Part shown: in pieces, positions 1 to 64,000 of the stretch | Position numbering within the stretch: the stretch's first letter is position 1 | Layout: every line of letters starts with the position of its first letter | From: Candidatus Woesearchaeota archaeon | Lineage (GTDB): Archaea > Nanobdellota > Nanobdellia > Woesearchaeales > ARS49 | Direction: 5' to 3' | Assembly: GCA_016203225.1 (NCBI GenBank) | Contig: JACQNC010000014.1 | Coordinates: 25,653-89,652, forward strand | DNA length: 64,000 bases | Translations under genes and position numbers: made by a program | Notes under the pieces: model-generated | Database searches by the model: none | Seen by the model: the letters and a program-made list of their open reading frames with translations, nothing else | Told to the model about the DNA's origin: nothing

Positions 1-1496
1 GTGGTGATGAATTGTTCTCCGAGTAGTTCTGCGGCTTGTTGGGCGTCGATTTCGTCGTGTTGTGCCCAGCCTGTGAGTGCGAGTAGTTGTTGTTCGTAAT
101 TTATTGGATTGGTACCTGAACTAACTGAACTACTTGAACTGAGAGAACCTTTTGAACTAACTGAACTGGCTTCGATTTGTGGCTCTGAATTATCGGTCGT
201 AGGCACGATTTTCTGGTTCAGTTGGTTCAGTTGGTTCAGTTCTCCTGTGGAAATTTGGCTCGCAAAAGGTAACTGAACTGACTGGCAGTCCGTTCGTGTA
301 CGCCACACTTGGAGGTCTTTGCGCTTCTCCTGGGGCAAGATTCTTGTTTCCAGGATTCCTTGCTCGGTCAGGCGATCCAAGACCTTGTAGAGGCCGCGTT
401 CGCTGTATGGCACGCCTTCTTCCAAGAGTTCGGGCACGCTTTTGTAGTTCAGATTGTTCAGGTTGTTCAGGACGCTTGTTTGTTTGTGTGTCGGAATAAA
501 GCCGGAAGGGGTTGTGATTTTGGCAATGCATGCCCGCACCAGGTCCCAGTCTTTCCATTCCGCGATGACGTTTCCATCTGCGTCTCGTTCGCGCTGGAAT
601 TGATGCAAGCTCGCCGAAAACTTGACGAAATCGATGATTCGGCCAATATGCGTGCGGAAGGGTATTGCGTCGTACTTCACGAACGCTTCTCCAAGCTTTT
701 CGGCGAAGGGTACGAGGACGTTGACGCGCTGCAATGCCGCAACCACTTTTCGATAATACGCGGAAGGTGCCGCTTTTTGTGAAGCGCTGGCAGCATGCGC
801 GACGAAACGCACGACTTGTTGCGTCTTTTCCGGGCTTTCGTCGAGGTGAATGATGGGGAACCTGCGCAGGAGTTCGACACCTGGTTCGGCTTCTGCTGTC
901 GTGATGATGATTCCAGGCTTGCCGGGAATGATAATGTCGATGGCGCGCTGTTCTTTCACGATTGTGGCGCGGCTTCCGCCTGAACTCATGGTTTTGAACA
1001 CGTCGGAATCGAGCAAGGAGCGTGAGCAGTCTTCTGCCACAATGACTTTGCCATCCCATCTGAATCCGTCGTCGCGTGCCTCTTTTTGCTTCCAATACGT
1101 GAATGCCTGCGGCGTGATTTTCGTCCGGTGAAACAAATCACTTTCCTGCGTGAAGAATGGATCGACGCAGGCGCGAACGTGCACATCCTTACCCGCGCCT
1201 GATTTTGAGTTCACGCACAAGTTCGTGCTTGTTGCAGACGCGTTGATGCAGAGTTTGCTGCCGAACGCGACGAGCAGGATGGTCTTGACCGCATCAATGT
1301 CTGGCACGATGTTCTTTGCGGGTACTTCGCAGAGTTTGTCGAATAGCAAAGGGTTCCGCAGCAGTGTTTCGGGACCGTCGAGAATGATACGTGCAATGTC
1401 CGGGTCCACGATCTGTGCGGCAAATTTTGGCGGCCCAAGCGCTTGCATCGTGACTTGCAAGGTCTGGGTTTCAGCGCGACGTTCGCGGGGAGTCAT
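1..1496 (-). CDS. MCM-like AAA+ ATPase/helicase of an integrated element (replication protein), 3' end runs off the window
   Basis: Not in the ORF track (no stop inside the window). Manual translation from ATG 1496 (ATGA overlap with the upstream gene): MTPRERRAETQTLQVTMQALG..., Walker A NSKSGAGKD, Walker B-like VIVAED, LLRRFPIIHLDES arginine-finger region, wHTH-like YSERGLYKVLDRL; open to base 1. Confidence 0.75.
   Translation of the reverse strand, partial: MTPRERRAETQTLQVTMQALGPPKFAAQIVDPDIARIILDGPETLLRNPLLFDKLCEVPAKNIVPDIDAVKTILLVAFGSKLCINASATSTNLCVNSKSGAGKDVHVRACVDPFFTQESDLFHRTKITPQAFTYWKQKEARDDGFRWDGKVIVAEDCSRSLLDSDVFKTMSSGGSRATIVKEQRAIDIIIPGKPGIIITTAEAEPGVELLRRFPIIHLDESPEKTQQVVRFVAHAASASQKAAPSAYYRKVVAALQRVNVLVPFAEKLGEAFVKYDAIPFRTHIGRIIDFVKFSASLHQFQRERDADGNVIAEWKDWDLVRACIAKITTPSGFIPTHKQTSVLNNLNNLNYKSVPELLEEGVPYSERGLYKVLDRLTEQGILETRILPQEKRKDLQVWRTRTDCQSVQLPFASQISTGELNQLNQLNQKIVPTTDNSEPQIEASSVSSKGSLSSSSSVSSGTNPINYEQQLLALTGWAQHDEIDAQQAAELLGEQFIT
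116..470. repeat. Short (A/C)CTGAAC / GTTCAG repeat arrays in alternating orientation (iteron-like)
   Basis: ctgaactaactgaactacttgaactg (116-167), gttcagttggttcagttggttcagtt (216-241), actgaactg (~272), gttcagattgttcaggttgttcagg (~446-471); about 9-bp period. Confidence 0.6.
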
Positions 1497-1825
1497 TGTT
1501 TGCGCAGGCCCCCCATAACCTCGACACCGCGTGACTTTATGCGATCCGCGATGATCCGCTTCGCGCCCTCGTCGTCGTTGCGCGCGATCGCGGCGGAAAG
1601 CTCTCGTTCTTCTGCGGACATGCGGTTTCTGAGACGGAGCGCTTCCCGAAGTTCTTCGGCAGCGCTCGGAGCCATATCAAAGATCGAGTTTGCGACGGGC
1701 ACAGAGACCACGCGATTGTCCCGCAGAATGATGCGGTAAATGATTCCCTCGCGGGAAACCTCGCCCTCAAACGTTTTACACTCGCCCGTTGGCAGATACG
1801 TCCGGACTCGTCCTTTGGCTTGCAT
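1493..1825 (-). CDS. Hypothetical protein (110 aa) of the element
   Basis: ATG 1825 MQAKGRVRTY...; stop overlaps the ATPase start codon. Confidence 0.6.
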   Translation of the reverse strand: MQAKGRVRTYLPTGECKTFEGEVSREGIIYRIILRDNRVVSVPVANSIFDMAPSAAEELREALRLRNRMSAEERELSAAIARNDDEGAKRIIADRIKSRGVEVMGGLRKQ

Positions 1826-1949
1826 GCAGTTCACCGTTTTTGTTAAGAAGATTCTGGATTGTCTCGTCAAAAGTTGCTCGGGGATGCGATTTAATCTTCC
1901 TGAGTTCTTCTCGGGTCTTGGGCGCGACCTTGACCGTGACGAGTTCCAT
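1776..1949 (-). CDS. Small ribbon-helix-helix/antitoxin-like DNA-binding protein
   Basis: MELVTVKVAPKTREELRKIKSHPRATFDETIQNLL matches the archaeal RHH-like pattern (strand-helix-helix); TATA-like TTTAAA at ~1972-1977. Confidence 0.65.
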   Translation of the reverse strand: MELVTVKVAPKTREELRKIKSHPRATFDETIQNLLNKNGELHASQRTSPDVSANGRV

Positions 1950-1999
1950 ATTTCTCTCACGGGGGAATCTATTTAAAGAGCAAGTCCGTCGGATCCTCC

Positions 2000-2449
2000 G
2001 TGGCACGGGTTTTACAACGAAACAGCAATTCTTGGATGGCTACGATACCGAAACCAGACATTCGCGAGCTTGGCTGGCAGAAGAACGCATGCCTTGTCGT
2101 GAAGGAAATTTTGCCGGGAATTTTCGAGATCATCAGCGCCGGCGGCTCTTGCCAACAAACGAGAATTCTCGACGAGAACGAGCGCCGGCGGCTATATGAT
2201 ATCGAGCACGCAACGGTCTCGCCAAACTTCGACAAGAATGAGCGCGCATTTGTGTTGGCGGGCAGCCATGCCGCGTTCTGCTGGAAGGGGAGCCTGCTGC
2301 ATTCAAGCAATGGAGCGTATCGCGTGCCATTTCCGACGGATTTCCCGGATGCGATCGGTAGTATGTTCACGGTCGAGCCGAGCGGCAGTGGACTGATCCT
2401 TGACTTCCGGCAGCCGTGCACAACGGGGTCTCAGCGCCCCAGTGCCTAA
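2000..2449 (+). CDS. AbrB/SpoVT-like DNA-binding protein (possibly two domains)
   Basis: RVLQRNSNSWMATIPKPDIRELGW matches the AbrB signature; a second weaker copy SNGAYRVPFPTDF; divergent from the rep operon. Confidence 0.55.
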   Translation: MARVLQRNSNSWMATIPKPDIRELGWQKNACLVVKEILPGIFEIISAGGSCQQTRILDENERRRLYDIEHATVSPNFDKNERAFVLAGSHAAFCWKGSLLHSSNGAYRVPFPTDFPDAIGSMFTVEPSGSGLILDFRQPCTTGSQRPSA

Positions 2450-2474
2450 CTTTAAGGGAACGGACCAAAACGCC

Positions 2475-2509
2475 TAGTGCGCCCGCGGGGATTTTTTTGA
2501 ACCCTGACC
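2475..2509 (-). other. Degenerate tRNA 3'-end (T-arm + acceptor) copy, att-like site
   Basis: Reverse complement reads GGTCAGGGTTCAAAAAAATCCCCGCGGGCGCACTA, i.e. GGTTCAAATCCC with an expanded A-run followed by acceptor-strand CGGGCGC-A. Confidence 0.55.
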
Positions 2510-2562
2510 AGGGCATATTCCTCAACGATACTTATTTAAAGGCAGAATCCATAAATAGCGAT

Positions 2563-2781
2563 ATGGAATACCGTCTTTCAGCGGTCATCTCAAAGGAAGC
2601 GAAGTTCTTCGTAGCCCGCGGTGTCGAGATCGAGCTCGCGAGCCAGGGCAAGACGGTCGAGGAAGCGTTGAAGAACCTCAAGGAAGCGTTCGAGCTGTGG
2701 ATCAAGCACGCGGATGCCGACGAGCTTGACGTGTTCAAGGACGCGAGTTCTCCCATCGTGACGCAAGTCGTCGCCGCATGA
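2563..2781 (+). CDS. hicB: HicB-family antitoxin (short)
   Basis: ASQGKTVEEALKNLKEAFELW motif; TATA TTTAAA upstream. Confidence 0.85.
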   Translation: MEYRLSAVISKEAKFFVARGVEIELASQGKTVEEALKNLKEAFELWIKHADADELDVFKDASSPIVTQVVAA

Positions 2782-3008
2782 AATTGCCGGTCCTTTCCGG
2801 CAGGGAAGTCGTCAAACTGCTCTGCAACAAATTCGGCTTCAAGGTACTCGACCAGACTGGAAGCCACGTCATCCTCTTCGGCGAACGCGACGGCGTCAAG
2901 CGCAAGCCGGTCGTCCCGCAGCATCCTGAGCTTGCTAAAGGCACCCTGCTGAGCATCCTGAAGCAGGCAGGCTTGACGCGCGACGACTTGGAAAACGCGT
3001 TAAAGTGA
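2778..3008 (+). CDS. hicA: HicA-family mRNA interferase toxin
   Basis: LSGREVVKLL...GF...QTGSHV...VVPQHPELAKGTLLSILKQAGL. Confidence 0.9.
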   Translation: MKLPVLSGREVVKLLCNKFGFKVLDQTGSHVILFGERDGVKRKPVVPQHPELAKGTLLSILKQAGLTRDDLENALK

Positions 3009-3177
3009 GCACGGATTCGAACTCTCCCGTGCGTTACAGGCGCTCCCTTTTGCGACGTTCCTGCAACAACCCCCTAGTGCGGCCCATTTGTGGCCCAAAA
3101 CCGCAAGAACTCAAAAGAAAATGGGATTTTTCTTCCTTCAGGGTTGGCAAAGTTTTTAAACGCATCCTGATTCGGTG

Positions 3178-3735
3178 ATGACCATGAACCCACTCTGGAT
3201 AGTCGCAATCGTCGTAGCGGTTTTCGTCCTCGCCATAATAATAATCTACAACGGCCTTGTCAGGATAAAGAACCAGGTCGAGAACTCATGGGCGCAGATA
3301 GATGTCCAGCTGAAGCGGAGATTCGACCTTATCCCCAACCTCATAGAGACCGTCAAGGGTTATGCGAAACACGAGAAAGGGGTGCTGGAGGAGATAACCA
3401 AAGCGAGGACAGCTTTCATGAGCGCCACGACCGTCCAGCAGAAAGGCAAGGCAGCGAACATGCTTGAAGGCACGTTGAAGACGCTGTTCGCGGTCTCTGA
3501 GAATTATCCCAAGCTCCAGGCTAACGAGAATTTCCTCCAACTCCAGGAGGAGCTCTCAGGCACGGAAAGCAAGATAGCTTACGCGCGCCAGCATTACAAC
3601 GACATGGTCATGGAATTGAACACGAAAGTCCAGACATTCCCGAGCAACGTGTTCGCGCGGATGTTCGGCTTCACCGCGAAAGAGCAGTATCCTGTCCCTG
3701 AAGAAGAACGCAAGAATGTCAAAGTGCAGTTCTAA
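3178..3735 (+). CDS. lemA: LemA family protein
   Basis: N-terminal TM, IDVQLKRRFDLIPNL, ENYPKLQANENF motifs. Confidence 0.95.
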   Translation: MTMNPLWIVAIVVAVFVLAIIIIYNGLVRIKNQVENSWAQIDVQLKRRFDLIPNLIETVKGYAKHEKGVLEEITKARTAFMSATTVQQKGKAANMLEGTLKTLFAVSENYPKLQANENFLQLQEELSGTESKIAYARQHYNDMVMELNTKVQTFPSNVFARMFGFTAKEQYPVPEEERKNVKVQF

Positions 3736-3747
3736 AGTGCTGATGCG

Positions 3748-4650
3748 ATGGACAAGCTGAACATACACGAGGAAGTGCGCTGGAACAAGATCAAGACGCA
3801 CCTCATCATCTCGTTGTTCATAATCCTCATAGCCGCCCTCGGATATTCCCTCGGCATCATCTACGGCGCCCCCATATTCGGGTTCATCGTGGCCGTCATC
3901 GGGGCACTATTCTACACGATAATAATGTACATCCAGGGAAGCAACCTCATACTCAAGACCACAGGCGCGCGCGAAGTCACCAAACGCGAATACCCCCACC
4001 TGTTCCATACCGTCGAGGGGCTCGCGATAGCGGCGGGCATCCCGACGCCGAAATGCTACGTCATCGACGACACCGCGCGGAACGCCTTCGCGACAGGGAG
4101 ATCGCCCAAAAACGCCTCGATCACCGTCACCACCGGACTGCTGGCGACCTTGGACCGGCAGGAACTCGAGGGCGTCGTCGCCCACGAGATGTCCCACATC
4201 AAGAATTACGACATCCGCGTGATGCTGATGACCGCCGTGCTGGTAGGGATCACTATACTCCTCAGCGACTTCATACTGCGATCATTCCTGTACGGAGGTC
4301 ATAGGGAAAGGAAAGAAGGGGGAGGATTGCTCCTGATACTCATCGCGGTGGCCATCGTGCTCGCGATACTTGCGCCGATCATCGGCGAGCTGATAAAGCT
4401 CGCGGTGAGCCGTCGAAGGGAGTACCTGGCGGATTCCAACGGAGCGCTCCTGACCAGGAACCCGGAAGGCTTGGCCAGCGCGCTCGGGAAGATAAAAGCG
4501 GATCCCGACCCGCTCGTCGACAAGGCGAACAAGGCGACCGCGCACCTGTTCATCTCAACCCCCTTCCGAAGGACAACCGGGGTCGTGGCGCGCCTGTTCA
4601 GCACCCACCCCGCCATCGAGGACAGGATCAACAGACTGAAGAGCATGTGA
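3748..4650 (+). CDS. htpX: HtpX-like M48 zinc metalloprotease
   Basis: NAFATG, HEMSH, SRRREYLAD, STHP motifs; follows lemA. Confidence 0.93.
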   Translation: MDKLNIHEEVRWNKIKTHLIISLFIILIAALGYSLGIIYGAPIFGFIVAVIGALFYTIIMYIQGSNLILKTTGAREVTKREYPHLFHTVEGLAIAAGIPTPKCYVIDDTARNAFATGRSPKNASITVTTGLLATLDRQELEGVVAHEMSHIKNYDIRVMLMTAVLVGITILLSDFILRSFLYGGHRERKEGGGLLLILIAVAIVLAILAPIIGELIKLAVSRRREYLADSNGALLTRNPEGLASALGKIKADPDPLVDKANKATAHLFISTPFRRTTGVVARLFSTHPAIEDRINRLKSM

Positions 4651-4732
4651 CGCTGATACGCAGGACTTCTGGCGGTTTTTGATCCAGCTTTTTGTCATAA
4701 CGTTTTTATGCTTGACGCAGTTCTTCGCGGTC

Positions 4733-5017
4733 ATGCGATACACCCCGAGTCGTCCACGGCGTGAACCTCCTGCGGTCTACGTCTACGGATTCGTCCGGAA
4801 GGACCGGCACATGGTGGAGAATTCCGATGTCGATGCGCTCAACGTCGTCGACCATCTGTCTCGCGTCCTGGTCGGGTACGAGCATCCGGAGAGCGTGCCC
4901 AAGATCATCCTCTCGCGCGCGACTCCGCTTCCGGAAGAGCAGCGCAGGGAGCTCAGCGACCGGTTCGACATCGAGGATGAGCCTCCTGAGAAACACGTCC
5001 TGCGCGGGCTCGCCTGA
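4733..5017 (+). CDS. Hypothetical protein (94 aa)
   Basis: ATG 4733 downstream of TTTTTAT, host-like codons, fills the gap to the convergent gene. Confidence 0.5.
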   Translation: MRYTPSRPRREPPAVYVYGFVRKDRHMVENSDVDALNVVDHLSRVLVGYEHPESVPKIILSRATPLPEEQRRELSDRFDIEDEPPEKHVLRGLA

Positions 5018-6457
5018 CTACTGCCCGAAGCCTATCTGAGAGAGGTTCGACTTCGTTCTCCTTATCCGTCCAGGTGAAGTCTCGCACTTCGTCACGGCGA
5101 CCGGAAGGCGCATCTGGCCCAGGATGCTCAGCTTGCTGCGGATCTTGTATGTTATGACGCGCTCCTCGCCGGCGTCGAGCTCCTCGAGCGTCCACTTGAT
5201 GAGCGTGCCCTTCTTCTCGTCATGCGCGATCTTGACCGGACGCATCGTGCCGATCTCGAAGTCGCGGATGACCTCGGCTATGTGCGGTACCTTGTCCAGC
5301 ACGGTGACGTTCTTAACGACGCGGCCAGACCGGTTCGCGACCTCGATCAGCACCTTCAGCTCACTCATGCCGCCTTCCTTGGCGGCGATCACGACCGCGG
5401 ACTTTCGGACGACGAGAGGGCTGCGGAACAGGTAGTACGCTGCGATGGCCACCGCGAACACGAAGAACACCACCAACAGCGGCCGGTAGTTGGTCGTGAC
5501 TCGGATCACCGTCTGCTCGCCAACATCGAGATCCACATCCCAAGCGTCATACGTGCCGTCAGGCAGTTCGACCTTCTTGGCGATCGGTTCCGAGGTGGTG
5601 AACCAGCTCTGTAGGATGCCGCTCTTCAGCTTGAATTCGGTGGTCTTCGGCGCGTTGCCGTTGTTGGTGAGAGTGTAGTCCCAATCCGTGCGCAAAAAGC
5701 GCGCTTTCTCCGCTACCGACGACGCGATCTCGCCGTATTCGATGATCTCGAACTCGATAGGCTCGGCCTCGAACGGCAGGATCTGGTCGCCGTCAGGAAC
5801 GAGAGCGGTGATGCGCAACACGTCGCGCTGCGGCGGCGTGTCCTTCGGGATCTTGATCGGGAACACTAGCTGCTTCTTGTCCAGACCAAGGATCGAGAAC
5901 TTCGATTCGGTGTTCAGAAGGGTGCTTCGGATTTTCAAGGAGACGTTCGCGAGGTCGCGCCGGTTGGCGTTCTGCACGTTCACTGTGACCGTGACCGGCT
6001 CGCGCGGGTCGACCTGACTGTCGATCTCGGGCTTGATGCGCAGCGCCGGCACGTACTGTCCCGGGACATAGTCCTTCGGGTTCACGCCTATGATGAGCGT
6101 CCGCTTCAGGATGGCTCCGGAGGTCGTGTGGCGGATGTGGAGCGCGAACGCGTAATAGCCGGGCGACGCGTAGAGCGGCCTGACCGAGAGGCGCACCTCC
6201 TTGGTCTCGCCGCGGGCGACGCTGATGGGGCGGGCGATGTCCGTGCTGATATCCCACTCCACATCTGGAGTGTAGATGTCGAACTTCTCTGAAGTCCCGG
6301 AGTCGTGCGTGATGAGGAGCGTGTATGTCGCGGCTTCGCCCAGCTTCGTGCTGGTCTGCGGCGGATCCACGATCACGTTGAACTCGATCGCGGCCGCGGA
6401 ACTTGCGAGCGCAAGAGCAAGCAGAAGCACGATTGACGACGCCCTCTTTACGCTCAT
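5018..6457 (-). CDS. Secreted/membrane protein with several Ig-like (CARDB/DUF11-like) domains
   Basis: Signal peptide MSVKRASSIVLLL..., beta-rich repeats, internal TM, C-terminal VTVLDKVP domain; TTTATAAA upstream. Confidence 0.75.
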   Translation of the reverse strand: MSVKRASSIVLLLALALASSAAAIEFNVIVDPPQTSTKLGEAATYTLLITHDSGTSEKFDIYTPDVEWDISTDIARPISVARGETKEVRLSVRPLYASPGYYAFALHIRHTTSGAILKRTLIIGVNPKDYVPGQYVPALRIKPEIDSQVDPREPVTVTVNVQNANRRDLANVSLKIRSTLLNTESKFSILGLDKKQLVFPIKIPKDTPPQRDVLRITALVPDGDQILPFEAEPIEFEIIEYGEIASSVAEKARFLRTDWDYTLTNNGNAPKTTEFKLKSGILQSWFTTSEPIAKKVELPDGTYDAWDVDLDVGEQTVIRVTTNYRPLLVVFFVFAVAIAAYYLFRSPLVVRKSAVVIAAKEGGMSELKVLIEVANRSGRVVKNVTVLDKVPHIAEVIRDFEIGTMRPVKIAHDEKKGTLIKWTLEELDAGEERVITYKIRSKLSILGQMRLPVAVTKCETSPGRIRRTKSNLSQIGFGQ

Positions 6458-6491
6458 CCCACCGGAACGAGCGCGAGTTTGTTTATAAACA

Positions 6492-7664
6492 TTACGATGA
6501 AGAGGATTCCTTCTGCTTCGGACGCATGCTTCTGCGGACAAGATAGGTGAGACCGATGCCAAGCGGGACACCGATCGCAAGACCCTTCACTATGTTCCAC
6601 GGATCGAAGAACCGATCCAAGAACGTCGGCCCTTCAGTCTTTGCTGACTGTGTCTCGGGCCTGATCGCGATCCCCAAATTGTGCGCATTCCTTTCGAAGC
6701 TCTCCTTGCACTCTCGATAGGATTGGATTATGTCCTTTGGAGCGTCGTGGTATGAGAGATATTGGATGCGATGGTCCATTTGGCCTGCGATGACGCGTAG
6801 GGTGCTCTCAATCTCGCCCAGATGCTGCTTCGCATCCGGACTACTCAGCGCGCGCTCGAGATGCAGCGTGAGCGCAGAATAGTCTGTCGAACCCACGAAT
6901 TCGCCCGTTGGCAGCCGTTCGATGCGGCTACGCTCTGCGCAGAGCTGCGCACTCACGAGGTCGAGATCGAAGACGAGCTTCGAGTCCGTGATCGCGTACT
7001 TGTGCTGATCCTCGCGCCCATCCGCGTCGATGTTCAAGAAGACGAGCTCTCCGTCATAATACGCGAACGCGGGGCATTGACTCCGGTGATCAGCCTCGGA
7101 GAGTCCGAGTCCGGGAACGTGCGTCGGGTGCGTGTGGCACCAGAGGAGCACATCGCTGTCCGAGCGAACGCGTCTATCCGTCGGATGCGACTGGCTGTCC
7201 ATCGTCAGACGGATGATGTCGAGGAAGTATTCGCGGCACGGGTGGTCGGTCTTGCCCAGGATGAATGCCTGCACTTCCTTTTCGAGGCTGGTCGCTTCCT
7301 TGCGTTCGCCCCGCAGCCAGGTCAGATCCTTGAGAAGATTGACCTTCTGTCCTTGCGTCAGCGGCGTCCCGGCGCGCAGCGCTACATAGGCATCGACCGG
7401 AGGTTTCTGGGAAAGCGCCTCAAGTGTGATATTGTTTGCAGGTCCGCGGATCACGAACTCTGATTCGCCGATTTTCTGTAGGTCTTGTTCATATAGAAAT
7501 CGCGCGAGCTTGTTGATGTTCTCCTGTCGTGCCAAAAATGTGTAGGGAAACGCGCCAGGCGTCTCTTTAGGCACGACCGTGATGACCGGCGGTTTGCGCT
7601 CGTAGATCGTGCATCCTGCGAGCAGGCCCGCCAATCCGCCTATGAACTCTCTCCGCGTCAGCAT
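6492..7664 (-). CDS. Tat-signal lipoprotein with JAB/MPN-like motif and C-terminal TM
   Basis: TRREF twin-arginine, LAGC lipobox, CHTHP...LSEAD, C-terminal hydrophobic helix plus basic tail. Confidence 0.65.
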   Translation of the reverse strand: MLTRREFIGGLAGLLAGCTIYERKPPVITVVPKETPGAFPYTFLARQENINKLARFLYEQDLQKIGESEFVIRGPANNITLEALSQKPPVDAYVALRAGTPLTQGQKVNLLKDLTWLRGERKEATSLEKEVQAFILGKTDHPCREYFLDIIRLTMDSQSHPTDRRVRSDSDVLLWCHTHPTHVPGLGLSEADHRSQCPAFAYYDGELVFLNIDADGREDQHKYAITDSKLVFDLDLVSAQLCAERSRIERLPTGEFVGSTDYSALTLHLERALSSPDAKQHLGEIESTLRVIAGQMDHRIQYLSYHDAPKDIIQSYRECKESFERNAHNLGIAIRPETQSAKTEGPTFLDRFFDPWNIVKGLAIGVPLGIGLTYLVRRSMRPKQKESSSS

Positions 7665-7713
7665 GGTTTAAAAGGCACGGACACCCCATTTAAATCTTTT
7701 CCAATATAGATGT

Positions 7714-9780
7714 TCAAGTAGCTATGATGCTGCTCACGTGACCATCCTTCTGCACGCGAAGCACGCTATCGACCATCGATTCGATCTTGTTCTCGTGGCT
7801 GACGATGATGACTTGTTTAAGTCGCAACTGCTCGAGCACGTCGCGCACCTTGTCAAGCTGCTCTGCGCTGAAACCATCAGTCGGCTCGTCAAGGATCAAC
7901 ACATCCTTCGTCTTGATGGTGTTGATTACGTCATTTATCACCTTGTTCAACGCCAGCCGGTACGCCAGCGCGCACGCCGTCTTCTCGCCGCCTGACAGGT
8001 TCGTGACATCGACATCATACCCGTTCTGCGTGATGACCGGCGTGAACGTGTCGTCCAAACGCGCGGTCAACAACTCATCCTCGATAAGGATCCCGAACCA
8101 GCGCTGGAACAGGTCGTTGAACTCGTGATGCACGCGGGAGAGCACGTGCTTCTCCATCACGTCCATCAGGTTCGCGAAGTGGTCGGTCAGCCAGGCCTGA
8201 ACTGCCATCGTGCGCTGCAACTTCAGCTTCGCCTGCTCCTTCCGCAACAATTCTTCCCGGACGCTATCGGCGAACACTTCGATGCCCTCCAATTCTTTCA
8301 GCAGCCGTTGGTGATCAATGTCGAGGCGACGCTCGTCAGCGAGCAAGCGCTCGAACTCGAGACGCGCCTTCTTCACCTCATCCTCTGCGCCCGCCTGTGC
8401 GTCCACGAGCGAGGTCACCTCCGCGACCTTCGTGCGCAACGACTCGGCCTGTCCCGCTGCCTGGTGCCGTGTCTGTTCAAGCGTCGCAATAAGGGCTTGC
8501 CTGTCCTGCGCCGCAGAGCGTTTCGCGTTCAACAGCAGCGTCTCTGATTCCTGCCGCCGCAACGCGTCGGACTCCTGCTTCAACACGACCAATTGCGTCT
8601 CGAACTGCTCGCGCGCGGCCGCGTGCCGTCGCAGATAGTCCTCGATCCGGTGGAGTTTCTGGTTCTCGGTGAAATCGATGCGGCTCTTGTGGTCCAGCGT
8701 GACGACCTGCAGGCACGTGGGGCAGTTGCTCAGCGTCGCGATCTTTTGCTTGAGCTCATCCGAGAACTGCTTCTGTGTCTGCAGTTGCGCGACAGCAACG
8801 TGGCTCTCGCGCACGCACCGTTCAAGATCAGTGACCTGCAGTTGTTTCTGGCCGAGCGCGTGTCTTAGTTCTTCTAGAGAGACGGTCTGCTTCCGCAGAT
8901 CGGGCGCCATCGCGTCCAACTGCGCCTTTATGCCCGCGAGGTCGCGCTCGGCGCGCTGCGCGGTCTGTTCGTGGTGCGCGAGGCTCGTCTTAGCGACCTG
9001 CAATTCCTGGCGCAAGCGCTGCACGTCCTTCACCGTGTCCTCCTTCTGCTGCACGCGCTGGCGTTGCGCAGCGGTCTGTTGCCGTGCGAGCTCGAGGCTT
9101 TTCTTGACCGTCTCAGAGCGCGCCTTGGCCGACTGTGCCTCTTCCTGCTTGAGCGCCAAAACTTTCTTCTTCGCCTCCAAGTCCAGCGTGAACCCTTCCA
9201 AGTGCCTGCGCTCCTCCTTCAATTCACGGACGTAGATCGTCGCGTTCTCCTTGATACGCTTGTACTTGTCCACATCGAAAACCCTGCGCAACGTCTCGAG
9301 CCGGCCGTCCTTGTCCTCGAACAGGATGCGCTTCATCTCCTCCTGCGGCGTGAACACGGTGTAACGGAACAGCAACGCCTTGCTTTTCGACAGGAACTCC
9401 CTCGGATATCCCAACAGGTCGATCATCCATGCCTTCAATTCCTGGGCGGTGCCGTCCTTGCGGACGCCGGCGGTCTCGAGCCAGCCCGCGTCCTGTGCGA
9501 TCCGGTCCTTCTGGCGCTTCAACGCGCGATGGATGGCATACGTCTGGTCATCCAACGAGAAAGACAACTCGACGAATCCCTCGCGGCTGCCGTTCCGCAA
9601 CAACGCCGCGCCGTCCACGTCGCCACGGAGCAATCCGAACAGCGCGAATTCGATCGCGAGAAGGATGGTGGACTTTCCCGAGCCGATATCGCCCGCCAGC
9701 AGCAGGCTGCCGTCAGGGAATTCGATGTGCTGGTCGATATAGCTCCGGATATTCTTCAGCGTGAGAGATTTGAGTAACAT
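7714..9780 (-). CDS. rad50: Rad50/SbcC SMC-like ATPase
   Basis: GDIGSGKS Walker A, coiled coil with CPTC zinc hook, LSGGE signature, LILDEPT Walker B, VSH switch. Confidence 0.9.
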   Translation of the reverse strand: MLLKSLTLKNIRSYIDQHIEFPDGSLLLAGDIGSGKSTILLAIEFALFGLLRGDVDGAALLRNGSREGFVELSFSLDDQTYAIHRALKRQKDRIAQDAGWLETAGVRKDGTAQELKAWMIDLLGYPREFLSKSKALLFRYTVFTPQEEMKRILFEDKDGRLETLRRVFDVDKYKRIKENATIYVRELKEERRHLEGFTLDLEAKKKVLALKQEEAQSAKARSETVKKSLELARQQTAAQRQRVQQKEDTVKDVQRLRQELQVAKTSLAHHEQTAQRAERDLAGIKAQLDAMAPDLRKQTVSLEELRHALGQKQLQVTDLERCVRESHVAVAQLQTQKQFSDELKQKIATLSNCPTCLQVVTLDHKSRIDFTENQKLHRIEDYLRRHAAAREQFETQLVVLKQESDALRRQESETLLLNAKRSAAQDRQALIATLEQTRHQAAGQAESLRTKVAEVTSLVDAQAGAEDEVKKARLEFERLLADERRLDIDHQRLLKELEGIEVFADSVREELLRKEQAKLKLQRTMAVQAWLTDHFANLMDVMEKHVLSRVHHEFNDLFQRWFGILIEDELLTARLDDTFTPVITQNGYDVDVTNLSGGEKTACALAYRLALNKVINDVINTIKTKDVLILDEPTDGFSAEQLDKVRDVLEQLRLKQVIIVSHENKIESMVDSVLRVQKDGHVSSIIAT

Positions 9781-9840
9781 ACGCCCCTTCAGGACCACAG
9801 AAACGGCACTATATATTGTTCGTGGTGGTCGAGAATATAG

Positions 9841-10743
9841 TCACTCAAACAGGCTTGGACCGCAACGCGCTTCCAGGTCAGGCACCTTCGGCGTGCGGTT
9901 CTTCTTCTGGTTGCCGAATGCAAGCGTAGGGATCCTGCCATTCGGCAGTTGTCGCTGCAGTTCGTCCCAACTCCAGAACCGTTGTTGTCGCGCTGACAAA
10001 AAGACCGAGGGATCGATGAACTGCGCAGGCGTCCAACCCGTCGCGGCGACCCAGAGACATACTTGGGTCATGTATGGCGACAGCCCGTTTTTGGCGCCAT
10101 GCTCCGCGATTATCCGCTCACCAAGCGCGTACTGGTCAGGCCTCGGCCCCGAGGTCGTGCGGTAGTTCGGCTGCTTGAACTCCTTGTGCCCGAGATACCT
10201 AAGGAATTTCACCATCCACGTGTCTATGGGGACACCGTGCATGTAGCCGATATGGCCCCACAACATCCGCTGACCTTTGTACCATATGCCTGGGGCGGTC
10301 TCGGCGAACTTGTCACCCAGCTCGAACTCCTTCTTCTTGCCGTCATTGCAGTCCTCGACGATCATGTCAGGCATTTCCGAGCGCATCCACCAGCCCGCGA
10401 GCATCACGAGACGCTGGCGTTTCTGGTTCGGACCGTTCAGTTTGCTCAGGCAGGAACGTAACGCGAGACTGTGCCTGTCGGTCCAGAGCTTCCGCGGATC
10501 GCCGAACCCTTCAGCCAGCAGCATCGCGTACGTGCTCACGTGCATCGGATAGTCCTGGCGCGCAGCCAACACCGAGAACATAGCGCCTTGGAACAACGTC
10601 TCGGACGTGACCGGCCTTATCTGGTGCAAGGCCATGTAATCGTCAGCCCGTTTCCTGATTTCCGGAGTGAGCTCCCAGTTAGTGGCGCCGTACGAGAACT
10701 GTCTCAACCCCTTCACTTCACCCATGATCATATTTGCCTTCAT
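9841..10743 (-). CDS. Divergent HhH N-glycosylase/AP lyase (archaeal OGG2-like)
   Basis: PGIWYKG...IGY...PIDTWMVKFL resembles GIGYKEAS...IDRH of OGG2 with the catalytic Lys and Asp retained; start uncertain (10743 or 10725). Confidence 0.6.
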   Translation of the reverse strand: MKANMIMGEVKGLRQFSYGATNWELTPEIRKRADDYMALHQIRPVTSETLFQGAMFSVLAARQDYPMHVSTYAMLLAEGFGDPRKLWTDRHSLALRSCLSKLNGPNQKRQRLVMLAGWWMRSEMPDMIVEDCNDGKKKEFELGDKFAETAPGIWYKGQRMLWGHIGYMHGVPIDTWMVKFLRYLGHKEFKQPNYRTTSGPRPDQYALGERIIAEHGAKNGLSPYMTQVCLWVAATGWTPAQFIDPSVFLSARQQRFWSWDELQRQLPNGRIPTLAFGNQKKNRTPKVPDLEARCGPSLFE

Positions 10744-10882
10744 CTTCGTATAAAAGAATATCGTCAGTGTAGGCCATGATGGGATTGTCGCGCCTGTGCG
10801 CTGTTTGTCGCACAATAGGTTAAGTCCACGAATGTCTTGATACTGGAGATATGACATTACTATCGCATTTTTGGAGGATTGC

Positions 10883-11371
10883 GTGTCCTGCGGCGGGATG
10901 AGCCTGTTGGCCGAGCACGGCGGCTGCGGATGCGTGGCCGGCGTGAACAGGCATGAGGCATACAAAGGCAGCGACGGCGCCATCCCTGTCCGGAACTACG
11001 CGCGACAGTACCAAGCGCAAGAGACACCCTTGCCTCGGACGCAAGCAAGCCGCTCGTACGGTATCGAGCGCGTCTACGTCCCGGTTGTCAATGAAGGTCC
11101 GCTTGAACGCATCTACGTCGCGCCTGCAGCGACCCTCCCACTCACGACGCCCCAGCTCGCCGTCCCAATAATAGCAGCCCCAAGCACGATCGACGTAGTT
11201 GCCCAAGAATCAAGAATGCGAGCAACAGACACTGCACAGTACGATCGTCGACAATCCCTCGACGAGCTCACGAAGCTCGAAGACGTATACGTCAAGCAGC
11301 GCGTGCTGGAGCACAAGATCGCGGAAGCCTGGCGGCGTGAACCATCGGTGATGACGAATGAACGAAACTGA
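10883..11371 (+). CDS. Hypothetical protein with N-terminal Cys/Gly motifs
   Basis: GTG 10883 preceded by GGAGG; SCGG and GGCGC motifs; overlaps the AAA gene start. Confidence 0.55.
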   Translation: MSCGGMSLLAEHGGCGCVAGVNRHEAYKGSDGAIPVRNYARQYQAQETPLPRTQASRSYGIERVYVPVVNEGPLERIYVAPAATLPLTTPQLAVPIIAAPSTIDVVAQESRMRATDTAQYDRRQSLDELTKLEDVYVKQRVLEHKIAEAWRREPSVMTNERN

Positions 11372-12497
11372 CCTGATCAACAACGCAAAGCACTACATCG
11401 TGCAAGGCCAGCAGCTCGAGCGCAAGGAGCCTGAAGTGGCGCGCAAATCCTTCCTCGCGGCGGCGCACATGCTCGTCAACGCGAGCAAATCCACGACAGT
11501 GACCGAAAGCAAACAACGCTATGTCGACGTCGCGAACGCGCTGTACTGGCGCGCGCACGCCATCGAAGGAAGCGTAGTCGAGGAAGGCAGCTCCGACTCC
11601 GAGCCTGACGAACGCATCAAAAGCATGCTCATCGCCAAACCCGGGACGCGGTTCAAGGACATCGCAGGACTTTCCGACGTTAAAGACGAGATCAAACTCA
11701 AGATCATCGAACCGTTCAAGCACCCGGAGATTTTCAAGAAGTACGGCAAACGCGTCGGGGGCGGCGTGCTCATGTTCGGGCCACCCGGATGCGGAAAGTC
11801 GTTGCTCGCCGAGGCGACAGCCGGCGAGGCCGACGTTGCGTTCTTCAACGTCAAAGCTTCCGATCTGAAATCCAAATTCGTCGGAGAGACCGAGCGCAAC
11901 ATCGCGGCGCTGTTCAAAGCGGCTCGCGGTCAACCGAACGGCGCCATCATCTTCTTCGACGAGTTCGAGGCGCTCGGCGGCGAACGCGGCACGGCCGGCG
12001 CGCACGACCGCAACTTCGTGAGCCAGCTTCTCACGGAGATGGACAGCGTCGGCAACAAGGACCAGAAGATATTGCTCATCGCGGCCACGAACCTGCCCTG
12101 GAACGTCGACCTCGCGCTCAGGCGTGAAGGACGCTTCGGCGTCACGGTGTTCGTCCCTCCGCCCGACGCGGAAGCGCGCGAGCACATCCTGCAGCTGCAC
12201 CTGCGCGATAAACCTGCCGCGAAAGACATCGATCTCCACCAGTTGGCTGGACGCACCGACGGTTTTTCAGGAGCCGACATCAAAGCGTTGTGCGAATCAG
12301 CGACAGACATCCCGTTGAAGGAATACCTCGCCACGAAACGCGCGAGGGACATCACGATGGAGGATTTCAAGACCGCTTTGAGCAAACGCGTCGCCACGAC
12401 GCAGCCCTGGTTCGGCCTCGCCATCCGGAACCTCAAGCAATGCCCCGACGACGAACTCGCGAAACAGATACTCGCCCATGCTCCCTCTACTGACTAG
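11358..12497 (+). CDS. AAA ATPase with N-terminal MIT-like domain (Vps4/CdvC-like)
   Basis: Three-helix N-terminus, GPPGCGKS, SKFVGE pore loop, IIFFDE, ATNLPW...RREGRF SRH. Confidence 0.85.
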   Translation: MNETDLINNAKHYIVQGQQLERKEPEVARKSFLAAAHMLVNASKSTTVTESKQRYVDVANALYWRAHAIEGSVVEEGSSDSEPDERIKSMLIAKPGTRFKDIAGLSDVKDEIKLKIIEPFKHPEIFKKYGKRVGGGVLMFGPPGCGKSLLAEATAGEADVAFFNVKASDLKSKFVGETERNIAALFKAARGQPNGAIIFFDEFEALGGERGTAGAHDRNFVSQLLTEMDSVGNKDQKILLIAATNLPWNVDLALRREGRFGVTVFVPPPDAEAREHILQLHLRDKPAAKDIDLHQLAGRTDGFSGADIKALCESATDIPLKEYLATKRARDITMEDFKTALSKRVATTQPWFGLAIRNLKQCPDDELAKQILAHAPSTD

Positions 12498-13590
12498 CTG
12501 CTGCACCGCATCCGTTGAACGTCCCAGCACGTCGCACCCCAAGCAGGTTTGTCGCATTTCCATCGATTCCGATAATGCAAGAACGTCAATCGTGCCTGGG
12601 CACGTTCAGCAGGGGAAAGCTGACGGAGGGCGACAACTCCAAAGCGCGACATTCCTCGTCAAGTACGACTGCAACCTGAACTGCAAGTTCTGCCTGAACG
12701 ATTGGCGCGGGAAGAAGAGGCCGAATGACGAGTTGGCGTTCGAACAGCAGAAACAGGCGTTGCAGAAATTGAGGGACGCGGGCGTCCGGCACGTCACGTT
12801 CACGGGCGGCGAGCCGACATTGCATCCGCGCATCGCAGATCTCATCAGGCACGCGCATTCGCTCGGCATGACGACGCTGCTGCAGACGAACGGCACGAGG
12901 ATAACGGACGAATTCCTGCGCGCAGTTCAATCGTTCATCGGCGGCATCCAGGTATCGCTCGAGGGACTGCGCGACGAGCAGAAGGCGATCAGCCGCGTCG
13001 ACTGTTTCGACGGCATCGTCGCGAACATGAGGAAGATAAAACAGCACGGCATCAAACTTTTCACCAATTTCACGATCACCAAACTCAACAAGCACTGTCT
13101 GAAAGACTACCTCGCGCTGCTGGACGACATCGGCGTCGACGTCGCGAGCTTCACGCGACTCTATCCCGCAGGAAGAGCGATCGACAACTGGCAGGAACTG
13201 GTGATCTCTGGCGAGGAATACGCCGCGTTCTTGCGAGAGCTGAAGGAGATCGAGAAAACATCAAAAACAAGGATATACCTCGCAGGACCGACCGACACCG
13301 CGTTCCTGCTCGATAACGGTCTCGATTTCTCCGCGGCGACGTGCTCGGCAGGCAGGAACGAGATCGCCATCAACCCGAACGGAGACATCCTGCCGTGTCC
13401 GAGCTGGAACAAGCCGGTCGGAAATATAGTCAAGACGGACGTCAAAGCTGCCTGGGAGCAGGGTTTTCTCGCAGACCTCGGCGAACAGCATGACGGCACG
13501 CAGGGCTGCATGCTCGCGAGGGCCAGGAGCAAGACCGAACTCGAACCACCTGTTGTCGGTGAGCAAGCTTTAAAAGCAACCAGCCTCTGA
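12478..13590 (+). CDS. Radical SAM protein with SPASM/twitch domain (PqqE/SkfB-like)
   Basis: CNLNCKFC, FTGGEP, QTNG, CSAG...INPNGDILPC; true start uncertain (12478 or GTG 12592). Confidence 0.88.
   Translation: MLPLLTSCCTASVERPSTSHPKQVCRISIDSDNARTSIVPGHVQQGKADGGRQLQSATFLVKYDCNLNCKFCLNDWRGKKRPNDELAFEQQKQALQKLRDAGVRHVTFTGGEPTLHPRIADLIRHAHSLGMTTLLQTNGTRITDEFLRAVQSFIGGIQVSLEGLRDEQKAISRVDCFDGIVANMRKIKQHGIKLFTNFTITKLNKHCLKDYLALLDDIGVDVASFTRLYPAGRAIDNWQELVISGEEYAAFLRELKEIEKTSKTRIYLAGPTDTAFLLDNGLDFSAATCSAGRNEIAINPNGDILPCPSWNKPVGNIVKTDVKAAWEQGFLADLGEQHDGTQGCMLARARSKTELEPPVVGEQALKATSL
12538..12600. repeat. Palindromic element copy A (63 bp, internally shortened)
   Basis: CCCAAGCAGGTTTG...ACGTCAATCGTGCCTGGG. 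Confidence 0.8.
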
Positions 13591-13598
13591 TTTCGCCC

Positions 13599-14030
13599 AT
13601 GGAAGTCTGGACCATCGGTCACTCCACGCGGCAATTCGACACTTTCGTCGAAATCCTCCGCAAACACCGCATCGAGACGGTCGTCGACGTGCGCCACTTC
13701 GCGACGAGCATGCGCATGCCGTGGTTCAAGAAGGAATACCTCCAGCTGATGCTGCCGAAGTACCGCATCAACTACGTCCACGTGCCGGAGCTCGGCGGCT
13801 ACCGCAAAGGCGGATTCGCGCCGCACATGAAGACGAAGGACTTCGCGCTCGGCATGCAGCGCCTCGTCGACACCGCGCTATCCTCGCGGGCGGCCATCAT
13901 GTGCTCGGAAAGCGTGTTCTCCCGCTGCCATCGCAGATACCTCGCGGACCACCTCGCCCAGGACGGTTGGACGGTCAACCACATCTACGATGACAAACGC
14001 GTCGAGCGGCACGCGCTCACTTCACGTTGA
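13599..14030 (+). CDS. DUF488 family protein
   Basis: WTIGHS, VDVR, ELGG, IMCSE...CHR motifs. Confidence 0.9.
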   Translation: MEVWTIGHSTRQFDTFVEILRKHRIETVVDVRHFATSMRMPWFKKEYLQLMLPKYRINYVHVPELGGYRKGGFAPHMKTKDFALGMQRLVDTALSSRAAIMCSESVFSRCHRRYLADHLAQDGWTVNHIYDDKRVERHALTSR

Positions 14031-14778
14031 GCTCGAACTGCGTGCAGCCATCCGTCCGCGCGTTCTCGAGATCCTTACGCAACAGGATGAGCCTGCACGC
14101 GAGTTTGCCCAGCTCTCGTCGCGTGAGAGGTGTGAACTCGAGAAATTCATCGATTGACATCTGCCAGCCCGTCCGCACATATCTCAGTCTGAACTCCTTG
14201 ACAAGATATTCCCTGTTGGGCTCAAGATGGAGAGTTGTCCGGGCGTACGACTGACGTGTGAGTTCCTGCACGCGAGCATGGAACGCCTGCGTATGGCCCA
14301 TCACCTTGATGCTCGGCCGCGCCTTCGGGCTCGCACGCATATCCGCCAGGCGCAGCACCGAGGACTCAAGCTCGCTCCAGTAGTTCTTGATGGTCGCATC
14401 ATCCCGTGACGCGAGCTGTTCCACGACGTGGGTCGCCAACATCCCGACGTAGGTATTGATCAAGGCGTGGTTGAGGTCATTCGCGCCCGCAAGCGCGAGC
14501 ACAGGAATGCCCTTCTTCTCCGCGATCGAAGCAACCGACGCGAGATAGCGCATGCCATTCTCGGCTTCCTGCACGTTCCTGTACACCAACCCGTGCTCGA
14601 GCTCGAAGATGAACAGAAGCGGATCCTCACTGTTGAGAAAGTTGCGCGCATCACCCATCGGCTGCACCCACGCGCGATAATTCATGCGTTTCAAAAAATC
14701 GGTCCAGCGCACTTGGTTCTCCGCGTACGCGAAGACATCGGAGGTGCTGCCTTGTCTCGTCACGATGACGTCAAGCAT
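14017..14778 (-). CDS. Hypothetical protein (253 aa)
   Basis: Long ORF with host-like codon use, no recognisable motif. Confidence 0.6.
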   Translation of the reverse strand: MLDVIVTRQGSTSDVFAYAENQVRWTDFLKRMNYRAWVQPMGDARNFLNSEDPLLFIFELEHGLVYRNVQEAENGMRYLASVASIAEKKGIPVLALAGANDLNHALINTYVGMLATHVVEQLASRDDATIKNYWSELESSVLRLADMRASPKARPSIKVMGHTQAFHARVQELTRQSYARTTLHLEPNREYLVKEFRLRYVRTGWQMSIDEFLEFTPLTRRELGKLACRLILLRKDLENARTDGCTQFELNVK

Positions 14779-14869
14779 GCATCAGGGGAACAAGCACGGG
14801 TTTTTACGCTTTTCGCCGCATTTCCCACAAGCTTTAAAAAGCGCCCTCCGAACAGTCCGTACCGTTTTC

Positions 14870-14952
14870 GCGGAGGTAACGAAGCGGTCAAACGTGCCGG
14901 ATTCAGGATCCGGTGGCTTAGGCCTTCGCAGGTTCGAATCCTGCCCTCCGCA
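14870..14952 (+). tRNA. tRNA-Leu (anticodon CAG)
   Basis: GCGGAGG/CCTCCGC acceptor stem, CCGGA-TTCAGGA-TCCGG anticodon arm, long variable arm, GGTTCGAATCC T-arm, no encoded CCA; TTTAAAAA promoter at 14833. Confidence 0.95.
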
Positions 14953-15002
14953 TATTTTCCTGTGCCATAATCTTCATATAGTTGCCCCGTTCTTGGCACG
15001 GT

Positions 15003-15320
15003 GTGACCGAACCCCTTGAAACTCTTCTTGAAGGATCGTGCAAGCACCTGCACCAGAACTCGTCCCGCGTCGGCGAAGAGAGCTGCACGGTCTGGTACGA
15101 CAAAAAGGGCGTCATTTACGGCGTCGGCGCGGACAAGCCAGTCACGCCTGCGAAACTCACTACCGTTCTGCTGAAGTTTGACATCGACCATTTCTGCCCG
15201 CGCGCTGCACTTGCGAGCTGGAATGCCGGAAACGCTCACGACAAAGCGCTGGGGATGGTGCTTGCGCAAATCAAGAAATACCGCGAATCAAAAGGCTACG
15301 ACCGTAAGACTACTGTTTAA
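15003..15320 (+). CDS. Hypothetical protein (~105 aa)
   Basis: ORF between the tRNA and the ligase; start uncertain. Confidence 0.5.
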   Translation: MTEPLETLLEGSCKHLHQNSSRVGEESCTVWYDKKGVIYGVGADKPVTPAKLTTVLLKFDIDHFCPRAALASWNAGNAHDKALGMVLAQIKKYRESKGYDRKTTV

Positions 15321-17004
15321 CCATCTTCAGAATCTCTTTGACAGTCGTCGCTTCCTCCGCGGACTTGTCGGTGCGCACGCGCAGGAACCTCGGGAACCGC
15401 AACGCCAACCCGCCGGCGGCGGTGTGATTCGGCGACTTAGTGATCTCTGCGCCGAGCACTTCGATCACTAACTTAGGCTCGATCCAGACATCAGGTTTCA
15501 TGGAATCCTTGACGTCCAAACGCGCTGGCCTGTGGGGAATCCTTAGTTGCATCGCTCTCTTGTGCATCGACTTCAGTTCAGCATCCGAGAACCCTGACGC
15601 GACCTTCGTGAACGTCCCGAAACGGTCCTTCGCAGGATCGTACGCGGCGCACAGGTAGCTGCTCAGCATGCCGCCGCGCCTGCCGGTGCCGTAGAACGCG
15701 CCCACGACCACGAGATCGAACGTGTCGCGCAGCTCTTTCGTGTATTCCGGCTTCCACTTGATCCAGCGCCAGCCGCGCGTTCCGGCCTCGTACGCGCCTT
15801 TGAGATCCTTGATGACGATGCCCTCGCCGCCGTGCGCCACGACCTTGCTGAACAATTCTTCCGCGCAATCAGGATCGTTGCAGAGCGTCCTGTTCGCGAG
15901 CTTGAGCCACTTGTCAGACCTGACGATCCTTTGCAGCAATGCGTATCTTTTCTCGTATGGAATCGCGATCAAAGACTTGCCGTTCAGGAACAGCACGTCG
16001 AACGCGAACAGAACGACCGGGATCTTCAGCGCGAACTCCTCTACGCCATACTTCCTCCTGCGCGACATCAACACCTGGAACTTCAACAGCTTGCCTTTCG
16101 CATCGACAGGCATTACCTCGCTGTCGATCACGACTGACTTCGCGCGCAATCCCCTTATCTCCGCGGCGATGTCGGGGAATTGCGAAGTGATATCCTCCAA
16201 GCGTCGTGAGAAAAGCGTGACCTTCGCGCCGTCCTTGTGCGCCTGGATGCGCTCGCCGTCGTACTTCTCCTCGACAGCGAAAGGCGTCCCCATCTTTGCA
16301 GGTATCTCGGCGAGACGGTCGATCCGTTGACAGAGCATGCTCATTATCGGACGGCCCACCATGACGCCAATGCGCTTCACGGCGGGAAGACCCTTCCTCA
16401 CGAGCGTGCCCGCGATAACGCCGACATCAGGACAGATGTTGTAAGCCTGCTCTAGAACGCGCTTGTTCTCCCTCTTTCCGGTGAACGCCACCGCCAGAGC
16501 GTCGAGCACGGTCTTGTCGGCCACGCCAAGGCGCATGTTCATGAGCACGATCCTGCAAAGATATTTCGCCTCCTTCGGCGACGCATTCCGCAAAAGATTG
16601 GCGAGGATTCTGATTTTCGATTCCTGGCTTCCTGCGCCGGACGCCGCCGCGACACGGTGCAATTGGCCGAAGACTTCCTTGACGCTCAGCGCTTTCCGGC
16701 GCCTGCCGACAAGACGTTCAGCAACGAGTCCCGGATCGCCTGTTTGCTTGAACAGCTTCATGACCTGCGCGCGCTCGGTGCCAGACGCTTCCGCGATCGA
16801 GCGCAACACCATCCTCCAGCCAAGCCCCAAGTTGACGTCCGCGTAATCCGAAGAGATGTTGCCGAGCGTCAGGTACGTGACGCGCTCGACCTCATCCTTC
16901 GGGATGTTCTTGAAGAACGAAGACAATATCTCGCGAAGCCTGTTCCCGGAGCTCGTCGCCTCTAGTCCTTCATACAGGTCCGCGAGCCGTCCGAAACTCA
17001 CCAT
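15310..17004 (-). CDS. lig: ATP-dependent DNA ligase
   Basis: EKYDGER, EGIVIK, WIKWK, DLVVVGA, LRFPRF motifs. Confidence 0.96.
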   Translation of the reverse strand: MVSFGRLADLYEGLEATSSGNRLREILSSFFKNIPKDEVERVTYLTLGNISSDYADVNLGLGWRMVLRSIAEASGTERAQVMKLFKQTGDPGLVAERLVGRRRKALSVKEVFGQLHRVAAASGAGSQESKIRILANLLRNASPKEAKYLCRIVLMNMRLGVADKTVLDALAVAFTGKRENKRVLEQAYNICPDVGVIAGTLVRKGLPAVKRIGVMVGRPIMSMLCQRIDRLAEIPAKMGTPFAVEEKYDGERIQAHKDGAKVTLFSRRLEDITSQFPDIAAEIRGLRAKSVVIDSEVMPVDAKGKLLKFQVLMSRRRKYGVEEFALKIPVVLFAFDVLFLNGKSLIAIPYEKRYALLQRIVRSDKWLKLANRTLCNDPDCAEELFSKVVAHGGEGIVIKDLKGAYEAGTRGWRWIKWKPEYTKELRDTFDLVVVGAFYGTGRRGGMLSSYLCAAYDPAKDRFGTFTKVASGFSDAELKSMHKRAMQLRIPHRPARLDVKDSMKPDVWIEPKLVIEVLGAEITKSPNHTAAGGLALRFPRFLRVRTDKSAEEATTVKEILKMVKQ

Positions 17005-17077
17005 CTTTCGGTGGACGATTGCGTTGACGCGTTAAAAAACTTGCTCCTAGCATACGTTGCAGTCCTGCGCTGTGCTC

Positions 17078-17148
17078 CCCAAGCACGATTGACGTGGCTC
17101 TATCGCAACCGATTCGAAAGCAGAAATGTAGCTGCCAACCTGCCTGGG
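17078..17148. repeat. Palindromic element copy B (71 bp)
   Basis: CCCAAGCACGATTGACGT...CCAACCTGCCTGGG. Confidence 0.88.
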
Positions 17149-17182
17149 GAGTAATGCGGGGAACGGGCCGAAGTGCGTATCC

Positions 17183-18130
17183 TTATTTCCTCAGCCAGGG
17201 GTATGCGAAGTACATGAAGACGAGGAAGTACGCGACGAAAAGCACCCAGCCGACGTTGGTGTGGAACAAGGAGAGCGCAAGCGCGGGGCTCACCCTGTCG
17301 CCGATGAGCATCAGGATGAAGACGCGGATGATGCTCATCAGGAACATGCCCACCAATCCGAGAGGGTACAAAAGCAGCAGCTTCCGCTTGTCGAGCTTGT
17401 TCCAGTCAAGTAAAGCGATGAAGAGGTACAACCCGGTGAACATTATGAGGCTCTCCACGCCGGAACAAGGCGCGCCGACGCGCGCCGAGAAATCCCCCAC
17501 AGTGAACAACGGATCAGTGCCCGGCTTGAACTCCATGGAGTAGGTCATGCCCAACACCCTGAAGAGGAGCGCGTCGGCCTGCATGATCGCGTTGGAGAAA
17601 TACATCCATGCGCCGTTCAGCATGAGCGAGAACGAGAAGTACGGCAGTGTCACGCTGAAAGCCAGCACGAGCTGCCTGAAGAACCGCTGGAAGAACTCCA
17701 GCTGGAAAACCGCGAGCGCCAGGAAGAAAAGCCCGAACGTGTACAACAATCCCGTGAACAGCAGATAATACGTCGGGAAGACGATGCCGAATTGGCCCTG
17801 GCCGTACCTGATGACGACGAACAATGAGAGCGTGAGCAGCGACAACCCTGTGAACGCTACCGCCTGCAGCCAGTTCCAGGAATACGCGATCCCCTGCAAA
17901 CGCTTCCGGTTGGCGAGCACGAAAACGCCGATCAGGATGAGCGAGAACGCCAACGGATAGATCGCGTTGACAGTGAACGCGGGATTCCGCTGTTTCGCGA
18001 GATACTGCACCAGCACGGGCACGAGCCCGTAGCCGAGACAGAGGAACAGCACCAGCCGCCATGAGAACGACCGCACGCCAGGACGCGCCCACCACTCCTT
18101 GAGCGCAGCCATCACCGACCTCTTTTGCAT
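17183..18130 (-). CDS. Exosortase/archaeosortase family transpeptidase
   Basis: Multi-TM protein with Cys (APCSGVES), Arg (IIRVF) and His (FHTNVG) triad. Confidence 0.88.
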   Translation of the reverse strand: MQKRSVMAALKEWWARPGVRSFSWRLVLFLCLGYGLVPVLVQYLAKQRNPAFTVNAIYPLAFSLILIGVFVLANRKRLQGIAYSWNWLQAVAFTGLSLLTLSLFVVIRYGQGQFGIVFPTYYLLFTGLLYTFGLFFLALAVFQLEFFQRFFRQLVLAFSVTLPYFSFSLMLNGAWMYFSNAIMQADALLFRVLGMTYSMEFKPGTDPLFTVGDFSARVGAPCSGVESLIMFTGLYLFIALLDWNKLDKRKLLLLYPLGLVGMFLMSIIRVFILMLIGDRVSPALALSLFHTNVGWVLFVAYFLVFMYFAYPWLRK

Positions 18131-18296
18131 GCCTGCGCAGAACGCTCCATTCTTTTTAAGCCTTTGCGAGACATCTCTCACAAACGCATTATATATGCAC
18201 CGCGCGAAAACTTTATAAACCGACTCGCTTCTGTCCATCACGCTGCTACTGTTGAACATTATCCCTTGAGGGGATGGTGAAAAAGGGGGGTTGTGA

Positions 18297-21200
18297 GTGG
18301 GTAAAGGGGGTGGGCTACAGTCCTATCGTTCAGCACCTTCTAGGCTTGCCTCTCGCTTCGACACGCTTTACGTGGCGGCCATGCGTTCTCCAGCAGCTGC
18401 GCGCAAGCAATATCCCGCACTCCTCGACCTTTACCAGAAACTCCTGGGTTCCGACGCCTCTATCGCGGTCAAGAGCTTCGCCTACCAGAAGACCAGCCAG
18501 GTCTACCGCCTCGCGCAATCCTCAGGGACGCATTTCGCAAGCCCTACCACGCCTTCCTGGATGATGCCCCTCTCCTTCATCGTCATCCTCCTCACGCTCA
18601 CGCTCTTTTTGAGACCAGGAATCACGGGATTCTTTGGAATCGAGACCCGATCTGTTTCTGAGGCACTTGCCCTCAGCAGCAGTAGCAGCTCCGGCGTCTT
18701 GACCCTCCAGGGAATCCCTGATTCCCTGGTTTTCGATGGCACGTGGAACGGCCAAGGCATCGGAAGGGTGTATGCGGTATTTGCTGATGGTCATCGACTA
18801 TTAGCCGCGGATACGACACTACTCCCGACCATGCCTGGGGCGACATTCCACTTCACCCAGACCTGCGTAGAAACGTGCGACAACCTCGACGCGCCCTCGA
18901 ACGTCGTGACAGTCGAGTTCGAGGTCTCGGACGGAGCCGAGATGCTCCTCGACCAGGTCACGTACACGACGAGCGAGAACAACCCGCCTGCGTGGGTCGG
19001 AACGACGAACACGTTCGAGATGACTGACACGCTCACGCTTGACCTCTCGACATTGTTCTTCGACCCGGATGGCGACACGCTCACGTTCCTCGCGACAGCG
19101 CCGGAGCTGCTGCAGGTACGCCTCGAAGGAAGCACGCTCACGCTCACGCCAGAGCCAGGATTCACCAGCGACACTGTCAGCGTAATCGCCTCGGACGGTA
19201 TCGCGATCAGCCAAGCGACGCTCATCATCACGAGGACGACCGTGGAGACTGCGCCGAGTATCACGCCGGTGTACGAGACATCGGAAACCGTCCAGGAGCC
19301 TGCGCTGTCGACAGCAGCGCCAACCCAGAACGTGACGACGACAGGCCTCCTGACGACGGACGGATTCAGCATCGCGACAGATGTGACCGCGTGCGGGACG
19401 CTCACGAACGCGAACAACACGCTGATAAACAACGTCACTGCTGCCACAGGCACGTGCTTTGTCATGAACTGCAACGACTGCTTCCTCGACTGCGCGGGCA
19501 ACACAGTCACGTACGGGAACACCACTTCAGTGGGCGCAGGCATAACCGCCGCGAGCAGGGCGAACATCACCATCAGGAACTGCAGATTCGCGCACGGCGG
19601 AGGCGGCAGCGCGGGCATCGTAGGCATCAACCTCACCAGCATCACCGCAGGCAGCATCCAGGACTCCCGCGTCACTGTGAACGGGACGACAGACAGCGAT
19701 GGTATCGCGTTGCTAGGCAACACCAGCCAGTTCACGATCTCGAACGTCACCACCGCGGTCACGATGACTGGATCAGGAACGCTCAACTCCAACGCCGTGC
19801 GCCTCGCCGGTGCGAGCGGTTCGGTCTTCGTAGATAGGGTCAACATCTCGAGCAGCACTCTCGGCATCACCGGCGTGCGCGGTCCGGTCAGCATCCTCAT
19901 GACGAACATCTCGAACGTCATCATGGACGGGAACGTCATCTCCGCGAACTCCACGAACACGGGCGGGAAAGGCATCGCCGCATCAGGCGTGCTCGTCTTC
20001 AACGTCACGGCGCGAAACAACACACTCGCACTATCCAGCACAGCCGCAGGCACCGATACGATCTTCCTGTCAGGTGTGGCGCATAAGATAATCAACAACA
20101 CGATAAACTCGAGCGCCGCCACGACAGGCATAACCGGCATCAGGTTCGGTTCCAATGCGTCGAACGCCTCCCAGAACCGCGTTTTCGTCAGCGGCTCGAA
20201 CCCCATAGGGCTGAAAGCTGACTCCAGCGTCAACGCCATCTTCGAGGACAACATGGTGACGATCCCGTCTTCTTCGGCAACCACAGGCTACGGTCTGTAT
20301 GCGGTCACGAGCGCCCTGAACACCACGTTCAGGCGCAACAACGTCACGTTCACCGGCTCGACCGCGAACACCCAGCTCATCCGCGTCGAGAGTCAGGCAA
20401 ACCTCACGTGGTTCGACTCGAACATCCTGACAGGCGACTCCACAGGCACCTCGAGCGGTGTTTACATCCAGAACAGCTACGGGATGAGATTCACGGGCAA
20501 CGTGTTCAGGAACGTGTTCCGCTGGATGGGGCAGGAGAACGTCAGCGGATTCCCCTCAGTGACCGCCAACTACACCGGCAACCAGTTCACCACGGATTTC
20601 GGTTCGATCAACATCACACCGCGAGTCCAGCTCAACGGCACGTTCAACGTCACGCAGGCGCACCTGAACGTCACGCTGAACCGGTCATACGTCAACGCGA
20701 CAAACCTCACGTTCTTCAACACCAGCGCGTTCATCACACTCAATCTCTCCGCTCTGAGCATCGTGAACCCCAAGCCGATGCTCGACTCAGCCGACACCGG
20801 CGCGTTCGTCACTTGCCCCGCGTCGAAATGCACCGAGCAGAGCTTCACGAACTCGATGTTCGTCTTCAATGTCAGCTCGTGGACGACGTTCGCGGCGGCC
20901 GAAACAGGCAACTCCGCTCCCACAATCTCATCAGTGATACTCAACACGACGAACACCTCGACGAACAACACGAACCAGAACCTCACGCTGTACCTGAACG
21001 GTGTCGCCGATGTCGACAACGATTCCGTCCAGAACATCACGGACTGGCGTCTGTGGAACGGTTCGACATTCAAGTCCCTCGCGACGTTGAACATGCCTTT
21101 CGAGACCAACCTGAGCGCAACGACAACAAGGGCCGTGAGCGACTACAGCACGTCCAAGAACAACGGCACGCTCGGCGGCGGCACCGCGAGCGCGGTGCCG

Positions 21201-24200
21201 TCATGGATAACCACCGGCCGCGTCGGGGGTGCGTACAAGTTCGACGGCATCAACGACTACATCGACGTGCCCGACAACGAGAGCCTTGACATGTCGAGCA
21301 TCACGATCTCCGCATGGATAAATACCACCACGAGCGGAGTGAACAACATGATCGTGACGCGCGACACGAACTCTGGCGCGGGCACGCGCATCTTCCAGTT
21401 CCGCATAAACGCCGCGAACAAGGTAGACTGCATCCTGTTCATAGGCGGCAGCGCAGACACGAACAATATCGGTCTCACCTCCGTGAACGACGGTTCATGG
21501 CACCACGTCGCATGCACCTACAACCAGGCCACGGGTTCTGTCCGCGTTTATTTCGACGGCCTTCCCGAGTACAACGAGACCCAAGCGGCCACCGCATTGG
21601 ATTCAGGCACCATCGGTTATTACATCGGCAAGTTCGAGGATGGTGGCGGGCCCGTCATGTACACAGGCATGATCGACGAGGTCCAGGTGTTCAACAGACC
21701 CCTCTCGCAGCAGCAGATCTATCAGATGTATCTCGAGGGCAACCAAGGCAGGCACGTCAGGACCATGCACGCGAACGAGACTGAGCTGAATGATATCTGG
21801 CGGGTCGCGGTGACCCCGAACGACGATGTCGAGGACGGCGCGACGACATCGAGCAACAATGTGACGATCCTGCAGACCCTGAACGAGGCGCCGAGCATCA
21901 GCCAGGTCATACTCAACACGACGAATCCCTCCGCGAACAGCAGCCAGCAGGACCTCACCGGATTCATCATCGGCGTCTCCGATGCAGAGGGCGACCCTGT
22001 CCAGAACATCACCGACTGGCGCGTCAACGGCAGCAGCCTCGCGGCGCTCAACCTTCCTTTCGAGACCAACACGAGCAACCTCACGAACAGGTCCATCCGA
22101 GACTACAGCACGTTCAAGAACAACGCGTCCCTAGGCGGCGGCGCGTCCGCGAACGCTCCTGCCTGGAACAGGACCGGCATCCGCGGCGGTTCTTATCGGT
22201 TCGACGGCACAAACGACTTCATAATCGTGCACCAGAACGAAAGCCTCGACTTCACGCAGCAGTACACGCTCGAGGCATGGGTCAACATAACGGCGCACAA
22301 GAACTACAACGTCCTCTTCACGCGCGGCGTCGGCGAGGCCGACGACATCGAATGGTACTACACGTCCACGCCGCAGTTCACCATCGTCCACAACCGCGGC
22401 AACGGCGGCACCACTGCCGTGATCCAGCAGACTGTAGCGTCACCGACAGCGGGGCAGTGGACGTATGTCGCGGTGACTTACAGGAACGGCACGCTGCGCT
22501 ACTTCCTAAACGGAGCGGAAGTCGCTTTGACCAGCGCGACAAACGTCCAGGCTCCCCTTGACACCAACAGGGACTGGAAGATCGGAGCGACGGCCCACAG
22601 CGCCTTCGGCGGCACTGGATTCTTCCAGGGACAGATGGACGAAGTGCGGTTCTACAACCGTTCCCTCTCGCCCGAACAGATACGACAGAACTATGCCGAG
22701 AGCAACGCATCGCGCGGCTTGAAACCTGTGCTGCTGCACAACGAACTCGGCATCGGGCAGAACTGGACGCTCGCGGTCACGCCCAACGATAATCAGCCAA
22801 ACACAGATGGAACGACCGTGCTGAGCAACAGCGTCCTGCTGACCTCGGGAATCCCGAGCATCACTAGCGTGACGCTGAACACGACGAACCCCGCGACAAA
22901 CAGCACGAGCACCAACCTCACAGTATACGTCACGGGCGCGAGCGACCCAGACGGAGATCCTGTCCAGAACATCACCGATTGGAGGACGCATAACGGCACA
23001 GCATTCAACAGCATCGCGATCCTGTACATGCCGTTCGAGACCAACACCAGCAACCTCGCGAACACGGTGGTCAAGGACTACTCGACCTACCAGAACAACG
23101 GGACCACCGGACAGAGCGCATTGACCCAGATCCCCGCTTGGACGAGCTCTGGCAAGGTCGGTGGCGCGTACCGGTTCGACGGCAGCAATGACAGGATAAA
23201 CATCACCGACAGCGCGAGCATCACGACCGCGCTCGCGCGCTCCACAACGTTCGAGGCGTGGGTGAACGTCAACGCTTCTACCGGCGCAGGCCAGGTCATA
23301 GTGGGCCAGGGAGACAGCCAGGCGGCTGCCGAGAACACGTTCCTGCGATTGCAGCTTTCGTCAACGCTCGTTCCTCAGCTCACGCACCGCACATCCGGAG
23401 ACGCATCGACGCAGACCGTGTCAGCCACTGGCGCAATAGCGCCGAACCAATGGTACCACATCGCGGGCGTGCGCGTAGCGGGCAGCGAGCTACGCATCTA
23501 CGTAAACGGCGCGCTCAACGCGACAGCAGCCGGCGATAACGGCAACACGTTCTCCTCATCGCGGTCGTTGGGCATCGGGGTCGATATGGAGATCGACGGC
23601 ACAGACGCGTCTGCGTTCTTCAATGGCACCATCGACGAGGTCAGGATATACAACCGTACGCTCACCACAGACCAGATCCGCGCGGACTTCGAGCGCGGGC
23701 AAACAGGCATTCCGATGACGATGATCGTGCACAACGAGACGACTGCCGGCGACATCTGGCAGGTCGCCGTGACCCCCAATGACAACCGGCAGAACACGGA
23801 CGGAACGACCTTGTTCAGCAACATCACTATCCTCTCGAACGTCGCGCCGAGCATCAGCCAGGTCATACTCAACTCGACGAACCCTGTGACGAACAACACG
23901 AACCAGAATCTCACGGCGTACGTCATCGGCGCATCGGATGCCGATGGTGACGCCGTGCGCAACATCACCAACTGGAGGAGGAACGGGACATCCATCGCAG
24001 TCTGGCACTTGGCGTTCGAAAGCAACATCAGCAGCACGTCCGCGGGCCTTATCCGCGATTATGGCACGCATTCCAACAACGCGACGCTTGGCGCTGGCAG
24101 TTCGACAAACGCGCCGACCTGGAACTTGTCAGGACGGGTGGGCGGGGCCTACATCTACGATGGGGTGAACGACTACATCCAAAGCGCGACCAACGGCCTG

Positions 24201-27200
24201 AACGCATTCGGCGGTTTCGGCGCGACGACCGGCAGCACCATGGAGGCATGGATAAAGACAGGTTCTTCCGCATCCATGTCCGCGGTGGGATTCGGTCTGT
24301 CGAGTTCTGCAACGCCCATTCTCGCGATGACGTTCGTCTCGGGGACCGTGCGCTACCAGTACCGCACAGACAACGCGGCAGAACTGGGTGGAGGCATCTA
24401 TGACTCCACGAAGACGGTGAACGACAACCAGTGGCATCATGTCGTATTGCGACGCAGCGGCACCACGTTCGAAATCTATATCGATGGCGTCGTGAACAAG
24501 ACCGGCACAGATGCGTCCTCCTTCAACACGCTCACGACGAACCGCCAGGTGACCGGCGCGCGACGCAGCACGACGGATACCCAATTCTTCAACGGCACCA
24601 TCGATGAGGTCCGGTTGTACAACTTCTCTCTCACGCCACAACAAATCCTGCAAAACTTCCTCGACGGCAACCAGAGCAGGGATCACGCGACGATGGTCAG
24701 CACCGAGTTGGCTGTCGGTGACATCTGGCAGACTGCTGTGACCCCGAACGACGGCATCGAGGACGGCGTCGCCGTGCTTAGCAACAACGTCACGATCATC
24801 AACAACCGTCCCACGATCGCCCAAGTGATCCTGAACTCCACGAATCCCGCCTCCAACAGCACCCAGCATAATCTCACAGTGACCGTCATAAATGCCAGCG
24901 ACGTTGAAGGCGATGGCGTCCAGAACATCACGGACTGGCGCAGGCACAATGGCGTTAACTTCACGAGCATCGCGGTCTTGAACTTCCCGTTCGAGACCAA
25001 CGTGAGCGTGACGACCGCGAAGGCCATCCGGGACTATTCGACGTTCGCGAACAACGGCACGCTCGGCGGCGGCGTCAGCACAGGCATCCCGACGTTCACG
25101 AACGGCACGGTCGGCATGGCGTATTCGTTCGACGGCACGGACGACCGCATCAACGTCTCGAACAACGTGGTGTTCAACATGACTCGCTGGACGCTCGAGG
25201 CATGGATCAAGCCGACCGCCATCGGCGACACGCCCATCATCGTCAGGACCGCGAACGCGGCAGGCACGCAACAGCTCATCGACATCCCGAGCGGAGTCAT
25301 CAAGGGCTACACGCTCCGCATCAACACACCCGAGAACAACGGGTTCTGCGTCGTCGGCGACGGCAGCACGGCCTTTTCCGCGTCCTCCGCGGCCAACACC
25401 GTGCTCACGGGAATCTGGACGCACCTCGCGTGCGCGTACAACGGATCGTACATCACGCTCTACATCAATGGCACCGCCGTGGCGACCACTTCGGTCGGCA
25501 CGATATCCTACACCCACACCGGCGATCTCCAGCTCGGGCACGGATTCACCTCGACCCCTGCGGAGGTGCTCTACAGCGGCCTCATCGACGAGGCGTTCGT
25601 GTACAACAGGACACTCGGTGCGGCAGAACTAGTCTCGCACTACCAGCTCGGCAAGGCCGGCCGTAGGTACAGCACGATGCTGAGCTCGGAGCTCCAGGCA
25701 GGGGACGTCTGGCAGGTCGCGGTGACGCCGAACGACAACAAGCCGAACACAGACGGAGAGACTGTGCTGAGCAACAACGTCACGATCCAGGCGAACTCCG
25801 CGCCAATAATCCAGCAGGTAATCCTGAACAGCACCAACCCTGCCACGAACAGCACGAACCACAACCTGACTGTCTCGGTCATCGGCGCTTCGGACATCGA
25901 TGGCGAACAGGTGCAGAACGTGACCGACTGGCGACGATACAACGGGACAGGGTTCACGAGCATGGCCATGCTCAACATGCCGTTCGACATCAACGGTTCA
26001 AGCAATGTGCGCGACTACAGTACGTATCAGAACAACGGAACGCTCGGAGCAGGCGCGGCCAGCCCGACCTGGAACACCTCCGGCAAAATAGGCGGCGCGT
26101 ATCAATTCGATGGCGGAGACTACATAAGCCGCAACACGGTGACGCTGCCGACAGGCTCAGTGGCATCAGCAGAAGCCTGGATTTATCCAACAGCGTATGC
26201 CGATGCGACATACAACGGCATCGTTTCGTGGGGAAGCAGAACAAGCGCGGATTCCTTCCTCTTAAGCATCCAGAGCACAGGTCGTCCGAGTTTCGCGACC
26301 TGGGCAAATGACTTTGTGCCCACGTGGGGACCTGTCGCGACACTCAACGCCTGGAACCACATCGCGGCGGTGCTGAACGGCACTTACGTTGTGCTATACA
26401 TGAACGGCCAACCGATCAAGGGCACGATCGACGCGACGCCGAACATGGTGTCGACGAACCTCGGCATCGGAATCACAGACTATCCCGGCAGGTACTTCAC
26501 AGGGCTCATAGATCAGATGCGAGTCTACAACCGCAGCCTCAGTGAAGATGAAGTGCTCCAGAGCATGCGCGACGGCAACACGAGCAAAAACCTGATGGCG
26601 TTGGTGGCTCAGGAACTGCAGCCGAATGACATCTGGCTGGTCGCAGCCACTCCGAACGATCGAACAATAGACGGCACGACAGTATTGAGCGGCAACGTCA
26701 CTGTCGTGAACTCGACTCCAGCCATAACCGGCCTTGTCCTCAACATGACGGATCCAGCGACGAACGACACCAACCAGAACCTCACGATGTACGTGACCAG
26801 CGCGTTCGATATCGACAACGATTCTTTCCAGAACATCACCGACTGGCGCAGGAACGGCACGAGCATCGCCGTGCTGAACGTGCCGTTCGAGACCAACAGC
26901 TCCACCACTGTGCGCGACTATAGCACGTTCGGCAACAACGGGACGACTTACGGCACGATGCGCGCGCAATACAGCGTCACGGCATCAGGGAACTCATACC
27001 TGTACGAGGATCTCACGAGCGTGACCGATTACGTGATCGCTTCCGGCGACGTGCTCGAGTACGATGTGTATTGGAACAGTGCCGAGGACTACGTCGCATT
27101 CGACTATACGACATCGGATGCCAGTGCGCTCCGTGCTGCGGGCGCGACCGACCAGAATGGACTTGATGCGCATCCAACGACAGACATAAGCGGATATGCG

Positions 27201-30200
27201 CGAGGTAAGTGGTACCACCGCATCATCTCGCTTCCCTCCGGTCACGTCGGCAAGACCATCGTGAACTACGACATCGCCACCGAATCGGACACGACAGGCA
27301 CCAAACTCGGCTATCTCGACAACATCTACATAACGAACGGCACCGGCACGATCAGGAAGGTGATATTCGATGGCAGTTCCTTCACGCACAGCACACACCT
27401 CTCAAGTTCAGCGACCCTGACTGCGTTGGACCACCTTGGCGTGTTCGCGAGATACTGGAACGCGACAGGCAAACGCGGCGGAGGATACGCGTTCGACGGC
27501 AGGAACGACCACATCACGACAACCACTAGTTTCGTCAACCCGCAGGACTTCACACTCTCGTTCTGGTTCAAGACGGCGCACGCTTCGGGGAAGAAGATCG
27601 TCGGATTCGAGCAAGATCAAACGGGCGAAGGCACCACGAATTACGACCGCCATGTGTGGATGGGTACCGACGGCAAGATACACTTCGGCTGGAACCCTAC
27701 GCCAATCATGGTCGTGAACTCCACAGCCACGCTGAATGACGGTAACTGGCACCACGTGGCTGCGCTGCATAATTCTTCTGGCAGTTTCGGCGCGTTGTAC
27801 GTAGACGGCGTATTCCAGCAGAGTGCGACTGGCGCTGCGCAGAGCTTCACTGGCTACTGGCGCATCGGCAGTTACATCCTCACCTCGTGGCCGCTGTCCA
27901 GCAACGGTTACTTCAACGGCAGCATCGACGAGGTGCTCGTCTTCAACAGGAGCCTGTCCTCGAACGAGATAAGCCGGATAATACTTGACCAGAACCAAAG
28001 CCGTCCTCTCACCGTGATGGTCAGCCCCGAGCTCAGGGCAGGCGATGTGTGGACAGTCGCGGCGACGCCGAACGACGGCACAATCGACGGTCCCACTACG
28101 CTGAGCAACAACGTCACGATCCAGCAAGCCACCGGGTGCAGCACGATCACCGGTTCTACGACGTTGGATTCTAATGTCTCCAGCACCGGCACGTGCGTCA
28201 CCGTCGGCGCGAATGATATCACGCTCGACTGCGCCGGCTTCACGATCACGTACGACACCTCGGGCTCGGGAGGGGCGAGCGCAGTGTCCGCGAGCGGCCG
28301 GAGGAACGTCACGGTCAAGAACTGCGTTTTCAATGACGGGACCGTAGGCGGCGGGTTCGGTGCGGGCATCAACTTCACGAGCGTCAACGACAGCCTGATC
28401 TTCAACAACACCATCCAGACCAACGGCACGAGCGACAACTATGGCGTCGTTCTCAGGTCCGGCTCGAACAACACGGTCATAAGAAACAACACGGTGCGCA
28501 CGCAGGGCAGCTCGACAGACAACTACGGAATCAATCTCGTCACCGCAACATTGAACACAGTCGAAGGGAACACGGTCGTCACGAACGGGACCGGTACCGA
28601 CGAGGGCATCAGGCTCACAAGCACTTCCGCGAACAACGTGGTGCGGCTCAACAACGTCAATGCGACGAGTTCATCGACGAACGGTCTCTTGGTGTCGTCG
28701 AGCTCGGGCAACAACGTCACCAACAACACCGTGCGCACGGGCAGCGGCCAGGCCTACCGCGTCGAGTCCAGCTCCAACAACTATGTCGCGAACAACACGG
28801 GGACGAGCACGAGCGGCAACGTGTTCGCATCGGCGTCGTCATCCTACAACCAGTACACGAGGAACATCGCTACGAGCACCAGCGGCAACACCTTCTCGGC
28901 AGGAGGTTCGAACAACGAGTCATTCACCTACAACAGAGGGACGAGCACGAGCGGCAACGGCCTGCTCCTTTCGGCCAGCAGTTCGGACAACAACATCACC
29001 GGCAACAACTTCACGAGCACCAGCAGCACGAGCGTCTACATCTTCTCGAGCTCCCGGAACCTGCTCATCAACAACACCGTGACGAGCTCAAGCGTATACG
29101 GGATGTTCGTCGAATCAAGCAGCATGCACAACCGCGTGCTCACCAACACGGTAAGCAGCTCAAGCAGCAGTGGACTACGCATCGACACGAGCGCGCACAA
29201 CAACACGTTCATCAACAGCACCTTCACCAGCGACACCGATCGGGCCGTCGACATCATCTCGAGCCAGAACAACACGCTCATAAACGCCACGCTCCTGACG
29301 AACAGCACGTGGATCACGGCCGATGCGACATCAACAGGCAACACGATAGCAAACACGGTCTTCTGGCGACCGAATGGCGAGATCAGGTTCACGCCCACGA
29401 TAACGCTTTCCAACTCCTCAACGATAAATCTCGCGAAGCTCAACACGTCGTTCAACCGCGCGTTCCTCAACGCGACCAACCTATCGTTCATGAACGCCAG
29501 CGCGTTCATCGCGCTCAACGGGCTGACGTTCACGGACGCCCAGGCGGTCGTCGACTACGCAGACACTGGCACCAACGTCACGTGCCCTGCGGACGTCTGC
29601 ACGGAGGTGAGCTACACCGGAGGCGTGTTCGTCTTCAACGTCAGCCACTGGACGACATTCCAGGCGCAGGAGTTCGTAACGGACTGCGGCAACCTCACAG
29701 CGTCCTCGACGCTGACCAACAGCGTCTCGTCGACAGGCACGTGCTTCATCATCGCGGCGAACGACGTCACACTCGACTGCGCAGGATTCGGGATCACGTA
29801 CGACACGTCCGGCGCTGGCGGCGCGAGCGGCGTGCTCTCATTCAACCATTCGAATCTCGTCGTGAAGAACTGCAACATCAACGACTTCAACGCGTCAGGT
29901 GCGTTGAGCACAGGCATCAACTTCACGCTCGTCAACAACAGCCAGATCTTCAACAACACCATCCAGACGAACGGCACGACCGACAATTACGGAATCCTAT
30001 TGAGAGGCCCGAGCCAGAGCGATGAGGTGTGGGCCAACACCATCAGGACGCGAGGCACCTCTTCGGCGAACTATGGCGTCTACTTGACCGGCACGAACAG
30101 ATACCACAACATCTTCAACAACATCATATTGACGAACGGAACGTCATCCAACCAGGGAGTCAGGTTGGAATCTGGCGCGGCAAACAACACGATAAACAAC

Positions 30201-33200
30201 AACACAGTCACTACAGGCGGAACGAGCACGTTCAACCACGGCATCACTCTCCAGCCGGGCGCGAACCAGAACAACATCACCAACAACAACGTGCGAACGT
30301 TCGTCGCCGGTAGCACGTATGGAATAGAATCTCAAGCGAACGATGCGCAGATAATCGGCAACAACGTGAGCACCCTCGGGACGAGCACGAGCAACCACGG
30401 AATGGCCATAATCTCTGCCGCCCGCAACGTAATCCGCAACAACTTCGTGCGCTCGCAAGGGAGCTCGTTCAACTACGGCACCATCATCCAGACGACCACA
30501 GATTCGGTCATAGAGCTGAATGACATAAGGGCGAACGCGGCAGGCAGCGGCGGCCACGGGCTCTACCTCTTCAGCAGCAGCGCGCGCAACAACGTGAGCA
30601 ATAACACGATCTCGAGTCTGGATAGTGGCAGTAATGGTGTTCGTATAGAGACGACGAGCACGGATAACATCATTCGTAATAATACTATCAGCACTAATGG
30701 GGCAAGCACGATCGGGGTGTATGTTCTCGTTACGAGCAACATCATCGATGGAAACGTGATCAGCACGAATGGATCGAGTTCAGGTCAGTACGGGGTTTAT
30801 GTCGGGGCATCTCACATACGGGTCACGAACAATGCCATCACTACGAATGGCACGACGGGAAACCACGGGATTTACGCGTTCAGTTCGGTGACGAACCTCA
30901 CAGCCACAAATAACGTCATAACTGTCGGAGGAACGAGCACCACCTCGAGCCCTACGGCAGGGATAAGGCTTGACACCAGTGTCACGAACAGCGTGTTGAC
31001 GAACAACACCATCACGGTCACGAACTCTGGCGCGGGGAGCCAGGGTGTGCTAATCACTGCGAGCTCGAACCTGAACAACTTTTCGATGACGACGATCAAC
31101 ATCCCCTCGAACGTCAACGCGACCGGCGTGCGCGTGGAGGCGACGTCATTGAACAACACGTTCAACTACACCACGATCTCCATCGCCGGCAACGAGCCCG
31201 CGCTGTCCGTCTCGACATCAAACACGACGCGGTTCTTCAACACGCACATCACCGCCCGCACCAAGTGGATCGACGCGGTCACGACCCAGATAAACATCAC
31301 GAACACGACCTTCAACTCCAGCGCGGGGAGAATCAACTATCAGGGTTCGTTGTTCAGCGCCGGCACCGTGAACGTCACCGCCGCGAAACTCAACACATCA
31401 TTCAACCGCGCGTTCCTCAACGCGACAAACCTCACGTTCCTGAACGCGAGCGCGTTCATAACGCTGCAAGGACTTCCGTTCGCCGACCCTGTGCTGCGCG
31501 TCGACTATTCAGGCACCGGCACGAACGTGACGTGTCCGTCAAGCACCTGCACGCGGATAAGCTATTCCGGCGGCACGCTGCTGTTCAACGTCAGCCACTG
31601 GACCACATTCACGTCAGGGGACAATACCGTCCCCACGATCGCGCAGGTCATCCTCAACACGACGAATCCCGCGACGAACGACACCAACCAGAACCTCACG
31701 GCGTACGTCATCAACGCGACGGACGCAGACGGTAACGATGTACAAAATATAACCGACTGGCGCAAACACAATGGTGTCAACTTCACATCGCTCGCGGTCG
31801 CGAACACGCCGTTCGAGACCGACGTGAGCAGCCTCGCGATCGGCGCTGTCCGCGACTACAGCACGTTCGCGAACAACGGCACGCTCGGCAACGGCACCGC
31901 AGGGAACGGATCGACATGGACGAGCGCAGGCAGGGTCGGAGGCGCTTACGTGTTCGACGGCGTCGACGATTTCATCGACCTCGGCGCCAGCCCTGTGCTC
32001 AATTTCGGCAGCGGCAACTTCACTTATGAGGCATGGATAAAGACATCTGCTCTCGGAGTGGGTTCGAGGATCATCGCGCAGGACCGGAATCTCGCCAACA
32101 ATCGTGCACTCGCCATCTTTGGGACCACGAATAAGTCGCTATTCACGTGTCGGGACAGCAGCTCCAACCAGATGTCGGCCGTAGGCAATACAACGATCCC
32201 TGACGGCAACTGGCACCATGTGGTCGGCGTAAGAAACGGCTCGACGGCGCTCATCTATGTCGACGGCGTGCTCGAGAACATGACCACCAACACCGCGGTA
32301 GGTTCGTGCGACGGTGACACCTCGACAAGGATCGGCAAGAGGGGAGCAGCAGGATTCCTGCCGTTCAACGGCACCATTGATGAGGTCCGTATCTACAACT
32401 TCTCGCTCACCGCGGGCCAAGTGCTGCAGAACTACCTCGATGGAAACGCGAGCAGGCACTCGATGACAGTCCATTCCGATGAGACGAACGCGAGCGACGT
32501 CTGGCAGACGTGCGCCACGCCCAACGACAACATCATCGACGGCAGCACCGTGTGCAGTAACAACGTGACCATCCAGGCGGCCGCGGGCAACACGGCTCCG
32601 ACTGCGCCGGTCCTACTCTTCCCCGCGAACAACAGCAACGTCACCACGAGAAGCCCGAACTTCAACTGGAGCAACAGCACAGATGCTGAAGGCGTGTCGG
32701 TGAACTACAGCATCGAGATCGCGACGAACCCGAGCTTCTCCAGCATCGTCGTCAACACCACAGGCATCAACAGCCTCGCGAACTCCAACACGACCAACTT
32801 CACGATAAGCCAGGTGCTCGACGTCGACACGGTCTACTGGTGGCGCGTCATCGCTACTGACGGCACGTTCTTCAGCCCGTACAGCGGCGTGTTCAACTTC
32901 ACGCTGCAGAGCTTCCTCAGCATCACGCTAATCAACGACACGGTAAACTTCGGCAACGTCACCCTCGGCGTGGAGAAGAACACGACAAACGAGTCCGTCT
33001 TCCCGTTCCTGTTGGAGAACACCGGCAACGTGTTCGTGAACATCACCATAACCGGCGAGAAGATATTCCAGCAGGCCGCGTTCCCGAGCACGAGCTACCG
33101 GTACAAGGCGCGCGCGAACGAATCCGGCGCGTTCAACACGGGCGCGAGCACGCTGACATTCACGAACGTCACCAACGTTAGCACGACCAAGGACATCGTC

Positions 33201-33314
33201 GACCTCAACTGGACTAACGCCAAGGACGACGCCAAGATCGACGTGCAGATCGTCACTCCCACAGACGAACCGCCCGGAGTGAAAAACAGTACCTTCACGT
33301 TCACGGTAGCATGA
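18297..33314 (+). CDS. Giant 5005-aa surface adhesin: 8 LamG/ConA-like modules nested in Ig-like repeats, parallel beta-helix regions, FN3-like and C-terminal pilin-like domain
   Basis: N-terminal TM followed by ITG; eight GxxGxxYx(F/Y)DG...(I/M)D(E/Q)...N units; NNTI-type PbH1 repeats; very dense NxS/T sequons; no C-terminal TM. Confidence 0.9.
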   Translation: MGKGGGLQSYRSAPSRLASRFDTLYVAAMRSPAAARKQYPALLDLYQKLLGSDASIAVKSFAYQKTSQVYRLAQSSGTHFASPTTPSWMMPLSFIVILLTLTLFLRPGITGFFGIETRSVSEALALSSSSSSGVLTLQGIPDSLVFDGTWNGQGIGRVYAVFADGHRLLAADTTLLPTMPGATFHFTQTCVETCDNLDAPSNVVTVEFEVSDGAEMLLDQVTYTTSENNPPAWVGTTNTFEMTDTLTLDLSTLFFDPDGDTLTFLATAPELLQVRLEGSTLTLTPEPGFTSDTVSVIASDGIAISQATLIITRTTVETAPSITPVYETSETVQEPALSTAAPTQNVTTTGLLTTDGFSIATDVTACGTLTNANNTLINNVTAATGTCFVMNCNDCFLDCAGNTVTYGNTTSVGAGITAASRANITIRNCRFAHGGGGSAGIVGINLTSITAGSIQDSRVTVNGTTDSDGIALLGNTSQFTISNVTTAVTMTGSGTLNSNAVRLAGASGSVFVDRVNISSSTLGITGVRGPVSILMTNISNVIMDGNVISANSTNTGGKGIAASGVLVFNVTARNNTLALSSTAAGTDTIFLSGVAHKIINNTINSSAATTGITGIRFGSNASNASQNRVFVSGSNPIGLKADSSVNAIFEDNMVTIPSSSATTGYGLYAVTSALNTTFRRNNVTFTGSTANTQLIRVESQANLTWFDSNILTGDSTGTSSGVYIQNSYGMRFTGNVFRNVFRWMGQENVSGFPSVTANYTGNQFTTDFGSINITPRVQLNGTFNVTQAHLNVTLNRSYVNATNLTFFNTSAFITLNLSALSIVNPKPMLDSADTGAFVTCPASKCTEQSFTNSMFVFNVSSWTTFAAAETGNSAPTISSVILNTTNTSTNNTNQNLTLYLNGVADVDNDSVQNITDWRLWNGSTFKSLATLNMPFETNLSATTTRAVSDYSTSKNNGTLGGGTASAVPSWITTGRVGGAYKFDGINDYIDVPDNESLDMSSITISAWINTTTSGVNNMIVTRDTNSGAGTRIFQFRINAANKVDCILFIGGSADTNNIGLTSVNDGSWHHVACTYNQATGSVRVYFDGLPEYNETQAATALDSGTIGYYIGKFEDGGGPVMYTGMIDEVQVFNRPLSQQQIYQMYLEGNQGRHVRTMHANETELNDIWRVAVTPNDDVEDGATTSSNNVTILQTLNEAPSISQVILNTTNPSANSSQQDLTGFIIGVSDAEGDPVQNITDWRVNGSSLAALNLPFETNTSNLTNRSIRDYSTFKNNASLGGGASANAPAWNRTGIRGGSYRFDGTNDFIIVHQNESLDFTQQYTLEAWVNITAHKNYNVLFTRGVGEADDIEWYYTSTPQFTIVHNRGNGGTTAVIQQTVASPTAGQWTYVAVTYRNGTLRYFLNGAEVALTSATNVQAPLDTNRDWKIGATAHSAFGGTGFFQGQMDEVRFYNRSLSPEQIRQNYAESNASRGLKPVLLHNELGIGQNWTLAVTPNDNQPNTDGTTVLSNSVLLTSGIPSITSVTLNTTNPATNSTSTNLTVYVTGASDPDGDPVQNITDWRTHNGTAFNSIAILYMPFETNTSNLANTVVKDYSTYQNNGTTGQSALTQIPAWTSSGKVGGAYRFDGSNDRINITDSASITTALARSTTFEAWVNVNASTGAGQVIVGQGDSQAAAENTFLRLQLSSTLVPQLTHRTSGDASTQTVSATGAIAPNQWYHIAGVRVAGSELRIYVNGALNATAAGDNGNTFSSSRSLGIGVDMEIDGTDASAFFNGTIDEVRIYNRTLTTDQIRADFERGQTGIPMTMIVHNETTAGDIWQVAVTPNDNRQNTDGTTLFSNITILSNVAPSISQVILNSTNPVTNNTNQNLTAYVIGASDADGDAVRNITNWRRNGTSIAVWHLAFESNISSTSAGLIRDYGTHSNNATLGAGSSTNAPTWNLSGRVGGAYIYDGVNDYIQSATNGLNAFGGFGATTGSTMEAWIKTGSSASMSAVGFGLSSSATPILAMTFVSGTVRYQYRTDNAAELGGGIYDSTKTVNDNQWHHVVLRRSGTTFEIYIDGVVNKTGTDASSFNTLTTNRQVTGARRSTTDTQFFNGTIDEVRLYNFSLTPQQILQNFLDGNQSRDHATMVSTELAVGDIWQTAVTPNDGIEDGVAVLSNNVTIINNRPTIAQVILNSTNPASNSTQHNLTVTVINASDVEGDGVQNITDWRRHNGVNFTSIAVLNFPFETNVSVTTAKAIRDYSTFANNGTLGGGVSTGIPTFTNGTVGMAYSFDGTDDRINVSNNVVFNMTRWTLEAWIKPTAIGDTPIIVRTANAAGTQQLIDIPSGVIKGYTLRINTPENNGFCVVGDGSTAFSASSAANTVLTGIWTHLACAYNGSYITLYINGTAVATTSVGTISYTHTGDLQLGHGFTSTPAEVLYSGLIDEAFVYNRTLGAAELVSHYQLGKAGRRYSTMLSSELQAGDVWQVAVTPNDNKPNTDGETVLSNNVTIQANSAPIIQQVILNSTNPATNSTNHNLTVSVIGASDIDGEQVQNVTDWRRYNGTGFTSMAMLNMPFDINGSSNVRDYSTYQNNGTLGAGAASPTWNTSGKIGGAYQFDGGDYISRNTVTLPTGSVASAEAWIYPTAYADATYNGIVSWGSRTSADSFLLSIQSTGRPSFATWANDFVPTWGPVATLNAWNHIAAVLNGTYVVLYMNGQPIKGTIDATPNMVSTNLGIGITDYPGRYFTGLIDQMRVYNRSLSEDEVLQSMRDGNTSKNLMALVAQELQPNDIWLVAATPNDRTIDGTTVLSGNVTVVNSTPAITGLVLNMTDPATNDTNQNLTMYVTSAFDIDNDSFQNITDWRRNGTSIAVLNVPFETNSSTTVRDYSTFGNNGTTYGTMRAQYSVTASGNSYLYEDLTSVTDYVIASGDVLEYDVYWNSAEDYVAFDYTTSDASALRAAGATDQNGLDAHPTTDISGYARGKWYHRIISLPSGHVGKTIVNYDIATESDTTGTKLGYLDNIYITNGTGTIRKVIFDGSSFTHSTHLSSSATLTALDHLGVFARYWNATGKRGGGYAFDGRNDHITTTTSFVNPQDFTLSFWFKTAHASGKKIVGFEQDQTGEGTTNYDRHVWMGTDGKIHFGWNPTPIMVVNSTATLNDGNWHHVAALHNSSGSFGALYVDGVFQQSATGAAQSFTGYWRIGSYILTSWPLSSNGYFNGSIDEVLVFNRSLSSNEISRIILDQNQSRPLTVMVSPELRAGDVWTVAATPNDGTIDGPTTLSNNVTIQQATGCSTITGSTTLDSNVSSTGTCVTVGANDITLDCAGFTITYDTSGSGGASAVSASGRRNVTVKNCVFNDGTVGGGFGAGINFTSVNDSLIFNNTIQTNGTSDNYGVVLRSGSNNTVIRNNTVRTQGSSTDNYGINLVTATLNTVEGNTVVTNGTGTDEGIRLTSTSANNVVRLNNVNATSSSTNGLLVSSSSGNNVTNNTVRTGSGQAYRVESSSNNYVANNTGTSTSGNVFASASSSYNQYTRNIATSTSGNTFSAGGSNNESFTYNRGTSTSGNGLLLSASSSDNNITGNNFTSTSSTSVYIFSSSRNLLINNTVTSSSVYGMFVESSSMHNRVLTNTVSSSSSSGLRIDTSAHNNTFINSTFTSDTDRAVDIISSQNNTLINATLLTNSTWITADATSTGNTIANTVFWRPNGEIRFTPTITLSNSSTINLAKLNTSFNRAFLNATNLSFMNASAFIALNGLTFTDAQAVVDYADTGTNVTCPADVCTEVSYTGGVFVFNVSHWTTFQAQEFVTDCGNLTASSTLTNSVSSTGTCFIIAANDVTLDCAGFGITYDTSGAGGASGVLSFNHSNLVVKNCNINDFNASGALSTGINFTLVNNSQIFNNTIQTNGTTDNYGILLRGPSQSDEVWANTIRTRGTSSANYGVYLTGTNRYHNIFNNIILTNGTSSNQGVRLESGAANNTINNNTVTTGGTSTFNHGITLQPGANQNNITNNNVRTFVAGSTYGIESQANDAQIIGNNVSTLGTSTSNHGMAIISAARNVIRNNFVRSQGSSFNYGTIIQTTTDSVIELNDIRANAAGSGGHGLYLFSSSARNNVSNNTISSLDSGSNGVRIETTSTDNIIRNNTISTNGASTIGVYVLVTSNIIDGNVISTNGSSSGQYGVYVGASHIRVTNNAITTNGTTGNHGIYAFSSVTNLTATNNVITVGGTSTTSSPTAGIRLDTSVTNSVLTNNTITVTNSGAGSQGVLITASSNLNNFSMTTINIPSNVNATGVRVEATSLNNTFNYTTISIAGNEPALSVSTSNTTRFFNTHITARTKWIDAVTTQINITNTTFNSSAGRINYQGSLFSAGTVNVTAAKLNTSFNRAFLNATNLTFLNASAFITLQGLPFADPVLRVDYSGTGTNVTCPSSTCTRISYSGGTLLFNVSHWTTFTSGDNTVPTIAQVILNTTNPATNDTNQNLTAYVINATDADGNDVQNITDWRKHNGVNFTSLAVANTPFETDVSSLAIGAVRDYSTFANNGTLGNGTAGNGSTWTSAGRVGGAYVFDGVDDFIDLGASPVLNFGSGNFTYEAWIKTSALGVGSRIIAQDRNLANNRALAIFGTTNKSLFTCRDSSSNQMSAVGNTTIPDGNWHHVVGVRNGSTALIYVDGVLENMTTNTAVGSCDGDTSTRIGKRGAAGFLPFNGTIDEVRIYNFSLTAGQVLQNYLDGNASRHSMTVHSDETNASDVWQTCATPNDNIIDGSTVCSNNVTIQAAAGNTAPTAPVLLFPANNSNVTTRSPNFNWSNSTDAEGVSVNYSIEIATNPSFSSIVVNTTGINSLANSNTTNFTISQVLDVDTVYWWRVIATDGTFFSPYSGVFNFTLQSFLSITLINDTVNFGNVTLGVEKNTTNESVFPFLLENTGNVFVNITITGEKIFQQAAFPSTSYRYKARANESGAFNTGASTLTFTNVTNVSTTKDIVDLNWTNAKDDAKIDVQIVTPTDEPPGVKNSTFTFTVA

Positions 33315-34810
33315 AGAAAACAACCGATAGCAGGATAGCGCAGGATCGCAATAGTCCGCAGACTCCTCCGCGTTCCCGGGCCGTCTCCGCTTCGCCCGCT
33401 CCCCGCTCTTCTCCCCCGGCACGATTGACGTCGCTTCATCGCAGTCGATTCGGAAGCAATGAAGCCACTACCAACCTGCTTGGGGATGTTCACGCGTGGG
33501 ACGGCAGGCAGGCGTTCTGCAAGTTCATGCTCTGCTTCAGCCTAATCATCCTGCTCAGCCTTTCCGTATCAGCGTTCGGCATCAGGCCAGCACAAAAAAC
33601 AATCGAGTTCGTGCCCGGCGCGGAATACGACGGCCGTTTCACCATCGTGCGCGACTCGGGCGAGCCAGCGAACGTGCGCGTGTACGCCGAAGGCGCGCTC
33701 GCGCCGTACATAACGTTCGACCAGGACACCCTAACGCTCGAGGGACTCGAGGCGGACATACACTATCATGTTAAACTGCCGTCAGATATCGCGCCAGGCG
33801 ACAGCCTCGGCAGGATAATGGTCGAACAACAGCTACCATCAGGCGAGGACGGCATCGGCGCGCGCATAAGGATCACGTTCAAGATCCACGTCACCGCGCC
33901 CTACCCTGAGAAGTTCATCGGCGGCGCGCTCGACGTCACGAGTGCGGGATACGACCTCGCCGTCAAGACCACCATCCAGAACCTCGGAATAACTTCCCTC
34001 GCGGAGGTCCACCCCCTCGTCACCATAACGGACGCGGATGACGCTCAAGTCACGCAAGTCTCGCTACCGAAGAAACCGCTGCCCATCGCGACGACAGAGA
34101 CATTCGAGCGCACAGTCACCCTGCCCGGCATCAAGAACGGGGTCTACCGCGCGACGGCCGCGGTCACGTACGACGGCGCGCTGCTCGAACTAATCAAGGA
34201 ATTCACCATCGGCAACCCCACGGTCACGATCGCGTACAAAGACCAGTACCTCAAGGCAGGCGAGATCAACACGTTCAACTTCGAGGTCGTCAACCAGTGG
34301 AACGCCCCCATCGATAACATCGTCGCGCGGCTCTCCATCCAAGGAAACGAACAGGAACTCGCCGCGTTCAAGACCGAACGCTTCAGCCTCGCGGCCCACG
34401 AACGCAAGAGGGTCACGGCATATCTCGACGCGCGCAAGCTCGCGCCAGGACAGTACCCCGCGATGCTGAGCATCATCCACGACGCGGGAAGCATAGACGA
34501 GCCGTTCCTGATAGAACTCCTCGAGATAGACGAATACGAACAAAAGGTCACGGAAGCGCCAGCCAAGCTCCCGTGGGCGCCATTGGCGGGGCTCATCGCG
34601 CTGCTCATCTTCAACACGGTAATTATAGGGATGATAATCCTGAAGCTCGTCAAGCGCGGAAAGGAAGTGGACGCGTCAGACGCCGTCGCGGCGTTCGCGA
34701 CCAAGGCCAGAAAGCTCGGTTTCGATGACGCTGAGATACGGCAGCGCCTCCAGAAGGCGGGCTGGTCAAGCCAGGTCATAGAGCGAGGCATGCAAAAAAC
34801 AGGAAAATAG
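33311..34810 (+). CDS. Membrane-anchored multi-Ig-fold protein (PapD/DUF916-like N-terminus)
   Basis: Signal peptide then FGIRPAQ..., C-terminal TM and KLGFDDAEIRQRLQKAGW tail; start may be 33311 (coupled) or later. Confidence 0.7.
   Translation: MKKTTDSRIAQDRNSPQTPPRSRAVSASPAPRSSPPARLTSLHRSRFGSNEATTNLLGDVHAWDGRQAFCKFMLCFSLIILLSLSVSAFGIRPAQKTIEFVPGAEYDGRFTIVRDSGEPANVRVYAEGALAPYITFDQDTLTLEGLEADIHYHVKLPSDIAPGDSLGRIMVEQQLPSGEDGIGARIRITFKIHVTAPYPEKFIGGALDVTSAGYDLAVKTTIQNLGITSLAEVHPLVTITDADDAQVTQVSLPKKPLPIATTETFERTVTLPGIKNGVYRATAAVTYDGALLELIKEFTIGNPTVTIAYKDQYLKAGEINTFNFEVVNQWNAPIDNIVARLSIQGNEQELAAFKTERFSLAAHERKRVTAYLDARKLAPGQYPAMLSIIHDAGSIDEPFLIELLEIDEYEQKVTEAPAKLPWAPLAGLIALLIFNTVIIGMIILKLVKRGKEVDASDAVAAFATKARKLGFDDAEIRQRLQKAGWSSQVIERGMQKTGK
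33414..33484. repeat. Palindromic element copy C (71 bp)
   Basis: CCCCGGCACGATTGACGTCGCTTCAT...ATGAAGCCACTACCAACCTGCTTGGG. Confidence 0.9.
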
Positions 34811-34900
34811 CGTGGATTGAGAGTCTGGACGCCACATCCACAAATAGAAATGTTTAAATATGACTAGACTGTCGGGTTGACTAGCAAAAGGAGGTTCCCG

Positions 34901-35131
34901 ATGGCTCAAGACATCTCGAAGAAGACACTCGTCATTCTGGTGTTCATCATCATCCTCGTGACCATAATCGGCACGTGGGCCGTCCTGAACACGTCAACAC
35001 AGCAATTGGTCCGCAGCTCGGGCCAGGCCAAGGGCATCGTCATGTTCCAAATAGTAGGCGCAGAACCACAAGCGCCGCAGCAAAGCGCCAGCGAAATCAC
35101 TGGCAACGCAGTATTCCAAATCGTCGGCTAA
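34901..35131 (+). CDS. Small membrane protein (76 aa): TM plus two Gxx(M/V)FQIVG strands
   Basis: GGAGG RBS, TTTAAATA promoter at 34853; DISKKTL N-terminus shared with the next gene. Confidence 0.8.
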   Translation: MAQDISKKTLVILVFIIILVTIIGTWAVLNTSTQQLVRSSGQAKGIVMFQIVGAEPQAPQQSASEITGNAVFQIVG

Positions 35132-35144
35132 AGGAGGCGAACGA

Positions 35145-35816
35145 ATGGCAAAAGATGACATATCGAACAAAAGCCTCGCGACATTGCTAATAGTGGCGAT
35201 CGTCGTGAGCGTTGGAGGGACGTGGCTCGTGCTCAACAAGGCACCAAGCCTGCTCACCATCACAGGCCTCCAGTCGAGCACAGACACCGGAACAGCGCTC
35301 CTGCAGATCAACACGGTCGCATCCCTGCGGTTCGCGGTGGATGTCGTCAACTTCCAGAACGGTTCTGTAAACACGTCTTCGGGCAACACCGTGTGCACTA
35401 TGGATACGACCGGTGTCAGCCTGGCGCGGAGCCAGTGCATCAACTTCACGAACGTCACCGCCGGATTCCAGATAGAGAACGACGGTTCCACGAACCTGAG
35501 CGTCAACCTCTCATCCGACAAGAGCGCAGACACGTTCTTCGGCGGGAGTGCGTCTTTGAACGAGTTCAAGTGGAAGATCAGCCAGAACGAGTCGTCCTCG
35601 TGCTTGAACAGCACGGGTGGTTCGGGCGGCACGACAGTGACTCCGACCGCGTACACTGACGTCGACACCAGCGCTGGAGGCATAACGGTGTGTCCGTTCC
35701 TCAAATTCCTCGACGCGTCGGACAGCATCAAGGTCGACATCAACGTCACCATCCCGTACGACGCGACATCGGGAGTCAAGACGGCGACACTGACCGCGAC
35801 CGGCACAACGGTTTAA
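35145..35816 (+). CDS. Pilin-like/surface subunit, paralog 1
   Basis: DISNKSL-TM-ITG, beta-rich domain with 4 Cys ending GVKTATLTATGTTV; strong RBS. Confidence 0.8.
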   Translation: MAKDDISNKSLATLLIVAIVVSVGGTWLVLNKAPSLLTITGLQSSTDTGTALLQINTVASLRFAVDVVNFQNGSVNTSSGNTVCTMDTTGVSLARSQCINFTNVTAGFQIENDGSTNLSVNLSSDKSADTFFGGSASLNEFKWKISQNESSSCLNSTGGSGGTTVTPTAYTDVDTSAGGITVCPFLKFLDASDSIKVDINVTIPYDATSGVKTATLTATGTTV

Positions 35817-35845
35817 GTCTTGTTTTTTCCTTTTTTTTTTCATTT
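35817..35845 (+). terminator. Oligo-T archaeal terminator
   Basis: TCTTGTTTTTTCCTTTTTTTTTT directly after the stop codon. Confidence 0.7.
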
Positions 35846-35858
35846 ATCCAAGGTCCGC

Positions 35859-36968
35859 ATGAGGCTCCTGAGCATCATCCTGGGATTTCTGCTGTTCCTT
35901 CTTGTCCCTTCTGTCTCCGCCGTCGGCATCACGCCCGCGAAGATAATCCTCGAGTACCGGCCGATCGAGTACTCGCTCGACTTCACCATAATGAACGCGG
36001 AAGCAATCGACACGTACGTCGCGGGCGATCTCGCGCAGTACGCAGAGATAATCGATCCGGCCCCCGGGACGGGTCCGCGGCAATTCAGGGTCATCCTTAG
36101 ACTGCCCCCCGACCTCGAGCCTCCAGGCAAACGAGTGCTGTTCGTGGGTGCGATAGAGCACGTGCCTGAAGGCGCAGCGACAGTAGGCGCGCGCGCAGCC
36201 ATCCAGGCGCCGGTCTACGTGTTCGTCCCTTATCCCGGGATCTACCTCGAGCCCGAGCTCATCGCACCGAGCGTGAACGAGAACGAGCCCGTGAACATGA
36301 CGCTCACCATAGTGAACCGCGGCCGCGATCCTGTCTCTGCGCTCAGCGCGCAAGTGCTCGTGATCGATGACGTGACCAACAAGACTCTCGCAACGCTCAC
36401 CGCCGAGCCTGTCCGTATCGAAGGCGACAGGAGCAAGGACATCAGGTTCGACTGGGAAAGCCGCGGCAGCAGACCAGGACCCTACCGCGCAAAGGCTGTC
36501 ATCCGGTATGACGACCAGATAATGGAGCGCGAAGCGGGCTTCAGGATCGGGACGCAGATCGTGCGCATCATAAACTTCACCCAAGAGGTCCTCGCAGGGT
36601 CAATCAACCCCTTCGAGGTCACGGTCAAGAGCGAGTGGAACTCGCCGTTCAGCAGCGTGTACGCCGATGTCACGATCAATGACCAGACGTTCAAGACGCC
36701 CTACGTGACCCTCGACCCATGGCAGCTCGGGACGCTTGTCGGCTACTGGGACGCCACGAGCGTCGCGCCAGGCACGTACGACGCGGACATCATCCTTCAC
36801 TATGGCGACCTGACCGCGCGAGTCAACGGCCCTGTCAGGGTCGTGACGCGGACTGTCGGGGAATCGCCCCAGTCTTTCGGGTCAGGATGGATACGCACCG
36901 CGTTCGCGCTGCTCATCGTGGTCATAGCGCTGATATTCTTCATCAGGAGGCGGAAGCGTGAAGCGTAA
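35859..36968 (+). CDS. Membrane-anchored multi-Ig-fold protein (paralog of 33311 gene)
   Basis: Signal peptide, AVGITPAK, GSINPFEVTVKSEWNSP (cf. GEINTFNFEVVNQWNAP), C-terminal TM plus RRRKR. Confidence 0.8.
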   Translation: MRLLSIILGFLLFLLVPSVSAVGITPAKIILEYRPIEYSLDFTIMNAEAIDTYVAGDLAQYAEIIDPAPGTGPRQFRVILRLPPDLEPPGKRVLFVGAIEHVPEGAATVGARAAIQAPVYVFVPYPGIYLEPELIAPSVNENEPVNMTLTIVNRGRDPVSALSAQVLVIDDVTNKTLATLTAEPVRIEGDRSKDIRFDWESRGSRPGPYRAKAVIRYDDQIMEREAGFRIGTQIVRIINFTQEVLAGSINPFEVTVKSEWNSPFSSVYADVTINDQTFKTPYVTLDPWQLGTLVGYWDATSVAPGTYDADIILHYGDLTARVNGPVRVVTRTVGESPQSFGSGWIRTAFALLIVVIALIFFIRRRKREA

Positions 36969-37371
36969 GTACGCGCTCCTGCTGGCTTTGCTAGCGCTAG
37001 TAACCGCGTTCGCGACAGGCATAGTCTACGTGCGGATGAACACTCTCGACGAACAACGCATCCTTTTGGATGTCACGGTCGACGCGAACTACGCGTTCGA
37101 CCTCGACACCGACGCATTCCACTTCGGCAGGGTCATACCCGGCGGCATGATGACCCGCGGCTTCCTCATCAACAACACGCAAGACGAGGCTGTGCTCGCT
37201 GAACTGTACATCAGCGGCGACATCGCAAGGTTCATCACGGCGTCCGAAACGAGCGTGGTCGTCGGCGCCCACGAAGCGAGGACGGTCGACCTCACGGTCT
37301 CCATCCCCCGCAACGCCACGTTCTCGACGCACACTGGAGAGTTGCGCGTCATCTTCAGGAGGTCCCCATGA
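36958..37371 (+). CDS. Minor pilin-like protein (137 aa)
   Basis: N-terminal TM, FHFGRVIPG...LTVSIPRNA...HTGELRV terminal strand. Confidence 0.75.
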   Translation: MKRKYALLLALLALVTAFATGIVYVRMNTLDEQRILLDVTVDANYAFDLDTDAFHFGRVIPGGMMTRGFLINNTQDEAVLAELYISGDIARFITASETSVVVGAHEARTVDLTVSIPRNATFSTHTGELRVIFRRSP

Positions 37372-38027
37372 GAGAAAACAACCAAGCCCTGTTCTACAGC
37401 ATAATCGCGCTTTTCGGCGTCGTGCTTGTCGCCGAGTACCTCATGCTCGTGCACGTAGGCGTGTTCCCGAGCGTCACCGGACTGCAGGCCTCTGACACGG
37501 GAGTCGCGCTGCTCGAGATCGCATCTACCGCATCCTTGCGGTTCGCGGTGGATGTCGTCAACTTCCAGAACGGTTCTGTAAACACGTCTTCGGGCAACAC
37601 CGTGTGCACTATGGACACGACCGGAGTCAGCCTGTTGAGGAGCCAGTGCATCAACTTCACGAACGTCACCGCCGGATTCCAGATAGAGAACGACGGCTCT
37701 ACCAATCTCACAGTAAACCTCTCATCAGACAAGGACGCAGACGCATTCCTCGGCGGAAGCGCCTCGTTGAACGAGTTCAAGTGGGCGATCTCGCAGAACG
37801 AGACAGGCTCGTGCAAGAACACGACTGGTGGCACGGGCGGCACGACCGTGACTCCGACCGTGTATTCTGACGTCAACGCGACAGCTGGAGGCATCACGGT
37901 GTGTCCGTTCCTGCAGTTCATAGACGCGTCGGACAGCATCAAGGTCGACATCAACGTCACCATCCCGTACGATGCAACATCGGGCGTCAAGACGGCGACA
38001 CTGACCGCGACCGGCACAACGGTATAG
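37368..38027 (+). CDS. Pilin-like/surface subunit, paralog 2
   Basis: Mature domain nearly identical to 35145-35816, different N-terminal TM. Confidence 0.82.
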   Translation: MRENNQALFYSIIALFGVVLVAEYLMLVHVGVFPSVTGLQASDTGVALLEIASTASLRFAVDVVNFQNGSVNTSSGNTVCTMDTTGVSLLRSQCINFTNVTAGFQIENDGSTNLTVNLSSDKDADAFLGGSASLNEFKWAISQNETGSCKNTTGGTGGTTVTPTVYSDVNATAGGITVCPFLQFIDASDSIKVDINVTIPYDATSGVKTATLTATGTTV

Positions 38028-38088
38028 GGCGCCTCCGCATTTTGGGACGCTCGAAAGGTATATAAGCCCTCGACGGCATTCCACGCCC

Positions 38089-38775
38089 ATGCGAAAAAGA
38101 GGTGATTGGCCTGAGAACGCGGTCTATGCTCTTCTCGGCGTGCTCGTGGTCGCGCTCGCGATCCAAGCGTACGTGCTCGTGCGCGCCGTGCCAGAACCGC
38201 AGCTCATGCCGCTCACGGCCAGGCAAGCCAGCGGCACCGTGTCGTTCCGCATCATCGGAACTTGCAGCGGGCCCATCAGCCAAGGTTGGAACCTCATCTC
38301 GCTCTGCGCCAACGTCAGCAACACCAACATCACGGCAGTGCTCTCGGAGATCGATTACAGGTACGTGATGCGGTGGAACGAGACAGCGCAGAACTTCCAG
38401 ATTTTCTCACCGCTGGCCGCGAGCAACCCGTTCACGCGGTTCGAGACCAACCGCAGCTATTTCGTCTACCTCAACAGCGTCTCGGGATCGATAGAGCCGA
38501 ACAGCAACACCAACCCCGACATGAACATCACGCTCACCACGGGCTGGAGCACGCCCGCGTGGCCTTACGAGTTCGACGTGAACTTCACGCGATACTTCAA
38601 CAGCACAGTGCACCGCTACCACATGAAGTGGAACGCGACCACGCAGCAGTTCGTCATCTGGAGCCCGCGCGCGGCCGCGCCGCCTCCTTCATTGATGTTC
38701 GTCGGCGACGGCCAGTTCGTGTACTCCGACGTCACTAACGTGCTGAGCTACAACAAGACGAACCTCACGACATGA
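38089..38775 (+). CDS. Secreted protein with two GW(N/S)-type repeats
   Basis: TM, QASGTVSFRI strand, QGWNLIS / TGWSTPA and YRYVMRWN / HRYHMKWN duplicated units. Confidence 0.75.
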   Translation: MRKRGDWPENAVYALLGVLVVALAIQAYVLVRAVPEPQLMPLTARQASGTVSFRIIGTCSGPISQGWNLISLCANVSNTNITAVLSEIDYRYVMRWNETAQNFQIFSPLAASNPFTRFETNRSYFVYLNSVSGSIEPNSNTNPDMNITLTTGWSTPAWPYEFDVNFTRYFNSTVHRYHMKWNATTQQFVIWSPRAAAPPPSLMFVGDGQFVYSDVTNVLSYNKTNLTT

Positions 38776-38804
38776 AAATGACCCCCAACGTCCCCGCTTT
38801 TCTT

Positions 38805-38875
38805 CCCAAGCGGTTTTGTAGTGGTGTGATAACTACCAAATCAATACCGATAAAGCGACGTCAAACCTGCCTGGG
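38805..38875. repeat. Palindromic element copy D (71 bp)
   Basis: CCCAAGCGGTTTTGTAGTGG...ACGTCAAACCTGCCTGGG. Confidence 0.88.
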
Positions 38876-38906
38876 AACGCAATGTATGCGCTCACCCGCA
38901 GTTCTC

Positions 38907-38977
38907 CCCCGGCAGATTGGTAGTGGAGTCATTGCGATCGCTTCGATGCGGGTGAAGCGACGTCAAACCTGCTTGGG
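38907..38977. repeat. Palindromic element copy E (71 bp)
   Basis: CCCCGGCAGATTGGTAGTGG...ACGTCAAACCTGCTTGGG; 102-bp spacing from copy D. Confidence 0.88.
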
Positions 38978-39067
38978 CTTGCTCGGCAGGGGAAGCTCAT
39001 TAGACAGCTCATCACGCCTGGGAACGGACGTAGTAGAATCCCATCCAAACCTTTTTAAGACCAAACA

Positions 39068-40783
39068 ATGAACAAGAAGCCCATGCGAAAAGAGGTCGTC
39101 GTGCTAGCGGTACTTCTAGTTTTGCTATCGTCCTCGGCATATGCCATATTCACCGGCACGATCGAGGGCTACGTCTACTTCCTGAACGGATCGCTGGTGA
39201 ACTCTGGCGCATCAGTCAACGCATCGGTCGCGCCGTGCTCGGGCGACGGCTGCACAGGCAACACCACGACCGACACGAACTCCTACTACGTGATCGCCAA
39301 CCTCAACCTTCCCGCGAACGGCACCATCACTGCAGCGGCCAGCAAGAGCTCGCACAGCGGCTCCAACACCACGACCGCGAACGCATTCATGGCGGCCTAC
39401 GCGAACATCACCATCTGCCGGCCTCCCTCGACCCCGAACCTGACCGCCGCGGTGGACAACCACGACACCAACCGCACGCTCTCCTGGACGTCCGGCGTCG
39501 ACCCGAACGGGTATCCGACCTATGACATCTTCCAGTTCTCATCGAACGCGTCCGTGACAGGAGCGACTTCACCGCAGGCCGTCTCCGGACTGACCATCGG
39601 CAGTTCGTACACGTGGCGCGTCGCGACGTGCAACAACGTCTCAGGCAACGGCTGCTGCTCCTCGAACAGCACCGACACGTTCAACGTGACGAATGCCGCT
39701 CCGAGCGCACCCAATCTCACCGCAGAAGCGGACACGGATTCCACAAGCGTGACTTTCGAATGGACGTCCGGCGTCGACTCCGACGGTGACGCGACCTATG
39801 ACGAGTTCTACCTCTCGAACACCACCGACTTCTCGGTCAACATCAGCTCGTCAGGGAACGCGACCTCACCCGTGACCGTGAGCGCGCTCTCGACGCCGAT
39901 GGCGTTCTATTGGCGAGTGCGCACGTGCGACGTGTCCGGCTCGTGCAGCGCCTACAGCCTCGACGCGTTCATCGTGAGCACTTGCACCGCATCCTCTGGA
40001 GGCGGTGGCGGAGGCGGCGGCAGCGGCGGCGCGTCCTCGTGCGAAGGCAACCCATTCGACGAATGCGTAATCGGAGACAAGGGCTGCCGAGGCAACTCCC
40101 GATTGCTGTGCGGCAACTTCGACACGGACATCTATCTCGAGCTCGGCGCGGTCGACTGCAAGACCGGTGAGACGTGCGACAACGGCGCTTGCGTGGCCGA
40201 GTGCGAAGAACAATGGGCCTGTTCGGAGTGGAGCGGCTGCTCCGCGGCAGGCGTCGAGACGCGCTCGTGCGAAGAGCTCAGCGGTTGCGGCACCGATGAC
40301 TTGAGACCCCTGGATTCCAGGTCATGCATCCCCGGCCTCGGCGAGACTCCACTGCTGATCGGCGTGCCGCCGTTCACCATCGCGCCGCCTGACGTGTTGA
40401 CGACCCCTATCGTCCCCATCGCTACGGCGCTGTTGGCGCTGTTGCTCGCTGCGCTCACATTGTCGCTCGTGTTCGACAAGCAGCTCGACACGCTCGTGCT
40501 GTACGGGCAACTGCAGCGCGGGACAGGATTCCTGAGACGCAGGCAGTTCGCGAAAGCCGACGTGTACAACAAGCAAGTGCTCGACCCGCACGTCCGCAAG
40601 GCGCCGCTCGACGAGCGCAAGCCGTTCCACCGCAAGCTGCTGCGCAGATACCACGAGATCAACCGCGACATCGCGCGCTACCACGAGCAGTTGGCCCGCC
40701 AGGTAGGAGAGAGGACGAAAGCCGAAGAGTTCGCCAGACGCGTCGACGAATACGCGAAACAGGCGATGAAATACGCGAAGTGA
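39068..40783 (+). CDS. Surface protein with FN3-like repeats, Cys-rich TSP1-like segment, TM and helical cytoplasmic tail
   Basis: Signal peptide, YTWRVATC / FYWRVRTC, poly-Gly linker, WACSEWSGCS. Confidence 0.8.
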   Translation: MNKKPMRKEVVVLAVLLVLLSSSAYAIFTGTIEGYVYFLNGSLVNSGASVNASVAPCSGDGCTGNTTTDTNSYYVIANLNLPANGTITAAASKSSHSGSNTTTANAFMAAYANITICRPPSTPNLTAAVDNHDTNRTLSWTSGVDPNGYPTYDIFQFSSNASVTGATSPQAVSGLTIGSSYTWRVATCNNVSGNGCCSSNSTDTFNVTNAAPSAPNLTAEADTDSTSVTFEWTSGVDSDGDATYDEFYLSNTTDFSVNISSSGNATSPVTVSALSTPMAFYWRVRTCDVSGSCSAYSLDAFIVSTCTASSGGGGGGGGSGGASSCEGNPFDECVIGDKGCRGNSRLLCGNFDTDIYLELGAVDCKTGETCDNGACVAECEEQWACSEWSGCSAAGVETRSCEELSGCGTDDLRPLDSRSCIPGLGETPLLIGVPPFTIAPPDVLTTPIVPIATALLALLLAALTLSLVFDKQLDTLVLYGQLQRGTGFLRRRQFAKADVYNKQVLDPHVRKAPLDERKPFHRKLLRRYHEINRDIARYHEQLARQVGERTKAEEFARRVDEYAKQAMKYAK

Positions 40784-40868
40784 GCGAGCGAAACGTTTAT
40801 ATATGGAACGATGCTCGGTCACGCAAGGTCACATACGGTCCCAGGACCGGAAAAAAGGTGTTCGTGGA

Positions 40869-43385
40869 ATGAAAGGTGTCCTGCTGTTGGTCGTTCTTAC
40901 CTCTCTTTTGGTTATGCCCTCTGTTTTCGCGATCGACCCAATAACGGTCACGTTTGTTGGAGGTGCGCTGTCTGCGGTGGGGACCGACTACCAACTAGTC
41001 ATCGCGCCGGGAGGCCAACGCGATAGTTTCCAATTCGTAGCAGATAACGCCAACGACGCGTCGCTGAACACGCCTGTGGTCACGGTACAATTGACAATCG
41101 ATGCGGCAGCGCAACAAATCGCCATAACCCCTGATGGAGTCACTCCAGTCGCGGTCATCAACTCTCCAACTGCAGGCACGTATACCATCTCGTTCACGGG
41201 CATCACTGCAGCCGCTAGCGCGACAATCGGATACATCACAGTCACCACCGCAGGCTCGCCAGTGATTGCGACCATCAAGGGATATGTGACAACCATCGCG
41301 CAAACCACTCCGACGCTCGCGCAGATAGGCGCGCTCGCGAACACGCCCTCAGGATTCACAAATGTCAACCCCGCAGTAACGCTGAGCATCACTGGTTTCA
41401 ACACTCCAACAACAGTGATAGATAACCTGAACGTGCCGATCCGCGTTAATATAAACAACAAGGAAGCCCGAACAACGCGCATCGTCAACATCCGTACCGC
41501 CCAAACCGTGGCAAGCACAGGAACCGTCACGTTCAGCATCCCCAGGACCCAGTATATCATCACATCGGGAGGAAACACCCAAACCGGGTCGATTGAAAAG
41601 CGTTCAGAGAACAACCTGCAAGTCATGGCGTTGCCTGCGATACCATTCTTGGCAAACACGCGGATTACAACTCAGCTCACATCCACCGCGCTTGCCAGCC
41701 TATTGACGCTCACCGCGCCTTCAACCGGGGTCAACGTCTGGACCAAAAACGGCAATTCCGTGCAGAATGTCGTAACCTATATAGTGTACATGGATGCCAA
41801 CGTCGCAACAGGCCATGCAACCGTCTTTTTGGAACAGGCAACGGCGCTTTCAGCTTCAATAACCCGACTGGGTGGAACGCCAGTGCTGTTGCCGGCATCA
41901 TCCATCACCGAATCAACCTGGCCAGCTTACCAGGAGAATTTCCTCAAGAACCATGTTCATCTCATCTATGGCCCGCAAGGAGATATCAATGGCCAGAGCA
42001 GTATCGTTCAGGGTATATTCAACGACCCGCTTGACTTCGTAAAATGGATGTGGCTGATTCCCTTCTCTCCGACATACCTGAACGCATCCAATATCACGGA
42101 ATTCAACAGCACCGGACTGTATCTGAACGCAACAGGCAGCATCAGCCTGGCAGGAAAGAACATCACCTGTTTCGGCCCGGCAAGCAACGTCTCCTTCAAC
42201 ACTACCGCAGCAGGTAACCTGTCCAATTTCACCAACCTGACTGACTCGATCGATTTCCCCGAGCTCAACGCCACCAACAGCACCAACGGCACCGCCACGA
42301 ACGGCTCGATCGTCATATGCACCGACCCTGGAATCGATGGTCCTGCCGCGATAGTCAGTGTCGGTGGCAGCGCATTCGCGTCGACCATCCCTCCATTGAC
42401 GATTGCATCCTCTACAGTCGGCGTCGGAGGAACTGCCGCGCTTGACACGCTGATCTCATCGACGCTCTCTCCGAGTTATGTGGCCGCTGCGGGCTTCCCA
42501 GGAACAATCGCTTTCGCAACACCCTATTCGACCGCTAGCTCGCTTACCGCAACCGCTGCCGGATTCGGTCCCTTCGGATCCGGCTCAACATCGGTCTGGA
42601 TGCCCGTCCCGTGGTTTATCGGTGGAAGCGGATTCGCAGTCGCGTTCCCCAATGGCTGGGCGACCCACTCCATTCTTCAAACAGGATCAGGGTCTCCCAT
42701 GTCGGGCACAGGCACGTTCTCGATGAACGTCAGACTCACAGACTATCTCAAGTATGCTTCGCAGGGCAAGCCCCCGACTGTAGGTAACACTAACGTGAAC
42801 GCGATCAAAGTCGCCACGACGACTGCGGGATCTCCGCCATCATCAGGACAAGCAATCATCCGTGCTGCAGGAGGAGTATCTAACAGCATCAGCGTCACGT
42901 CTGTCACAGAGGTAGCCACTGACTCGGGGACTCAAGTGAATATCGTCGGGACGTTCAACAGCGCGACGACCGGCTACGCATTCGGTTCCGAGTCCAACCT
43001 AACAATATACGACGAGACCGACTCGACAACACAGTATCCAGGAGACACGATAGAGTTCTTCGCGGACTACTACAACGCGACATCGAGCGCGGACATCCTC
43101 GGAGCATCGTGTAACGCGAGCTTCGCGGTCGATAGCACGACCCAGTCGATGACGTACAACGCAGCCGCAGGCGCGTACAAGACCACGAAAGCGTATGGCG
43201 CTTCCGGAACTACGAACTGGAACGTCTCGTGCTACTCGACTACATTCAACGAGACACTCTGGGCCAACGACACAGTCACCATCGCCACGATGGGAGTTCC
43301 CGAGTTCAGCACGTGGACGCTCTTGATCGCGCTCGCGGGCGTGATGGTCGGCTTCTTCGCCATCCGGGCGAGGAAAGGAGTCTAA
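40869..43385 (+). CDS. Secreted glycoprotein with PEF-CTERM sorting signal
   Basis: Signal peptide; C-terminus VPEFS-TM-RARK. Confidence 0.82.
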   Translation: MKGVLLLVVLTSLLVMPSVFAIDPITVTFVGGALSAVGTDYQLVIAPGGQRDSFQFVADNANDASLNTPVVTVQLTIDAAAQQIAITPDGVTPVAVINSPTAGTYTISFTGITAAASATIGYITVTTAGSPVIATIKGYVTTIAQTTPTLAQIGALANTPSGFTNVNPAVTLSITGFNTPTTVIDNLNVPIRVNINNKEARTTRIVNIRTAQTVASTGTVTFSIPRTQYIITSGGNTQTGSIEKRSENNLQVMALPAIPFLANTRITTQLTSTALASLLTLTAPSTGVNVWTKNGNSVQNVVTYIVYMDANVATGHATVFLEQATALSASITRLGGTPVLLPASSITESTWPAYQENFLKNHVHLIYGPQGDINGQSSIVQGIFNDPLDFVKWMWLIPFSPTYLNASNITEFNSTGLYLNATGSISLAGKNITCFGPASNVSFNTTAAGNLSNFTNLTDSIDFPELNATNSTNGTATNGSIVICTDPGIDGPAAIVSVGGSAFASTIPPLTIASSTVGVGGTAALDTLISSTLSPSYVAAAGFPGTIAFATPYSTASSLTATAAGFGPFGSGSTSVWMPVPWFIGGSGFAVAFPNGWATHSILQTGSGSPMSGTGTFSMNVRLTDYLKYASQGKPPTVGNTNVNAIKVATTTAGSPPSSGQAIIRAAGGVSNSISVTSVTEVATDSGTQVNIVGTFNSATTGYAFGSESNLTIYDETDSTTQYPGDTIEFFADYYNATSSADILGASCNASFAVDSTTQSMTYNAAAGAYKTTKAYGASGTTNWNVSCYSTTFNETLWANDTVTIATMGVPEFSTWTLLIALAGVMVGFFAIRARKGV

Positions 43386-43437
43386 GTTTTATTTACTTTC
43401 CTGTGGTTACGACTCTTTTTATAGTGCGTAGGTGTGA

Positions 43438-45153
43438 ATGAACGATATGCGCGTCATCCATTTCCTCATGTTTTTCATCCTGATGGCAGGCATACCTGCG
43501 GCGTTCGCGAGCCAGATCACAGGAGACGCCAGCCTGACTCCCTGCAAGGAGCTGGGCGCCAGCGAGAGATTATGCGACGGGAACACTGTCAAGATATACT
43601 CTTGCGTGGGGGACCCGGAAGCGCCGCCCTCGAGCGGGGGATACTGGGACCTCAAATCTGGTGAGAATTGCGACGATAAACTCTGCCCGGGCAACGCCAG
43701 AGCGACCTGCGTCGATCCTTCCAATAACGGCGGCGCGGCGCACTGCGTCTGCCCCGACGAAGATGCCATTCCCTCAAAAGATGCGCCTTTCGAGGACATT
43801 TTAGACGGAGATATCGTAGTCACATTCCCCAAAAAATTTGCAGAAGATGAAACTCCCTACTATGATGAGATGTTGAAGGAAATAATCGAGAGCTTCTGGT
43901 TCCGATTCTTCTACCCCGACTGGTTCGGGTACTTCATGGGCGTCGCGTACCGTGCGAAGCAGGCAGGGCGTTCTGGAAGTGAGTCCGAGCGAGCGTTCGC
44001 GAGCATCACGCCGCTTGCTGATGACTTTGTCGTAACTGACGAGGGCGTGTTCGTCGCGAAGGCGCAACACATTTTGATAGGACTGAACGACAAGGCAGTG
44101 GGTCGCGCCAAATATGGCGCGAAAACGCAGTATGGAACGCGAACGCTTGAGGTCACAGTGACCGAGTCAAAAGTTTATAGCCAAGATAATGGCGTTACTG
44201 AACTCATCGCCACGGCAAAAGAGCTCGGCCTTGACGCCATTCAAGCGGCCAAACAGACAGGTGACTCGATCACATTCTATGGTGTTGAGGGCGATAAATT
44301 CGTGGAGGTCAGGGCAGCCGCGCTCGTTGAGGTCGCGCGAGCGAGCGCCTCGACACAGACCGGCGGCGTCAGGCTAACTCTCGCGCCCGTCGAGAAGAAA
44401 GCGACGACGCAAGAACGCATCATAAACATCCGGAAAGAACAGTCCACTTCGAGTGATGGTTCTGGAACGGTTATTGTCACGATTATGAAGAGTGTGTTCG
44501 AAGTAACTAAGGATGGCAGCGTCAATAAATTAGAAAACGTTCCGCAAAAGGTTGTGGCCACGGATGATGAGGTCGCACGTAACATGCAAGAAATCGTGCG
44601 ACGCGGTGAAGCGATCGCAGAGCAGGTGGGACAGATAACTCTCGTTGCGACGCGTGTCGGGACAACCGACTCGGCGTATGCTTTATTGAACGCGCAAGTA
44701 GCTGCACGTTTGACCATCGCATTCGCAGCACGGGCATTATCCGCAGAAGAGGCACGTGGCCTAACCCCGGCGATCTCCGTTCATTACCTGCCAGGAGTCT
44801 GGAAAAAGGAATTCCGAATCCCGCCAGGACAGTTCGCATACCTACTTGCGGACAGGATCGCGCAGGCCGCGCAAGACGCGGTGACGCGGACAAAGGCTAC
44901 CGAAGAGGAGGCAAAGGAGGTCAATGAACGCGTGACGGCGCTGGCGTCTACGGCACCGTCAGGCACATCGTACACGTGCGAGTGGACATGCAGAAACAGT
45001 GGCACTAAGGTGTTCGCGGGCACGGCTTGCAGTAAGTCTGGTGACATCGATGCCCAGTGCGATACCGCAACCAATAAGGCCAGTGCTGATGCGAATGCTG
45101 CAGGCGGCGGCAACTGTTTCTACAGTGGTGCAGTCGCGCTTGGTGTCTGCTGA
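43438..45153 (+). CDS. Secreted protein with Cys-rich termini
   Basis: Signal peptide, Cys-rich N- and C-terminal domains; central region similar to the preceding gene. Confidence 0.7.
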   Translation: MNDMRVIHFLMFFILMAGIPAAFASQITGDASLTPCKELGASERLCDGNTVKIYSCVGDPEAPPSSGGYWDLKSGENCDDKLCPGNARATCVDPSNNGGAAHCVCPDEDAIPSKDAPFEDILDGDIVVTFPKKFAEDETPYYDEMLKEIIESFWFRFFYPDWFGYFMGVAYRAKQAGRSGSESERAFASITPLADDFVVTDEGVFVAKAQHILIGLNDKAVGRAKYGAKTQYGTRTLEVTVTESKVYSQDNGVTELIATAKELGLDAIQAAKQTGDSITFYGVEGDKFVEVRAAALVEVARASASTQTGGVRLTLAPVEKKATTQERIINIRKEQSTSSDGSGTVIVTIMKSVFEVTKDGSVNKLENVPQKVVATDDEVARNMQEIVRRGEAIAEQVGQITLVATRVGTTDSAYALLNAQVAARLTIAFAARALSAEEARGLTPAISVHYLPGVWKKEFRIPPGQFAYLLADRIAQAAQDAVTRTKATEEEAKEVNERVTALASTAPSGTSYTCEWTCRNSGTKVFAGTACSKSGDIDAQCDTATNKASADANAAGGGNCFYSGAVALGVC

Positions 45154-45248
45154 CGATACCTTTATAAACAACCCTCTTGATTTTCTTCGTATCGCGATGT
45201 GGGTAGTTGCTTACCTGAAGCGTAGATGATATCAATGGAGGCACGATT

Positions 45249-45800
45249 ATGGGAATCTACAAGTACATCCGGAATTCTTGGCAGTCAGAGACTCCTGAAA
45301 TCAAAGCGTTGTGGAAAGACAGATTGATCAGCTGGCGCCGTGAACCGTCCACGCTCAGGCTCGAACACCCGACGCGACTCGATCGCGCCAGAGCGCTCGG
45401 CTACCGCGCGAAGGACGGAGTAATAATAGTCCGCCAGCGCGTCAACCGCGGCACGCACAGGCGTGAGGACTGGTCGGGCGGCAGGCACTCGAGCAACATG
45501 CAGATCCGCATGAACCTGCAGTTCAACTACCAATCCATCGCAGAACGCCGCGTGAACGACGTCTACCACAACTGCGAAGTCCTCGGCTCGTACTTCGTCG
45601 CCAAGGACGGAAAGCACGCCTGGTACGAGGTCATACTCGTCGACAGGAGCCACCCGCAAGTCCTCGCTGACGAACGCCTCGCGGGCGTCGCGAAACAACG
45701 CGCGAGAGCCTACCGCGGTCTGACGAGCGCGAACAGGAAGACGCGCGGACTCCGCCACAAGGGCAAGGGCACAGAACACGCAAGGGGCAAAAGGTTCTGA
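45249..45800 (+). CDS. rpl15e: 50S ribosomal protein L15e
   Basis: PTRLDRARALGYRAK, YEVILVD, RGLTSA motifs. Confidence 0.97.
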   Translation: MGIYKYIRNSWQSETPEIKALWKDRLISWRREPSTLRLEHPTRLDRARALGYRAKDGVIIVRQRVNRGTHRREDWSGGRHSSNMQIRMNLQFNYQSIAERRVNDVYHNCEVLGSYFVAKDGKHAWYEVILVDRSHPQVLADERLAGVAKQRARAYRGLTSANRKTRGLRHKGKGTEHARGKRF

Positions 45801-45868
45801 TAGTTTCTTTTTTGTCTTTTGTCTCTAGCGTGAGCTTCTCGCACCCTTTGCAGCCCCCGGTTTTTCTA

Positions 45869-45939
45869 CCCCGGCACGATTGACGTCTCATCACGGCTAT
45901 CGATCCAATTGCAATAATGCCACTACAAACCTGCTTGGG
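45869..45939. repeat. Palindromic element copy F (71 bp)
   Basis: CCCCGGCACGATTGACGT...CTACAAACCTGCTTGGG. Confidence 0.92.
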
Positions 45940-46005
45940 CAGTCACTCTGTCGCACTGGACAGTCGTGCGCGAACTATATAAGCAAGCGGCGCTGAACCG
46001 AACAT

Positions 46006-46839
46006 ATGGACAAACGTGCATTGGTCGTGTTCCAGGACAAGAAGATCCGGAGAACATGGTTCAATGAGGAATGGTGGTTTGTCGCGGCGGACATAATCGC
46101 CGCAGTAACCGACTCCAAAGACCCAGCAGGATATCTCAAAGATATGCGTCGCAGGGATGAAAGCTTCTCAGAAGGGTGGGGGAAAATTGCCACCACCCTT
46201 GGAATCGACACTCCCGGCGGCAAACAAGAACTCAATTGCGTGTCAACAAAAGGGGCTTTCCGGCTCCTTCAGTCAATTCCCTCTCCCAAAGCCGAGCCTT
46301 TCAAGCAGTGGCTCGCCCAAGTAGGATATGAGCGTGTGCAGGAGATCGAGAACCCTGAACTCGCCCAGGCGAGGATGAAGGAGCTATATCGCGCCAAGGG
46401 GTATTCCGATGACTGGATAGAGAAAAGGGTCAGAGGCATCTCCATCCGGCAAGAATTGACCGACGAGTGGAAAAAGCGGGGAGTGAAAGAAGAAAAAGAT
46501 TACGCCATCCTCACCAATGAGATAAGCAAAGCGACGTTCGGGAAGACGGTCGATGAGTATAAAGCGTTCAAAGGGCTCAAGAACGCGAACCTGAGGGATC
46601 ATATGCATGATCTTGAACTGATCTTCACCATGCTCGGCGAGCGGGTCACGACAGAGATCACGCGCGCAAAGGATACGAAAGAATTCCGCGAATGCAAAGG
46701 CGCCGCAAATGCGGGCGGTGAAGTGGCAGGCAACGCGAGAAGGGACGCCGAAAAAAGGATAGGAAAGACCATCGTTTCTGCCGAGAACTATCTCGACGAG
46801 CCTGAAAAAGAGAAACGGAAACGGCTTACTAGACAATAA
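46006..46839 (+). CDS. BRO-N family / phage antirepressor-like protein
   Basis: IRRTW...WWF, RLLQSIPSPKAEPFKQWLA, NLRDHM motifs. Confidence 0.9.
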   Translation: MDKRALVVFQDKKIRRTWFNEEWWFVAADIIAAVTDSKDPAGYLKDMRRRDESFSEGWGKIATTLGIDTPGGKQELNCVSTKGAFRLLQSIPSPKAEPFKQWLAQVGYERVQEIENPELAQARMKELYRAKGYSDDWIEKRVRGISIRQELTDEWKKRGVKEEKDYAILTNEISKATFGKTVDEYKAFKGLKNANLRDHMHDLELIFTMLGERVTTEITRAKDTKEFRECKGAANAGGEVAGNARRDAEKRIGKTIVSAENYLDEPEKEKRKRLTRQ

Positions 46840-46946
46840 TTCAAGCAGAGTTCTTGACAATTGATCTGCGAAGACCTGGATGAGTCAGTCCCCATCTCTC
46901 CCCGCACCCGTTGCAGCCCTTGTTCCCGAGTTCCCCGGTTTTTCTA

Positions 46947-47017
46947 CCCCGGCACGATTGACGTCTCATCACGGCTATCGATCCAATTGCAATAATGCCA
47001 CTACAAAACTGCTTGGG
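46947..47017. repeat. Palindromic element copy G (71 bp, 1 mismatch to F)
   Basis: Direct repeat of copy F including 14 bp of left flank. Confidence 0.92.
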
Positions 47018-47130
47018 AAGATCACATTTCAACTCATCACGTGATTCCTGTCCTTTTCCCTTCGTCGGAGGCGACCGAAAAGCATATAAACGACCCGGCA
47101 GCGCGTTTTCCCGAGAAAGGAGGTCAACCT

Positions 47131-47325
47131 ATGCCCAAAGTCAAGGCAGATATCCCTGCATTGCAGGAAGATGAAGACGACGTCTCGAAGGAGGATTACG
47201 AGGACAAGGACGACGTCAAAGCGGTCATCCCGGATGACGACGACACGGACGACGACGATGTCGAGGATGGCGAGGACACAGAGCAGGACGCCGCCGGCGC
47301 AATCGACATCGGCGACGATCTATAA
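47131..47325 (+). CDS. Small highly acidic protein (64 aa)
   Basis: AGGAGG RBS, TATAAA promoter, T-rich tract downstream; D/E-dominated sequence. Confidence 0.7.
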   Translation: MPKVKADIPALQEDEDDVSKEDYEDKDDVKAVIPDDDDTDDDDVEDGEDTEQDAAGAIDIGDDL

Positions 47326-47424
47326 TATCTTTTTCAATATATATTTTCTAGTCATCTAGTAACCACTCTCGAATAGAAAAACTTTATATAGTTCTCGCAT
47401 CGTCCGTGTTGCTGGGGGTAGTGA

Positions 47425-49872
47425 ATGAAAAAGGCTTATTCCGCGAGTGACGTGAGGTCTCCCGAGCTTCTCCGCGCGATGCGCTGGCAGATCAAGGCGT
47501 TGGAACAGGCACGCGACAACGTAATCATAGGAGATAAAGAGCGCGGCGCGGACTACCTCTTCGACCACGAAGGCAGACTTCTCAAACAATTCAACGCCAT
47601 CGAAGACGCGGCATACAAAGCGCAACACCCAGTCAGGCACGCGGTGCGCAAGGGCTGGCGCTACGCCACGCACGAAGCCACGCTCGCAGCGACGATGCTA
47701 TTCGCGCTAACCACGCCTGGAATGGTGCAGCGCGCGTACGCGGACGAGCCTGTGCCGCAGGAAGTCAAGCAAGACCTACAAGAGACGGTGCGCTCGATAC
47801 TCGCGGAAGGCAACGTCCAAAACCGCGACACGAAAGAAGGCAAGGTGTTCGTGACGCTCAATGACGGCCGCGTTCTCGAATACTCCGACACGCCCGGCAA
47901 GTCCACAGACATCCAGATATTGAAGGATGGCAACAAGGTCGGAACGATCTACCTCAGGGACGAACAGAAGACGCTCGAGCACGACGGCAAGACAGTCACG
48001 CTCACCGGGGAAGCCTACCGCGGATGGGAGAACGCCGTCTGCAAGTTCTTCGAAGGCAAAGAACTCTACCCGCAGGAACCCAAGAAGGAAGAACCCAAAC
48101 AGGATACTCCGAAAGAGCCGACGCTCAACGACCTCGCGGGCAAGTACTTCAACGAGGCCAACGTCGCCTCGCGCGGGGTCAGCCCGGCCGACGACAAGAT
48201 CAAGCTCATAATGCTCAAGGACGGAGAACTCGAAGGCCTGCGCCTCGAATACATCGACACGCCCGGCAGCTTCACGCACATCAACGTCATCTCGAGCGAC
48301 GGCAAACGCCTCGGCAACATCTTCCTCTCGGACAAGACGAAGACGGTCGACTTCCTCGACAGATCCTACAAAGGACTGGACGAAACAGAGTACAAAGCCA
48401 TCGAAAGCGTCGTGTACAGATTCTTCGAACAGAAAGAACTCGAAGAACCGAAACCAGAGCCGAAGCCGGATGACAAGCCGAAGGACGAACCGAAACCGGA
48501 AGACAAACCGAAGCCGGACAAGAAAGACGACACGTTCGTGAAGCTCACCGGCTCCAGCCTCTACCTTCCAGGCAGATTGTTCGACAACAACTACGCGCGG
48601 CTCTCAGGAGGCCTGGAAACGAAAGACTCAGGCATCCGCGGCAGGTTCGACGGCACGCTCTCGCTCGGCGACCTCGATCTCGGCTGGGACCTGTTCTACA
48701 CAGGCACCAGCGGCATCGAAGGCGACGCCGACCGCGATACGAGCGACCTTGGCGGCATCCTCTCGCTACGCCACAAGATAATCGACCTCAGACTCAACGC
48801 GGCGATGCTCGACACCGACTACGGGCGCGACTTCGCGAGCACGGCCATGCTCAGCCCGACGCTCCAACAGGACACGTCCGGAAGCGAAGAGACGAGCATC
48901 GAGACGCTGCTCTTCTCGGGCGCGCTGGACTACCGGCTGAACGATTCATTGCTGATCCAGCTGCTCGGGTGGAGCAACCGCACGAAGGACACACACCTGC
49001 TCAGCCAGACCGACCACATCTTCGGCACGGTCCTCGTGCCAGGCTTCGGACCTGTCGCGGTCGACGACACGGTCCTCACTGACGTCAGCACGAAGACGCT
49101 CACGCGCGAGCAAGGCATCGGCATGGGATTCGACGTCGCGCTCAGCAAGTACACCAAGCTCTCGCTCCTGCCGGTCTACACCAGACGCTCGATCAGCACC
49201 ACCGTGAACGGCGACGAGATACTGGACGAGGACTATGACAACCTCCGCCTGCAAGCACGGTTCCAATGGAACTCGCTCGTGCTCACCGCGGGCAGGTTGC
49301 AGCAGTTCAACGACGACCTCGACAGCGAATTCATCGGCGCAGGGCATTACAGCCTCCTCCTCGGCGAACACGTGCTCGGCCAGTTGCACGCAGGCATAGA
49401 CGACAACGGCAAAGGTTTCGGCGGACTGATGTTCAACTTCAACGCCACGCGCAAACTCACGACAGAGGACGTCATGGCAGCGGCGGCATACCGCAACTTC
49501 GCGCTCGACACCGCCATCGACTGGGGACTCACGCCCGACCAGCGCAGGAGCGCGCTATGGGACTCCCGCGACGCGTTCATCCGACGCACCGGCGGACTCA
49601 CAGTGGAGGCATGGCTGCGCGACCGCGACGGCCACAACGTGTACGGCATAGGATTCGGCGTCGACCTCGACCCGCTGATCCCGAGCCTGATACTGCTCGG
49701 CGACTTCGAAGGAGGCCGAGACTACCGGCAGTGGAGCCTCGGAGCGCGCAAGAAGCTATTCACCATCTCTGACATTCCAGTGAGCCTAGGCGTCGGGATC
49801 CAGTCAATCGATGACGGCGACCGTGGATCAAGCCAAGGCATGCTCGAGATCATCATAGGCGGCAAGCAATGA
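47425..49872 (+). CDS. 815-aa exported protein: two repeats, PK/PE linkers, C-terminal beta-barrel-like domain
   Basis: Hydrophobic segment ending AYA-DE, LEYSDTPG / LEYIDTPG repeats, many amphipathic Gly/aromatic strands. Confidence 0.75.
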   Translation: MKKAYSASDVRSPELLRAMRWQIKALEQARDNVIIGDKERGADYLFDHEGRLLKQFNAIEDAAYKAQHPVRHAVRKGWRYATHEATLAATMLFALTTPGMVQRAYADEPVPQEVKQDLQETVRSILAEGNVQNRDTKEGKVFVTLNDGRVLEYSDTPGKSTDIQILKDGNKVGTIYLRDEQKTLEHDGKTVTLTGEAYRGWENAVCKFFEGKELYPQEPKKEEPKQDTPKEPTLNDLAGKYFNEANVASRGVSPADDKIKLIMLKDGELEGLRLEYIDTPGSFTHINVISSDGKRLGNIFLSDKTKTVDFLDRSYKGLDETEYKAIESVVYRFFEQKELEEPKPEPKPDDKPKDEPKPEDKPKPDKKDDTFVKLTGSSLYLPGRLFDNNYARLSGGLETKDSGIRGRFDGTLSLGDLDLGWDLFYTGTSGIEGDADRDTSDLGGILSLRHKIIDLRLNAAMLDTDYGRDFASTAMLSPTLQQDTSGSEETSIETLLFSGALDYRLNDSLLIQLLGWSNRTKDTHLLSQTDHIFGTVLVPGFGPVAVDDTVLTDVSTKTLTREQGIGMGFDVALSKYTKLSLLPVYTRRSISTTVNGDEILDEDYDNLRLQARFQWNSLVLTAGRLQQFNDDLDSEFIGAGHYSLLLGEHVLGQLHAGIDDNGKGFGGLMFNFNATRKLTTEDVMAAAAYRNFALDTAIDWGLTPDQRRSALWDSRDAFIRRTGGLTVEAWLRDRDGHNVYGIGFGVDLDPLIPSLILLGDFEGGRDYRQWSLGARKKLFTISDIPVSLGVGIQSIDDGDRGSSQGMLEIIIGGKQ

Positions 49873-52800
49873 ACCTCAAATTGGTGCTGAGCGCAGTCCT
49901 GTTCCTCGCGAGCGTCAGCGCCATCGCCGCCATCGACATCGCCCCATCGCTCTCCTTCACGAGCGACACCACCAACACGTCAAGCACGGCGACGCTCACC
50001 GCAGTCGCGGTCGACCCCGACACGTCGCCCACCACGCCCGACATCGTCGGCATCACTATCTATAAGGACGGCGCGCCCGACGCTTCCAGCACGTGCGACG
50101 GCGCCTCAAGCACATGCGTACTTGTCGACGTCGAATACGAGCCCAGCGCGGGCGTGCACTCGTACTACGCGACAGCCACCGACGACGAAGGCAACACCGC
50201 CACGAGCGACGGCATAGTCATAACGTTCACAGGCACCAACGCGCCGCCGAACATCTCAGGCATCCCTGACGTGAACATCTCGGAGGATTCAGGCTACAAT
50301 CCGAGCCTGGTCAATCTGTGGACATACGCCTCAGACTTCGAGGATTCCGACAGCGAGCTCGTATTCACGATCCTCAACGAGAGCAACACCACCGTCGTCG
50401 ACTGCTCAATAACATCAGGACAGTTCGTCGACTGCAGCACCGTCACAGGCAACGCCACCGGCTCCAGCCTGGTCTTCGTCCAGGTCTCTGACGGGGAAGC
50501 GACAGACGTCGACGACTTCACGGTCACGGTCACGCCAGTGAACGACCCAGTAGTCGCGAACCTAAGCGTCATTCTCTCCAACCTCACCATCCCAGAGGAC
50601 GGCAACGGCACCATCGACCTCGTAGGAGCGTTCTCCGACGTAGACAACGCCACATTCATCTATACAGCATCAGATAGCCCTGACCTCGTAAACGTGACGT
50701 TCGCAGGAACGGTCTCCACGGTCCAGGGACTTTTCAACCTGAACGGCAACACGACGCTCACGTTCACGGCAAGCGACGGCGCTTTCTCTGCGAACCGAAG
50801 TGTCATCGTGAGTATCACGCCGGTCAACGACGCGCCCGCATGGATGACGATCCCGAACCAGACCTGGCCAGAGGACACGAACCTGACGCTGAACCTGAGC
50901 CTGTTCTCGAGCGACGTCGACAGCCCTGACCTGAACTGGACCGTGTCAGGCAACGTATTGATCAACATAACCATCGACAACGCATCCGGTCTCGCGAAAT
51001 TCGTCCCTGCTGCGGACTTCTTCGGCAGCGAGACTGTCACGTTCACCGCGACAGATGGCCTGCTCCCGACCGCGAGCAACGCCGTCGTATTGAACGTCAC
51101 GAACGTCAACGACGCGCCAGTGTTCAACGCCTCTGCGCCGCTGGCGAACCTCACGCTCCTCGAGGACGTCCTCAACCAGTCGCTCGACCTCTCGATATCA
51201 TTCTTCGACATCGACGGCCCAGACATCAACTGGACCGCGAACGCCACCGGACCTCTGACAGTCGCCATCAACCAGCTCACAGGCATAGTGAACATCACGT
51301 CGACGGCCAACGCGAGCGGCAACGGCACGATTGTATTCACAGCCACAGACGGCAACCTGACCTCGAACGCGAGCAACACGGTCTTCGTCACGGTCCTGCC
51401 CGTGAACGACGCGCCGACGCTCGTCACCGCGATCCCGAACATCACGTTCGCGGAAGAGAGCTCCTTCACGACAAACGTCACTCCGAACTTCTTCGACGTG
51501 GACAACGCGACCTTGAACTACAGCGTCGCATCCGACAACCCGAGCATCACCGCAACGATGCTGCCCGGCGGCATCCTCAACGTCTCTGCGCTCGCGGACT
51601 TCTTCGGCAGCGGAAACCTGACAGTGACCGCGACCGACGGAACGTTGATCGCGACCAGCAACCTGATCGTCACAGTGGTCACGGGCGTCAACGACGCGCC
51701 CGTCCTAAGCGTGCCGCTCGCCAACACCACATTCGCTGAAGAATCGAGCATCATAGTGAACCTCGCCAGCTTCTTCACCGACATCGACAACACGACGCTC
51801 GTCTTCACCGCCAGCTTCAACTCGAGCCAAGTCAACGTCTCGGTCAACGGCACGAACACGACCGTGACAGGCGTCCTCAACTACTTCGGGCCAGCGCCCG
51901 TCACGTACACCGCATCCGATGGCGCCTTGAGCGCGAACGGCACGGCGTTCTACACGATAACTAACGTCAACGACGCCCCGATCTACAGCCCCGCGCTCGC
52001 GAACCAATCCGCGAACGCCAACCTCTCATTCCTCTACGACATCAACGGACTCGACATCGACGGCGACGCGTTCACGTTCAACGACAACGCGACACAATTC
52101 GCGATCGGCAACGCGACAGGCATCATCTCGTTCACACCGACCACAGTCGAGACCATCTCTGTAGAGGTGAACGTCTGCGATGCAGTCGTATGCACGCCGG
52201 GCTTCTTCACCATCACTGTGGGCCCGCCCGTCAGCTTAATCCTCAACAGCACGTTCAACAGCACGCTCTTCAACGGCACGTTCACGAACTTCACGGGCGT
52301 TTCGGTAAGCACCGTGAACAACAGCGCGGTCTCCGTCGACTGGCAGATCAACAACTCCAACGTACAGAAGAGCACGGTAACCAACACGTTCGTCGTCAAC
52401 ACGAACAGCACGAACAGCACGCTGGTCAACAGCTCGTTGACGGACTGCACGGTCATCAATTCGCTGGTCAAGAACTACGTAGGAGCGTCTTGCTTCATCT
52501 CGGACTCGGTCGTCGACCCGCCAGGCGGCACCAACAACGTCACGGGCAGCACCATCGTGGGCGGCAGCACGGTCCTCGAGAGCGACGTACTGTTCAGCTT
52601 CGTGAACGGCTCGCGGATCGTGAACTCTACGAAGATCAATAGCACTATCGCGTCCAGCAACGTCACCGCGAGCAACAACACCAACACCACGCTCACATCT
52701 AGCACGGAGACGAACTCGGTCACGAGCGACAGCACGATCGCGTCCAGCACGGTAATCAACGACACGATCATCTCGAGCACGATCACCACTAGCACGATAA

Positions 52801-53564
52801 CGAACTCGAACGTGACGCTCTCTACGATAACGAACAGCACGATGAACCTCGTAAGCGTCTTCGACGCCACGATCGCGAGCGGCGTCATCTCAGCCGGGAC
52901 AATCACGTCCAACGGAACAACGTACAACGCGACAGCGTCCGGACCAGCCAACCTGACGGACCTGATCAACTACGCGCCGGTATCGAGCTTCACGCCCACG
53001 AGCCCCAGCGTGACGCTTGGCAGCATCATAACATTCACCAGCACGAGCACCGACCTGAACATCCCTGGCTCGTTGAACGACACGTTGACGTTCCTCTGGA
53101 CGTTCGGTGACAGCACGACAGCGAACACGTCCAGCGTCAACAAGACCTATGGAAGCGCAGGAACGTTCACGGTCACCTTGACTGTCACGGACAACTTCGG
53201 CGCGTCCAGCACCTCGACAGGCACGGCCAGCATAGCCTCAGCAGGCGGCGGAGGGGGCGGTGGCGGAGGCGGCGGAGGCGGCGGAAGCTCTTCGTCAGGC
53301 AGCAGCAGCAGCGGCGGCGCACCTCCTTTCAACGTGACAGTGTTCACTCCGTTGGCATTCCCCGAGACAGAGGACGAGCCCGAAACGAGCGAGCCCGTCG
53401 AGCCAAAGGTCGAACCGAAGCCTGAACCCAAGCCCTCGACTCCGACAGCAGCAGTCGTCGGCGCGGACCTTGACGCAGACCTCGGGATCGGCTTCACGAT
53501 CATCCTAGGCATCCTGCTCTTCGGACTGACAGGCTACTTCGTGGTTAGACAGATTTTGTTCTGA
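49869..53564 (+). CDS. Adhesin with cadherin-like (VNDAP) repeats, Ser/Thr beta-solenoid, PKD domain and C-terminal TM
   Basis: Repeated VNDAP / F(F/S)DVD units, SxIxxS pentapeptides, WTFGD PKD motif. Confidence 0.85.
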   Translation: MNLKLVLSAVLFLASVSAIAAIDIAPSLSFTSDTTNTSSTATLTAVAVDPDTSPTTPDIVGITIYKDGAPDASSTCDGASSTCVLVDVEYEPSAGVHSYYATATDDEGNTATSDGIVITFTGTNAPPNISGIPDVNISEDSGYNPSLVNLWTYASDFEDSDSELVFTILNESNTTVVDCSITSGQFVDCSTVTGNATGSSLVFVQVSDGEATDVDDFTVTVTPVNDPVVANLSVILSNLTIPEDGNGTIDLVGAFSDVDNATFIYTASDSPDLVNVTFAGTVSTVQGLFNLNGNTTLTFTASDGAFSANRSVIVSITPVNDAPAWMTIPNQTWPEDTNLTLNLSLFSSDVDSPDLNWTVSGNVLINITIDNASGLAKFVPAADFFGSETVTFTATDGLLPTASNAVVLNVTNVNDAPVFNASAPLANLTLLEDVLNQSLDLSISFFDIDGPDINWTANATGPLTVAINQLTGIVNITSTANASGNGTIVFTATDGNLTSNASNTVFVTVLPVNDAPTLVTAIPNITFAEESSFTTNVTPNFFDVDNATLNYSVASDNPSITATMLPGGILNVSALADFFGSGNLTVTATDGTLIATSNLIVTVVTGVNDAPVLSVPLANTTFAEESSIIVNLASFFTDIDNTTLVFTASFNSSQVNVSVNGTNTTVTGVLNYFGPAPVTYTASDGALSANGTAFYTITNVNDAPIYSPALANQSANANLSFLYDINGLDIDGDAFTFNDNATQFAIGNATGIISFTPTTVETISVEVNVCDAVVCTPGFFTITVGPPVSLILNSTFNSTLFNGTFTNFTGVSVSTVNNSAVSVDWQINNSNVQKSTVTNTFVVNTNSTNSTLVNSSLTDCTVINSLVKNYVGASCFISDSVVDPPGGTNNVTGSTIVGGSTVLESDVLFSFVNGSRIVNSTKINSTIASSNVTASNNTNTTLTSSTETNSVTSDSTIASSTVINDTIISSTITTSTITNSNVTLSTITNSTMNLVSVFDATIASGVISAGTITSNGTTYNATASGPANLTDLINYAPVSSFTPTSPSVTLGSIITFTSTSTDLNIPGSLNDTLTFLWTFGDSTTANTSSVNKTYGSAGTFTVTLTVTDNFGASSTSTGTASIASAGGGGGGGGGGGGGGSSSSGSSSSGGAPPFNVTVFTPLAFPETEDEPETSEPVEPKVEPKPEPKPSTPTAAVVGADLDADLGIGFTIILGILLFGLTGYFVVRQILF

Positions 53565-53573
53565 GGCAGGCTC

Positions 53574-53966
53574 ATGGATTTATCTCAGCTTGAGACCGCA
53601 TTGAGGCAGGCTTGGGCGCGCGAGACCAGCGCTGATCCTGACAGCTGGACCATTGAAAATCCGGCTTGGGGACAATGCGCGGTCACTGCGCTCGTCGTCA
53701 ATGATCATCTTGGCGGAAAACTCATTTGGGCGCCCGCAAAGCTTCCGGATGGCCGGGAAGTCTCGCACTATTTCAATGAGTTGCCGAACGGGGTTGTAGA
53801 TCTCACAAAGGTGCAATTTCCGCCAGGAACCTTGCTGCCTCCCGGTATCGAAAAGAAAAAGGACAAGATGTCCACGCGTGAATACGTTCTATCATTTCCT
53901 GCCACGCAGACGCGCTATCTGCTATTGAAACAGAGAGTGTTTGCCGTGATGCCAAAGACAGATTAG
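53574..53966 (+). CDS. YunG-like protein
   Basis: NPAWGQCAVTAL...HYFN...DLT..QF. Confidence 0.8.
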   Translation: MDLSQLETALRQAWARETSADPDSWTIENPAWGQCAVTALVVNDHLGGKLIWAPAKLPDGREVSHYFNELPNGVVDLTKVQFPPGTLLPPGIEKKKDKMSTREYVLSFPATQTRYLLLKQRVFAVMPKTD

Positions 53967-54518
53967 CTAAGCGGACAACGCGTCCTTTTCTTTGATCAAC
54001 GCCAGTTGCGCAGGCTTCCAGTCGCCGCGCTCCATGTGCGCTTCGACATTGTTCGGCACGTAGACTCCATACAGGTGCCCGCTGTTGCGGCCAACCATCA
54101 CGCGACCGTTGCCTTTCGACCCGCCCCAATAGAACAGCTTGAGCGGCACGGGGGCATAAACGCCTGATACGTATGAGAGACGCTGTATCGCTGCGCATAT
54201 GTCTGCCACGCCCTCGCCGAGCAACGGTACCGCCTGCGTCGCAAGCGCTGCGACGTCCTGGAGGGACTCCATAACGAAGTCCTCCGTGATCTTTCCAACC
54301 AGCGGGTCGTCGTGCGTGACCTTCTTGCGGTCGATATCGATCCAAGTGTTCAGAAGCAACGACTGCGATGTAAGGTTATCTGCCGAAGCCAGATCTCCCG
54401 CGTCGATGAGCGCGCGCAGGTACGCGAACCACGTCGGGGCTGACGGAGTGAACTTCTCTCCGCGATTGACCGAGCCCGAGATATGGTAAGAACGTGAAGC
54501 GATCTTGATGGCGCTCAT
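53967..54518 (-). CDS. Hypothetical protein (183 aa)
   Basis: ORF abutting the convergent gene; TAAATA upstream. Confidence 0.55.
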   Translation of the reverse strand: MSAIKIASRSYHISGSVNRGEKFTPSAPTWFAYLRALIDAGDLASADNLTSQSLLLNTWIDIDRKKVTHDDPLVGKITEDFVMESLQDVAALATQAVPLLGEGVADICAAIQRLSYVSGVYAPVPLKLFYWGGSKGNGRVMVGRNSGHLYGVYVPNNVEAHMERGDWKPAQLALIKEKDALSA

Positions 54519-54570
54519 CAAGGAGTGACACAGACGATGGCCGGTATTTATTGATTTAGCGGGTGGAAAA

Positions 54571-54978
54571 TCACAATCCCAACAACTGGTCCAACTCCCT
54601 GGCCGCGCGCCTGATGTCGTCCATCGTGCGCTCGGTGTCCTTGCGGAGCTCCTCGATCAACAGCTCCAGGTTGTTATCGCGCAGCCAGTAGAACCTGCCG
54701 TCGTACAGCACTAGCCCGTACTCTATCAGTTTGTTCAGGTGGTGCACGACAGTTCCTCTAGAGAGCTCGAGCGCCTCCGCCAATTCATCAGAACTCATCG
54801 GGCGGTTGACTTTCGCGGCTTTGAGAAGTTCGATGAATACGCGGAACATCGAGCGATCCTTGTCACGCAGCCCGAACAAACCCAGAGACGAGCCGAACCA
54901 CTGCAGTTCCTCGTTCAACGAAGGGCGAGGCGGCTTGCGCATCGTCACGATAGTGATGCGCCGTTGGATGAATGCCAT
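54571..54978 (-). CDS. Winged-helix (ArsR/TrmB-like) regulator
   Basis: SSDELAEALELSRGTVVHHLNKL HTH. Confidence 0.85.
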   Translation of the reverse strand: MAFIQRRITIVTMRKPPRPSLNEELQWFGSSLGLFGLRDKDRSMFRVFIELLKAAKVNRPMSSDELAEALELSRGTVVHHLNKLIEYGLVLYDGRFYWLRDNNLELLIEELRKDTERTMDDIRRAARELDQLLGL

Positions 54979-54980
54979 AG

Positions 54981-55334
54981 TCACCCGAGATATGTCGGGG
55001 TCTCCTTGGTCTCTTCGCCTTGCGTCGCCAGAAGATCCTTCTGTTTCTTCTCCGCCTTGATGAGCGCCTTCGGCTTCACGATCTTGCCGTATTCCTCCTC
55101 GTACTTCTTCACCGTGGCTTCAAGGACCTCGATTATCTTCTTCGCGTGCCACGGATCCACCATGACGACGTTGTGCTGCATCAGGAACGTAGGGCGGCCC
55201 TTGCCGCGCGGGTCGACGCGCGGCGTGATCATCTTGAAGTCGAAGAACACCTGCGTCGCGCTGAAGTTCGCGCTCATCTCGTGCGCGTACATCGCGCCGC
55301 CATCGTTGATGGTCATGTTGACTGGTTCTGCCAT
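54981..55334 (-). CDS. Conserved hypothetical protein (DUF3467-like)
   Basis: YAHE...FFDF...VVMVDPWHAK...YEEEYGKI pattern. Confidence 0.7.
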   Translation of the reverse strand: MAEPVNMTINDGGAMYAHEMSANFSATQVFFDFKMITPRVDPRGKGRPTFLMQHNVVMVDPWHAKKIIEVLEATVKKYEEEYGKIVKPKALIKAEKKQKDLLATQGEETKETPTYLG

Positions 55335-55382
55335 GGTTAGTCACCTTTGGTTGTTGATCATGTCTCGTCCCCTGCTGTTCTG

Positions 55383-55450
55383 CCCAAGCAGTTTTGAGGC
55401 TTTACGGCTATCGATGCGATCTCGATGAAGCCAATTCTAATCTGCCTGGG
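55383..55450. repeat. Palindromic element copy H (68 bp)
   Basis: CCCAAGCAGTTTTG...CTAATCTGCCTGGG. Confidence 0.8.
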
Positions 55451-55480
55451 AACGCAAAGATTTGGAGCGACAGCGGGACG

Positions 55481-56017
55481 TCATTCCTCTCCTTTCAGCA
55501 TCTTCTTGAGCTTCTCCTTGTCGGGAACCAGTTCGTGCAGTTGCCCGCCTGGGATCGTGCTGCTGAACTTCAGCCGTTGCGCCCATTGGCGCACGCTCTC
55601 TGCGTCGTTGACGTCCACGAAATAGTTCAGGTCGAACCATTCGTTCAGCTGCTCGCCGTGCTGGTTCCAACTGGACAGCCTGCACCCGGTCGGCTTGACC
55701 TCGTGGATGGTGCAGCCGTCCTTGCCAAGGAACGTGCAAGGTCCGTACGGCTGTTTCAGCATCTTCGGCCGCGAATGGGTGGTATTATACTTGGTGATCG
55801 GGTCGAAATACTTGTCCTTCAACTCGGCTTCTGTGATACCGAGATGGTGCGCGATGCGTTTCAGGTCTTCCGGCAACGTCGTTCCTGTTCCGTACTCGCA
55901 GCATTTCGTGCACTTATGCGATCTGCACGGCGTGTCCGCCAGTTCTTCCACTACGTTCAATGGCGTGGACTTTGTGATGTGTGCCGCCTCTTTTGGGACT
56001 TCCCTGCACGGGATCAT
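55481..56017 (-). CDS. YkgJ-family cysteine-cluster protein
   Basis: CxxxxCxxCC, CTFL...CTIH..KPxxCR. Confidence 0.85.
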   Translation of the reverse strand: MIPCREVPKEAAHITKSTPLNVVEELADTPCRSHKCTKCCEYGTGTTLPEDLKRIAHHLGITEAELKDKYFDPITKYNTTHSRPKMLKQPYGPCTFLGKDGCTIHEVKPTGCRLSSWNQHGEQLNEWFDLNYFVDVNDAESVRQWAQRLKFSSTIPGGQLHELVPDKEKLKKMLKGEE

Positions 56018-56132
56018 GGCGATGTCCTTGATGCCTAACTATAAAAATGTTTCCTTTTCGAGCACAACATTTAAATATAAGTTCAGTCTCATGCCATTCC
56101 TGTTGATGTGAAGTCAACGAGAATGGTGGGTA

Positions 56133-56663
56133 ATGGGAGAGCAAAAACCGACTAAACAAGAGCAAACCGCGCCTTCGATAGAGTCATTGAAGAAAGAACT
56201 TGACCACAAATCGAAGGAAGCTACGGATTACCTGGACCACCTCAAGCGACTGCAGGCTGACTTCGAGAACTTCATCAAGCGCAGCGAGAAAGACAAGCAG
56301 GCCTTCGTAGAATTCGCGAACGCCCGCTTGATAATGAAGTTCCTGGTCTTGCTTGATGAGCTCGAACAAGGGCTTGATTCGCTCACGAAACAAAACGTGC
56401 CAGGCGAACACGTGCGCGGGCTCTCCTTGATAGTCAAGAAATTCCATGCAATCCTCTCGGACGAGGGCGTGCGGCCGATCGAGAGCGTCGGCAAGCACGC
56501 GGACCCGTACCTGCACGAAGTCATGCTCGCGGAGCAGAAAGACGGCGTCGAAGACGGAATCATACTCGAAGAGCTCCAGAAGGGCTACCGCATGAAGGAC
56601 AAAGTCCTGCGGTACGCGAAAGTCAAGGTAGTGAAGAATCCTGGCAAAAGCCAGGGAGGCTAA
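56133..56663 (+). CDS. grpE: Nucleotide exchange factor GrpE
   Basis: [19 protein letters not shown]...VLR.AKV. Confidence 0.95.
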
Positions 56664-56665
56664 CA

Positions 56666-58516
56666 ATGGCAAAGATCATAGGAATAGACCTGGGGACATC
56701 GAACAGCGCAGCGGCTGTCCTCGAAGCAGGCAGACCTAAAATCATCCCTTCAGCAGAAGGAGCATCGCTGTACGGCAAGGCGTTCCCGAGCGTCGTCGGA
56801 TTCCAGAAGGACGGAACGGTGCTAGTCGGCGAGCCCGCAAGACGACAAGCGGTCTCGAACCCCGAAGGCACGGTCATGGCCGCGAAGCGCAAGATGGGCA
56901 CCAACTTCAAGTACAAGATATTCGGCAAAGACCACACTCCGCAACAGATCTCCGCATTGATCCTCCAGAAGATAAAGCGCGACGCAGAAGCATTCCTGGG
57001 CGAGCCCGTACACAAGGCGGTCATCACCGTCCCTGCGTATTTCGACGACAACCAACGCCAGGCCACGAAGGACGCGGGCACGATCGCGGGACTCGAAGTC
57101 ATCCGCATCGTGAACGAACCAACCGCGGCAGCGTTGGCGTACGGTCTCGACAAGGGCAGCAAGCAACAGACGATCCTCGTTTTCGACTTCGGCGGCGGCA
57201 CGCTCGACGTCACCATCATGGAGTTCGGCGACGGCGTGTTCGAAGTGAAGTCCACATCCGGCGATACCCAACTAGGCGGAACCGACATGGACAACCTGCT
57301 GATCCAGCACATCGCCAAGAAATTCAAGGAAGACACCGGAATCGATCTCGAAGACGATGACACTGCCATGCAGCGCGTGCGCGAAGCAGCCGAGAAGGCC
57401 AAGATAGAGCTCTCGACCACTTTGCAGACCGAGATCAACCTGCCGTTCATCTCGGCCACGCAGAAAGGTCCGAAGCACCTGCAGATGACGATGACGCGCG
57501 CGCAGTTGGAATCGCTCGTCGACCCGCTCGTCAAGCGGTGCAAGAAAAGCGTCGACCAGGCATTGTCTGACGCGAAGCTCGACGGCCACAAGATCGGCAA
57601 AGTCATCCTCGTCGGAGGCCCGACCCGAATGCCGCTCGTTCAGAAGTATGTCGAGGAATGGTTCGGAAAGGGCAAGGTCGAACGAAGCATCGACCCGATG
57701 GAATGCGTCGCGATAGGCGCATCAATCCAGGCAGGCGTGCTCGCTGGCGACGTCAAGGACGTGCTGTTGCTCGACGTCACGCCTTTGTCTCTGGGCATCG
57801 AGACGCTCGGAGGCGTGTTCACCAAGCTGATCGATCGCAACACGACGATCCCTGTGAAGCGCTCGCAGACCTTCTCGACTGCGGCAGACAACCAGCCTGC
57901 CGTCACGATCAGGATCGCGCAGGGCGAACGACCCATGTTCGGCGACAACAAGCTCTTGGGACAGTTCGACCTCGTGGGCATCCCGCCCGCGCCCCGCGGC
58001 GTGCCGCAGGTCGAGGTCACGTTCGACATCGACGCAAACGGCATCATGCACGTGACAGCGAAAGACCTCGGGACTTCGAAGGAGCAGTCGATGAAGATCA
58101 CCGCTCCGCACAAGCTCAACGAAGCGGAAGTCGAACGCATGCGCAAGGAAGCCGAACAGTTCGCTGAAGCCGACAAGCGCAAGAAGGACGAAGTCGAGAC
58201 AGTGAACAACGCGGACACCTTGGTGTACGCCACCGAGAAGACGATGAAGGACCTCGAAGGCAAAGTGCCAGAAGCGGATGTCAAAGCGGTGAAAGACGCG
58301 GCTGCCGGCTTGAAGAAGCTGCTCGAGGTAAAGGAGAAAGACCTTGCCTTGATCAAGAAGGCGACCGATGAGTTGCAGCAGCTGGTGCAGAAGGCATCGA
58401 CAGAGCTGTACCAGAAGGCCGTAAAGCATCCTGCTGGCGCGCACGAGCACAAGGACGAAGGCCCCGAAGTCGTCGACGCGGAATTCCAGGAAAAAGGCAA
58501 GAAGGGAAAAGCGTAA
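56666..58516 (+). CDS. dnaK: Chaperone DnaK (Hsp70)
   Basis: [27 protein letters not shown] motifs. Confidence 0.98.
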
Positions 58517-58551
58517 ACCAAGTCCCCGGCTGTGAGCCCTCGCAGATCGTG

Positions 58552-58622
58552 CCCAAGCAGGCTGGTAGTAGCATTACCGCTTTTGAATCAATTGCGATGA
58601 AGCAACTTCAAACCTGCCGGGG
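58552..58622. repeat. Palindromic element copy I (71 bp)
   Basis: CCCAAGCAGGCTGGTAGT...TCAAACCTGCCGGGG. Confidence 0.88.
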
Positions 58623-58691
58623 AGATCACGCTTGGGATTGCAATGGACCTGGCAGTAAAGCTATTAAAGCGAAAAGAAACGGACAACCTGT

Positions 58692-58859
58692 ATGCAGCTC
58701 TCACCGTGGACGTTCGTGGGCATCCTCGCCCTGATCTGGGCCGTGAACCGGATTGTCAAGGAGTATGTCATCTCGCGCAAGCTCCGGCAGGACTACCAGC
58801 GCAAGCTGCACTCCGTCCTCACGGACCCGAACGCCCAACCCAAGGGACGGTTTGAGTGA
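58692..58859 (+). CDS. Small membrane protein (55 aa), below the ORF-track cutoff
   Basis: [25 protein letters not shown]...[11 protein letters not shown]; TGA overlaps the dnaJ ATG; TATTAAA upstream. Confidence 0.65.
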
Positions 58860-59944
58860 TGGCTAAAGACTACTACAAGGTCCTCGGCGTCGAAAAGGCC
58901 GCATCGCACGACGAGATCAAATCCGCTTACAAGAAGCTCGCCAAGAAGTACCATCCCGACCTGAACAAGAGTCCGGAAGCGACCGAGAAGTTCAAGGAGA
59001 TAAACGAAGCGGCAGCTGTTTTGGGTGACCAGCAGAAGCGCCAACAGTACGACCAGTTCGGGACGGCAGACTTCAATGGCCAAGGCATGGGCGGGTTCGA
59101 CTTCAGCCAGTTCAGCGGCAGGGGATTCGACTTCGACGACATCTTCGAACAGTTCTTCTCAGGCTTCGGGATGGGCTCGGGACGTAGGAGAGGCCCTAGC
59201 CGCGGCCATGATTTGATCTATGATTTAGACATCGAACTCGACGAGGCGGCTAAAGGCGTCAACAAAACGGTCAGCGTCATCAAGCAGTCGACCTGTCCCG
59301 CGTGCGACGGCACCGGCGCGGCAACCAAATCAGGGCTGAGCAAGTGCGACGAGTGCAAAGGCGCAGGCGTGACGCGACAGACACGCAGGACACCGTTCGG
59401 CTACTTCTCAACACAGACGACATGCAAGACGTGCCAAGGCACCGGTGAAGTCATAGAAGACCCGTGCAAGGAGTGCGGCGGAGAAGGGCGCATAGAGACG
59501 AACAAAGAGCTCGAGATAAAGGTCCCGCCAGGAGTCGAAGACGGAATGCGTCTAAGACTCTCGAACGAAGGCGAAGCCGGCGAACGAGGCGCTTCATCCG
59601 GCGACCTGTACGTCACCGTGCACGTCAAGCCGAGCAAGCTGTACCGCAGGGACGGCGACGACCTCCACATCGAGGTTCCGATATCGTTCGGACTCGCGGC
59701 GATGGGCGGAGATATAGAAGTCCCTACGCTCGACGGCCCTGAAAGACTCAAGATCCCTGCCGGAACTCAGCCCGGTACGGTCTTCCGCCTGAAAGCCCGT
59801 GGCATGCCCAACGTCCGCGGCTACGGCACCGGAAGCCTTCTCGTGCACGCAACGGTCAAAGTGCCCGAGAAGCTCACGAAACGACAAGCAGAGCTCTTAC
59901 GCGAGTTCGAAGGGCTGGCGTCGAAGAAGAAGGGTTGGTTCTAG
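58859..59944 (+). CDS. dnaJ: Chaperone DnaJ
   Basis: HPD J-domain, G/F region, four CxxCxGxG repeats. Confidence 0.97.
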
Positions 59945-60516
59945 TGCGCTTCTCCTCAACAGAGATCCGCGACCTCATCAAGGCGTGGCTCGCGGTCACG
60001 CTGGCATTCACCATCCTCTACGCGGGCCTGCGCTTCGATGCGGGCGTTCTAATCGTCTTCGCGGCGTTAGCCATCTCGGTAGGATTAGGATTCCTCTTGC
60101 ACGAACTGGCGCACAAGTTCGTCGCGCAGAAGTATCACGCTTGGGCCGAATTCCGTTCCGATGACCGCATGCTTTTGCTCATGCTCGCTGTGAGCGCGTT
60201 CGGGTTCGTGTTCGCGGCGCCAGGTGCGGTGATGATCGGCGGGCATCTGCCGATCGACAAGCACGGCAAGGTCGCTCTCGCGGGACCGTCGATGAACATC
60301 CTGCTCGCCATCGTCTTCGCCGCGCTCACATTCATCCCGAACCCGGCATTCCTGTTCGCGGGCTACGGCGCGACAATAAACGCCTGGCTTGCGGTATTCA
60401 ACCTTCTTCCGTTCGGCCCGATGGACGGAGCGAAAGTCCTGATGTGGAGCAAAACCGCGTGGGCCGCAGCAGGCATCGCAAGCCTCGGCGTCCTTTTCCT
60501 CACGTTCGCGCTATAA
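59944..60516 (+). CDS. Site-2 protease (M50) family
   Basis: HELAH, AGP, FNLLP...DG. Confidence 0.9.
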   Translation: MRFSSTEIRDLIKAWLAVTLAFTILYAGLRFDAGVLIVFAALAISVGLGFLLHELAHKFVAQKYHAWAEFRSDDRMLLLMLAVSAFGFVFAAPGAVMIGGHLPIDKHGKVALAGPSMNILLAIVFAALTFIPNPAFLFAGYGATINAWLAVFNLLPFGPMDGAKVLMWSKTAWAAAGIASLGVLFLTFAL

Positions 60517-60536
60517 ACAAAAGGAAACAAAAGAAT

Positions 60537-61034
60537 CTAGACCGTTTCGAGCACGCGTCGCGTCGTCTTGCGCGGCTGTTCGGAGTTGAACAAGGGCCGA
60601 TACGTGAATTCCAGAGTGTTCTCATGCCTCACGAATACCGGCTCAATGATCTCCCCTTGCGCGGACCATGCTTGGGAGTTGATCCTGAGTGTCTCCGCGA
60701 CACTAGGCGTCACGCCGAATCCCATGAGGACCGCGTACAGCTGCCGGTGGTCGTCGCGGTGCAGGTTGCATGCGAGCTGTAGTCCTGCACGTGCCTCTAG
60801 CAACGGCGCAGCACAAGGTCCGTCCTCGGCATCGACCGATTTGAAGAGAACGACGTTCTCTTCATCATAACATTTCAGGTCGAAATTGTCGCCATCGCCC
60901 TGAATCGTATTGTATCCTTGGCGTGCGTAATGGAACGCGGCCATTTCGGTCACGATCCTTCGCACGTTAAGTTCCTGCTCCGCGCGCTTGACCATCTCTG
61001 CGGTCACGATCTTCCCTAGTCCTTTGTCACTCAT
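60537..61034 (-). CDS. Hypothetical protein (~165 aa)
   Basis: ATG 61034 preceded by GAGG; convergent T-rich terminator-like tract. Confidence 0.55.
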   Translation of the reverse strand: MSDKGLGKIVTAEMVKRAEQELNVRRIVTEMAAFHYARQGYNTIQGDGDNFDLKCYDEENVVLFKSVDAEDGPCAAPLLEARAGLQLACNLHRDDHRQLYAVLMGFGVTPSVAETLRINSQAWSAQGEIIEPVFVRHENTLEFTYRPLFNSEQPRKTTRRVLETV

Positions 61035-61304
61035 GTCCTCACACTCCTCACTTCTTGACAGATGGCAAGCACGGATAGTCCTTGCCTTCGAACGTGAATG
61101 CCGCAGCGCAACACGCATGTCACGCGCGAAATTCCCATCTTACCTCACAGTTGTGCGGAACGCAGGTTGTTTTATAAACGTAGTATGTTTTGAACATCTA
61201 TGTTCAAGGATACATTCACATTCAGTGGACTTCCTGGCGCAGCATTTTTATAGGGACAGATGTGACTTTCAGGTGCAGATAAACATTCATTAATTCCTTT
61301 CAAT

Positions 61305-64000
61305 ATGGAAAACATAAAGAAGATGGAGACATCGTTCGAAGCATCCCAAGTAGAGGCCATTCTAAATCCAACGGTCAAGAAGTGGTTCTTCAAACGCTAT
61401 CCAAGCTTCAGCCTGCCGCAGCTGCATGGCGTTGTGCCGATCCATCAGCGCGAGAACATCCTCGTCTCTGCGCCGACAGGCGCGACAAAAACGCTGACAG
61501 GCTTTCTCGCGATTTTGAACGAACTCGTCGATTCCGCGGAAAAGGGCGTCTTGCAGGACAAGGTCTACGCGGTCTACATCAGCCCACTCAAGGCATTGAA
61601 CAATGACATCAGAACCAACCTAATCGAGCCCTTGCAGGAAATAAACGAACTCGCGGGAAAGAACCTCGGCATACGCGTCGGTGTCAGAACAGGCGACACG
61701 ACAGCATCCGAGAAGTCGACGATGCTCAAGCGGCCTCCGCACATCCTCATCACGACACCAGAATCGTTGGCCATAATGCTCAGCAGCATCAAGTTCAAGG
61801 ACCATCTCAAATCCGTTGACTGGTGTATAATAGACGAAATCCACGCGCTCGCAGAGAACAAGCGAGGCGTGCACCTCAGCCTCAACCTCGAACGACTCCA
61901 ACGCATGGTCGGTCACATGTGCCGCGTCGGGCTATCCGCGACCGTCGCGCCGCTCGAGGACGTCGCACAATTCCTCGTAGGACCGAACAGGCCGTGCACG
62001 ATCGTGGACGTGCAGTTCCTCAAGAACTTCGACGTCCAGGTCATCTCGCCAGTTCCGAACCTCATAGATGTGACGCACGGTGAGATGCACCAGAAGATGT
62101 ACGAACTTCTCGACAAGCTAATCCAGGAACACAAGACGACGCTCATCTTCACGAACACGCGCGCCGCGACAGAACGCGTCGTCGATCACCTCAAGCACAA
62201 GTTCCCCTCACGGTACACGGAGAACATCGGCGCCCACCACGGAAGCCTCGGCAAGGAGATGCGGCTCAAACTCGAGGAGCGGTTGCGCAAGGGCGAGCTG
62301 AAATGCGTCGTGTGCTCGACGAGCCTCGAGCTCGGCATCGACATCGGATACATCGACCTCGTCGTCTGCCTCGGTTCGCCGAAGAGCGTCGCGCGATTCC
62401 TCCAACGCGCCGGACGCTCAGGACACCGTCTGCACCAGACAGTCAAAGGACGCATCCTGGTGATGGATCGCGACGACCTCGTCGAGTGCTCGGTGCTCCT
62501 GAAGTCCGCGCTCGAGAAGAGGATCGATCGCCTCCACATCCCTTCGAACGCGCTCGACGTGCTCGCGCAGACGCTCGACGGCATGGTGCTCGAGCAGGTC
62601 TGGGACGAGAAAGAGCTGTTCGAGACCGTCAAGAAAAGCTATTGCTACCGCGACCTCAAATGGACGGATTTCAGCCAGATACTCGACTACCTCGCCGGCA
62701 AGTTCGTCGACCTCGAGGACCGGCACATCTACGCAAAGATCTGGCGGCAAGACGGAAAGGTCGGCAAGAAAGGAAAACTCGGCCGCGTCATCTACATGAC
62801 CAACGTCGGCACGATCCCGGACGAGAGCTTCATCACGGTCAAGATCGGCGACCAGACCATCGGCACGCTCGACGAAGGCTTCCTCGAGCGCATGAAACCC
62901 GGCGACGTTTTCGTGCTCGGCGGCGAGACCTACATGTTCAAGTTCTCGCGCGGAATGGTCGCGCAAGTCACGGCCTCCGCGAACAGGCCTCCGACGGTGC
63001 CGTCGTGGGTCTCCGAGATGCTGCCGCTCAGCTACGACCTCGCGCTGGAGATAGGTAAGTTCAGGCGATTGATGTTGGAACGGTTCAACGCGAAAGAATC
63101 AAGACAAGAGATGATGAAATTCATCAACGAATACCTGTACGTCGACGAGAACGCGGCCAACAGCGTCTACGAATACTGCAAGGAACAGTACGACTACAGC
63201 GGCAAACTGCCCAATGACAGATCGATCATCGTAGAGTACTTCAACGACGGCATCGACAAGAAGATAATATTCCACACGCTCTACGGAAGGCGCGTGAACG
63301 ACTGTCTCTCACGAGCAGTCGCGTTCGTCATCGCCAAGACCGAACACAAGGACGTCGAGGTAGGCATGAACGACAACGGATTCTACGTCGCAGGCGACCG
63401 CAAGACCAGCGCTGTCGCGGCGCTGAAGTTCATCAAGTCCGAGCGGTTGCCGATGGTGCTGAACGCGGCCATAGAAGGCAGCGAGGTCTACAAGCGCCGC
63501 TTCAGGCACTGCGCGACGCGCGCGTTGATGATACTGCGCAACTATCTCGGTCACCAGAAGCGCGTCGGCAGGCAACAGGTCAGCTCGATGATATTGCTGT
63601 CCGCGTTGAGGCGCCTCGACGCGAACTTCAGCATCCTCAAAGAGGCCAAACGGGAGGTCCTAGAGGACCTCATGGACATAGAGAACACGAAGAAGGTCAT
63701 CAAAGGCATCGAAGACGGCCAGATCAAGCTTGTCGAGCTCGAGACAAAGATCCCCAGTCCGTTCGCGTTCAACATCGCCCTGCAAGGAAGCCTCGACGTA
63801 ATGAAGATCGAGGACAAGCACGAATTCCTGCGACGCATGCACGCCATGGTGCTCGCCAAGATAGCCGGCAAGGACGTCGAACGAGTCAGCTCGGCGGCGT
63901 TCGTCGAGCGCGCACGCGAGAAACGCGACGAATTGAAGGAGAACCTCAAGCGCGAAGCATGGAACCTGAAGCACGTGCCGCGGTTCGTGAAACAAGAGCT
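61305..64000 (+). CDS. lhr: Lhr-like ATP-dependent helicase, runs off the window
   Basis: Not in the ORF track. Manual translation: APTGATKT, ISPLKALNND, ITTPESL, IDEIH, GLSAT, HHGSL, SLELGIDIG, QRAGRSGH, NVGTIPD. Confidence 0.93.
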   Translation, partial: MENIKKMETSFEASQVEAILNPTVKKWFFKRYPSFSLPQLHGVVPIHQRENILVSAPTGATKTLTGFLAILNELVDSAEKGVLQDKVYAVYISPLKALNNDIRTNLIEPLQEINELAGKNLGIRVGVRTGDTTASEKSTMLKRPPHILITTPESLAIMLSSIKFKDHLKSVDWCIIDEIHALAENKRGVHLSLNLERLQRMVGHMCRVGLSATVAPLEDVAQFLVGPNRPCTIVDVQFLKNFDVQVISPVPNLIDVTHGEMHQKMYELLDKLIQEHKTTLIFTNTRAATERVVDHLKHKFPSRYTENIGAHHGSLGKEMRLKLEERLRKGELKCVVCSTSLELGIDIGYIDLVVCLGSPKSVARFLQRAGRSGHRLHQTVKGRILVMDRDDLVECSVLLKSALEKRIDRLHIPSNALDVLAQTLDGMVLEQVWDEKELFETVKKSYCYRDLKWTDFSQILDYLAGKFVDLEDRHIYAKIWRQDGKVGKKGKLGRVIYMTNVGTIPDESFITVKIGDQTIGTLDEGFLERMKPGDVFVLGGETYMFKFSRGMVAQVTASANRPPTVPSWVSEMLPLSYDLALEIGKFRRLMLERFNAKESRQEMMKFINEYLYVDENAANSVYEYCKEQYDYSGKLPNDRSIIVEYFNDGIDKKIIFHTLYGRRVNDCLSRAVAFVIAKTEHKDVEVGMNDNGFYVAGDRKTSAVAALKFIKSERLPMVLNAAIEGSEVYKRRFRHCATRALMILRNYLGHQKRVGRQQVSSMILLSALRRLDANFSILKEAKREVLEDLMDIENTKKVIKGIEDGQIKLVELETKIPSPFAFNIALQGSLDVMKIEDKHEFLRRMHAMVLAKIAGKDVERVSSAAFVERAREKRDELKENLKREAWNLKHVPRFVKQE

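Follow-up and report, generated by a model that had tools for sequence, protein, structure and literature searches.

The nine imperfect palindromes described here, which lie in a 64,000-nt stretch of archaeal DNA (the window), are probably old, genus-restricted, non-autonomous extragenic DNA repeats that correspond, in archaea, to the REP/BIME/REPIN-type elements of bacteria. The streamlined genomes of DPANN archaea (~1 Mb) are thought to hold little mobile DNA, and REP/REPIN systems have so far been treated as bacterial. With an archaeal REP look-alike that lacks a RAYT, one must ask what enzyme does the copying of such hairpins. The genome from which the window was taken (G000; 1,000,058 bp) is Woesearchaeota-like, and the DPANN affiliation proposed from the window is borne out by its closest DNA-ligase relatives, which are Woesearchaeota/Nanoarchaeia MAGs.

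All nine copies reported in the first-pass annotation were recovered at the starts given there (Table 1), seven with cores of 71 nt and those at 12538 and 55383 with cores of 63 and 68 nt, respectively, and an nhmmer profile built from them matched exactly nine loci within the window range. A repeat search of the window returned the repeats D2 (seven copies of 88 nt, with copies 4 and 5 in tandem, 102 nt start-to-start) and D16 (six copies), together with the inverted pairs I1–I5, which are 71–78 nt long and 72–78% complementary. No transposase was detected by Pfam among 35 ORFs of the window, in keeping with the earlier reading.

Table 1. Palindromic repeat copies and the bracketed insert, in window coordinates
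Feature	Position	Strand	Core	nhmmer score (bits)	Context and remarks
Copy 1 with outer arms	12516..12619	+	12538-12600, 63 nt	65.4	Short interior; C7:38168-38271; 40 nt 3' of the stop of an AAA ATPase gene (11358-12497)
Copy 2	17055..17169	-	17078-17148, 71 nt	86.8	34 nt from the stop of an exosortase-like gene, 17183-18259(-)
Copy 3	33396..33506	-	33414-33484, 71 nt	93.5	Top covariance-model match (97.7 bits); ~99 nt past the stop of a 5005-aa ORF (18297-33314)
Copy 4	38788..38892	+	38805-38875	88.8	Tandem pair, first member; preceded by a stop at 38775, 29 nt away
Copy 5	38889..38999	+	38907-38977	88.0	Tandem pair, second member
Copy 6	45846..45959	-	45869-45939	99.5	3' of the ribosomal protein L15e gene; left bracket of the Bro-N insert
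Bro-N domain gene	46006..46839	+			Lineage-specific insert between copies 6 and 7; Pfam PF02498, E 1.6e-12
Copy 7	46929..47032	-	46947-47017	93.6	Right bracket of the Bro-N insert
Copy 8	55361..55472	+	55383-55450, 68 nt	79.9	29 nt from the stop of gene 55481-56017(-)
Copy 9	58534..58645	+	58552-58622	90.6	Downstream of dnaK, whose stop lies 35 nt before

Across G000 the nhmmer profile gives 90 loci at E<1e-3, a density of ~90 copies per Mb that amounts to ~1% of the genome and ~6% of its intergenic DNA. Although the intergenic share of the genome is just 14%, 82 of the 90 loci lie wholly between called ORFs, and the remaining eight overlap only 5'-over-extended or weak ORF calls. The flanking genes are arranged in tandem at 63 loci, convergently at 10 and divergently at 15, with two loci at contig ends. 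The placement after stop codons and the occurrence of both orientations relative to transcription, noted initially for the window, hold genome-wide: the median distance from stop to core is 32 nt (IQR 24–40, n=63), and 21 copies face one way and 24 the other relative to the upstream gene (n=45).

The unit is a nested imperfect palindrome of ~105 nt, consisting of outer arm, 8-nt spacer and 71-nt core, and its modules (outer arm, 8-nt spacer, 14-nt inner arm, GTAG-type and CGTC-type tetranucleotides, and variable interior) are interchangeable, with flank modules common to different copies. The looser outer CCCC..GC/GC..GGGG arms described at first reading are real, as the 7-mer GC[CT][TG]GGG is ~6-fold enriched in density in intergenic over genic DNA; this 7-mer has 35 same-strand neighbours 14–16 nt apart, a periodicity of the same length. 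Conservation of length and ends with drift of the interior was likewise upheld: 46 of 57 strong copies have 71-nt cores, conservation per position peaks in the terminal 14 nt, and terminal inverted repeats are present as 14-nt arms that recur in the congener G003, most arm positions being conserved to 90% or more. Where the core folds, it does so as one long hairpin, its halves not being seen to fold alone. A scan of 2–8-mers at 45x45 boundary offsets in 57 copies revealed no target-site duplication (best 4-mer, 3/57), as had been observed in the window. The palindromy is inherited and not maintained, and nothing upholds the pairing of the arms. Pairing within copies reaches 69.7% of cells versus 72.1 ± 0.5 in shuffles, 500 of 500 of which are at least as high, the covariation score is 0.098 versus 0.126 in shuffles, and there is no strand asymmetry. 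The arms of one copy pair slightly worse than arms taken from different copies and tend to differ in type, arm variants being associated in a non-complementary sense (Fisher p 2.5e-4).

The mean pairwise identity of the copies is 72%, with a single pair exceeding 90%, which indicates that the family is old; individual copies have decayed to ~80% identity to the consensus. The family is confined to one genus. Indeed, a covariance model matches 3 of 41 related genomes, all of that genus, the arm pattern has 60 matches in G000 versus 0–4 in each of 300 other genomes of the order, and copies are undetectable in G005 and in most of the family and order. The repeat exists in a separate version ('dialect') in each of three congeners: that of G003 keeps the arms around a different core of 63 nt, and that of G002 includes a 12-mer with 92 matches there that is absent from G003, G005 and G006. 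Conservation of the terminal 14 nt extends across species with 20–30% divergence between their genes, which could reflect constraint instead of recent common origin.

Orthologous sites differ in occupancy between congeners, as expected of mobile DNA. The site of copy 8 (55383) is empty in G006, where 16 nt separate the stop from the next start; it is taken up by 60 AT-rich nt in G005 and by a different palindrome in G002. Among the mappable G003 copies, 22 of 30 have no nearby copy in G000, and inspection showed clean empty sites at six of these. Shared sites are enriched all the same: they make up 8 of 30 sites in the less biased sample and 13 of 35 in total, five non-randomly chosen sites included (p 5.6e-6), against ~9% expected by chance. 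At the dnaK site (copy 9) G003 carries its own 63-nt type, and at the L15e site (copy 6) it has a single copy, again of its own type, and no Bro-N gene. Such species-own types at shared sites require hot-spot targeting or in-situ replacement, although a host-function model would also fit.

No HUH (RAYT/TnpA) or recombinase gene flanked by copies was found, and a RAYT flanked by repeats is missing from all five congeners examined. Two of the six Pfam recombinase/transposase families searched in G000 are present, neither tied to repeat termini: an IS200/IS605 tnpA (PF01797, found once, at C2:540-896, next to a tnpB-like ORF and on a contig without copies) and a tRNA-adjacent integrase. The latter is the single tyrosine recombinase of G000, an ordinary integrase that adjoins tRNA genes and was not detected in G003 or G006. 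The DDE_3, DDE_Tnp_1, rve and IS110 families are absent from G000, as is PF01797 from G002, G003, G005 and G006. The only near-identical copies stem from one local duplication and none are dispersed, so that ongoing transposition of the main family is not evident.

Past spread may have involved a hairpin-forming intermediate, single-stranded or cruciform, that was copied out and inserted, presumably by a putative trans-acting enzyme; the lack of duplications would favour an HUH/Y1-like or recombinase-type enzyme over one of the DDE type. The short stretch from a stop codon to the following promoter would be the sole place where insertions survive, and most copies are likely to be decaying relics by now. 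The dispersed homologous hairpins may still matter by bracketing gene insertions and rearrangements, the palindromes may be where a second, recently active mini-element specifically lands, and read-through transcripts would bear a 3' hairpin in either orientation. With considerable doubt, the family may further be viewed as a RAYT-less archaeal analogue of REPIN 'resident replicators', vertically inherited in a DPANN genus, renewed in place by a putative hairpin-specific enzyme and doubling as docking sites for genes (Bro-N, Orc1/Cdc6-like, pilus operon) and for the mini-element. If so, it would constitute a cassette-exchange platform in genomes that are otherwise nearly transposase-free.

Three copy-insert-copy arrangements enclose, respectively, the Bro-N gene, an Orc1/Cdc6-like gene and a 10-kb pilus operon, all of them inserts relative to congeners. 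In G003 and G005 no Bro-N gene separates the L15e gene from the gene that follows; the bracketing copies 6 and 7 are 98% identical, their duplication takes in the upstream 17-nt module with one indel, and public contigs break at both. The second element, of ~52 nt and 90–100% identical between copies, is nested in the palindromes at one fixed position in six of seven aligned host copies and at a different position in the seventh. For the structure-specific recombination site suggested in the first-pass annotation, these arrangements and the targeting of the palindrome by the second element provide circumstantial support only. Its other suggestion, an undescribed DPANN non-autonomous element, holds in that the repeats are non-coding and dispersed, match no Rfam family and were not found described in the literature, but heavy repeat loads in this group have a partial precedent, a published MITE census already noting an unusually MITE-rich 'Woesearchaea genome' (PMC11602168).

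Among the alternatives to a non-autonomous repeat, recombination docking sites would account for the copy-gene-copy arrangements: a recombinase would insert or excise gene cassettes there, as it does at integron attC or att sites. The three bracketed inserts with their nearly identical Bro-N pair, the exact targeting of the palindrome by the second small element, and the imperfect palindrome with conserved ends, conserved mismatches and variable interior all fit. This explanation is nonetheless highly improbable: the copies form no arrays and lie dispersed between housekeeping genes that share synteny with congeners, their orientation is random (21:24), the sole tyrosine recombinase is the ordinary integrase described above, and homologous recombination between dispersed repeats accounts for the brackets equally well. 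The attC core motifs also appear unmatched, the inner arms differing by at least one position from the consensus of the R''/R' core sites in a by-eye comparison. Structured non-coding RNA genes or strand-specific RNA regulatory hairpins are scarcely plausible, even though the chosen consensus strand gives the more stable fold in 52 of 69 copies and the folds of some are much more stable than those of shuffled sequences (z −5.5). The family comprises ~90 copies of low identity in random orientation to transcription, compensatory covariation is absent, and G-U and A-C mismatches are balanced (123 versus 101). In agreement with the lack of an Rfam family match, only a tRNA-Leu was found in the window at gathering thresholds, and only two tRNAs at E<=0.1 on 41 kb with several copies.

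A host cis-element is an unlikely, though not negligible, explanation. The copies would then be bound by a host protein that is dimeric or multimeric and recognizes DNA or RNA, or would form 3'-end hairpins for terminating or stabilizing transcripts; they would be selected downstream of particular genes and co-evolve with their factor into species-specific versions. The tight placement a few nucleotides after stop codons, the 7-mer repeated at 14–16-nt spacing in dyad symmetry and the arms conserved between G000 and G003 speak for it, and sequence conservation without covariation fits recognition of sequence, not structure; orthologous sites are shared more often than by chance, and each species has its own version at the same genes (dnaK, L15e). 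On the other hand, only ~9% of intergenic spacers hold a copy, none is detectable in G005 or most of the family and order, and 22 of the 30 G003 sites are unoccupied in G000. The decay to ~80% of the consensus, the unremarkable stability of many hairpins (z −0.03 to −5.5 in 14 folds) and a very uneven distribution over contigs (24 copies observed versus 9.6 expected on C11, 1 versus 9.1 on C5) also count against such a role, as do oligo-T tracts, whose frequency is not reduced downstream of genes with a copy. Moreover, the consensus is exchanged wholesale and rapidly from one congener to the next, behaviour typical of selfish repeats and untypical of sites bound by a factor.

As non-autonomous repeats, the palindromes mark boundaries of gene gain and rearrangement and are the specific target of another mini-element. 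They break short-read assemblies, public contigs ending at them, and could act as strain markers for these uncultured organisms.

The family can be compared with several known systems. Neisseria Correia, enterobacterial ERIC and Rickettsia RPE elements are MITE-like imperfect palindromes of 100–150 nt, intergenic or co-transcribed, with terminal inverted repeats, presence/absence polymorphism and a role as rearrangement hot spots, and the archaeal family resembles them in its imperfect palindromes, intergenic location, terminal inverted repeats, presence/absence polymorphism and rearrangements. It differs in that no TA duplications, as made by Correia and ERIC, were found, in that the in-frame insertion within genes that RPEs also show was not seen, and in having no known autonomous partner. 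Integron attC sites, including those of archaeal integrons, are imperfect palindromes of 60–140 nt just past gene stops, with conserved ends and mismatches and a variable middle; the archaeal repeats share these traits, whereas arrays, uniform orientation and an adjacent integron integrase are lacking.

Bacterial REP/BIME elements differ from the archaeal family in host and in the RAYT, which is missing here. In Di Nocera et al. (2013; PMC3733652), GTAG- and CGTC-tagged REPs appear as pairs of 20–40-bp stem-loops, in contrast to one 71-nt palindrome nested in further arms, with both tags within one archaeal unit. The bacterial and archaeal repeats are both extragenic, occur in high copy number close behind the upstream ORF, in spacers of tandem and of convergent genes, have inverted halves of different types ('heterodimers') foldable into one long hairpin, and show mosaic flanking motifs, species-specific families and no duplication. 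The archaeal copies also carry GTAG (alignment columns 34–37, 35/51 copies) and CGTC (columns 75–78, 27/51) at the inner arm boundaries, with both in 21/51, tetranucleotides being of little information. The REPIN–RAYT systems of Pseudomonas and enterobacteria, as described by Bertels and Rainey, are set apart by their defining single-copy RAYT flanked by repeats. They share with the archaeal family the ~100-nt hairpin-forming doublets, copy numbers in the tens to hundreds, long persistence by vertical descent in a lineage and lineage-specific sequence populations.

The nine palindromic copies reported by the first-pass annotation were recovered at the same positions of the window, where seven cores measure 71 nt and those at 12538 and 55383 measure 63 and 68 nt, respectively. 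A repeat search of the window returned seven 88-nt copies (family D2) and six 50-nt copies (D16), and in inverted-repeat pairing the copies span 71-78 nt at 72-78% complementarity. One ORF in the same stretch, 5005 aa long, contains numerous internal repeats of ~1 kb (families D1 and D5-D20) together with short Asn/Thr-rich repeats and probably encodes a giant surface protein. A scan of the whole genome, as the annotation had suggested, was carried out with a nine-copy profile on the assembly of 1,000,058 bp in 15 contigs, where the window corresponds to C7:25653-89652; it yielded 90 loci at E<1e-3, with exactly those nine in the window, and corresponds to ~85-90 copies, since some split copies, interrupted by a nested element, are counted twice.

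Conservation of ends and of length, both claimed from the nine copies, extends to the larger set: the core is best conserved over its terminal 14 nt (left arm CCCAAGCAGGTTTG with its inverted counterpart), measures exactly 71 nt in 46 of 57 strong copies and aligns almost without gaps in 51 strong copies placed in one orientation. The right arm occurs in two linked forms, CAATCGTGC (22/51 copies) and CAAACCTGC (28/51), and the tetranucleotides just internal to the arms are GTAG on one side (35/51) and CGTC on the other (27/51). Outside the core, the flanks read inwards from either side repeat one design, a 7-mer resembling the first seven bases of the arm followed by an 8-nt spacer drawn from a few alternatives, with an additional 10-nt module in some copies. 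The 7-mer GC[CT][TG]GGG is about six times as dense in intergenic as in genic DNA, and its same-strand neighbours are spaced 14-16 nt apart in 35 cases. Given this recurring design, the full unit is a nested palindrome of mosaic make-up, about 105 nt long and sometimes 135 nt. At one locus on contig C11 two half-copies lie inside-out, right half before left, possibly as a rearranged or doubly truncated site.

Full palindromic pairing accounts for 69.7% of cells in the 51-copy alignment, compared with 30-45% in slid controls; shuffles that pair arms from different copies reach 72.1 +/- 0.5%, and 500 of 500 shuffles equal or exceed the real value. Compensatory changes, which the first-pass annotation had proposed to look for, did not emerge, the covariation score being 0.098 against 0.126 in shuffles, and G-U and A-C mismatches are balanced (123 and 101), so that neither strand is favoured. 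With pairing below that of shuffles, no covariation and no strand bias, the palindromy is thus a legacy of the family consensus, with no repair through compensatory change. Any preference is for heterotypic (imperfect) arm pairs, like the REP heterodimers described in the REP classification used for comparison (PMC3733652), and arm variants are linked in a non-complementary sense (columns 25/87: A+C 19, G+T 17, A+T 2, G+C 10; Fisher p 2.5e-4). Single-strand folding is ordinary for many copies (z from -0.14 to -5.5 in eight RNA folds and from -0.03 to -4.7 in six DNA folds); RNAalifold returned no structure from a 69-copy MAFFT alignment and the 10 outermost pairs only from the nine window copies. 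No Rfam family matched at gathering thresholds, or at E 0.1 over 41 kb containing several copies. The 46 exact-length cores share on average 72% pairwise identity (58-87%), with one outlier at 98.6% (45869/46947), and average 80% identity to the consensus; apart from that one local duplication, the main family has no sign of recent spread.

By crude gene calls (longest ORFs scored by codon usage; 986 genes, 86% coding), 82 of the 90 loci lie entirely between ORFs, six overlap just the first ~100 nt of ORFs whose start was set at the longest possible position and two overlap weak ORF calls. Counted by hand, the spacers are tandem in 63 cases, divergent in 15 and convergent in 10, with two copies at contig ends. 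Where a copy lies within 130 nt of a gene end (63 cases), the median distance from stop to core is 32 nt (interquartile range 24-40), ~25 nt of which are occupied by the outer arm and spacer, so that the unit starts a few bases past the stop. As first described, copies take both orientations relative to the upstream gene (21 versus 24, the assignment being weak for near-symmetric copies) and have no target-site duplication, here at any boundary combination. Copies do not appear to replace oligo-T terminators, T5 being found within 80 nt downstream in 8% of genes that have a copy and in 10-16% of those that lack one; insertion into pre-existing small GC hairpins was also rejected, as arms-only palindromes number just three in the genome and most empty sites are without one.

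The assignment to a DPANN host is confirmed by the archaeal housekeeping proteins encoded in the window (L15e, ATP-dependent DNA ligase, Rad50-like ATPase, GrpE/DnaK/DnaJ and Lhr helicase) and by the nearest DNA ligase relatives in public genomes, which are MAGs titled Candidatus Woesearchaeota or Nanoarchaeia. Four public runs contain the stretch (dnaK region), all of DNA and from one groundwater study, and their contigs over window positions 38750-58700 have breaks at the two 98% copies and repeat-induced joints only. A covariance model of the unit was run against 41 related genomes, the relatives being MAGs of 74-98% completeness, and found matches in three, all of one genus: the genome under study (G000) and its congeners G003 (75, both strands counted, with weaker scores) and G006 (five); it gave no match in a further four congeners, in 18 more genera of the family or in 16 additional families. 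Searched as a gapped pattern, the pair of inner arms matched 60 times in G000 and 0-4 times in each of 300 other genomes of the order (217 genera, with three genomes flagged as unpublished, G233, G231 and G135), and an exact 20-mer of the left arm hit no viral contig and one metagenome contig, a chance-like 9-bit match.

Within the genus, copies in G003 keep the arms and have a different, shorter interior that gives 63-nt cores. The congener G002 has its own version, missed by the covariance model, from whose outer arms a 12-mer was counted 92 times (controls 1+1), often in inverted pairs spaced by 70-76 nt; G003, G005 and G006 lack this 12-mer, and G001 has it once. Two G002 copies at sites orthologous to G000 copies have inner motifs in common with the G000 type. 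Along the G002 contig C1 (~960 kb) the 12-mer is spread very unevenly, with 60 occurrences in the first 470 kb, three between 470 and 710 kb and 27 from there to 960 kb (chi-square p 9e-6), and the copy-poor contig C5 of G000 maps to the 12-mer-poor zone. Contig C5, almost without palindrome copies, also carries a lineage-specific island of ~10 kb, missing between flanks that are adjacent in G002, G003 and G006.

Gene order is conserved across the genus at 65-83% DNA identity, and empty orthologous sites, whose search the annotation had recommended, were found: at the 55383 site, 16 nt separate the stop from the following start in G006, and the site holds 60 AT-rich nt in G005, fragments in G001 and a palindrome of the species' own version in G002. 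After dnaK (58552) and after the L15e gene (45869), G003 carries a copy of its own 63-nt type. Six of the seven top model matches in G003 and G006 lie at sites where G000 also has a copy, a picture corrected by a larger, less biased sample, in which just 8 of 30 G003 copies with a mappable flank (from 32 found in 28 stretches) have a G000 copy nearby; all six G003-only sites inspected are cleanly empty in G000. Species thus differ strongly in which sites are occupied. Shared sites nevertheless amount to 13 of 35 overall, including five non-randomly chosen sites, against ~9% by chance (p 5.6e-6); since each species carries its own type there, they reflect either repeated targeting of the same spacers or in-place replacement of resident copies.

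Inside palindrome copies lies a second element of ~52 nt with two small hairpins, which accounts for the 'split' profile matches. It was aligned in seven copies on six contigs and occupies the same position of the host palindrome in six, the seventh, on C4, being in the left arm. Identity among the copies of this element is 90-100%, while their host palindromes differ as usual, which points to a recent and palindrome-specific element; it looks like a recently active mini-element targeting the palindrome, and it may be flanked by a TA duplication. Another short structured repeat, with no match in Rfam, takes the place of the left arm in two adjacent palindrome copies on C11 and matches at least six G003 contigs at 81-89% identity, above most coding DNA between the two genomes.

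No partner enzyme was identified among six Pfam families and the genes between close copies, which are housekeeping genes or unknowns and none transposase-like. Two of the six recombinase and transposase families searched are present in G000; DDE_3, DDE_Tnp_1, rve and IS110 are absent. The single Y1_Tnp gene has a tnpB-like ORF after it and belongs to an IS200/IS605 element on the 7-kb contig C2, where there are no palindrome copies; no other transposase was found in the assembly, and Y1_Tnp is absent from G003, G006, G002 and G005. The end hairpins of this element were considered as kin of the palindrome or of the nested mini-element and by eye resemble neither. The tyrosine recombinase (437 aa) directly follows two tRNA genes, one of 129 nt and presumably intron-bearing, and lies 5 kb upstream of the window, bordering an island specific to G000. 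About 10 kb here is missing from the orthologous site in G003, and the region resembles an integrated element with its far end inside the start of the window.

Coordinates of features in and around the palindrome family (contigs of G000 unless marked as window positions)
Feature	Location	Description	State in G003
Bro-N gene	window 46006-46839	between the two 98% copies	one copy, no gene
Orc1/Cdc6-like gene	between C11:11513 and C11:13388	between two copies	11 nt, no copy
Type IV pilus-like operon	between C11:80347 and C11:90234	10 kb, between two copies	single copy joins flanks
IS200/IS605-type element	C2:390-2170	Y1 transposase (PF01797, E 2e-39), then 387-aa tnpB-like ORF with zinc ribbon; GC-rich hairpins at both ends	
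~52-nt element	C7:19455-19530, C7:115062-115121, C14:76534-76604, C8:53357-53423, C13:61969-62033, C9:32683-32743, C4:61222-61271	nested in palindrome copies	
Short structured repeat	C11:7009-7070, C11:7180-7275, C13:3866-3901		
Inside-out half-copies	C11:17405-17510		one intact copy
Island on C5	C5:40797-51050		
Region of the tyrosine recombinase	C7:19300-30700	reaches window 1-5020	
5005-aa ORF	window 18297-33314		

Three arrangements of copy, insert and copy bracket a Bro-N gene, an Orc1/Cdc6-like gene and a type IV pilus-like operon. Homologues of the Bro-N gene occur on five G001 contigs (C20, C39, C60, C55 and C101), and the depth of its region (window 46076-46741) in public runs is in roughly tenfold excess; several copies of this gene family apparently exist, or other members of the community, for example viruses, also carry it. 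That the palindromes serve as docking sites is suggested by the bracketed inserts only and is very improbable. A host cis-element, acting as a protein-binding site or 3' hairpin, would be favoured by the enrichment of shared sites and by the conserved arms; this explanation is given somewhat greater weight and is still considered unlikely. We favour, with moderate confidence, a family of extragenic repeats that probably spread through a putative hairpin-recognising enzyme leaving no duplication, and that is now largely decaying in G000.

A full-text search of the literature found no description of the palindrome family. A census of MITEs in prokaryotes puts 'a Woesearchaea genome' at 105 per Mb, one of the highest archaeal values (PMC11602168), and surveys of REPs that include archaea cover no DPANN genome (PMC12306157). 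The features that define the known systems were not encountered, as there is no RAYT (REPIN), no duplication and, among the six Pfam families searched, no autonomous partner (MITE), and no integron context (attC). The likeness to the bacterial REP/BIME/REPIN and MITE-like palindromes extends to almost every descriptive respect, from position, mosaic build and heterotypic arms to families that differ by species, occupancy that varies and a link with rearrangements, and the family is therefore read as a probable archaeal variant of these extragenic palindromic repeats.

Follow-up and report, generated by a model that had tools for sequence, protein, structure and literature searches.

The locus described here raises the question of how a single BRO gene came to lie between two nearly identical direct repeats just after rpl15e. 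The DNA analysed, referred to as the window, is a 64,000 nt stretch from a tiny groundwater archaeon of the Woesearchaeota type, with a 1-Mb genome. The initial annotation had reported 85-bp direct repeats with one mismatch, preceded by a further shared module. Both proved real, the span first reported sitting inside a longer pair at 45855-45942 (copy 1) and 46933-47020 (copy 2), in which 86 of 88 bases match at a spacing of 1078 (all features of this locus are given on the plus strand). The two mismatches are a C at 45930 matched by an A at 47008, and a C at 45940 matched by an A at 47018; the 75 nt at 45855-45929 are free of any difference. The outer left module was found at 45835-45856 for copy 1 and at 46898-46932 for copy 2; 22 nt of it (45835-45856 versus 46898-46919) are 86% identical, and the right-hand version carries 15 additional bases that copy 1 lacks. 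All the differences between the two copies are therefore found at their edges (none in the central 75 nt, and five substitutions plus a 15-nt indel outside it). The alignment supports the two copies being a recent duplicate of each other.

In the segment between the repeats (45943-46932) a single ORF is convincing; Bro-N is the only domain recognised in it, and the segment encodes no recombinase, integrase or transposase. This Bro-N/DinD-like gene (46006-46839; 277 aa), which would be the inserted cargo, scored 48 bits against the PF02498 (Bro-N) cut-off of 25.6 (E 1.6e-12). Its full-length family match was the PADLOC candidate PDC-S13 (E 1.7e-107, residues 1-272), and the protein also matched phrog_15286 (E 1.9e-83). 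The single BRO-N gene with its own TATA box, as first annotated, is thus confirmed: TATATAA is present at 45976-45982, 24 nt before the ATG, and a CACTGGACA element at 45954-45962 precedes it. Together these make up a putative promoter (45954-45982) that probably serves the BRO gene; the CACTGGACA element is also found upstream of BRO homologues and of replication/repair genes. The A-rich composition that had been noted as unlike that of the host was borne out by comparison with the 697 genes of at least 450 nt, among which the BRO gene has a GC content of 51.9% (4.6th percentile), a GC3 of 61% (5th percentile) and an A content of 31% (98.6th percentile). The gene is present as one copy in this genome, while a DNA search of relatives showed BRO copies to be patchily distributed and at other loci. 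Downstream of the gene, the last part of the insert (46840-46932) resembles nothing at the other BRO loci.

The AlphaFold2 model of the BRO protein is all-helical (pLDDT 84). All six Foldseek matches with E ≤ 0.001 were DdrC chains (best E about 5e-6; TM-scores 0.3-0.5), and by its predicted fold the protein would be a DdrC-like DNA binder. DinD of E. coli, DdrC of Deinococcus radiodurans and PDC-S13 share with it an N-terminal Bro-N part followed by a helical C-terminal part. It differs in that it falls below the cut-off of the DinD equivalog NF008573 (22.2 bits versus 242, over the C-terminal part only) and in that its TM-scores to DdrC are as low as those given above.

The conserved neighbours of the BRO gene allow the site to be compared among relatives. 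Upstream, rpl15e lies at 45249-45800 (Pfam Ribosomal_L15e, E 3.6e-56; orthologues in five congeners), just before the insert as originally reported; downstream, a gene for a small acidic protein with no Pfam family lies at 47131-47325. Inspection of the rpl15e locus in relatives, which had been suggested as a check, showed rpl15e to be followed directly by the acidic-protein gene, with no BRO gene, in all five congeners that hold the locus (G001, G002, G003, G005 and G006). In a further congener, G004 (74% complete), the locus was not found, and it is not part of this count. The spacer between the two genes in the sister species G003 contains one palindrome of the same family as the window's repeats; the spacers of G001, G002, G005 and G006 contain no palindrome of this family. 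The G003 palindrome aligns weakly with the window's copies; at the two positions where these differ it has the same base as copy 2, and the orthologous promoter lies next to it. Since the congeners lack the BRO gene and G003 has a single palindrome, the comparison supports a lineage-specific, recent insertion of the BRO gene beside a resident palindrome, as the initial annotation had proposed. Copy 2 is probably the resident one, given that it shares the G003 state at both positions and adjoins the orthologous downstream promoter. An empty site was also sought for the BRO locus of G001, which shows no synteny with the window's genome (G000). A chance insertion between two older palindromes already in tandem was rejected because the two members of a tandem pair in this genome share just 68-77% identity.

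The repeat belongs to a large family. A genome-wide search gave 182 strand hits, which merged into 94 loci; copy 1 scored 66.6 bits with nhmmer. Copies occur in every type of spacer, roughly one every 10 kb, at least 86 of the 94 loci being intergenic or at contig edges, with no orientation bias. The family was detected in three of 26 related genomes, G003 being the only other one rich in it; the terminal arms are common to the G000 and G003 subfamilies, and the interiors differ. Modules of the type seen at 45835-45856 also adjoin other family members. The BRO-flanking pair, at 98.8% identity, ranks first among 3825 family pairs, the next best being 95.1% and 87.7% identical (99th percentile 81%, median 66.7%). 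This bears out the earlier statement that the rest of the family has diverged much further. The nearest other copies to the BRO-flanking variant are ~80-87% identical by BLAST, over parts of the variant; the repeat is thus multi-copy as a family member, and this particular variant is otherwise unique.

The flanking copies had been called palindromes, a description that did not survive closer analysis. The family consensus is a near-perfect palindrome, but neither BRO-flanking copy showed an inverted repeat in a search with a 6-nt seed, their arms are complementary at 23 of 38 positions, and their fold z-scores are -0.5 and -0.2. A structured RNA at the repeats was considered and rejected, as folding of both strands revealed no excess stability (z -0.47 and -0.21); Rfam searches over 45200-47500 gave sub-threshold chance matches only. 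Correia, ERIC and REP/RAYT elements are the types of MITE/REP-like palindromic repeat with which the family may be compared. It resembles them in that its members are short, non-coding and intergenic, exist in many copies and have inverted terminal arms, which are conserved between species around different interiors. It differs in that no clear target-site duplication and no cognate transposase were identified, and in that the BRO-side copies are weak palindromes. The sole transposase found is an IS200/IS605-type TnpA (Y1) on contig C2. A RAYT-type partner was ruled out, this lone Y1 transposase having a TnpB-like ORF as its neighbour, on a contig of 7 kb without palindromes.

The explanation that we favour, at somewhat better than even confidence, is that a BRO cassette was inserted in one event at a resident MITE-like palindrome, with duplication of the palindrome on both sides. 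A cassette of ~0.95 kb, made up of the CACTGGACA/TATA promoter and a Bro-N/DinD-like (PDC-S13) gene of foreign composition, would have entered the spacer between rpl15e and the acidic-protein gene at the resident element. The insertion would have duplicated that element (about 90-130 bp), leaving one copy on each side. Our guess is that opposite-strand breaks occurred at both ends of the hairpin-prone element, the overhangs then being filled in and joined to the incoming DNA. A gene has been inserted and an element duplicated, the insert carries no mobility gene, and local repeats recur at BRO relatives; that insertion and duplication were one event is what we infer.

An earlier account of insertion with long target duplication is reportedly that of Nobusato et al. 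in 2000. As described by Furuta, Abe and Kobayashi (2010; PMC2853133), restriction-modification genes insert with long target duplications, and the repeats may span start or stop codons. The present locus is like the cases presented there in involving a defence-type gene without a mobility gene, direct repeats of more than 30 bp copied from the target, an empty site in related genomes, repeats of a kind that often span gene ends, and deviant GC. It differs in its cargo, a single Bro-N/DinD-like gene with no predicted nuclease rather than a restriction-modification system, in its DPANN host, and in its target, a member of a 94-copy palindromic family. The 2010 paper reports a screen in which no archaeal case was kept and multi-copy repeats were filtered out by copy number. 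Among the features that define such insertions, the empty site, the repeat longer than 30 bp and the lack of a mobility gene were all found here; a repeat that is not multi-copy was not, since this one belongs to a 94-locus family. A literature search from 2011 on produced no archaeal case of long target duplication, judged by title.

Several observations weigh against the one-event explanation. The duplicated sequence comes from a multi-copy, mobile-looking family; differences confined to the edges are not what simple neutral decay after duplication predicts; and the palindrome is present, weakly aligned, in only one of the five empty sites. The similarity of neighbouring palindromes in G003, the many BRO loci without repeats and certain read-derived pieces, all described below, count against it too.

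The first of these points leads to a reading in two events, in which the BRO gene was inserted without duplication and the palindrome was later copied locally, or gene conversion homogenised older copies. The high-identity part of the flanking pair has the same ends as another recent, dispersed pair (95%), so the element's own copying could explain the repeat. The MITE-like behaviour of the family (94 loci, at least 86 of them intergenic or at contig edges, no orientation bias, arms shared between G000 and G003) fits such copying, as may the IS200/IS605-type TnpA on contig C2. Neighbouring palindromes in G003 are moreover somewhat more alike than distant ones (median 88% versus 85%; 10 versus 220 pairs, one-sided p 0.03), including around ordinary-looking genes. 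The family in G000, however, is an old one (median identity 67%), and members of the 59 other neighbouring pairs are no closer to each other than distant copies are (median 0.66 versus 0.67, p 0.54). There was no clear target-site duplication at either of two recent family pairs, and none is evident around either BRO-flanking copy; the 22-nt module shared by the two copies lies outside the core unit. That the lone near-identical pair should bracket the lone foreign gene by coincidence has a chance of ~1 in 1000, a rough reckoning and not a formal test. Separate events seem unlikely, although we give them real weight.

Another way to obtain the arrangement is the one proposed in the initial annotation, by which a circular or linear unit, a BRO gene carrying its own palindrome copy, recombined homologously with the resident palindrome, from which a mini-circle could again be released. 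T4-type phages have comparable cassettes, bounded by PeSLs, with which Comeau et al. (2014) are also said to have dealt. For ORFan cassettes such exchange is demonstrated by Arbiol et al. (2010; PMC2839356): single genes lie between near-identical, hairpin-containing intergenic repeats (PeSLs), and an integrase-free circle is possible. PeSLs contain a promoter together with a terminator and are concentrated at variable genes, whereas here the promoter lies outside the repeat, enrichment at variable genes is lacking, there is one pair only and no circle was observed. Edge-only differences fit a crossover inside the identical core, and two phage contigs (L040 and L081) hold BRO genes within arrays of repeated intergenic elements. 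On the other hand, the incoming copy would need about 95-99% identity to the resident one, while other copies in the genome reach at most 88%; the family occurs in only three of 26 related genomes and at none of the 180 other BRO loci searched (0.93 Mb), and its palindromes do not mark variable genes.

Public read data bear on both the circle and the soundness of the assembly. Four runs were available, all as k=31 contigs, which break at the 75-nt identical core. Among the pieces listed there is no skip of 1078, and the depths are too noisy to reveal a subpopulation without BRO. In two of them (X1 and X2) the core (45855-45929) is a separate unitig of double depth: 31.7 in X1 and 33.4 in X2, compared with flank depths of 20.5 and 14.8 (X1) and 23 and 21.1 (X2), and depths for the BRO pieces of 15.7-17.1 (X1) and 14.3-19.8 (X2). 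The other two runs hold the pieces 45835-46050 (X3) and 45838-46027 (X4), from which the rpl15e flank is absent. Running unbranched through the core from copy 1 to the 5′ end of the BRO gene without a chromosomal flank, these pieces favour the circle and hint that copy 1 can travel with the BRO gene; yet they carry the left module of copy 1, which the circle would make chromosomal. Altogether, entry as a circle seems improbable. An assembly artefact, in which a chromosome with one palindrome and a separate 1078-bp circle, or sequence from another strain, were mis-threaded through the 75-bp repeat, would agree with the break of the X1 and X2 contigs at the repeat and with the fact that none of the listed pieces spans the stretch. 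Against it, the depth of the BRO pieces is close to that of the flanks and that of the repeat about double in both runs, a unitig in each of X3 and X4 runs from the copy-1 left module across the core and into the BRO promoter, and a 75-nt repeat would be shorter than usual reads. We regard mis-assembly as very improbable. The two 75-bp identical cores could now recombine with each other, and the gene would then be lost as a circle of 1078 bp.

The initial annotation had further likened the structure to an integron cassette and seen the palindromes as sites of gene capture and excision. The core sites of attC, R″ and R′, have the form RYYYAAC and GTTRRRY. Ends of this type were absent from the family alignments, judged by eye only, and no IntI was found. 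The sole match to PF00589 (tyrosine recombinase; C7:20267-20785) is ~50 kb upstream rather than adjacent; the gene concerned adjoins an apparent integrated element. Integron cassettes and integrase-less attC clusters, archaeal ones included, are reported by Ghaly et al. (2022; PMC9668308), who name Nanoarchaeota among the hosts, and the resemblance to them lies in a single gene bounded by imperfect palindromes of attC-like length (about 60-140 bp). In contrast, the palindromes of this genome are scattered, with some 10 kb per copy, instead of forming co-oriented arrays, the cargo has its own promoter, and a second cassette is absent, the BRO-flanking pair being the only near-identical one. The search for other genes between identical palindrome pairs, put forward as a check, was run genome-wide and found none; nor does the 1-Mb genome contain any other near-identical direct repeat bracketing a single gene. 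Palindromes were also no more frequent at gene-content boundaries relative to G002 (59 of 726 spacers) than where gene adjacency is conserved (23 of 298; odds ratio 1.06, p 0.90, from rough gene calls), and the lack of palindromes at other BRO loci speaks against a role in capture and excision as well. An integron-like or other site-specific cassette system with attC-like palindromes is hardly credible for this locus.

BRO loci from other archaea, phages and metagenomes were sampled for comparison with the favoured one-event insertion. Flanking direct repeats of at least 20 nt within 300 nt were found at 14 of 140 BRO loci versus seven of 291 neighbouring ORFs, 126 of the BRO loci having no flanking repeat. 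The repeats at these relatives are unrelated to the window's palindrome and consist of local sequence: terminator hairpins, a promoter together with a start codon, or the upstream gene's 3′ end. Because BRO relatives bear unrelated local repeats, flanking repeats would seem to stem from the way insertion occurs and not from the palindrome. The nearest BRO relatives found are 75-76% identical, and they include no pair with the same cassette and different flanks. A 40-mer from the palindrome core had no exact match in metagenome contigs, and one from the palindrome/promoter junction had none in genome and viral contigs, collections that may omit the window's own records. Literature searches returned nothing relevant on Bro-N genes with direct repeats or on PDC-S13.

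A bolder proposal, which we consider a long shot, is that PDC-S13 genes are break-seeking cassettes: the DdrC-like product, as a binder of nicked or broken DNA, would help its own gene to join staggered breaks at hairpin-prone sites, terminators and palindromic repeats among them. The local repeats at 14 of 140 loci, with hairpins frequent within them, are compatible with it. If true, it would bring long target duplications to phages and archaea, and would mean integrase-free mobility by way of a DNA-repair-type protein.

Taken alone, this locus is a single event of an ordinary kind, and gene gain without an integrase is a known mode. Its bearing is on how single accessory genes are gained in small genomes that are poor in integrases, those of DPANN archaea among them, for which it offers a clean case: the site is empty in relatives, the defence-candidate gene brought only its promoter, and a duplicated local element is left as the footprint. 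The 75-bp identical cores make the BRO gene potentially excisable. The favoured explanation would extend insertion with long target duplication beyond restriction-modification and, within the literature searched, into the Archaea. Should new genes enter through breaks at hairpin-prone repeats, dispersed palindromes would influence where in a genome such genes settle.

BRO, a Bro-N/DinD-like gene for a 277-aa protein (window 46006–46839), lies between rpl15e and a gene for a small acidic protein in a 1.0 Mb genome of 15 contigs and 57% GC (G000; the window is C7:25653–89652). It is flanked by two 88 nt direct repeats with two mismatches (copy 1, 45855–45942, and copy 2, 46933–47020; spacing 1078 nt), identical over their central 75 nt (45855–45929 in copy 1). 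A 22 nt outer module accompanies each repeat (45835–45856 and 46898–46919; 86% alike, the right one with 15 extra bases). The near-identity of the repeats, and the far greater divergence of other members of their palindrome family, were both correctly described in the initial annotation: the two copies show 98.8% identity, the highest value among 3825 family pairs, followed by pairs at 95.1% and 87.7%, with a median of 66.7% and a 99th percentile of 81%. Copies 1 and 2 are themselves poor palindromes; 23 of their 38 arm positions are complementary, a search with a 6-nt seed found no inverted repeat, and the region folded no better than shuffled sequences on either strand. That the arrangement is an artefact of assembly is very improbable, since read depths in two public sequencing runs (X1 and X2; k = 31 contigs) fit two repeat copies and BRO at chromosomal depth. 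Elsewhere in the window, a direct duplication of 495 bp with 88% identity (35318–35812 and 37529–38023) covers two paralogous genes, both having the same best match in the congener G002.

The rpl15e gene is followed after some 30–210 nt by the small acidic-protein gene, with no BRO between them, in five congeners (G001, G002, G003, G005 and G006); the locus was not seen in G004, whose assembly is 74% complete. Judged from this comparison, BRO is an insertion that occurred in the G000 lineage. The spacer of the sister species, G003, holds one family palindrome, which in a weak alignment has the copy 2 state at both positions where the two copies differ, and the promoter 3′ of it aligns with that 3′ of copy 2. 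Copy 2 is thus probably the resident element, and the data support the proposed integration of BRO at a palindrome already in place. Between the repeats, the insert starts a few bases 5′ of a CACTGGACA element and TATA box, and ends 58 nt past the BRO stop codon.

The BRO protein matches Pfam Bro-N (E 1.6e-12) and, over its full length, phrog_15286 (E 1.9e-83) and the PADLOC candidate PDC-S13 (E 1.7e-107); the score against the DinD equivalog model was sub-threshold (22 bits, cut-off 242). It showed no recombinase or nuclease domain, and a sequence search of the PDB gave no match. An AlphaFold2 model (mean pLDDT 84), built from a 38-row alignment from which two rows with internal stops were left out, gave six Foldseek matches in the PDB at E ≤ 0.001, all to DdrC of Deinococcus radiodurans (E 4.6e-6 to 4.5e-5, TM 0.3–0.5). 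DdrC is reportedly a binder of DNA breaks (PMC11347143). BRO is present as a single copy and, as first noted, has its own TATA box and a non-host composition, standing at the 4.6th percentile for GC, the 5th for GC3 and the 98.6th for A content among 697 G000 genes. A DNA search found relatives of the gene patchily in related genomes, at other loci. Relatives were encoded by 171 of 176 candidate stretches from viral contigs (40–57% identity among the best 80) and by 591 of 601 from metagenome contigs, where the full collection is estimated to contain 5700; the best relative in these 601 was 75% identical.

Iterated nhmmer searches of G000 gave 182 strand hits, merged into 94 family loci, nearly all of them matched on both strands. 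Their consensus forms a near-perfect palindrome (∼72 nt), beyond which lie further, nested inverted modules. Sixty loci are in spacers of tandem genes, 14 in divergent and 12 in convergent spacers, in proportion to the genome's 698, 162 and 164 spacers of these types; six fall inside ORFs (rough gene calls) and two at contig ends. Two sequence states of the arms were seen, CAGGTTTGTAG-type and CACGATTGACG-type (e.g. window 17069–17160, 33403–33489 and 45857–45944). Since none of 27 aligned copies carries the second state in both arms, many copies have an orientation and are imperfect, not true palindromes. Several tandem pairs exist in the genome, such as that at 38792–38880 and 38897–38979 (105 nt start to start, 72% alike). 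A sequence-only model from 27 copies detected the family in three of 26 related genomes (152 strand matches in G000, 96 in G003 and two in G006); it was not found in the three other congeners searched, nor in 19 other genera. G000 and G003 copies have terminal arms in common and different interiors, the same pattern as in MITE subfamilies. The G003 family is far more uniform (median ∼85%), with pairs 91% and 97% alike on either side of ordinary-looking genes (L261, G003:C36:5900–7300, and L264, G003:C19:5800–14400), one of these genes being a 138-aa ORF, SepF-like by eye.

The initial annotation had regarded the palindromes as gene capture and excision sites. A self-comparison of G000 identified 10 direct-repeat pairs at most 5 kb apart that bracket genes, three of them enclosing a single gene; the BRO pair alone combined near-identity with family membership. 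Identity between neighbouring palindromes (60 pairs, ≤6 kb) did not exceed that between distant ones (3898 pairs; median 0.66 versus 0.67, p 0.54). Gene order was compared with that of G002, a near-complete, palindrome-free congener (rough gene calls, 603 reciprocal best hits). Of 298 conserved adjacencies, 23 contained a palindrome, as did 40 of 415 boundaries between an orthologue and a non-orthologue, 11 of 219 spacers with non-orthologues on both sides, 5 of 61 near-adjacencies and 3 of 31 breakpoints; gene-content boundaries showed no enrichment over conserved adjacencies (odds ratio 1.06, p 0.90). Further, 180 other BRO loci (0.93 Mb) contained no family match at E ≤ 1. The palindrome is therefore not a general capture site. 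An integron-like system acting at BRO is extremely improbable: G000 has one tyrosine recombinase match, about 50 kb upstream of the locus, and no attC-type core motifs were seen in the family by eye. The recombinase match is a 437-aa ORF (G000:C7:19820–21133) ending about 4.5 kb before the window start and followed by small ORFs, a possible integrated element. G000 also has one IS200/IS605-type TnpA, with a TnpB-like ORF, on a 7-kb contig (G000:C2:480–2087).

We lean, by a modest margin over even chances, towards a one-step insertion of BRO in which the resident element was duplicated. This hairpin-prone element would have suffered staggered breaks at its ends, followed by fill-in and joining. 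Later local copying of the element, separate from the insertion, appears unlikely but stays a rival, since the repeated element looks mobile and is multi-copy, its core ends coincide with those of another recent copy (a 95% pair on separate contigs, sharing only an ∼85-nt element with sharp ends), the differences between copies 1 and 2 are all at the edges, and G003 neighbours are slightly more alike than distant copies (0.88 versus 0.85; 10 versus 220 pairs; p 0.03) and flank ordinary-looking genes. Integration of a circle, as first proposed and resembling PeSL cassettes (PMC2839356), is less probable still, as the incoming palindrome must be nearly identical to one resident copy. Some support for it comes from two sequencing runs, X3 and X4, holding error-free unitigs of 216 and 190 nt (45835–46050 and 45838–46027). 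These are mismatch-free and unbranched through the core, begin no more than 3 nt from the left edge of the repeat, and run from the left module through copy 1 and the BRO promoter into the first codons, without the rpl15e flank; the rest of the locus is absent from both runs.

Of 20 BRO loci in related genomes, L014 (36 nt), L017 (25 nt), L018 (42 and 31 nt) and L029 (45 nt) have short direct repeats directly adjoining the gene at either end, each locus with a different sequence. The L017 homologue (G001:C20, match 2718–3517) is split over two reading frames and is thus probably a pseudogene. Loci whose flanks were complete and whose BRO sequences were not identical were scored for repeats of at least 20 nt within 300 nt of both gene ends. 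Such repeats flanked 11 of 77 BRO genes versus 6 of 177 other long ORFs of the same loci in related genomes and viral contigs, and 3 of 63 versus 1 of 114 in metagenome contigs (combined, 14/140 versus 7/291, the loci not being independent). Several control-ORF repeats share phage contigs (L040 and L081) in which a repeated intergenic element separates successive genes. In these contigs (L040, 980–3873; L081, 782–3956) one intergenic repeat of ∼50–77 nt, with a terminator-like hairpin inside it in L040, recurs between several genes, and a BRO homologue closes the series; such series are arrays of the PeSL kind. What is repeated around BRO is either a terminator-like hairpin, a promoter together with the start codon, or the 3′ end of the gene lying upstream. 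Flanking of BRO-type genes by local repeats is thus a recurrent feature. It follows the pattern of insertion with long target duplication described for restriction-modification genes, in which repeats >30 bp and variable target copies, often across gene ends, go together with deviant GC and the absence of a mobility gene; no archaeal case passed the screen in that study (PMC2853133).

The CACTGGACA element before BRO (45954–45962) belongs to a set located 8–22 nt 5′ of a TATA box. Outside the window, G000 has the element at C5:82224, C5:85774, C13:56875, C13:123887 and C14:12555, and with its TATA box it precedes the genes for the Hef helicase-nuclease, a fused primase and an RNase H-fold exonuclease, as well as a LAGLIDADG-type ORF and one of 112 aa. 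The motif was also seen by eye before the MCM gene (C6:9517), and a one-base variant (window ∼61223–61230) precedes the Lhr helicase gene (61305 to the window end). G002 has it before the Hef, MCM and Lhr orthologues, along with a near-identical primase-type promoter. Among BRO homologues of relatives it is present at most of 12 loci (by eye) and at 17 of 75 in a second set. These sequence comparisons make CACTGGACA a candidate replication and repair regulon element of this archaeal genus and, since it stands before such genes and before BRO homologues alike, the BRO cassette seems to bring with it a promoter of the host's own replication and repair set.
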